NCBI GenBank assembly: GCA_963843795.1 | Contig: CAWJLW010000009.1 | Location: 62,001 to 86,941 of the forward strand | DNA from: an uncultured bacterium | GTDB lineage: Bacteria > Armatimonadota > Abditibacteriia > Abditibacteriales > Abditibacteriaceae | Direction: 5' to 3' | DNA length: 24,941 nt | In this document: positions 1 to 24,941 of the stretch, piece after piece | Layout of the letters: each line of letters begins with the position of its first letter | Numbering within the stretch: the stretch's first letter is position 1 | The notes under the pieces: model-generated | Databases searched by the model: none | Seen by the model: the letters and a program-made list of their open reading frames with translations, nothing else | Told to the model about the DNA's origin: nothing | Position numbers and translations under genes: made by a program

Positions 1-2
1 TT

Positions 3-1185
3 CGCGATGTCGCGAAGCTCAATCAGGCGCAGCGCAACTTTCGCGTTTTCGGGCCGGACGAAACGCTTTCCAACGGTTTGGAAGCGCTTTTCGATGTGAC
101 CGAGCGCCAATGGGAAGGCGAGACTGTTCCCAATGACGAGTTTCTCGCGCCGAGCGGGCGCGTGATGGAAATGCTCAGCGAGCATCAGTGCGAAGGCTGG
201 CTCGAAGGCTATTTGCTCACCGGGCGGCACGGGCTTTTCAACTGCTACGAGGCGTTCATTCACATCATCGACTCGATGTTCAATCAGCACGCCAAGTGGC
301 TCAAAGTCACGTCGGGTTTGCCGTGGCGTCGCCCGATTGCCTCGCTCAATTATCTGCTGGCTTCGCACGTCTGGCGGCAAGACCACAACGGTTTCACGCA
401 TCAAGACCCCGGATTTCATCGACCACGTCGTCAACAAAAAAGCCGAAGTCGTGCGCGTTTATCTGCCGCCGGACGCCAACTGCTTGCTCTCGGTCATGGA
501 TCATTGTCTGCGCAGTCGGCATTATGTCAACGTGGTGATTGCAGGCAAGCATCCGGCTCCGCAGTGGCTGACGATGGACGCTGCGGTCAAGCATTGCACG
601 CAGGGTATCGGCATCTGGCAGTGGGCGAGCAACGATCAGGAAGTCGCGCCCGATGTGGTGATGGCGTGTTGCGGCGACGTGCCAACGCTGGAAACGCTCG
701 CCGCCGTTTCGATTCTGCGCGCGCATCTGCCCGACCTCAAAATCCGCGTCGTCAACGTGGTTGACTTAATGCGACTTCAACCGGAAAGCGAGCATCCGCA
801 CGGCCTGAGCGATACCGATTTCGACGCGCTTTTCACCAAAAGCACGACGGTCATTTTCGCCTTTCACGCTTATCCGTGGTTGATTCATCGCCTGACCTAT
901 CGCCGCACCAATCACGACAATATCCACGTTCGCGGCTACAAGGAAGAGGGCACCATCACCACGCCTTTCGACATGACAGTGCTCAACGAACTCGACCGTT
1001 TTCATCTGGTGATGGACGTGATCGACCGCGTGCCGCAAACCGGCGAACGCGGCATTTATCTGCGCCAGCAACTGCGCGATAAGCTCATCGAGCACAAGCA
1101 ATACATCCGCGAAAATGGCGAAGATATGCCGGAAATCCGCAACTGGAAATGGGAGATTCCTCATGAACAAACAAGCTCTGCTTGA
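3..1185 (+). pseudogene. xfp: Phosphoketolase (XFP family), 3' part, 5'-truncated by the window edge, with a +1 frameshift at about 414-416
   Basis: Frame 3 reads [11 protein letters not shown]...[22 protein letters not shown]...YEAF...[15 protein letters not shown]. The sequence continues in frame 1 as FIDHVVNKK...[12 protein letters not shown]...[17 protein letters not shown]...IRNWKW. GGATTTCATCGAC has one more T than the GGATTCATCGAC needed for G-F-I-D. Could be a true lesion or a sequencing error. Confidence 0.9.
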
Positions 1186-2185
1186 TACCGCAACCGCGCT
1201 TATGGCCGCCGACAAAGGCTTGCTGGCGATGGACGAGAGTACTCCGACCTGCGACAAGCGTTTCGCTGCACTCGATATTCCGCAAACCGTCGAAATGCGC
1301 CGCGCTTATCGCGAACTGATTGTCACCACGCCCAAACTCGGCGAATCGATCAGCGGCGCGATTCTCTTCGATGAAACGATTCGCCAGCACACTAAAGAAG
1401 GCAAGCCGTTCGTGCAAGTACTTGCCGAGGCCGGAATTATTCCCGGCATCAAAGTGGACGCGGGCGCTAAAGATTTGGCCGGTCACGCGGGCGAAAAAGT
1501 CACCGAAGGTCTGGACGGGCTGCGCGAACGACTGGCCGAATACGCGCAAATGGGCGCGCGTTTCGCCAAATGGCGCGCGGTGATCGCGATTGGCGACGGC
1601 ATTCCCAGCCGCGCGTGTATCGAGGCCAACGCGCACGCTCTGGCGCGTTATGCCGCGCTGTGTCAGGAAGCCGAACTCGTGCCTATCGTCGAGCCGGAAG
1701 TTTTGATGGACGGCAATCACACGCTCGAACGTTGCGCCGCTGTAACTGACGAAACGCTGCACACGGTTTTCGATCAGCTTCACGTGCAAGGCGTGATGCT
1801 CGAAGGCATGCTGCTCAAGCCCAACATGGTCGTCGCGGGCTTGGATTGCCCGCAGCAGGAAAGTATCGAAACCGTCGCCGATGCGACGATGAATTGTCTT
1901 TTGCGCAACGTGCCCGCTGCCGTTGCGGGCGTGGCGTTTTTGTCGGGCGGACAATCCGCCGAACTCGCTTCGGCGCGCTTGAACGCGATGAACGTGCGCT
2001 TCAAATCGCGCTTGCCGTGGCCGCTGGCGTTCTCGTTTGCCCGCGCGATTCAGCAACCGGCGCTCGAATTGTGGCACGGCGATGAAAACAACGTCGCCCC
2101 AGCCCAGCAAGTACTTGCGTATCGTGCGAGCCTTAATAAGTTGGCACGGCGCGGCGAGTACTCTGCCAAAATGGAAACTTTATGA
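1163..2185 (+). CDS. Fructose-bisphosphate aldolase, class I
   Basis: Motifs [70 protein letters not shown] 1163 follows GGGAG and overlaps the xfp 3' end. Confidence 0.95.
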
Positions 2186-2850
2186 GCACAACCCAATGGC
2201 CTGCGCCACTGCGCCTTTATCTGATTCGACACGGCGAAACCGCGTGGTCGCTTTCGGGCCAGCACACCGGCCTCACCGACATTCCGCTCAACGCGCAGGG
2301 CAAAGAAGAAGCACGACAACTCGCGCCGCATCTGGCCAAAATTCCATTCGAGTATGTTCTAACCAGCCCGCTCCAACGGGCGCGCCAGACTTGCGCGTTG
2401 GTCGGTCTGGAAATCATGGCCGAAGTTGCACCCGATTTGGCGGAATGGAATTACGGCGATTACGACGGACAACGCACCGTGGACATTCAGAAAACACGGG
2501 CGGATTGGAATCTTTTTCGCGACGGTTGTCCAAACGGCGAAACACCGGCTCAGGTTTCTGAACGCGCGGATCGTCTTATCGCGCATCTTCGCACGCTCAG
2601 CGGAAATGTCGCGCTTTTCTCTCACGGTCATTTCGGTTGCGTTCTGGCCGCACGATGGATCGGTTTGCCGGTAATCGCCGGAGAAAACTTCTCACTCGAT
2701 ACCGCCTCATTCAGCATTTTTGGCTATGCGCCTCATCACCCTGAAGTTCCGGTCATCACGCTATGGAACGCTTCACAGGCGACGTTTGCGCCCTGGCTCG
2801 TTCAATCTTCAACGTCAGAAGATTCGCAAAAAGCGGTTGAATCAGAATGA
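2182..2850 (+). CDS. Histidine phosphatase / phosphoglycerate mutase family protein
   Basis: LIRHGET catalytic motif, HTGLTDIPL, LAEWNYGDYDG, FSHGH. ATGA overlap with the aldolase stop. Confidence 0.92.
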   Translation: MSTTQWPAPLRLYLIRHGETAWSLSGQHTGLTDIPLNAQGKEEARQLAPHLAKIPFEYVLTSPLQRARQTCALVGLEIMAEVAPDLAEWNYGDYDGQRTVDIQKTRADWNLFRDGCPNGETPAQVSERADRLIAHLRTLSGNVALFSHGHFGCVLAARWIGLPVIAGENFSLDTASFSIFGYAPHHPEVPVITLWNASQATFAPWLVQSSTSEDSQKAVESE

Positions 2851-3346
2851 ACGGTAACACCGTCCATCTGAATCGCGGCACGGTCGTTGGCGTGCGCGGC
2901 AGCGTCGTGGACGTTCGTTTCGACGAGCATTTGCCGTCGATTTATACCGTGTTGCACGCCGGTGAGAAGCGAGAAATCGTCATCGAAGTACTTGCACAGC
3001 GAGACGAGCATCATGTGCGCGGCATTGCACTCACACCAACGCAAGGCTTGGCGCGCGGCATGAGGGTCGAAGACACGGGCGCGCCGCTTCAAGCGCCGGT
3101 CGGCAAAGGCATTCGCTCGCGGATGTTCGATGTTTTCGGTATCGCCATTGACCGCGAAGGCGCGTTGTCCGATGTGCAATGGCGTTCGGTGCATCGCGCG
3201 CCGCCGCCTCTATCGCAGCGTTCGACCAAGTCGGAAATCTTTGAAACCGGCATCAAAGTGATCGATGTTTTGGTGCCCTTGGAACGCGGCGGCAAAGCCG
3301 GACTTTTTGGTGGCGCAGGTGTAGGCAAAACGGTTTTGCTCACCGA
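2847..3346 (+). pseudogene. atpD: F1 ATP synthase beta subunit (N-ATPase type), N-terminal fragment ending just after Walker A
   Basis: VRGSVVDVRF...[35 protein letters not shown]. Beta-subunit similarity stops abruptly at about 3346 and the sequence becomes atpA in another frame. Confidence 0.9.
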
Positions 3347-4016
3347 CGCGCTTATCGCGAACTGTCGTTGTTGCTGCGCCGCCCGCCGGGACGCGAAGCC
3401 TTTCCCGGAGATATTTTCTACATCCATTCGCGTTTACTCGAACGCGCCACGCATCTAAGCGCAGAACGCGGCGGCGGTTCGCTGACCGCGCTGCCGATTA
3501 TCGAAACCGAAGCGCAGAACATCTCGGCTTACATTCCGACCAACCTGATTTCGATCACCGATGGGCAGATTTATCTTTCTCCATCGCTTTTTGAACTGGG
3601 TGTGCTGCCCGCCGTGGATGTCGGCAAATCCGTCTCGCGCGTTGGCGGCAAGGCGCAACGCGCGCCTTATCACGCCGTGGCGGGCGCTTGGATGAGGACA
3701 CTCATAAAATCATCGAACACGGACAGCGCATCCGTGCCTGTCTCAAACAGCCTGAATTTCCCCAGCGTCGGTGCCCGCGCAAATCTCCGTATTGCTGGCA
3801 TTGGCCGAAAAACTCTTCGATGCCGTGCCGCTCGACCAAATGATTGACGCCGAAGCAGCCGTGCGCAAAGCAGCAGCGACCATTCCCGACGAAGTGCGCG
3901 CGCGTTTTGAAACCGCCGACAAGTTGAGCGACGAAGACCGCAAAACGATCATCGAAATCGCGCGCGAAGCACTGGTCCCGTTCCAGCTCAAACTGCAAAC
4001 CGAGGCTAAATCATGA
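3347..4016 (+). pseudogene. atpA: F1 ATP synthase alpha subunit, C-terminal fragment in three reading frames
   Basis: [34 protein letters not shown]...[15 protein letters not shown]...[10 protein letters not shown] in frame 2 to about 3685. Then [25 protein letters not shown] in frame 1 (3685-3759) after an apparent internal deletion. Then [14 protein letters not shown]... in frame 3 to the stop at 4016. No start codon or N-terminal half. Confidence 0.9.
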
Positions 4017-4915
4017 GCGATACCATCGAGAGTTTGCGCCAAAAAATCAGCAGCGCGAGCGATTTGCAATCGGGCGTTCGCAGCATGAAAGCGTTGGCCG
4101 CATCAAATATCGGACAATACGAGAAATCGGTGCTCGCTTTGGTCGATTACTATCGAACCGTGGAGTTGGGCCCGGGCGCAAGTTTTCGTGCCAGCGCACA
4201 TCTGGGAGCGCTCAAAGATACCAGAAAACCAGCCGCAACCATGGGCGCCGTCGTGTTCGGCTCCGATCAGGGACTGGTGGGCCGCTTCAACGATGTCGTG
4301 GCTGATTATGCCATTGAAACCCTGGCCGCGCGCGCTGGCAAAGCGCAGGTCTGGGCCGTCGGCGAGCGCGTTCAGGCGCGTCTGGCGGACGCCGGCTTAT
4401 CCGTAATGGAAACTTTCGCCGTGCCGAATTCGGTGCAAGGCATCACGCCGCTTGTCGGGCAAATTTTGGTGGCAAGCGAGGCGCGCCAAAATGTTAACGA
4501 AGAGAGCGAGCTTCACATTTTTCACAATCGCCCCACATCGAGCGCGGTTTACGAACCCACCAGCCAACGATTGCTACCGCTCGACGAAACCTGGCGCCGC
4601 GATCTCGTTGATCGTCCGTGGCCAACAAAGTACTTGCCGCCAGTACTTGCAAGTCACGCCGCGACTTTGCAGGCACTCATCCGCGAATATCTTTTCATCT
4701 CACTTTTTCGCGGTTGTGCCGAATCGCTCGCCGCCGAGAACGCCAGCCGTTTGGCGGCTATGCAGCGCGCCGACAAAAATATCGACGACCTGCTGGAAAC
4801 CCTCAACAGCGACTTTCATCAACTGCGCCAGAGTGGTATTGACGAAGAATTATTCGATGTCATTTCCGGCTTTGAAGCGTTGAACCATTCTTTTGCCTCG
4901 CTATCTGATTCCTAA
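4013..4915 (+). CDS. atpG: F1 ATP synthase gamma subunit (N-ATPase type), open frame but orphaned
   Basis: VRSMKALAAS, VFGSDQGLVGRFN, AESLAAENASRLAAMQRADKNI, RQSGIDEELFDVISGFEAL. ATGA overlap with the atpA stop. Confidence 0.92.
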   Translation: MSDTIESLRQKISSASDLQSGVRSMKALAASNIGQYEKSVLALVDYYRTVELGPGASFRASAHLGALKDTRKPAATMGAVVFGSDQGLVGRFNDVVADYAIETLAARAGKAQVWAVGERVQARLADAGLSVMETFAVPNSVQGITPLVGQILVASEARQNVNEESELHIFHNRPTSSAVYEPTSQRLLPLDETWRRDLVDRPWPTKYLPPVLASHAATLQALIREYLFISLFRGCAESLAAENASRLAAMQRADKNIDDLLETLNSDFHQLRQSGIDEELFDVISGFEALNHSFASLSDS

Positions 4916-5032
4916 AAGGGATCGATGTTTGCGTAAATTTATAAGCCTCTGCAAAAGCATTTGATAAGCCATAAAAATTCATGGTGATCTCCTCTACCCA
5001 ACCGAGCAATTTCAACTCGAACACTTTATAAA

Positions 5033-5104
5033 GTAAATACAGCAAAAAGTATAAACAGCTTGCTGTTAAAATGTTTTAACAGCAAGCTGCGAGAACAGTA
5101 AAAC
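5033..5104. repeat. Degenerate copies of the par 16-bp repeat downstream of the par operon, including a perfect 16-bp inverted repeat (5056-5071 / 5074-5089)
   Basis: 5033-5059 GTAAATACAGCAAAAAGTATAAACAGC matches 6427-6453 GTAAATACAGCAAAACGCTTAAACAGC at 24/27 positions. CAGCTTGCTGTTAAAA-TG-TTTTAACAGCAAGCTG is a perfect inverted repeat. GAACAGTAAAAC at 5093-5104 is another variant. May also act as a terminator. Confidence 0.8.
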
Positions 5105-5108
5105 AGAT

Positions 5109-5543
5109 TTACAGAGGGCCATATTTTTCGATAAGTAGATCGAGCGCTTCTTGAATTAGCTCAGACTTATCCGGTTTTTGCCCTGTACGCTGCCGCTCAG
5201 CCAGTTGAATCGCTTCGACTGCGAACACTTGATCAGGGCGAATATAAAGCGTCACTTTGGAAACTATGGGCTTATCGGCTTGAGCTTGTGGATTATTGAG
5301 AGCCGAAGGCTGATTGGGTTCTTCCGCATGTGCCTTAGAAGCGCTTTTTGATTTCGCACTCGGAATTATCTCACTTGCGGGCGCGGTTTCAGTTTGTAAC
5401 TGCTCGTTTGGAAGCTGTTCAGTATCTCCCTGCGCACTCTCTTTAATTTCCAATTCTTGGGGCGGTGAGGTGCTTTGAAAAATAGCGTCAATGCCTTTGG
5501 CGTCACCGGCCCGCCGCTCTCGTAATGATACACGTTTAGCCAC
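5109..5543 (-). CDS. Small ParA partner, putative centromere-binding protein (type Ib, ribbon-helix-helix-like C-terminus)
   Basis: Overlaps the parA stop; GTG at 5543 follows GAGGAGG. Basic N-terminus (AKRVSLRERR), long low-complexity linker, and a C-terminal strand-helix-helix pattern KVTLYI...KSELIQEALDLLIEKY. No ParB CTPase motif seen. Function inferred from position and pattern. Confidence 0.7.
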   Translation of the reverse strand: MAKRVSLRERRAGDAKGIDAIFQSTSPPQELEIKESAQGDTEQLPNEQLQTETAPASEIIPSAKSKSASKAHAEEPNQPSALNNPQAQADKPIVSKVTLYIRPDQVFAVEAIQLAERQRTGQKPDKSELIQEALDLLIEKYGPL

Positions 5544-6297
5544 GTTGCTCAACCTCCTCAGCCAGTTCGCGATACGCCACTGTTGCAGGAGATTGCGGCG
5601 TAAATTGCAGAATGGATTCGCCAGCCATCGCGCTGTCTTGCAATTTTACAGTTTGCGGAATTACGGTTGTAAAAACCTGATCGCCGTAAGTCGCCCGCAA
5701 TTCCTCAACGACTTCGCGCGCGTGCAAGGTGCGACCATCGAAAAGCGTCGGCAGAATACCCGCGATCACCAATTGAGGATTGATACGGCCGCGCACTTTC
5801 CCGATGGTTTGCATCAGCAAATCCATTCCGCGCATCGCGAAATATTGAGTCTGAACTGGAATCAGGACACGCGAAGCGGCTGCCAGGGCATTCAACGTCA
5901 ATAAACTCAACGAAGGTGGACAATCAATCAACAGATAATCGTAATCTTCCATCACGGGCATCAGCTTTTCTTTGAGAATGGTTTCTCGCCCCGGCTCGCT
6001 GACCAGCTCAAGTTCGCTGGCTGCCAGATCAATGTTGGCCGGAGCCAGCGAACACCCCGAGTCCGTTTTGATCACAATACGACCGAGATCGAAATCGGGT
6101 GTGCGCAACGCATCATAAATTGTCTCGTTTAATTTCAATGGGTCAACCCCAAGCCCCGCCGAAAGCGCGCCCTGCGGATCTAAATCAACCAGTAACACCC
6201 GATGCCCGCGCTCAGCTAAAGCGGCACCCAGATTAATCGTCGTTGTGGTTTTACCCACGCCACCCTTTTGCTGAGCAATGGCATATATCTGCTTCAT
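5536..6297 (-). CDS. parA: ParA/Soj family partition ATPase
   Basis: Deviant Walker A QKGGVGKTTT, LLVDLDPQG, YLLIDCPPSLSLLTLNALAAA. No N-terminal HTH. ATG 6297 follows GAGGAG. Confidence 0.95.
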   Translation of the reverse strand: MKQIYAIAQQKGGVGKTTTTINLGAALAERGHRVLLVDLDPQGALSAGLGVDPLKLNETIYDALRTPDFDLGRIVIKTDSGCSLAPANIDLAASELELVSEPGRETILKEKLMPVMEDYDYLLIDCPPSLSLLTLNALAAASRVLIPVQTQYFAMRGMDLLMQTIGKVRGRINPQLVIAGILPTLFDGRTLHAREVVEELRATYGDQVFTTVIPQTVKLQDSAMAGESILQFTPQSPATVAYRELAEEVEQRG

Positions 6298-6432
6298 GGT
6301 TGCTCTCCTCTTAAACAAAAATCTTGCTCAAAGCATTTTAAAAGCCCCGAGCTTTAGGCTTACTAATAGTAACTGAAATTCACTTCGCCACCATGGATTT
6401 ACATCATACGGTATTTACTCTTAAATGTAAAT

Positions 6433-6551
6433 ACAGCAAAACGCTTAAACAGCAAAACGCTTGAACAGCAAAACGCTTGAACAGCAAAACGCTTGAACAG
6501 CAAAACGCTTGAACAGCAAAACGCTTGAACAGCAAAACGCTTGAACAGCAA
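6433..6551. repeat. Tandem array of 16-bp units ACAGCAAAACGCTTGA (7 full + 1 partial), putative centromere/par operator
   Basis: Units start at 6433, 6449, 6465, 6481, 6497, 6513, 6529 and 6545 (partial). The first unit ends TTAA. No spacers. Lies about 135 bp upstream of the parA start. Confidence 0.9.
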
Positions 6552-6662
6552 GCGAACTGGGCACGTAGATTTATGCAAGTACTTGCAGGGCTGATCATTG
6601 ATTGAAAGTGGCGTGCTAGCCCTTAAAAAGCCGTCTTTTTGTCGCATTTCGTGCTCAAAGGC

Positions 6663-6992
6663 GCATAATTATGGGAGACGGGGTAGGAATATAGGCCAAA
6701 GCAATCAGCCAATTTTAGTTGATATGTAGCACCTCTTTTTGCTCTGCGCAGATGACAAAAGCGGAAAAGGGAAAATTTCTTCCAAAATTTGCAGTTTTGC
6801 GGCCCAAAAATCCAGATTTTTCGCCTTTAAGTGCATAATTACGGGAGACGATTGGAATTTCAAAGCCAATTTTAGGGTAGAGAAGAGTGCATAATTACGG
6901 GAGACAAGCGCATAATTACGGGAGACGGAGCGCATAATTACGGGAGACGGAGCGCATAATTATGGGAGACGAAGCGCATAATTACGGGAGAC
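6663..6992. repeat. Seven iteron-like direct repeats GCATAATTA(C/T)GGGAGAC, putative replication origin
   Basis: Isolated copies at 6663 and 6833, then five tandem copies at 6889, 6910, 6932, 6954 and 6976 (21-22 bp period, about two helical turns). A/T-tract-rich DNA lies at about 6755-6830, and the putative rep follows. Confidence 0.88.
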
Positions 6993-7231
6993 GATCGGAG
7001 TTTCAAAAAGGGCTGAATTCCTTAGCCTGTCTACTCTTTTGGTCAAGCGATTTTTGTTCCGACAGTACTTAAGACAGTACTAAGACAGCAGCAGACAGGG
7101 AAATTTCGCGTTTTTAGGACTCTTTGAGATTTCAACAAGAACTGTTGCTGCTGCTGTTTTTTTTCCATACTTCATCACCTGTTTCAATTGCTTGGGTGGC
7201 CGGTAATCACATCATCAGGCGTGTAGATATC

Positions 7232-8953
7232 ATGACCAAAGAGACACAGAACTCTAAAAAAAAGCCAAAAAAAATTCGCGATCAGTCGCTTCTTGAAAGC
7301 TCTGCGGCCAACGATCAGCCTGAAAAATTGAAAACTCGTGATGAAAAACGCAGAGATGATAAACGTAAAGACGATGCTTTGGCGGTACTCAGAACTGAAA
7401 CTGCACTTTCTCGCTTTCCCATGCATCGCCTCACCAAAGGCAAATCCGTCAAGATAGAAATCAAAAATCAGGCATCAGCAGTTTTCTGGAAAGTCAGCCC
7501 AAACGCCGATTACGGACAGCCAGGCGCTCTGGCTTACAAGCTCGATACGCTTTTCATTAATCGCCGTATCGAAGAAGCCGGACGGCCCACGCCCAAAACG
7601 ATTCGATTGGGCAGCCTGCGCGAGATCGCTGAAGAGATGGGTTTAGGAACAAACACCAACGCAGTCAAAGAAGCGCTTTTGCAAAACGCGACGGCCAGCA
7701 TCACTGCAAAAATTAATTACCGCACTCAAAACGATGGCGAGCAGTGGCTCGAAGCCGTTTTCAATCGCTACAGCTTGATTTTTACCGGCGAAAAGTTTCC
7801 TGATGGCGGCACTGCCGATGCGGTTCATCTGGTGCTCAACGACATTTATCAACAGATACTCAGTACTGCTGTCATTCGCCCGCTCGATTACGATTACATG
7901 AAGGCCCTGCCGCCGATTGCCCAGCGGTTTTACGAAATTGTTTCCTATCAAATTTACGCTGCAGTTCACTACGGAAACCCGCGCGCCAAATTGTTGTACT
8001 CCGATTATTGCCTGCTTTCCACAGCAACGCGTTACTTCGACTTCGATCACGTCAAAAAACAGATGTACAAAGTTTTGCGCCCCCACACGCAAAGTGGGTA
8101 TATCGCAAAAGTCGAGTACGAAGCCATCATAAATGACAGGGGCGAGGCCGATTGGCAGATGTTATTCACGCCCGGTCCTAACGCCGGGCGCGAGTATCAG
8201 GCATTCACTGGAATTGGCAAGACGCGCAAACCTCGCGTCCGAAAAGCCGATAAAACCCAGAAAACCGCTCAAAAAACGGCGCCCGACCTTGTTTTACCTT
8301 TCGATGACGGCATAGCAGAAGAAAAAGCGCCCGAAAGCAAAGTCGCCAATTCATCGGACAGTAATTTGCCTGAGTTGGTTGAGCAATTGGTATCCGCTCA
8401 ACTTAATCGCGGCGATGCCGAGCGTTTCGCGCGCGACAGGCCGGACGAGTGCCGCCGTCAGCTCGAGTTTTTGCCACACGTCAAAGAATTTAAAACCAGT
8501 CAGGGAGCTTATTTACGGCGTGCCATCGAAGAAAGTTACGGGCCGCCCAAAGGCTACACGCAAAATCATGCGCGCGCCGAAGCCGCTCAGGTCACCAAAC
8601 AGCAAAGCATAGATAAACGCTCTGAAGACGAGCGCACAAAGGCCCGTCAGAGCCACCAGAATCGCTATTACGGGGTTTATTTGGATTATGTGATGGAAAG
8701 GGTAGGGGAAGCTGAAAAAGCGCAGCCAGAGGCATTTATGGAGTTCCAGCGCTCTGAAACCGAGGAGCGGCGCAAATTGACCAGCGGCCCCTTCGCTGGA
8801 CGTCCGCTCTCACAAAAAGCGTTGGAAGTCTTCGACCAGCAGGCGATTCGGGTAGAGCGGGCACGCAATTTTTGGCGCGGGCGCGGCCAAGAAATTCTCG
8901 ATTTTTGGGCTTGGGACGAAAAGTTCAATGATTCTTCTTTTGATCGCACATGA
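7232..8953 (+). CDS. Putative plasmid replication initiator protein (573 aa)
   Basis: Long ORF directly downstream of the iterons and divergent from parA. Basic N-terminus; the segment RTETALSRFPMHRL...YGQPGALAYKLD...LGSLREIAEEMGL...RPLDYDYMKALPPIAQRFYEIVS resembles winged-helix Rep initiators. ATG 7232 preferred over TTG 7124. Family not firmly recognised. Confidence 0.75.
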   Translation: MTKETQNSKKKPKKIRDQSLLESSAANDQPEKLKTRDEKRRDDKRKDDALAVLRTETALSRFPMHRLTKGKSVKIEIKNQASAVFWKVSPNADYGQPGALAYKLDTLFINRRIEEAGRPTPKTIRLGSLREIAEEMGLGTNTNAVKEALLQNATASITAKINYRTQNDGEQWLEAVFNRYSLIFTGEKFPDGGTADAVHLVLNDIYQQILSTAVIRPLDYDYMKALPPIAQRFYEIVSYQIYAAVHYGNPRAKLLYSDYCLLSTATRYFDFDHVKKQMYKVLRPHTQSGYIAKVEYEAIINDRGEADWQMLFTPGPNAGREYQAFTGIGKTRKPRVRKADKTQKTAQKTAPDLVLPFDDGIAEEKAPESKVANSSDSNLPELVEQLVSAQLNRGDAERFARDRPDECRRQLEFLPHVKEFKTSQGAYLRRAIEESYGPPKGYTQNHARAEAAQVTKQQSIDKRSEDERTKARQSHQNRYYGVYLDYVMERVGEAEKAQPEAFMEFQRSETEERRKLTSGPFAGRPLSQKALEVFDQQAIRVERARNFWRGRGQEILDFWAWDEKFNDSSFDRT

Positions 8954-9252
8954 TCGCACATCCGAGTCTTAAGACCACACCAAGTTCAGCTGATAAGGTT
9001 AAAGTTTATGATAACAGTCGCGCTCTGGGAAATTTCTTTTTTAAATCACACAAAACTAAGAATATTGGTTATTTAGCTATTAAAAACTGTGAGTGGTGAG
9101 AGCACCAAGTTTTTGAGCTTCGCCTTATTGTGCATCCTGCTTGGTTGTGGAGTTTGTCGAAAGCAAATTGTTAAATGTTCAATTGCTCTTGTTTTGTGTG
9201 ATTTAGCTGTTGGTTTTACACAAGCGCAAGTCGGCGCACAGGGCAAAAAACG

Positions 9253-9294
9253 CGAGAAAAATGCCCAGCAAGTACTTGCTGGGCATTTTTCTCG
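9253..9294. terminator. Perfect 42-bp palindrome centred on GCAAGTACTTGC, probable bidirectional terminator
   Basis: CGAGAAAAATGCCCAGCAAGT|ACTTGCTGGGCATTTTTCTCG, 27 bp downstream of the GH5 stop, between convergent rep and GH5. Gives a GC-rich stem followed by TTTTT on either strand. Confidence 0.7.
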
Positions 9295-9321
9295 GCAACG
9301 ATTTGGTTTATACCCGACAAA

Positions 9322-10437
9322 CTATTCAGAATTTATGCTCGAGACATTTTTACGGCGTAGTTCTTCTCGCACTAATAGACCAGAAGGTGAGATGAGATCA
9401 TCGGCCCAACCGCCGGTGCCGTTCGCGCCGGGCTTTAAGGCAGCGGCGGTTTCTTCTTTGTCCGCTACCGACCAGTTGCACCAACTGATGGCGTTGTTAT
9501 CCAAGAACTTCCACCACAAACGGGTTTCTTCCTCATCGAGTTTGCCATTGCCGCTTGCTTCAGATGTCCCCCATTCGGTCACCATCAGCGCGATACCATT
9601 TTGCATGGCTCTGGCGGCTTCATCGCGCAGCCACTGTTTGTGCGTGGCGGCGTAATAATGGAGCGTGTAGGCGATGTTATCAAACTTCAAAGGGTCTTTT
9701 GAAGCTTCTTCCACCTGCTGCGACCAGCTTCGCGTGCCGCACACAATGATGTTGTCTGGGTCGTGTTGCCGGATCGTGCGAATAACGGCCTCGTGATACG
9801 GCTTGATGGTTTCTGACCACGAAGCGTTGTTCAACGGCTCATTCCACGTTTCGTAAATAACGTTCGGCGAATCTTTATACTTCTCGGCCATCTCGGCGAA
9901 GAACTTTTGAGCCGCTGCGGTGTTGTGCTGAGCTTCGTGATCGTGCCAGTCGATGAGGACGTAAATGCCCTGTTCGATGGCGGCATCTACGACAGCGATG
10001 ACTTTTTGTTTTTCCTGTTCCGGATTAGCCAGATAGCCGCCCGAACCAACGGCCATCGCCGCACGAACGATGGTACAATTCCAATCGTCGCTCAGCCATT
10101 TGACGGCTTCCCGATTATAAAACTGTCCCATCCACTGGCTCCAGAACAGCGACATACCGCGCAGTTGGACGGTCTTTCCGTCCTTATCGACGATGCGGTT
10201 GCCCTGCACCCGCAACTGGCCATGCTGCTCCACGATTGTGGGCCGAATAGACGGGCGCTGGGATGAAGCAAGGCGCTCAGGAGAAGGGACGGTCGCGGAA
10301 TCAGCAGTGGCTTGGGCAGCTGCTGCTGAAGCGCCCAACTGTCCGTTAGAAATTGTGATGCCAGACATCAAAACACCACACATCAGAAAAATCATTTTCT
10401 GACCTTGAGCAGGGCGGGCGTGGACTCTTATTTTCAT
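9322..10437 (-). CDS. Glycoside hydrolase family 5 endoglucanase (subfamily 2-like), probably secreted
   Basis: VQLRGMSLFWSQW, IVRAAM, YVLIDWHDH, catalytic acid/base in IYETWNEP, AYTLHYYAATH, nucleophile in VTEWG, SWCNWSVADK. Hydrophobic Ala-rich N-terminus. Start uncertain (10437 or 10395). Confidence 0.92.
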   Translation of the reverse strand: MKIRVHARPAQGQKMIFLMCGVLMSGITISNGQLGASAAAAQATADSATVPSPERLASSQRPSIRPTIVEQHGQLRVQGNRIVDKDGKTVQLRGMSLFWSQWMGQFYNREAVKWLSDDWNCTIVRAAMAVGSGGYLANPEQEKQKVIAVVDAAIEQGIYVLIDWHDHEAQHNTAAAQKFFAEMAEKYKDSPNVIYETWNEPLNNASWSETIKPYHEAVIRTIRQHDPDNIIVCGTRSWSQQVEEASKDPLKFDNIAYTLHYYAATHKQWLRDEAARAMQNGIALMVTEWGTSEASGNGKLDEEETRLWWKFLDNNAISWCNWSVADKEETAAALKPGANGTGGWADDLISPSGLLVREELRRKNVSSINSE

Positions 10438-10735
10438 GGGAGCAAGTGAGTCAATCGAATTTATCGGGCTGTGTGCACAGAACGTAAATATTATACCCAC
10501 GGGCGCAAAGTCCAAACGCCCAGGCGTGAATTAAAGGCGATGTCTCCAAAACCACCGTTTCCCAGATTTTGTTGTTGACTGTATTCTTTAGGGGAGGAAA
10601 AACCGACTACGGGGCACCTGTTGTGCCTCGCTGCGTTCGGAATAAAATTCTTTCATTGAGGAATTTCTATTGAGTTTCCATTGCAGCGAAGTATTCGGCG
10701 CTGCAAGTACTTGCAGGGTTGAAAAACACAAAATT

Positions 10736-11734
10736 ATGAAAAATAGACTGTTGGGAAGTTCGGACACAACCGTTTCAGAGATCGGTTTGGGTACCTGGCA
10801 AATTGGCGGTTCGTGGGGCGAAGTGAGCGAAAAGGAAGCACTGGACATTTTGCAAGCAGCTGCGCAAAACGGCGTCAACTTTTTCGATACCGCTGATGTT
10901 TACGGCGATGGGCGCAGCGAAAAACTGATTGGCCAGTTTCTACGTGACAGCGATCTGCGCGAGGACGATGAGAAAATCTTTGTCGCCACTAAATTAGGAC
11001 GGGGCGGCGATCCGGGTTGGCCGGAGAATTTCACACTTTCTGCGATGCGGCAGCACACGCAAAATTCTTTGGGACGTTTGGGCGTTTCCTGTCTCGATTT
11101 GACACAGCTGCACTGTGTACCGACTGAGGTTTTGCGCGACGGAGAAATTTTTGAGCATCTGCGCACTTTACAAAGTGAAGGCTTGATTCAGCGCTTTGGA
11201 GCCAGCGTCGAATCGAATGAAGAAGCGCTGATTTGTTTGCAGCAAGACGGTTTGGCTTCGTTGCAAATCATTTTCAATATTTTTCGCCAGAAACCGATTG
11301 ATGAATTGTTCCAGCGCGCACAAGAAAAGGGCGTGGCGATTATCGTGCGTTTGCCGCTGGCCAGCGGTTTGCTTTCAGGAAAATTCGACAAAAATACGCA
11401 ATTCGACAAAGACGATCATCGTAATTTCAACCGCGACGGCGACGCTTTCAACGTTGGCGAAACTTTCGCCGGTTTGCCCTTCGAACTGGGCGTCGAATTG
11501 GCCGATCAATTGAAAAGCCGCGTGCCCGATAACATGACAATGGCACAAATGGCGTTGCGCTGGATTTTAGATTTTCCGGCTGTGACGACGATTATTCCGG
11601 GCGCCAGTCGCGTTTCGCAGGTAGAATCGAACGTTTCGGCCAGCGAACTCGCGCCATTGAGTGAAACCTTGCACGCCGAGTTACGCAGTTGGTATCGGAA
11701 TAATGTCGCGGACAACATTCGCGGGCCGTATTAA
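10736..11734 (+). CDS. Aldo/keto reductase
   Basis: SEIGLGTWQIGG, NFFDTADVYGDGRSEKLIG, FVATK, LDLTQLH, RLPLASGLLSGK, IIPGAS. Confidence 0.95.
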   Translation: MKNRLLGSSDTTVSEIGLGTWQIGGSWGEVSEKEALDILQAAAQNGVNFFDTADVYGDGRSEKLIGQFLRDSDLREDDEKIFVATKLGRGGDPGWPENFTLSAMRQHTQNSLGRLGVSCLDLTQLHCVPTEVLRDGEIFEHLRTLQSEGLIQRFGASVESNEEALICLQQDGLASLQIIFNIFRQKPIDELFQRAQEKGVAIIVRLPLASGLLSGKFDKNTQFDKDDHRNFNRDGDAFNVGETFAGLPFELGVELADQLKSRVPDNMTMAQMALRWILDFPAVTTIIPGASRVSQVESNVSASELAPLSETLHAELRSWYRNNVADNIRGPY

Positions 11735-11756
11735 AATTTACTTAGCAGATGTAAAA

Positions 11757-11808
11757 TGCCACATTATCAGGCCGCTGCAAGTACTTGCAGCAGCCTGATA
11801 ATGTGGCA
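11757..11808. terminator. 52-bp near-perfect palindrome centred on GCAAGTACTTGC, possible terminator
   Basis: TGCCACATTATCAGGCCGCTGCAAGT|ACTTGCAGCAGCCTGATAATGTGGCA with one mismatched pair, 22 bp after the AKR stop, between convergent genes. No clear U-tract on the + strand. Confidence 0.55.
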
Positions 11809-12195
11809 AATGTTTCGAAGGAAAGCGACAACGCTGAATCAAAGCGCGCAGGGTTTTGGGTGCTCTGAGAGGGCAACAAACTTTGGGCTGCAATGTTTCT
11901 TCTGCGGACATCAGTCTCAATCGATTGATGCACTTCGCTCGTTGCCGCTGCGACTTAGCGTTAGGCTGGAATCTTTAGTAACCGGATTAATACAAGTCAA
12001 TTTTCTGCTTTCAATACGCATCCACAGCTTGAATTTTTGGGATAGTTAGAGTGCTGGTCACTCTCACACGATTGCCTCGAATTTGTAAGCCACGATTGTC
12101 GCCAAGAAACTGCTGGTCAAGTCCAATGTAGCCCTATGCACTATTGAAAAACACCATCTCTGCTCCAATTGTGTCTTATTGACTCTGGTTTGTCT

Positions 12196-13179
12196 TTATC
12201 TTTGACTGACCTGAAGTAAAATCTTGCCGAAGCTTTCGTTGCCTTCCATATAGGCGTGTGCTTTGGCTACCTCTCCGAATTCGAACACCCGATCAATAAC
12301 GGGACGCACGACTTCGCGATTGAGAAGCGGTACCACCTGTTGGGTAAAGCGCCGGGTGACGCCGATCTTTTCTTCCAGTGAGCGACTCCTGAGAACGGTG
12401 CCCACAATCTTCAACCGCTTGCGCATAACGAGGCTCAGATCGATCTCCGCACGCGCACCGGCCAGTGTGCCAACCTGGACCAGTCGTCCTTGTGGTGACA
12501 ACGCTTCAAGATTGCTTGCGAAGTAGGGTTGACCGACAAAATCTACAATGACCTGCACTCCGACACCACGGGTGGTTTCGTGCAGGGCGGCTGCGAAATC
12601 GGGTAAAGGAAGAACCATATCCAATCCCAGCTGCCGGGCGTGTTCCAATTTGCTTGGCGAGCGTGCTGTGCCGTAGGTGGTGCAGCAGAGCGCGCTGGCC
12701 AGTTGGAGCGCTGCGGTTCCGACTCCTGACCCCACCGCGTGGATTAATACGCTTTCGCCCATTTTGAGATCGGCCTGCCCGAACAGAGCGTCGTGGGCAG
12801 TCATAAAAGCTTCGGGAATCGCACCGGCTTCGAGATCACTCAAATTGTCTGGCACAGGTGCCAGTAAATCCTGATGTGTCACCACGAACTCGGCATAAGC
12901 ACCTCCGCCGACCAGGCCAAAGACGCGGTCGCCGATCTCCCAGGCAGTGGCATTTGACCCCAAAGCTTCCACAACGCCCATGATTTCCAGGCCCGGCACA
13001 TCGGGCGGCGCGCCCGGAGGTGCCGGATATTGTCCCTGCCGCTGCATGATATCGGCACGGTTAAGACCGGCGACTCGAACGCGCACACGCACTTCAAGTG
13101 GGCCGGGCTCTGGCAGAGGGCGCTCCTGAATATCGAGAACGTCGGTGCCGCCCGGACGGGTGATAGAGATAATTTTCAT
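12196..13179 (-). CDS. NAD(P)H-quinone oxidoreductase, PIG3/zeta-crystallin-like MDR family
   Basis: AGLNRADIMQRQGQYPAPPGAPPDVPGLE, GGGAYAE, IPEAFMTAHDAL, VLIHAVGSGVGTAA, GTVLRSRSLEEK, AHAYMEGNESFGKILL. Confidence 0.93.
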   Translation of the reverse strand: MKIISITRPGGTDVLDIQERPLPEPGPLEVRVRVRVAGLNRADIMQRQGQYPAPPGAPPDVPGLEIMGVVEALGSNATAWEIGDRVFGLVGGGAYAEFVVTHQDLLAPVPDNLSDLEAGAIPEAFMTAHDALFGQADLKMGESVLIHAVGSGVGTAALQLASALCCTTYGTARSPSKLEHARQLGLDMVLPLPDFAAALHETTRGVGVQVIVDFVGQPYFASNLEALSPQGRLVQVGTLAGARAEIDLSLVMRKRLKIVGTVLRSRSLEEKIGVTRRFTQQVVPLLNREVVRPVIDRVFEFGEVAKAHAYMEGNESFGKILLQVSQR

Positions 13180-13359
13180 AGGCTGAACCGGGTGCCGATT
13201 TGGGGCCACTAATATTCACCAAACGTACTTTTTTCCGCTTAACATTAGTTTCCGCTTATATTTTAGAATGAGCACTGTAGAGAACCAGGATGCTAAATGG
13301 GCTTTAGCTGAGTCAAATCATCCCTTATACTTTCCTGCGTTTGATGCCGCGCACGATTG

Positions 13360-14021
13360 TGGACTTCACCCGCTAATGTGGACAATCAGTTAAGCATAGC
13401 TTTCTCGTAATCGTGTGGGCTAATGATGAATACGGGGACTGCCTTAGCGCCCTTTGTTCTCGTGAAAAACGAACTGATGTGGGCGACTAGCTTCTTCGTG
13501 TGCTGGGCACGCTGGCTTAGGGGCCGTTTCTGCCATTGATAAAAGGCGCTTCTGGTTACTGCTGTCACTCGCAGCAGAACGCTTATCTGAAACTGTCCTT
13601 GATGCTGTAAAGATAGCGCATCTCCTTCGTCACCGGCTTGGCTGAGAGCCGGGTGACCGTAAGCGGGCAGCGCTGATGGCTGACGGTAAGACTTCTCGCT
13701 CCTGGCGCAGCACTTCGTTTTCACGTCGCAGTCGCGACAGTTCTTCATCTTGGGGTTGTCCTTGACCGGGAAAAGCTTTCTGGCCGTTTTGCTGGGCATC
13801 TTTTTTCTTTCTACTGACCATATTGTCGTTCAAGCCAAAGTCTCGTGACACTTGGGCGATGCTCAAACCCCTTTCTGTGACTAGGCGGACAGACAAACCG
13901 CTTCACGTTTGAACTCGCTGCTGGGTGGTTTGCGTTTGGTTGGCTTGTGTTGCACTCGCATAATGGCTCCTGTGGTTCCAGTTTCTCTTTTTCAACTGTC
14001 CGCATTTGCGGATGAGTGCCA
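13360..14021 (-). mobile_element. Internally deleted, non-autonomous IS3-family element (662 bp)
   Basis: Imperfect 25-bp terminal inverted repeats (13360-13384 and 13997-14021, 19/25 match, TG...CA ends). Frameshifted OrfA from ATG 13961: SSEFKREAV / RLVTERGLSIAQVSRDFGL...ELSRLRRENEVLRQEREVL. OrfB start (VTRSAFYQWQKRPLSQRAQ) is joined directly to the OrfB end (SPHDYE) with no DDE core. No clear target-site duplication. Confidence 0.85.
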
Positions 14022-14184
14022 GTTCTACCATCACCCAGTGCGGATGAGAAATCGATGCAGTGACCGGTTTCTCACGCCTGAAATTATTACAAAGCGCTTT
14101 GCAGCAATAGCCTACACTTCAAAGGTGCTGCAAGTACTTGCAAAGTAATACTTGTGGAGAATTGCCGGGAAGGTTGAACAACCG

Positions 14185-17100
14185 ATGGGATTTTGGCACA
14201 TTGAGCTTCTGGGTGGATTGCGCGCTTATTCACTCAGTGAGGGTGGGGACGAGGGCACTGGTAAAACCGTGCGTTTTCGCACTCATAAAACTGGCGCGTT
14301 GCTGGCGATGTTGGCGTTTTATCGGCGTCCCCTGTCGCGCGAGGTGTTAATCGACGAGCTGTGGCCCGATGCCGCGCTCGAAACTGGACGCAATAATTTG
14401 CGCATCGCCTTGTCTTCGCTGCGCCGCCAATTGGAACCGTCGCCTTTGGAAGCTGGTTCGGTGATCGTGAGCAATCGGGCCAATATCGCGCTGAGTTCGG
14501 CTTTGGTGACGACTGATGTAGCCGCCTTTGAAAGCGCGTGTCGCAGCGCACAAAATTTGGCCCGGACGCTGCCCGATAATTTGGCGCGCAGCGATGCAGC
14601 GGCGTTGCTGCCGTTGCAACAGGCGTGGCAAAGCGCGTGTGATGCCTACAGTGGTGCGCTACTGCCAGGCTTTTATGAGAACTGGATTTTACCACAGGAG
14701 CAACGTTTGGAGGCACAGTTCGCGCGTGCTGTGCGGGCTTTGATCGAACTGTGCCATGAACGTCGCGATACGACGGCCTGGCTGAATGCCGTGCAGCGCG
14801 GGCTGGAAATCGAACCTCAAAACGCTGACTGGATCGAGGCCTCTGCCCAGGCGCGCCACAGGCCAACCCTTGCCCCACAACTCTCACTGGGCGCTGTATC
14901 GAGCGCGCCTATTTCTCCTGCGCAGGCTTCGCTGGCCGGTGAAGCGCCGCTGCTGGTTTTGCCACCGCAGTGGACACCTTTTGTCGGGCGCCAGAACGAA
15001 ATGGCGCAGCTCGAAGCACTGCTGCGGCAACCTTCCACGCGCTTCGTAACTTTGTGGGGAGCCGGTGGCAGTGGCAAAACTCGCCTCGCCATCGAAACCG
15101 CACGCGCTCTGGACGAAAATCATCGGGTCGGCAAAACGTTGTCGGCTGCGCACAACAGCGATTTCACGGCGATTTATTTCGTGCCTCTGACTACGGTGCA
15201 AACAGTAGAAAGGCTCGCCGCAGCGATAGTGACCGCTGCGAACAATCGGGAAGCGCTAGTGAACAGTGAAACGGGCACTGCAAGTACTTGCTGGGACGAT
15301 TTGGCGCTTTTGCTCAATGGGCGTCGCGCGTTGTTGATTCTCGATAATTGCGAACAACTGGCGCCCGAGTGCGGCGATTTCCTGGAAACTTTGCTGGAAC
15401 GCTGGCCGCAAACTACGCTGCTGGCCACGTCGCGCCGTTTGTTGCGCACGCGCGGTGAACAGGTGCTGCTACTGGCGTCGCTGGCTTGCCCAGCGGCGAA
15501 CGCCAACACGTTGACACCTGGGGAAGCGATGGATTGCGAGGCGGTGCGTTTATTTGTCGAACGCGCGCGCGCGGTGCGCGCCGATTTCGCCCTCACACCG
15601 CGCAACGTGGAAATTATTGCCGAACTGGTGCGGCGCTTGGAAGGTTCACCGCTGGCCATCGAATTGGCCGCAGCGCGCGCCGGGGTTTTGTCGCCGCAGG
15701 CCATGTTGAAACAATTGCAAACTCCGCTACAATTTCTTACCCGCCGTGCCTCAGCTCCGTCTATCAGTGTAGCGGCCAGCAATTGGGGCACGGACAGCGA
15801 GCGCGAACGGGCGCGTCATAGTGGTTTGCGCGCCTGTGTGCAGTGGAGCTTCGATTTGCTCAATGCGCCGCTGCAACAAGTGTGGGCGCAACTGGCGATT
15901 TTTCGCGGCGGCTGGACGCTGGACGCCGCGCGCGTCGTGTGTTTGGACAACAGCGATGAAGCACGCGCTCTCGATGCCCTGGACACTTTGCGCGATGCGT
16001 CGATGATCGAGATTATTAGTCATGCCGACGAAACACCGGTGCGTTTTTCGATGCCAGAAACCTTGCGCGAGTTCGCCCACTCGCGGCTCAGCGAAACGCA
16101 ACACGCCGCTCTGGAAGCGCGGCACAGCGCGTATTTCGTCGCGCTCGCGGAGCGTCACGAAACCCAATATAATGCGACCGGCGAATGGGGGCTGGACCAA
16201 GCGAGCGAGCCCGAACTCGAACTTCCCAACTGGCGCGCCGTATTTGAACGCGCCGCTTTCGAGAGTGCCGCGGCAAACGGTGCTTCCTCATCCGAAATGC
16301 ACGAAAACGTGTTGCGTGTGTTGGGAGCGCTCTGGTGGTTTTGGTCGTTGCACGGCCATCTGCGCGAGGGCCGCAGCTTGACCACGCATTGGCTGCCCGA
16401 TCCGGATGCGTCTTGTGCTGATGAAGCAAGTCGGGAAACCATGCACATTTGGGCCCGCGCTCAGAGTAGCGCGGGTGCCGTGGCGTTCCACGTTGGTGCC
16501 GGCGCCGAAGCGCAACGTCGCATTCGGGTCGCGCAAGCGTTGTGGGAGAAATCGGGCGATGCGCTCAGCGCGGCGGGCGCGTGGAATTATCTGGGGTCTG
16601 TAGCCTTAGCGCAAGGAGAATTCGCTGCGGCGCGGTCGCACTATACGACCAGTTTGCGGCTGTATGAGCAATATCCCACACCTGCAGAGCCGGACGCACG
16701 GCACTTAGCCATCGCGCTCAGTTGCCTGGCCAGTGCCGAATACGCCGCCGCCGATTATATGGCGGCGCGCGAATGCATCAAACGAGCACGCCCGTTTTGG
16801 GATGAAAGTGGAAATCGTGGTGGACAGGGCTGGCTGCTGTCCATTGAAGGTTGGATAGCCGAAGCCAGTGAAGAGTGGCTCACTGCGCGCGCCCTGCACG
16901 CGCGCGCTCTGGAATTGCGCAGCACCGCCGCCCCGCGCAGCATCGCCAACGCTCGAGCCGATGTCGCGCGCGTGGCTGCCGCTCTGGGCCATGATGACCA
17001 AGCGCGCACTGGTTGGCAGGAAAGTCTGCGCAATCATTGGGAAAATGGTCGCACCTCCGACGCGTTGCCCTGCCTGGAAGGCGTGGCCAGCGTCTTTGAT

Positions 17101-17319
17101 GCTGACGACCAAGACGCCTGCGAACGTGCCGCACAAATCTATGCAGCCACACAAATTTTACGCGCCGAAACTTATGTGCCCACTTATCAACGCGCCGTCC
17201 TCGCACGCGCACAAGCCCGGCTCTCACAAACGCTCGACGACAATCAACGGCGCGCCTGCGCTGCCGTGGGACAAACCCTGTCTTTTGGTGAAATCGTCGA
17301 ACTCGCCCTCCAAAGCTGA
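14185..17319 (+). CDS. AfsR/SARP-like regulator: winged-helix + BTAD + STAND (NB-ARC-like) ATPase + TPR repeats (1044 aa)
   Basis: IELLGGL...KTGALLAMLAF...LSREVLIDELWPD...RNNLRIALSSLRRQL (OmpR-type HTH). TDVAAF...YSGALLPGFYENWI (BTAD). FVGRQNE, Walker A GAGGSGKTRLA, Walker B LLILDNCEQL, GSPLAIELAAAR, FRGGWTLDAA. TPR-like units such as AWNYLGSVALAQGEFAAARSHY. Confidence 0.9.
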   Translation: MGFWHIELLGGLRAYSLSEGGDEGTGKTVRFRTHKTGALLAMLAFYRRPLSREVLIDELWPDAALETGRNNLRIALSSLRRQLEPSPLEAGSVIVSNRANIALSSALVTTDVAAFESACRSAQNLARTLPDNLARSDAAALLPLQQAWQSACDAYSGALLPGFYENWILPQEQRLEAQFARAVRALIELCHERRDTTAWLNAVQRGLEIEPQNADWIEASAQARHRPTLAPQLSLGAVSSAPISPAQASLAGEAPLLVLPPQWTPFVGRQNEMAQLEALLRQPSTRFVTLWGAGGSGKTRLAIETARALDENHRVGKTLSAAHNSDFTAIYFVPLTTVQTVERLAAAIVTAANNREALVNSETGTASTCWDDLALLLNGRRALLILDNCEQLAPECGDFLETLLERWPQTTLLATSRRLLRTRGEQVLLLASLACPAANANTLTPGEAMDCEAVRLFVERARAVRADFALTPRNVEIIAELVRRLEGSPLAIELAAARAGVLSPQAMLKQLQTPLQFLTRRASAPSISVAASNWGTDSERERARHSGLRACVQWSFDLLNAPLQQVWAQLAIFRGGWTLDAARVVCLDNSDEARALDALDTLRDASMIEIISHADETPVRFSMPETLREFAHSRLSETQHAALEARHSAYFVALAERHETQYNATGEWGLDQASEPELELPNWRAVFERAAFESAAANGASSSEMHENVLRVLGALWWFWSLHGHLREGRSLTTHWLPDPDASCADEASRETMHIWARAQSSAGAVAFHVGAGAEAQRRIRVAQALWEKSGDALSAAGAWNYLGSVALAQGEFAAARSHYTTSLRLYEQYPTPAEPDARHLAIALSCLASAEYAAADYMAARECIKRARPFWDESGNRGGQGWLLSIEGWIAEASEEWLTARALHARALELRSTAAPRSIANARADVARVAAALGHDDQARTGWQESLRNHWENGRTSDALPCLEGVASVFDADDQDACERAAQIYAATQILRAETYVPTYQRAVLARAQARLSQTLDDNQRRACAAVGQTLSFGEIVELALQS

Positions 17320-17459
17320 CCCCACCAGGGAAGCGCGGACGCAGAAAATCTAGAATTCTGTAACCGAAGTCGCGTTGTGCTTGACGTCGTGCTTCAATCA
17401 TAGGAAAGGGCCACTGCAAGTACTTGCAGAGCAGACAAAGGAAATTTTGTTGGTTTTAT

Positions 17460-17518
17460 TGACATTTTTTTCAAATGTCACTTTTTGACATGATGTTGAC
17501 ATGATGCCCTTTTACAAT
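17460..17518 (+). promoter_or_regulatory. Putative activator-dependent promoter of the large secreted protein
   Basis: Inverted repeat TGACATTT-N5-AAATGTCA (17460-17480), perfect tandem 11-bp repeat TTGACATGATG x2 (17485-17506), and -10-like TACAAT (17513-17518). The two TTGACA hexamers are 22 and 11 bp from TACAAT, neither at the canonical 17. Confidence 0.55.
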
Positions 17519-17602
17519 GGAATTGTTTTCTCCCACATGAAGATAAAAATGCCCTGCAGATACTTGCAGGGCGACGGCGATGAGGGAAGAAGGAGAAATT
17601 TT

Positions 17603-20600
17603 ATGAAGAAGTGGCAGGGTATTTTTCTTTTGCTGTCGGCAGTCATTTTGTCATTGAGCCGTTCTGTCGAGGCGCAATCACCGGCGACTACGGTTTCGAT
17701 TACGTCACCCAAAGCGGGCGCGACGGTCGTCCAAAGTACTTTGGCGCTCCCGTTTGGAAGCGCCGCGTCATCGAGTGGTGTGCGCGATGTCGTGCTACTT
17801 TTGCAGCGCAACACCGGAACAGGAATTTTGTGTTGGGATGGACACCTGTGGAGCAACACAACCGCGGTTGTGAGCGCTGATTACAATGCTCTAAGCCATT
17901 CGTGGCAATGGCCGATGGACGTGGCTTTGCCTTCTGGCAAGAGCCTGGCGCAAGGCCGTTACCGCTTACAGGCTGTGGCGCGTGCTGCTAACCATAGCAT
18001 AATCGGTCGAACCACCAGCGATTTCGCGGTGCAGCCCGCTGCGGGCCTCACCAAGAGAGATGCGCCGTCCAACGATAATGTCAGCCGTGCCATAAGAATT
18101 GAAGGGGAATCGGGCACGACAACGGGCACCAATGTGGGCGCGACCGGCTCTCCCACCAACCCAAACCTGAATGACGTGTGGTGGCGGTGGCACGATGACT
18201 ACGCCGATGGGCAAGTGACCTTCGACACCACCGGTTCGACTTTCGACACCTACCTTCAAGTTTTCGAGGAAACAGTCGACTACTCGACAGCGCCACCGAC
18301 CGCGACGCTGATGCCTATGGGTTCGGACGACAACGGCGGCGGCGGAACCGCCTCACAGGTCACGTTCAGTGGCAAGTTCGGCAGCGAATATGTGATCGCG
18401 GTCAGCGGCATGAACGGCCAAAGCGGGGACATCACATTGAACTGGGCACGCGGGCAAGTTGTCACACCGACCGCCCCCGCCAACGATAACATCGCCAACG
18501 CCATTCCTATCAGCGGCGTGAGCGGAAGCGTGACTGGGACGAGTGTGGGAGCCACGGGCGATTGGCCCGATTCAAATAACCCCGCAGCCAACGTGTGGTG
18601 GGTGTGGACATCGCCGGGCAACGGCACAGTTTCCTTCAATGCTACCGGATCAAACTTTGCGACCTACATTAACGCTTACTCCTCGACTAAGGCGCTTATT
18701 ACGGCGCGCGCTGGGAGCATCAGCTTTATGGTGGCTGCGGGTCAGAGATACTTTATCTCGGTGAGCGGTGTGGCCGCCGCTGTCGGCGACATCACACTGA
18801 ACTGGAACACGAGCGCCGCGTCGGCCCCTGCCAACGATTTGCCATCGCGTGCCACCACCATCTCCGGGGCAGCGGGCACGATCGCGGGCACCACGGTCGG
18901 CGCGAACGGCGAAGGGATTGATAATGCGAAACTGGGCGGCCCCAACGTGTGGTATGCGTGGACAGCACCGGGCAACGGCGCCGTGACATTTGATACTAAA
19001 GGCTCCGGCTTCGACACCTTCTTGCGCGTGTTTGCACAGCGCATGGACACCCCAAGTACTTTCGACTTTGTTGGGCAGGACGACGATAGTGGCGGCGCTG
19101 CCGCCGCGCTGCTCAAGTTCAACGCAGTGTTGGGCAAGCGCTACCTGATTTCGGTAGGCAGCCGGTACTCGGAGAGCGGGGCGATCAAGCTCAACTGGAC
19201 TTCCAGCCTTTTGTCTGGCCCAACCAACGATCTACCCCAAAACGCCACGGCGATCAGCGGCCTATCAGGATCAGTTGCAGGCACTAATGTCGGCGCTCAT
19301 GGCGAAGGGCCTACTGGAACCGCGACCGACATGTCAAACGTATGGTGGAAGTGGACGCCGCCGCGCCCTGGCGCCGCGACCTTCGACACCAAAGGCTCGG
19401 CCATCGACACCGTCTTACGTATCTACCGTATTGCTCCCACGACGGGCACTCAAGTCCAAATACTTAACGTCGGCGAGGACGATAACGGAGGCGGTGGAAC
19501 GGCTTCGCAGCTGATATTCGACGCCACTCCCGGTACAAGTGCGGGCAGCTACTACCTGATCTCGGTGGCCAGTAAAACCAGCGCGACCGGAGCTATCAGA
19601 TTGAACTGGAGTTTGGGCGCCCCCGCCGATGTCACGGGCTTCGTGCGTGACAAAGCAGGCAGGGGCATGGCCGATGTCCTTATGTTCTTGGTCTCGGGCG
19701 ACTCAATTGACCCCATTTTGTTTGATCAGGTACCGGGCGGTCCAATACAAGTTACTCATACAACCGCGAATGGTTCTTATGGATTTAGCGGCCTCAAGCC
19801 CGGCAAGTACTCAGTTGTGCCAGCCAAGCCGGGTACACTTTTCTCGCCCCGCGTTCGAGTGTTCACTAAGACAACTACCAGCACGCCATTCACCACAGTG
19901 GACTTCAGCGCGCTGGGCACTGATATCCTCGGTCCGGTTCTTTCAGACACCGAGTTGGCAGCTGGCGACGAAACCGCCAACGGCATTAAGGTGCCGGGCG
20001 GAGTTGGTGGCGCAGTGATCGATGCCAGCGGCATCAGCGGTCAGCGATCTGCGGGCGTGCTTTATGTGGGTTTTTATCTACAAAAGCTCAAGGGCGACGC
20101 GGCCAGTCTGAAGCTTGCCCCAAGCCAGCGTGGCGTGTTGGGCACTTACTCCAAACGCAGCAGAGGTTTCGTCAGTACCGCTGCCAATGCGGTTCCGATG
20201 CGCGACAGCGATAAGGTTTTTCTTACCTCAGAGCACAGCGGGCATTGGAGCAGCGTGTTTGATGCTGATGTAGAAAAGGCGCTCGCTTCGCCCGGCACCT
20301 ACCGCATCGTGACCTTTGCCATTGATGCAGCCTTCAATTACAGCCTGAACTCCCGTACTTCAATGGACCCGGACGTGCCCGCAGGCGCACAGGTCACGTA
20401 CTTACATTTCGAAGAAAAGGCGGCCAATATGGTCGTTACGCGCACGCTCCCGATCTCGGCTCCCAATGGTAAATTCATCAGTTATCTGATCTCGGTCACG
20501 AACACTGGTGACTTACCCTTGCAGAATGTGAGTGTGATCCAAACGCTTAACACACAAAAGACCGTTCTGGTGGGCACCAGCATCTCGCCGCGTCCGGCTG

Positions 20601-21568
20601 TCATCAACGCTTACGGCATCATTTGGAAGTTCGCCACCATTGGCGCGCACAGTTCTCAGGTGCTTTCTTTGCAAGTCGAGGCCAAGGAAAACAACCCGTT
20701 CGGCTCGAATATCGCCGCCGGGCAGTTGGATGTCTCATCAAGTGGCGGAGTCGCTCGCTTTGCGCATGACCAGATTAATATCGAATCCAGCACTTGGCTC
20801 ATCGGTGGCGCGCTCAATGCCCTACGCGGACTGGGCGACGCCATCGGGCGCGGCTTCAACTACGTCTTCAATTCGAGCGTACGCGACCAGCGCGCCCAGG
20901 CCGACTTGAACACTATTAAAGCTGGAACGGGCGTGACGCGCGTCACCGGAGCCGATGTGTTGACCTTTGGCAACGGCGCTCTGTTGGTGGCGAGTGGCGG
21001 CGGCAACGTGCTGGCGATTGGGCCAAGTAACTTAGTAGCGAGCGGTGGCGGCAATTTAGTCGCTTCGGGTGGCGGCAACTTGGTCGCGAGCGGCGGCGGG
21101 AACTTAATTGCGATTTCGGGGATCAGAGCATCGAACATCCTGAACCAACTCATCAACAACCCCGCCAGCCTGCTGGCGTCGAACTCGCCTTTTGCACCGG
21201 CTTTACTGGGCGCAAACTTAGTGGCGAGCGGAGGGGGCAACTTGGTCGCGAGTGGTGGCGGCAACTTGGTTGCAAGCGGCGGCGGGAACCTGCTGCCGGG
21301 CAGTGTCGCGTTGTTCGTGGACAACAATAGTGGGCTGCTGGCGAAGAGCGGCCTACAGCTCCTTTCGCAGGATGGCGGCGGCCTTATCAGCACCAAGCTT
21401 ATCACGCAGGATGGTGGTGGGCTGATCTCGCAAGACGGCGGGGGAGCCATCAATTTGAATGGAACCAACCTGCTGGCGGGCAAAGGCAATAGCCTGATTA
21501 GCGACCGTGGTGGCAGCTTGGTGGCCAGCGGTGGCGGCAACCTGATTAGTCAGGACGGCGGTGGTTGA
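17603..21568 (+). CDS. Large secreted multidomain repeat protein (1321 aa)
   Basis: AAGGAG before ATG 17603; signal peptide MKKWQGIFLLLSAVILSLSRSVEA. Four ~115-130 aa PPC-like beta-sandwich repeats, an SdrD-B/carboxypeptidase-regulatory-like domain (GFVRDKAGRGMADV...NGSYGFSGLKPGKYSVVP), a DUF11-like domain (ISYLISVTNTGDLPLQNVSV) and a Gly-rich octapeptide repeat tail. Confidence 0.85.
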   Translation: MKKWQGIFLLLSAVILSLSRSVEAQSPATTVSITSPKAGATVVQSTLALPFGSAASSSGVRDVVLLLQRNTGTGILCWDGHLWSNTTAVVSADYNALSHSWQWPMDVALPSGKSLAQGRYRLQAVARAANHSIIGRTTSDFAVQPAAGLTKRDAPSNDNVSRAIRIEGESGTTTGTNVGATGSPTNPNLNDVWWRWHDDYADGQVTFDTTGSTFDTYLQVFEETVDYSTAPPTATLMPMGSDDNGGGGTASQVTFSGKFGSEYVIAVSGMNGQSGDITLNWARGQVVTPTAPANDNIANAIPISGVSGSVTGTSVGATGDWPDSNNPAANVWWVWTSPGNGTVSFNATGSNFATYINAYSSTKALITARAGSISFMVAAGQRYFISVSGVAAAVGDITLNWNTSAASAPANDLPSRATTISGAAGTIAGTTVGANGEGIDNAKLGGPNVWYAWTAPGNGAVTFDTKGSGFDTFLRVFAQRMDTPSTFDFVGQDDDSGGAAAALLKFNAVLGKRYLISVGSRYSESGAIKLNWTSSLLSGPTNDLPQNATAISGLSGSVAGTNVGAHGEGPTGTATDMSNVWWKWTPPRPGAATFDTKGSAIDTVLRIYRIAPTTGTQVQILNVGEDDNGGGGTASQLIFDATPGTSAGSYYLISVASKTSATGAIRLNWSLGAPADVTGFVRDKAGRGMADVLMFLVSGDSIDPILFDQVPGGPIQVTHTTANGSYGFSGLKPGKYSVVPAKPGTLFSPRVRVFTKTTTSTPFTTVDFSALGTDILGPVLSDTELAAGDETANGIKVPGGVGGAVIDASGISGQRSAGVLYVGFYLQKLKGDAASLKLAPSQRGVLGTYSKRSRGFVSTAANAVPMRDSDKVFLTSEHSGHWSSVFDADVEKALASPGTYRIVTFAIDAAFNYSLNSRTSMDPDVPAGAQVTYLHFEEKAANMVVTRTLPISAPNGKFISYLISVTNTGDLPLQNVSVIQTLNTQKTVLVGTSISPRPAVINAYGIIWKFATIGAHSSQVLSLQVEAKENNPFGSNIAAGQLDVSSSGGVARFAHDQINIESSTWLIGGALNALRGLGDAIGRGFNYVFNSSVRDQRAQADLNTIKAGTGVTRVTGADVLTFGNGALLVASGGGNVLAIGPSNLVASGGGNLVASGGGNLVASGGGNLIAISGIRASNILNQLINNPASLLASNSPFAPALLGANLVASGGGNLVASGGGNLVASGGGNLLPGSVALFVDNNSGLLAKSGLQLLSQDGGGLISTKLITQDGGGLISQDGGGAINLNGTNLLAGKGNSLISDRGGSLVASGGGNLISQDGGG
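18062..19609 (+). repeat. Four tandem protein domain repeats (PxND...G.NVGA...VWW.W...TFDT.GS.FDT...DD.GGG...Y.ISV...G.I.LNW)
   Basis: Units start at about 18062, 18473, 18824 and 19217. The motifs are conserved in translation; the second unit lacks the DDxGGG segment. Confidence 0.85.
20984..21565 (+). repeat. C-terminal octapeptide repeats: 8 x LVASGGGN, 4 x L(I/L)(S/T)QDGGG, 1 x LISDRGGS
   Basis: Counted in the translation. Codons differ between copies, and the last repeat runs directly into the stop codon. Confidence 0.95.
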
Positions 21569-22206
21569 AAGTGACGCCAGAATTGGTAACGCCAGAATTG
21601 GCAACGGCACGGCGAGCATCTGCTCGCCGTGCCGTTCTGCGTTGGAGAATGGAGATAGAGTGCCACTATGTCCAACAAGACTGGTGCATCTCTTTCGAGA
21701 GGGAGAGCTAAATTGGAATCAAATCACAGTGACCGTGACCTTGTATCCCAAGCTCATCCCACTTGACATACGAGGTTTTGGGTTTGATTTTGTGGAGAGA
21801 TCTGGGAAGTCTAGTCGTTCAGGCTCGAGTGAGGCCTGAGTGTGTTGTATCCGTGCCGCCCGTTTTCGATGATCTCTTGGACACTTCTCAGATCGAACAA
21901 TCATTCGGGGCTCAAACATTTCTGCTCAAAGATTTTCTGGTCGGGTAGGAGTGCCTAGACATTTATTTTGTTGATAGTTGTTAAGCGTGTTGAGGATCGT
22001 GAGAACCTCCATGAGCGACCAACAACCAATTCAAACGAGCGCTCTTGCGCTCCACGGCACATAGAGCCGCCGTGGACGGCAAACCCTTGGCACGTTGGCA
22101 TTCATACTGGTCTTTGAACGGAGAATGAACTGTCACAATAGTAAGGGCCGCAAGTACTTGCGGTAGCCATGTTGTCTTCCCATTGATACATTGAGCGCTT
22201 CCGATG

Positions 22207-22533
22207 TTCGAAGCAGGCTACGAACCACCCGAACGCTAAACCCAAGTCCAGGCACAAACCCAGGCCGAATTGGCCGCTCCAGAGCAAAGTCAGAATCCTA
22301 GCGTCTGAAGTCAGGCAGGAAAAGGTCCGTCAACTCCACCACGAGCGCTTTTACGAAGCGTATCTGGATTATCTGAGAACGGGTAGGGTAGGCCAAAAAG
22401 GCAGCCAGAGGCCTTTACGGAGTTTCAGGCCCAAGAAGCCGCAGAACGCCACAGGCTGACCAACGGCCCCTTTGCCGGACGTCCCCTGACACAGAAGGCG
22501 GTGGAAGTCTTCGATCAAGGAACTAGCAGGGTG
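22207..22533 (+). pseudogene. Degenerate remnant of a paralogous rep 3' end
   Basis: FEAGYEPPER*TQ...KVRQLHHERFYEAYLDYL...QPEAFTEFQAQEAAERHRLTNGPFAGRPLTQKAVEVFDQ aligns by eye with Rep IEESYGPPKGYTQ...KARQSHQNRYYGVYLDYV...QPEAFMEFQRSETEERRKLTSGPFAGRPLSQKALEVFDQ (about 8525-8854). In-frame TAA at 22237 and frameshifts. Confidence 0.85.
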
Positions 22534-22601
22534 GGTAGCAGGTGCGCTGCACGTCGGGAACAAAGCGCAGTTGGGATAGGCAGGGACTGGATGCGCTGAT
22601 C

Positions 22602-23441
22602 CTAAAAGGCCTGACTAGAGTAAAAAGACGTGTTGGCTTGGACCAGGTTCAGCTCCTTGATCCAGGTGTTGCGGTAACGCACATCATGGCCCTCAGCCTG
22701 GAGCTTGAGTCCCTGTGGGGTGTCGGTGATGCCCTTGCCGCCATCGTTGCCACCATCGACACCAGAATTGGCTCCGCCCCACACTTGACTGATCGCCACA
22801 TTGTTGTGCACCCTCTGGCCGTTGAAGTACATCGTCACCAGAGCTTTCTCGATTCTCTTGTTGTCTTTGAAGCGCGCTGCACGGAACACGATGTCATACG
22901 CGTTCCAGTGACCCAGACCGCGGTAGGCGTGATAGGGAGATTCACTCTCGTTGATCACTGCACCCATGCCGTGCGAGGTCTTGTCACCATCTTGAATTTG
23001 GATTTCGTAGCGGTTCTGCAGATAAACCCCGCTGTTGCCGCCGGGGCTGGTGACCAAGAACTCGATGTGCAAGCGGAAGTCTCGATACGCTTTCTGGGTG
23101 ACGATATCGGCCGCGCCATACTTTCCTCCGGCAGCAGCGGGATCATCGGTCATGACAACCGTGCCTGTATCGATAGGGTCATTCACGATCTTCCACTTGA
23201 TGGGGAGAGACGACGCAAAGCGCGGCCCCTGCCAGTAAGTCCATTTTTCGTCCAGCATCTGGCGCGATCCATCGATGAGAATCTCGGCTCCGGCAATGGG
23301 CTTGGCGCCGACACCGATAGCCGCAGTGGCCGCGACTCGGGCCGGTTCGGCAGCTTCAGCGCCTCTCACCAGACGTGTGGCAACGGTTGTCGTACTGACC
23401 AGCAATAAAAAGGCGCAGGAAAATTGATGAGCTGTTATCAT
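22602..23441 (-). CDS. DUF1080-like (3-keto-disaccharide hydrolase family) secreted protein
   Basis: DIVTQKAYRDFRLHIEF, GGNSGVYLQNRYEIQIQD, WNAYDIVFRA, FNGQRVH, LKLQAEGHDVRYRNTWIKEL. Hydrophobic N-terminus; start uncertain (23441 or 23465). Confidence 0.85.
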   Translation of the reverse strand: MITAHQFSCAFLLLVSTTTVATRLVRGAEAAEPARVAATAAIGVGAKPIAGAEILIDGSRQMLDEKWTYWQGPRFASSLPIKWKIVNDPIDTGTVVMTDDPAAAGGKYGAADIVTQKAYRDFRLHIEFLVTSPGGNSGVYLQNRYEIQIQDGDKTSHGMGAVINESESPYHAYRGLGHWNAYDIVFRAARFKDNKRIEKALVTMYFNGQRVHNNVAISQVWGGANSGVDGGNDGGKGITDTPQGLKLQAEGHDVRYRNTWIKELNLVQANTSFYSSQAF

Positions 23442-23861
23442 GGTGAATTGGAAAGTACTCACCATCACTGGTTGCGAAATGATATAGCGAAACCGACTGC
23501 TGCCCTCTCTAGGGCGTGATTGCATCAGATCAAACACGGCCGGCGGAAACCCCCTAAAATACTTGCTGTCACAAACAACAAACAAAACATTGCATCGTGA
23601 AGAAGGGGAAGGGGCTGGAAGCCGTTTTGTGAAGATATGCAACACCGGGTTAATGGGATGATGGGATTACTGGCAATGACGAACAAAACTTATAATAGCG
23701 TAGCCATTGCCGTCATCCATGAGGCGGCAGCTCATCTTCACGAGATCAAGTCTTCACGAGATCAGGCAAAGCGGCTGCATGCCATAATTTCCTCGGTCGG
23801 CTTCTTTGTCAGGGACGTAGGTTAAGTAGAGATCAATGTTTTGTTTGGGAGTATTTGCTAA

Positions 23862-24920
23862 ATGACATATCAATTTCGACAGAAGATTGCACAGTCCGGG
23901 ACGCTGCTAACCCTTGGCATCCTGTCCCTTGGCATTGTGCTGCCCGGTTGCAGCCCGCAGACGCGTCAGAACAAGGGTGGCTCAACGGCTAATGCTGGCG
24001 GGAGCACAAGCGGCAGTGGGGGCGGCGCAACGCAAAAGAAGTCGTTTTTGATCGGCATGTCCCAAGCGAATAAGGGAGAGCCGTGGCGCCAGGCGATGAA
24101 CGACCAAATTGTTGCCGCTGCCACCAAACATCCCGAGATCAAGGTCGTCTTCGCCGACGCCGCGCAGAACAACACCAAGCAGATCGCCGATGTCGAGAAC
24201 TTTTTGCAGCAGGGTGTGGACTTGCTCATCATTTCGCCCAACGAAGCGGCACCGCTCACCGATGTTGTAGCCAAAGCTTTCGATAAAAATGTCCCGGTGA
24301 TCCTGCTCGACCGGAAAGTACTCGGCCACAAATACACCATGCATATCGGCGCCGATAATGTGGAGATTGGAAGACGAGCCGGAGAGTATGCCGCCAACTG
24401 GTGCAATTCCAATGGCAACAATTCTTGTAATGTGATCGAGATTCGCGGCTTGGAGGGCACTTCGGGAACTAAAGAGCGTGGCGACGGTTTCCGCAAAGGC
24501 ATCGCGTCCAATCCTAAAGTGAAGATCGTCGCCAGTCAGAACGCGGACTGGCTGCGAGAAAAGGCGATTCCTGTCTCGCAGGCGATGTTCTCCGCCCATC
24601 CCAATGCCAATATCGTTTATGCGCAGAACGATCCGATGGGCGAGGCAGCCATCATCTCGGCTCAAAACGCTGGTCTCGACCGCAGCAAAATTCTTTTCAT
24701 TGGCGTCGACGGCTTGCCAACCCCGGACGGTGGCCTAAGGTCGGTAGCTAATGGACGATTGGGCGTGACCTACGTTTATCCCACTGGCGGCGGTGAAGCC
24801 ATCGAGTGGGCCGCGAAGATATTGGAACAGAAAGTGAAGCCGCCTCACTCACTGGTACTCAAAACTGAGGAAGTGACCAAAACCAACGCGCTGCAGGTCT
24901 TCCAAAGATATAGCGGTTGA
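23862..24920 (+). CDS. Sugar ABC transporter substrate-binding lipoprotein (RbsB-like periplasmic binding protein)
   Basis: Lipobox LPGC after a hydrophobic stretch; IGMSQANKGEPWR, QIADVENFLQQGVDLLIISPNE, PVILLDRKV, IGADNVEIGRRAG, YAQNDPMG, IGVDG. Confidence 0.92.
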   Translation: MTYQFRQKIAQSGTLLTLGILSLGIVLPGCSPQTRQNKGGSTANAGGSTSGSGGGATQKKSFLIGMSQANKGEPWRQAMNDQIVAAATKHPEIKVVFADAAQNNTKQIADVENFLQQGVDLLIISPNEAAPLTDVVAKAFDKNVPVILLDRKVLGHKYTMHIGADNVEIGRRAGEYAANWCNSNGNNSCNVIEIRGLEGTSGTKERGDGFRKGIASNPKVKIVASQNADWLREKAIPVSQAMFSAHPNANIVYAQNDPMGEAAIISAQNAGLDRSKILFIGVDGLPTPDGGLRSVANGRLGVTYVYPTGGGEAIEWAAKILEQKVKPPHSLVLKTEEVTKTNALQVFQRYSG

Positions 24921-24941
24921 AAATAGAACGAGCTGCGGGGC

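What the first reader, a model, noticed from the sequence alone, without database searches (positions are those of the whole stretch)
1414..22161. Highly iterated 12-bp palindrome GCAAGTACTTGC scattered through genes and intergenic DNA
Seen: 10 perfect copies (1414, 2107, 6575, 9268, 10703, 11777, 14130, 15280, 17416, 22150) and about 7 near copies. A given 12-mer is expected about 0.0015 times in 25 kb at equal base frequencies. The flanks are unrelated, so it is not a mobile repeat. It lies next to or inside functionally unrelated genes, which argues against a normal regulon operator. Known parallels: cyanobacterial HIP1 (GCGATCGC), Neisseria/Pasteurellaceae DNA uptake sequences, and chromosome-organising sites such as matS or SlmA/Noc sites. 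Inference: a lineage-specific genome-wide signature maintained by a dedicated binding protein, biased uptake, or a methylation-linked repair process (core AGTACT/GTAC). I do not recognise this motif from described systems.
Basis: partly seen in the sequence, partly recalled or inferred. Interest (0 to 1): 0.85.

Follow-up and report, generated by a model that had tools for sequence, protein, structure and literature searches.

The report
AGTAC-core genome watermark with species dialects
This uncultured bacterium writes one 12-letter palindrome every 1.6 kb through its genes and spacers, relatives write their own dialects of the same core word, and the pattern looks like a self-recognition tag for DNA uptake in a group far from the two families known to have one, although the protein that reads it is still unknown.

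Summary
Confirmed, and larger than the window. GCAAGTACTTGC occurs 2,567 times in 4.30 Mb (0.2 expected). Copies cover the whole chromosome, are spaced more evenly than random, and 70% are intergenic. They arose mostly by substitution inside proteins and sit in 433 of 624 terminator-like hairpins. Each is flanked on both sides by AA/TT in 10.5-bp phase, out to about 77 bp.

The genome is from the Abditibacteriaceae. Seven of 27 family genomes carry a dialect with an AGTAC core at about 2,600-4,700 copies. One dialect is not palindromic (AGTACGGTCGA) and forms inverted pairs in terminators, as Neisseria uptake sequences do. All seven encode an orphan adenine methyltransferase whose homologues point to GTAC as target.

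Best reading (0.5): a DNA-uptake signal built up by molecular drive, possibly methyl-marked. Main rival (0.3): sites for an unknown DNA-wrapping chromosome protein. No reader was found; RAYT, histone, TetR/SlmA and an extra pilin were tested and rejected. This scan noted the AGTACT palindrome and its dialects before in another genome of the family (e1-5297255). The short note I saw does not mention the asymmetric dialects, gap-filling, phasing or methyltransferase link.

The parts
1414..1425 (.). perfect copy inside class I aldolase gene (reads VQVLA)
2107..2118 (.). perfect copy inside class I aldolase gene (QQVLA)
2984..2995 (.). two-mismatch copy in an ATP-synthase-beta-like reading frame (label recalled from the sequence)
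4626..4650 (.). two near copies 13 bp apart (2 and 1 mismatches) in an ATP-synthase-gamma-like gene (label recalled)
6575..6586 (.). perfect copy in the divergent spacer between parA (5536-6297, -) and a RepA-like gene (7232-8953, +)
9253..9294 (.). 42-bp perfect palindrome centred on the copy at 9268-9279, with A and T tracts, between convergent genes: bidirectional terminator type
10703..10714 (.). perfect copy, intergenic, just upstream of the gene starting at 10736
11777..11788 (.). perfect copy, intergenic, centre of an 18-bp palindrome after a stop codon
14130..14141 (.). perfect copy, intergenic
15280..15291 (.). perfect copy inside the AAA/TPR regulator gene (ASTCW)
17416..17427 (.). 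perfect copy, intergenic
17556..17567 (.). two-mismatch copy with typical flanks (A-tract, CCCT ... AGGG): probably a decayed site
19052..19063 (.). two-mismatch copy in the large secreted-protein gene; may be chance
22150..22161 (.). perfect copy, intergenic

Best explanation
The 12-mer is this species' dialect of an AGTAC-core self-DNA signal, most likely a DNA uptake sequence. Inferred mechanism: the type IV pilus/ComEA/ComEC uptake machine, through an unidentified receptor, prefers fragments that carry the word in a bendable, A-tract-phased setting. Incoming DNA from the same species replaces resident alleles, so point mutations toward the word are fixed wherever tolerated. The gain stops once a fragment of about 1.5 kb already has a copy, which gives even spacing. 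Terminators then co-opt the word as a ready hairpin, and arm-to-arm copying keeps these hairpins perfectly symmetric. The GTAC core is probably adenine-methylated by the orphan methyltransferase and may be read as a methyl mark. Shown: abundance, spacing, substitution origin, dialects, terminator use, phasing, presence of the uptake genes and the methyltransferase. Inferred: competence itself, sequence-biased uptake, the receptor, methylation of GTAC in this cell.
For: Count, spacing and placement match Neisseria DUS. Here: 2,567 copies, mean gap 1,575 bp on the chromosome, 29% in genes. N. meningitidis: 1,892 copies, 34.5% in ORFs (PMC2817400 table lines), about 1,500 nt between units (PMC2397512 passages). 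Enrichment falls steeply from perfect to 1 to 2 mismatches: 2567/0.2, 506/6.6, 371/118, as for DUS/USS (PMC1939737 passages). Coding copies mostly align without a gap: 1 of 25 G000 sites and about 8 of 50 G001 sites have a gap in the motif codons, by my reading. Three of the 17 G000 sites aligned to G001 hold the G001 dialect at the same codons. Gap-filling: about 0.6 copies per spacer whatever its length above 40 bp, and coding density rises from 0.075 to 0.46 per kb with distance from the nearest intergenic copy; variance/mean 0.56 against nulls of 0.75 and 1.67. Dialects around a conserved core, like Neisseriaceae dialects around CTG (PMC3630211 passages). Asymmetric dialects form inverted pairs plus singles: 23 pairs among 75 words in G006 and 8 pairs in L085; G006 has 2,779 AGTACGSYS against about 320 control. 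Unpaired words show no strand bias (14 +, 15 -). The motif is missing from IS/restriction islands and thinner on plasmid-type contigs. ComEC, ComEA, DprA, secretins and a type IV pilus locus are present. Methyltransferase homologues lie beside PabI-family GTAC nucleases in 5 loci (2 checked in Pfam), and GTAC is the most depleted 4-mer in 18 of 40 non-carrier loci. Palindromic, methyl-dependent uptake signals have precedent in C. jejuni RAATTY (PMC10046745 passages) and HIP1 (PMC13756078 introduction).
Against: No receptor was found. Competence genes and the pilus locus look the same in carriers and non-carriers, and no pilin in that locus is basic. The DUS/USS consensus words quoted are not palindromes, whereas this species needs both halves (GCAAGTACT 2,740 against 2,567 full sites). 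Phasing reaches about 77 bp on both sides and close pairs are in helical phase; the H. influenzae USS has only short AT-tracts near its core (PMC7811141 passages; PMC2817400). All 23 G006 pairs have one fixed spacing, which suits a dimeric protein. The methyltransferase is also in 15 non-carrier family genomes, so it does not explain who carries the motif. Carriers do not form one clean clade in quick single-gene trees.
Confidence: 0.5

Rival explanations
1. The sites position a two-fold symmetric cytoplasmic protein (a nucleoid protein, or gyrase with an adaptor) that bends or wraps about 150 bp at each site, giving the chromosome a lattice of nodes every 1.5 kb.
For: AA/TT peaks at 14, 24.5, 35, 45.5, 56, 66.5 and 77 bp from the centre on both sides, period 10.5 bp, absent at control A-tracts. 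Deep inside genes the power is 612 against a null maximum of 32; for 40-90 bp only, 113 against 75, with 0 of 60 nulls reaching it. 212 independent close pairs are phased at 10.4 bp (Rayleigh z 21; 0 of 2,000 jitter nulls). The E. coli gyrase motif is also symmetric, 130 bp long and periodic (PMC6379681 passages). HIP1 has been linked to chromosome structure (PMC5861425 abstract).
Against: No PF00808 histone in 31 class genomes. No TetR in G000 or G006. One ordinary GyrA in each of four genomes and one HU in each of five, carriers and non-carriers alike. Spacer occupancy is similar in convergent, tandem and divergent spacers, and sites do not pile up beside the rRNA operon. A tandem AP2-like protein does not co-vary with dialect. 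Rewriting thousands of structural sites between congeners needs a drive that this model lacks (inference).
Confidence: 0.3
2. A HIP1-type ratchet: methyl-directed repair or a restriction-derived enzyme acting at GTAC resolves mismatches toward the site and so creates copies without any benefit.
For: An orphan methyltransferase with a probable GTAC target is in all 7 carriers. Elhai's model ties HIPs to such enzymes (PMC4390886 abstract). Symmetric double mutants at palindrome centres show active sequence correction.
Against: GTAC outside the motif is depleted in G000 (O/E 0.61). Many relatives with the same enzyme avoid GTAC (O/E 0-0.18 in samples). A 4-bp target does not give 10-16-bp dialects, gap-filling, one copy per spacer or 150-bp phasing.
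Confidence: 0.1
3. The word is primarily an RNA signal: a terminator loop read by a termination or RNA-binding factor.
For: 433 of 624 terminator-like hairpins after genes contain it; 63% of copies in convergent spacers lie in palindromes of 28 bp or more, against 8% in divergent spacers.
Against: 751 copies lie in genes in all three frames, 264 lie in divergent promoter spacers, and copies recur every 1-3 kb inside the ribosomal-protein superoperon. Helical phasing is a duplex-DNA property.
Confidence: 0.05
4. A REP/REPIN or MITE family spread by a transposase.
For: Mostly intergenic and palindromic; 17 long palindromes are centred on tandem motif copies; a few coding copies align to gaps.
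Against: Arms differ from site to site. Most coding copies are substitutions. No clusters of six or more per kb. The one weak Y1 transposase in G000 has no motif cluster, and none was found in G006.
Confidence: 0.03

Closest known systems
DNA uptake sequences of Neisseriaceae (DUS) and Pasteurellaceae (USS)
   Same: Thousands of copies; about one unit per 1-1.5 kb; about a third in genes; tripeptide bias; dialects around a short core; inverted pairs in terminators; AT-tract flanks; missing from recent islands. The G006 word AAGTACGGT differs by one base from the H. influenzae core AAGTGCGGT (sequence from PMC3630211), which may be chance.
   Different: Different phylum; most dialects are palindromic; core is a probable methyltransferase target; phasing runs about seven turns each side; no ComP/ComN-like basic pilin found; uptake not tested.
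HIP1 (GCGATCGC) and alternate HIPs of cyanobacteria
   Same: Hyper-abundant palindrome gained by substitution, in genes and spacers, containing an orphan methyltransferase site; lineage replacement by other words; reported to raise transformation when methylated (PMC13756078 introduction).
   Different: 12-16 bp rather than 8; A/T-containing core; strong intergenic and terminator bias; asymmetric dialects; the bare methyl target is depleted, not enriched.
Campylobacter jejuni RAATTY / CtsM methyl-dependent uptake
   Same: Palindromic target of an adenine methyltransferase used to tell self DNA (PMC10046745 passages).
   Different: There the 6-bp methyl site is the whole signal; here the 4-bp target is extended into species dialects.
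E. coli gyrase motif and BIME-2; SlmA-binding sites
   Same: Gyrase: symmetric ~130-bp motif with periodic flanks (PMC6379681 passages). SlmA: a 12-bp palindrome with an AGTACT centre (recalled, not from a call).
   Different: The gyrase motif is degenerate, with no fixed 12-mer. SlmA sites are few and avoid the terminus (recalled); here there is no ter exclusion and no TetR protein.

Membership tests
DUS/USS uptake sequences | hundreds to thousands of copies of a 9-12-bp word, perfect copies far above mismatched ones | tested here: met
   2,567 perfect, 506 one-mismatch, 371 two-mismatch; expected 0.2, 6.6, 118
DUS/USS uptake sequences | gained by substitution at permissive codons; peptide bias | tested here: met
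   (ASTC 133 against 1-15 for its permutations)
DUS/USS uptake sequences | dialects with a conserved core; inverted pairs in terminators | tested here: met
DUS/USS uptake sequences | competence genes present (ComEC, ComEA, DprA, type IV pilus, secretin) | tested here: met
   pilC and one minor pilin are split in this assembly, but so is tuf, which points to read errors. Also present in non-carriers.
DUS/USS uptake sequences | dedicated DNA-binding minor pilin (ComP/ComN) | tested here: inconclusive
   No extra or basic pilin in the main pilus locus of carriers; the only basic one of 58 prepilins is a frameshift artefact. No homology search with ComP or ComN itself was run.
DUS/USS uptake sequences | word raises DNA uptake or transformation | not testable with these tools
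   needs a cultured carrier
HIP1-like highly iterated palindromes | hyper-abundant palindrome in genes and spacers containing an orphan methyltransferase site | tested here: met
   the target GTAC is inferred from neighbours and depletion, not measured
HIP1-like highly iterated palindromes | all variants are palindromes and the methyl target is itself enriched | tested here: not met
   asymmetric dialects in G006 and L085; GTAC outside the motif depleted. The criterion is my reading of the HIP literature.
HIP1-like highly iterated palindromes | 10-90 kb periodicity along the chromosome | not tested
   only dispersion at 2-50 kb was measured
matS/SlmA/Noc domain-marking sites | restricted to or excluded from the terminus; cognate MatP/TetR/ParB-like protein | tested here: not met
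   47-83 copies per 100 kb around the chromosome, 30 in the island-rich first bin; no TetR in G000; MatP and Noc not searched
REP/REPIN/MITE | conserved element body, clusters, flanked RAYT, spread by insertion | tested here: not met
Chi sites | asymmetric word biased to the leading strand | tested here: not met
   palindromic in G000; unpaired G006 words 14 + and 15 - on one contig (small sample, replichore not mapped)

The most novel reading that the evidence does not exclude
A non-histone protein of Abditibacteriaceae wraps about 150 bp of DNA at each methylated AGTAC word. This gives a sequence-programmed, nucleosome-like lattice with one node per 1.5 kb, whose recognition word has been rewritten genome-wide several times within one family.
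Probability: 0.2. Interest if true: 0.93.

Novelty: new variant of a known kind. Interest (0 to 1): 0.77.

Why it matters
Word-specific DNA uptake is described for two proteobacterial families (bioRxiv 10.1101/2025.10.24.684340, introduction), plus methyl-dependent cases in Campylobacter and cyanobacteria. A third family with DUS-type dialects around a methyltransferase target would join these two modes. It would also make the long-open HIP1 question testable by comparison: close relatives carry palindromic dialects, asymmetric dialects, a different word or none. If the rival is right, it points to an unknown DNA-wrapping chromosome protein. In practice the dialects work as species tags for binning soil metagenomes and for spotting transferred islands, and they would guide DNA design for transforming these hard-to-culture bacteria.

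Tried and rejected
Reader candidates. Histone fold PF00808: 0 of 31 class genomes. TetR: none in G000 or G006. GyrA/ParC: one copy in 4 of 5 genomes tested; HU: one in 5 of 5; the Atlas look-up of HU gave only ordinary HU. Pilus locus: same genes in 21 genomes, no carrier-only gene. Basic prepilin: frameshift artefact. Tandem AP2-like protein: in 7 of 7 carriers but also 11 non-carriers, below the Pfam cut-off, no PDB match, and its strand residues do not follow dialect. RAYT: no link. A cognate GTAC nuclease in G000: not found with six neighbour queries. A full subtractive comparison of carrier and non-carrier proteomes was not done; most of the 3,491 called genes were never scanned against Pfam.

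Other lineages. A viral scan with a 16-mer gave 6 single hits.

Reads. No RNA holder listed. Laying contigs of three soil runs on 19.9 kb of the window showed nothing usable at the sites.

Word survey. No dispersed abundant word was seen in 6-60-kb samples of 17 other family genomes. The samples are small, so absence is not shown. G025-G028 were only searched with fixed patterns.

Trees. The methyltransferase tree is the quick version. It and three single-gene trees do not settle whether carriers are one clade.

Literature. Searches for CAAGTACTTG (33 papers, 30 listed, none on such a repeat by title or abstract start), highly iterated palindrome + terminator (19), Abditibacter + genome (32: 20 of 160 listed), uptake sequence + palindromic + overrepresented + Armatimonad (35) and AGTACT with five other terms (116: none) found no description. 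Subscription papers and supplements were not seen. The paper on molecular drive giving even spacing (Maughan et al. 2010) was not held; that point is recalled.


Full report
OBSERVATION. The window is the end of contig C9 of a 4.30-Mb genome. It holds a ParA gene and a weak RepA-like gene, so C9 is probably a plasmid-type replicon. The motif occurs 2,567 times on all 11 contigs and is the commonest 12-mer, against 0.2 expected. Names attached to close homologues of one gene place the genome in the Abditibacteriaceae. Genes were called with my own dicodon model (3,491 genes, 86% coding), so coding and intergenic counts are approximate. The assembly has frameshifts even in tuf.

DISTRIBUTION. 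On the 3.62-Mb contig C6 there are 2,279 copies, 47-83 per 100 kb all round (30 in the island-rich first bin), with no relation to the parS cluster or the GC-skew switch. Spacing is more regular than random: gaps of 100-500 bp number 262 against 479 expected, and variance/mean is 0.56 at 5 kb. Of the copies, 1,797 are intergenic, 751 coding and 19 overlap a gene end. Spacers over 40 bp hold about 0.6 copies whatever their length. Coding copies fill gaps: 0.075 per kb near an intergenic copy, 0.46 per kb at 2-3 kb. Shuffling only the coding copies gives variance/mean 0.75, and shuffling both classes gives 1.67. The two largest holes (26 kb each) are IS- and restriction-gene islands. Smaller contigs carry 7-56 copies per 100 kb against 63 on C6.

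ANATOMY. The extended consensus is A-tract, GC-rich stem, CT-GCAAGTACTTGC-AG, GC-rich stem, T-tract. Of 620 perfect palindromes of 24 bp or more in the genome, 565 are centred on the motif and 17 on tandem copies, with arms that differ between sites. Symmetric double mutants at some centres indicate arm-to-arm correction. Of 624 terminator-like hairpins after genes, 433 contain the motif. Termination is not the whole role: copies lie in divergent spacers, recur inside the ribosomal-protein superoperon, and lie within 100 bp of 23 of 47 tRNA genes, never inside one. AA/TT dinucleotides peak every 10.5 bp from 14 to about 77 bp on both sides, and control A-tracts show no such pattern. The pattern holds for 544 copies deep inside genes. 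Independent close pairs are also in helical phase.

ORIGIN. Coding copies occur in all three frames (115, 144, 492). They supply 115 of 133 ASTC peptides, where permutations of ASTC occur 1-15 times; synonymous shuffles give 1-4 copies against 751. In alignments to orthologues from fetched stretches, copies mostly replace residues at variable positions. A gap falls in the motif codons at 1 of 25 G000 sites and about 8 of 50 G001 sites. Three of 17 G000 sites aligned to the congener G001 hold its dialect at the same codons.

DIALECTS. The exact 12-mer has 0-3 copies in 40 relatives. AGTACT is hyper-abundant in G000 (3,241), G001 (3,117), G009 (4,150), G012 (4,733), G015 (3,453) and G019 (2,813). 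It occurs 1-285 times in the other 21 family genomes and 25-1,094 times in four other class genomes. The dialects are CAAAGTACTTTG (G001), TCGAGTACTCGA (G009, G015, G019) and CGAGTACTCG (G012). Among 80 metagenome loci I scored 17 as carriers, one of them on a single site; they show AAAAGTACTTTT, GGAGTACTCC, ATGAGTACTCAT and mixed forms. G006 has an asymmetric word, AGTACGGTCGA, with 2,779 matches to AGTACGSYS against about 320 control. It occurs as singles and as inverted pairs flanked by A and T tracts (23 pairs among 75 words, all at one spacing). Locus L085 does the same with AAAGTACGCC (8 pairs). So 7 of 27 family genomes carry an AGTAC-core word. Three more (G016, G007, G018) carry a different asymmetric word: ACGTGGCTG has 2,717, 557 and 506 copies against about 30 control.

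METHYLATION. G000 has one N6/N4 methyltransferase match, with a DPPY motif. It is found in 22 of 27 family genomes, including all seven carriers (two non-carrier copies have stops). Its homologues lie next to PabI-family genes in five loci (two confirmed as PF09522). PabI systems target GTAC (PMC4615327 passages). GTAC is the most depleted 4-mer in 18 of 40 non-carrier loci of 7 kb or more, median O/E 0.345. I infer a GTAC adenine methyltransferase, orphan in G000. It is not sufficient: many relatives with it avoid GTAC, and G000 itself avoids GTAC outside the motif.

MECHANISM. The best fit is a DNA uptake signal. Copy number, 1.5-kb spacing, the share in genes, the mismatch profile, substitution origin, dialects and terminator pairs all match DUS/USS. 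Sources: PMC2817400 abstract, table lines and introduction; PMC2397512 passages; PMC1939737 passages; PMC3630211 passages; bioRxiv 10.1101/2025.10.24.684340, first fifth and passages. The uptake genes are present. Gap-filling is what drive by fragment uptake predicts (recalled; paper not held). Methyl-dependent palindromic uptake signals exist (PMC10046745 passages; PMC13756078 abstract, introduction and one discussion section). Against this reading: the same uptake genes are in non-carriers, no ComP/ComN-like pilin was found (PMC12616744 abstract), both halves of the palindrome are needed, and the long symmetric phasing and fixed pair spacing suit a wrapping protein (PMC6379681 passages; PMC5861425 abstract; PMC7811141 passages). 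I give uptake 0.5, a wrapping chromosome protein 0.3, a methyl-repair ratchet 0.1 (PMC4390886 abstract), an RNA signal 0.05 and a mobile repeat 0.03. Histone, TetR/SlmA, RAYT, extra gyrase or HU genes and a tandem AP2-like protein were tested as readers and do not fit.

MEMBERSHIP AND NOVELTY. It works like a DUS on every genomic criterion tested, but the defining uptake assay cannot be run here and no receptor is known, so I do not file it as a DUS. It meets the HIP description except for the asymmetric dialects and the depleted methyl target. Five literature searches found no description; supplements and subscription papers were not seen. I had found the AGTACT dialects before reading it, and I saw only its few-line summary. 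That summary does not mention the asymmetric paired dialects, the second word class, gap-filling, the 150-bp phasing or the GTAC methyltransferase. Verdict: real, a new variant of a known kind, interest 0.77.

Noticed in passing
L173 (G016:C8:100001-120000), L192-L193 (G018), L168-L169 (G007): A second hyper-abundant asymmetric word, (GGA)CGTGGCTG(GTG), in three genus-g2 genomes that avoid GTAC: 2,717, 557 and 506 copies of ACGTGGCTG. It occurs as singles and as inverted pairs 24-32 bp apart; the G016 form contains GCTGGTG, close to E. coli Chi.
   Followed up: partly
L166, L167, L209 (G006:C14): The G006 word AAGTACGGT differs by one base from the H. influenzae USS core AAGTGCGGT; chance, convergence or shared origin is open.
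   Followed up: no
L055, L056 (G017:C26, C50) and L175 (G024:C98): Non-carrier genomes hold patches rich in a carrier dialect (G001 type in G017; 9 of the 18 AGTACT of G024 on one 7.8-kb contig): transferred islands or misbinned contigs.
   Followed up: partly
L266 and L284 (G000:C6:1248447-1248965 and 2124483-2125010): A family-specific tandem AP2-like DNA-binding protein in 18 of 31 class genomes. All 18 also have the GTAC methyltransferase, and it was not found in the 5 family genomes lacking that enzyme (kin are not independent). Plasmodium AP2-G binds a GTAC motif (recalled).
   Followed up: partly
L076:2640-3272, L153:4552-5199, L174:9147-9752: A Pfam-less ~210-aa protein convergent on the GTAC methyltransferase in 11 metagenome loci and in G017: probably an undescribed GTAC restriction endonuclease.
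   Followed up: partly
L107, L112, L114, L119, L120: PabI-family genes paired with a beta-type (DPPY before FxGxG) methyltransferase, whereas PMC4615327 describes PabI partners as gamma-type.
   Followed up: partly
L094-L146 (27-28 loci): In many metagenome loci the same methyltransferase sits between acetolactate synthase large- and small-subunit-like genes (labels recalled from the sequences), as a fixed orphan inside that operon.
   Followed up: no
G000 genome-wide, e.g. C6:132394, C6:2533364, C4:10140-10330: About 38 loop-less perfect palindromes of 24-66 bp lack the motif, including a cluster of four centred on TATATA on C4 just upstream of a parA gene: genome-wide arm symmetrisation, and a possible plasmid origin.
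   Followed up: no
window 1-4915: Phosphoketolase, class I aldolase, a phosphoglycerate-mutase-like gene and remnants of ATP synthase beta, alpha and gamma genes at higher GC; beta and alpha are truncated or fused. Probably a decayed N-ATPase island (see scan notes e1-3042477, e1-905696).
   Followed up: no
window 5109-8953: Plasmid-type partition and replication block: small gene, ParA, and a RepA-like protein with a weak PF10134 match.
   Followed up: partly
window 17603-21568: Large secreted protein with repeated beta-rich domains and a C-terminal run of ASGGGNL/SQDGGG repeats, of unknown role.
   Followed up: no
window 6400-6650 and 13386-13900: An ORF on the minus strand at 6399-6647 translates to a three-fold repeated peptide, which suggests tandem DNA repeats (iteron-like) between parA and rep; 13386-13900 looks like an IS3-family remnant.
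   Followed up: no
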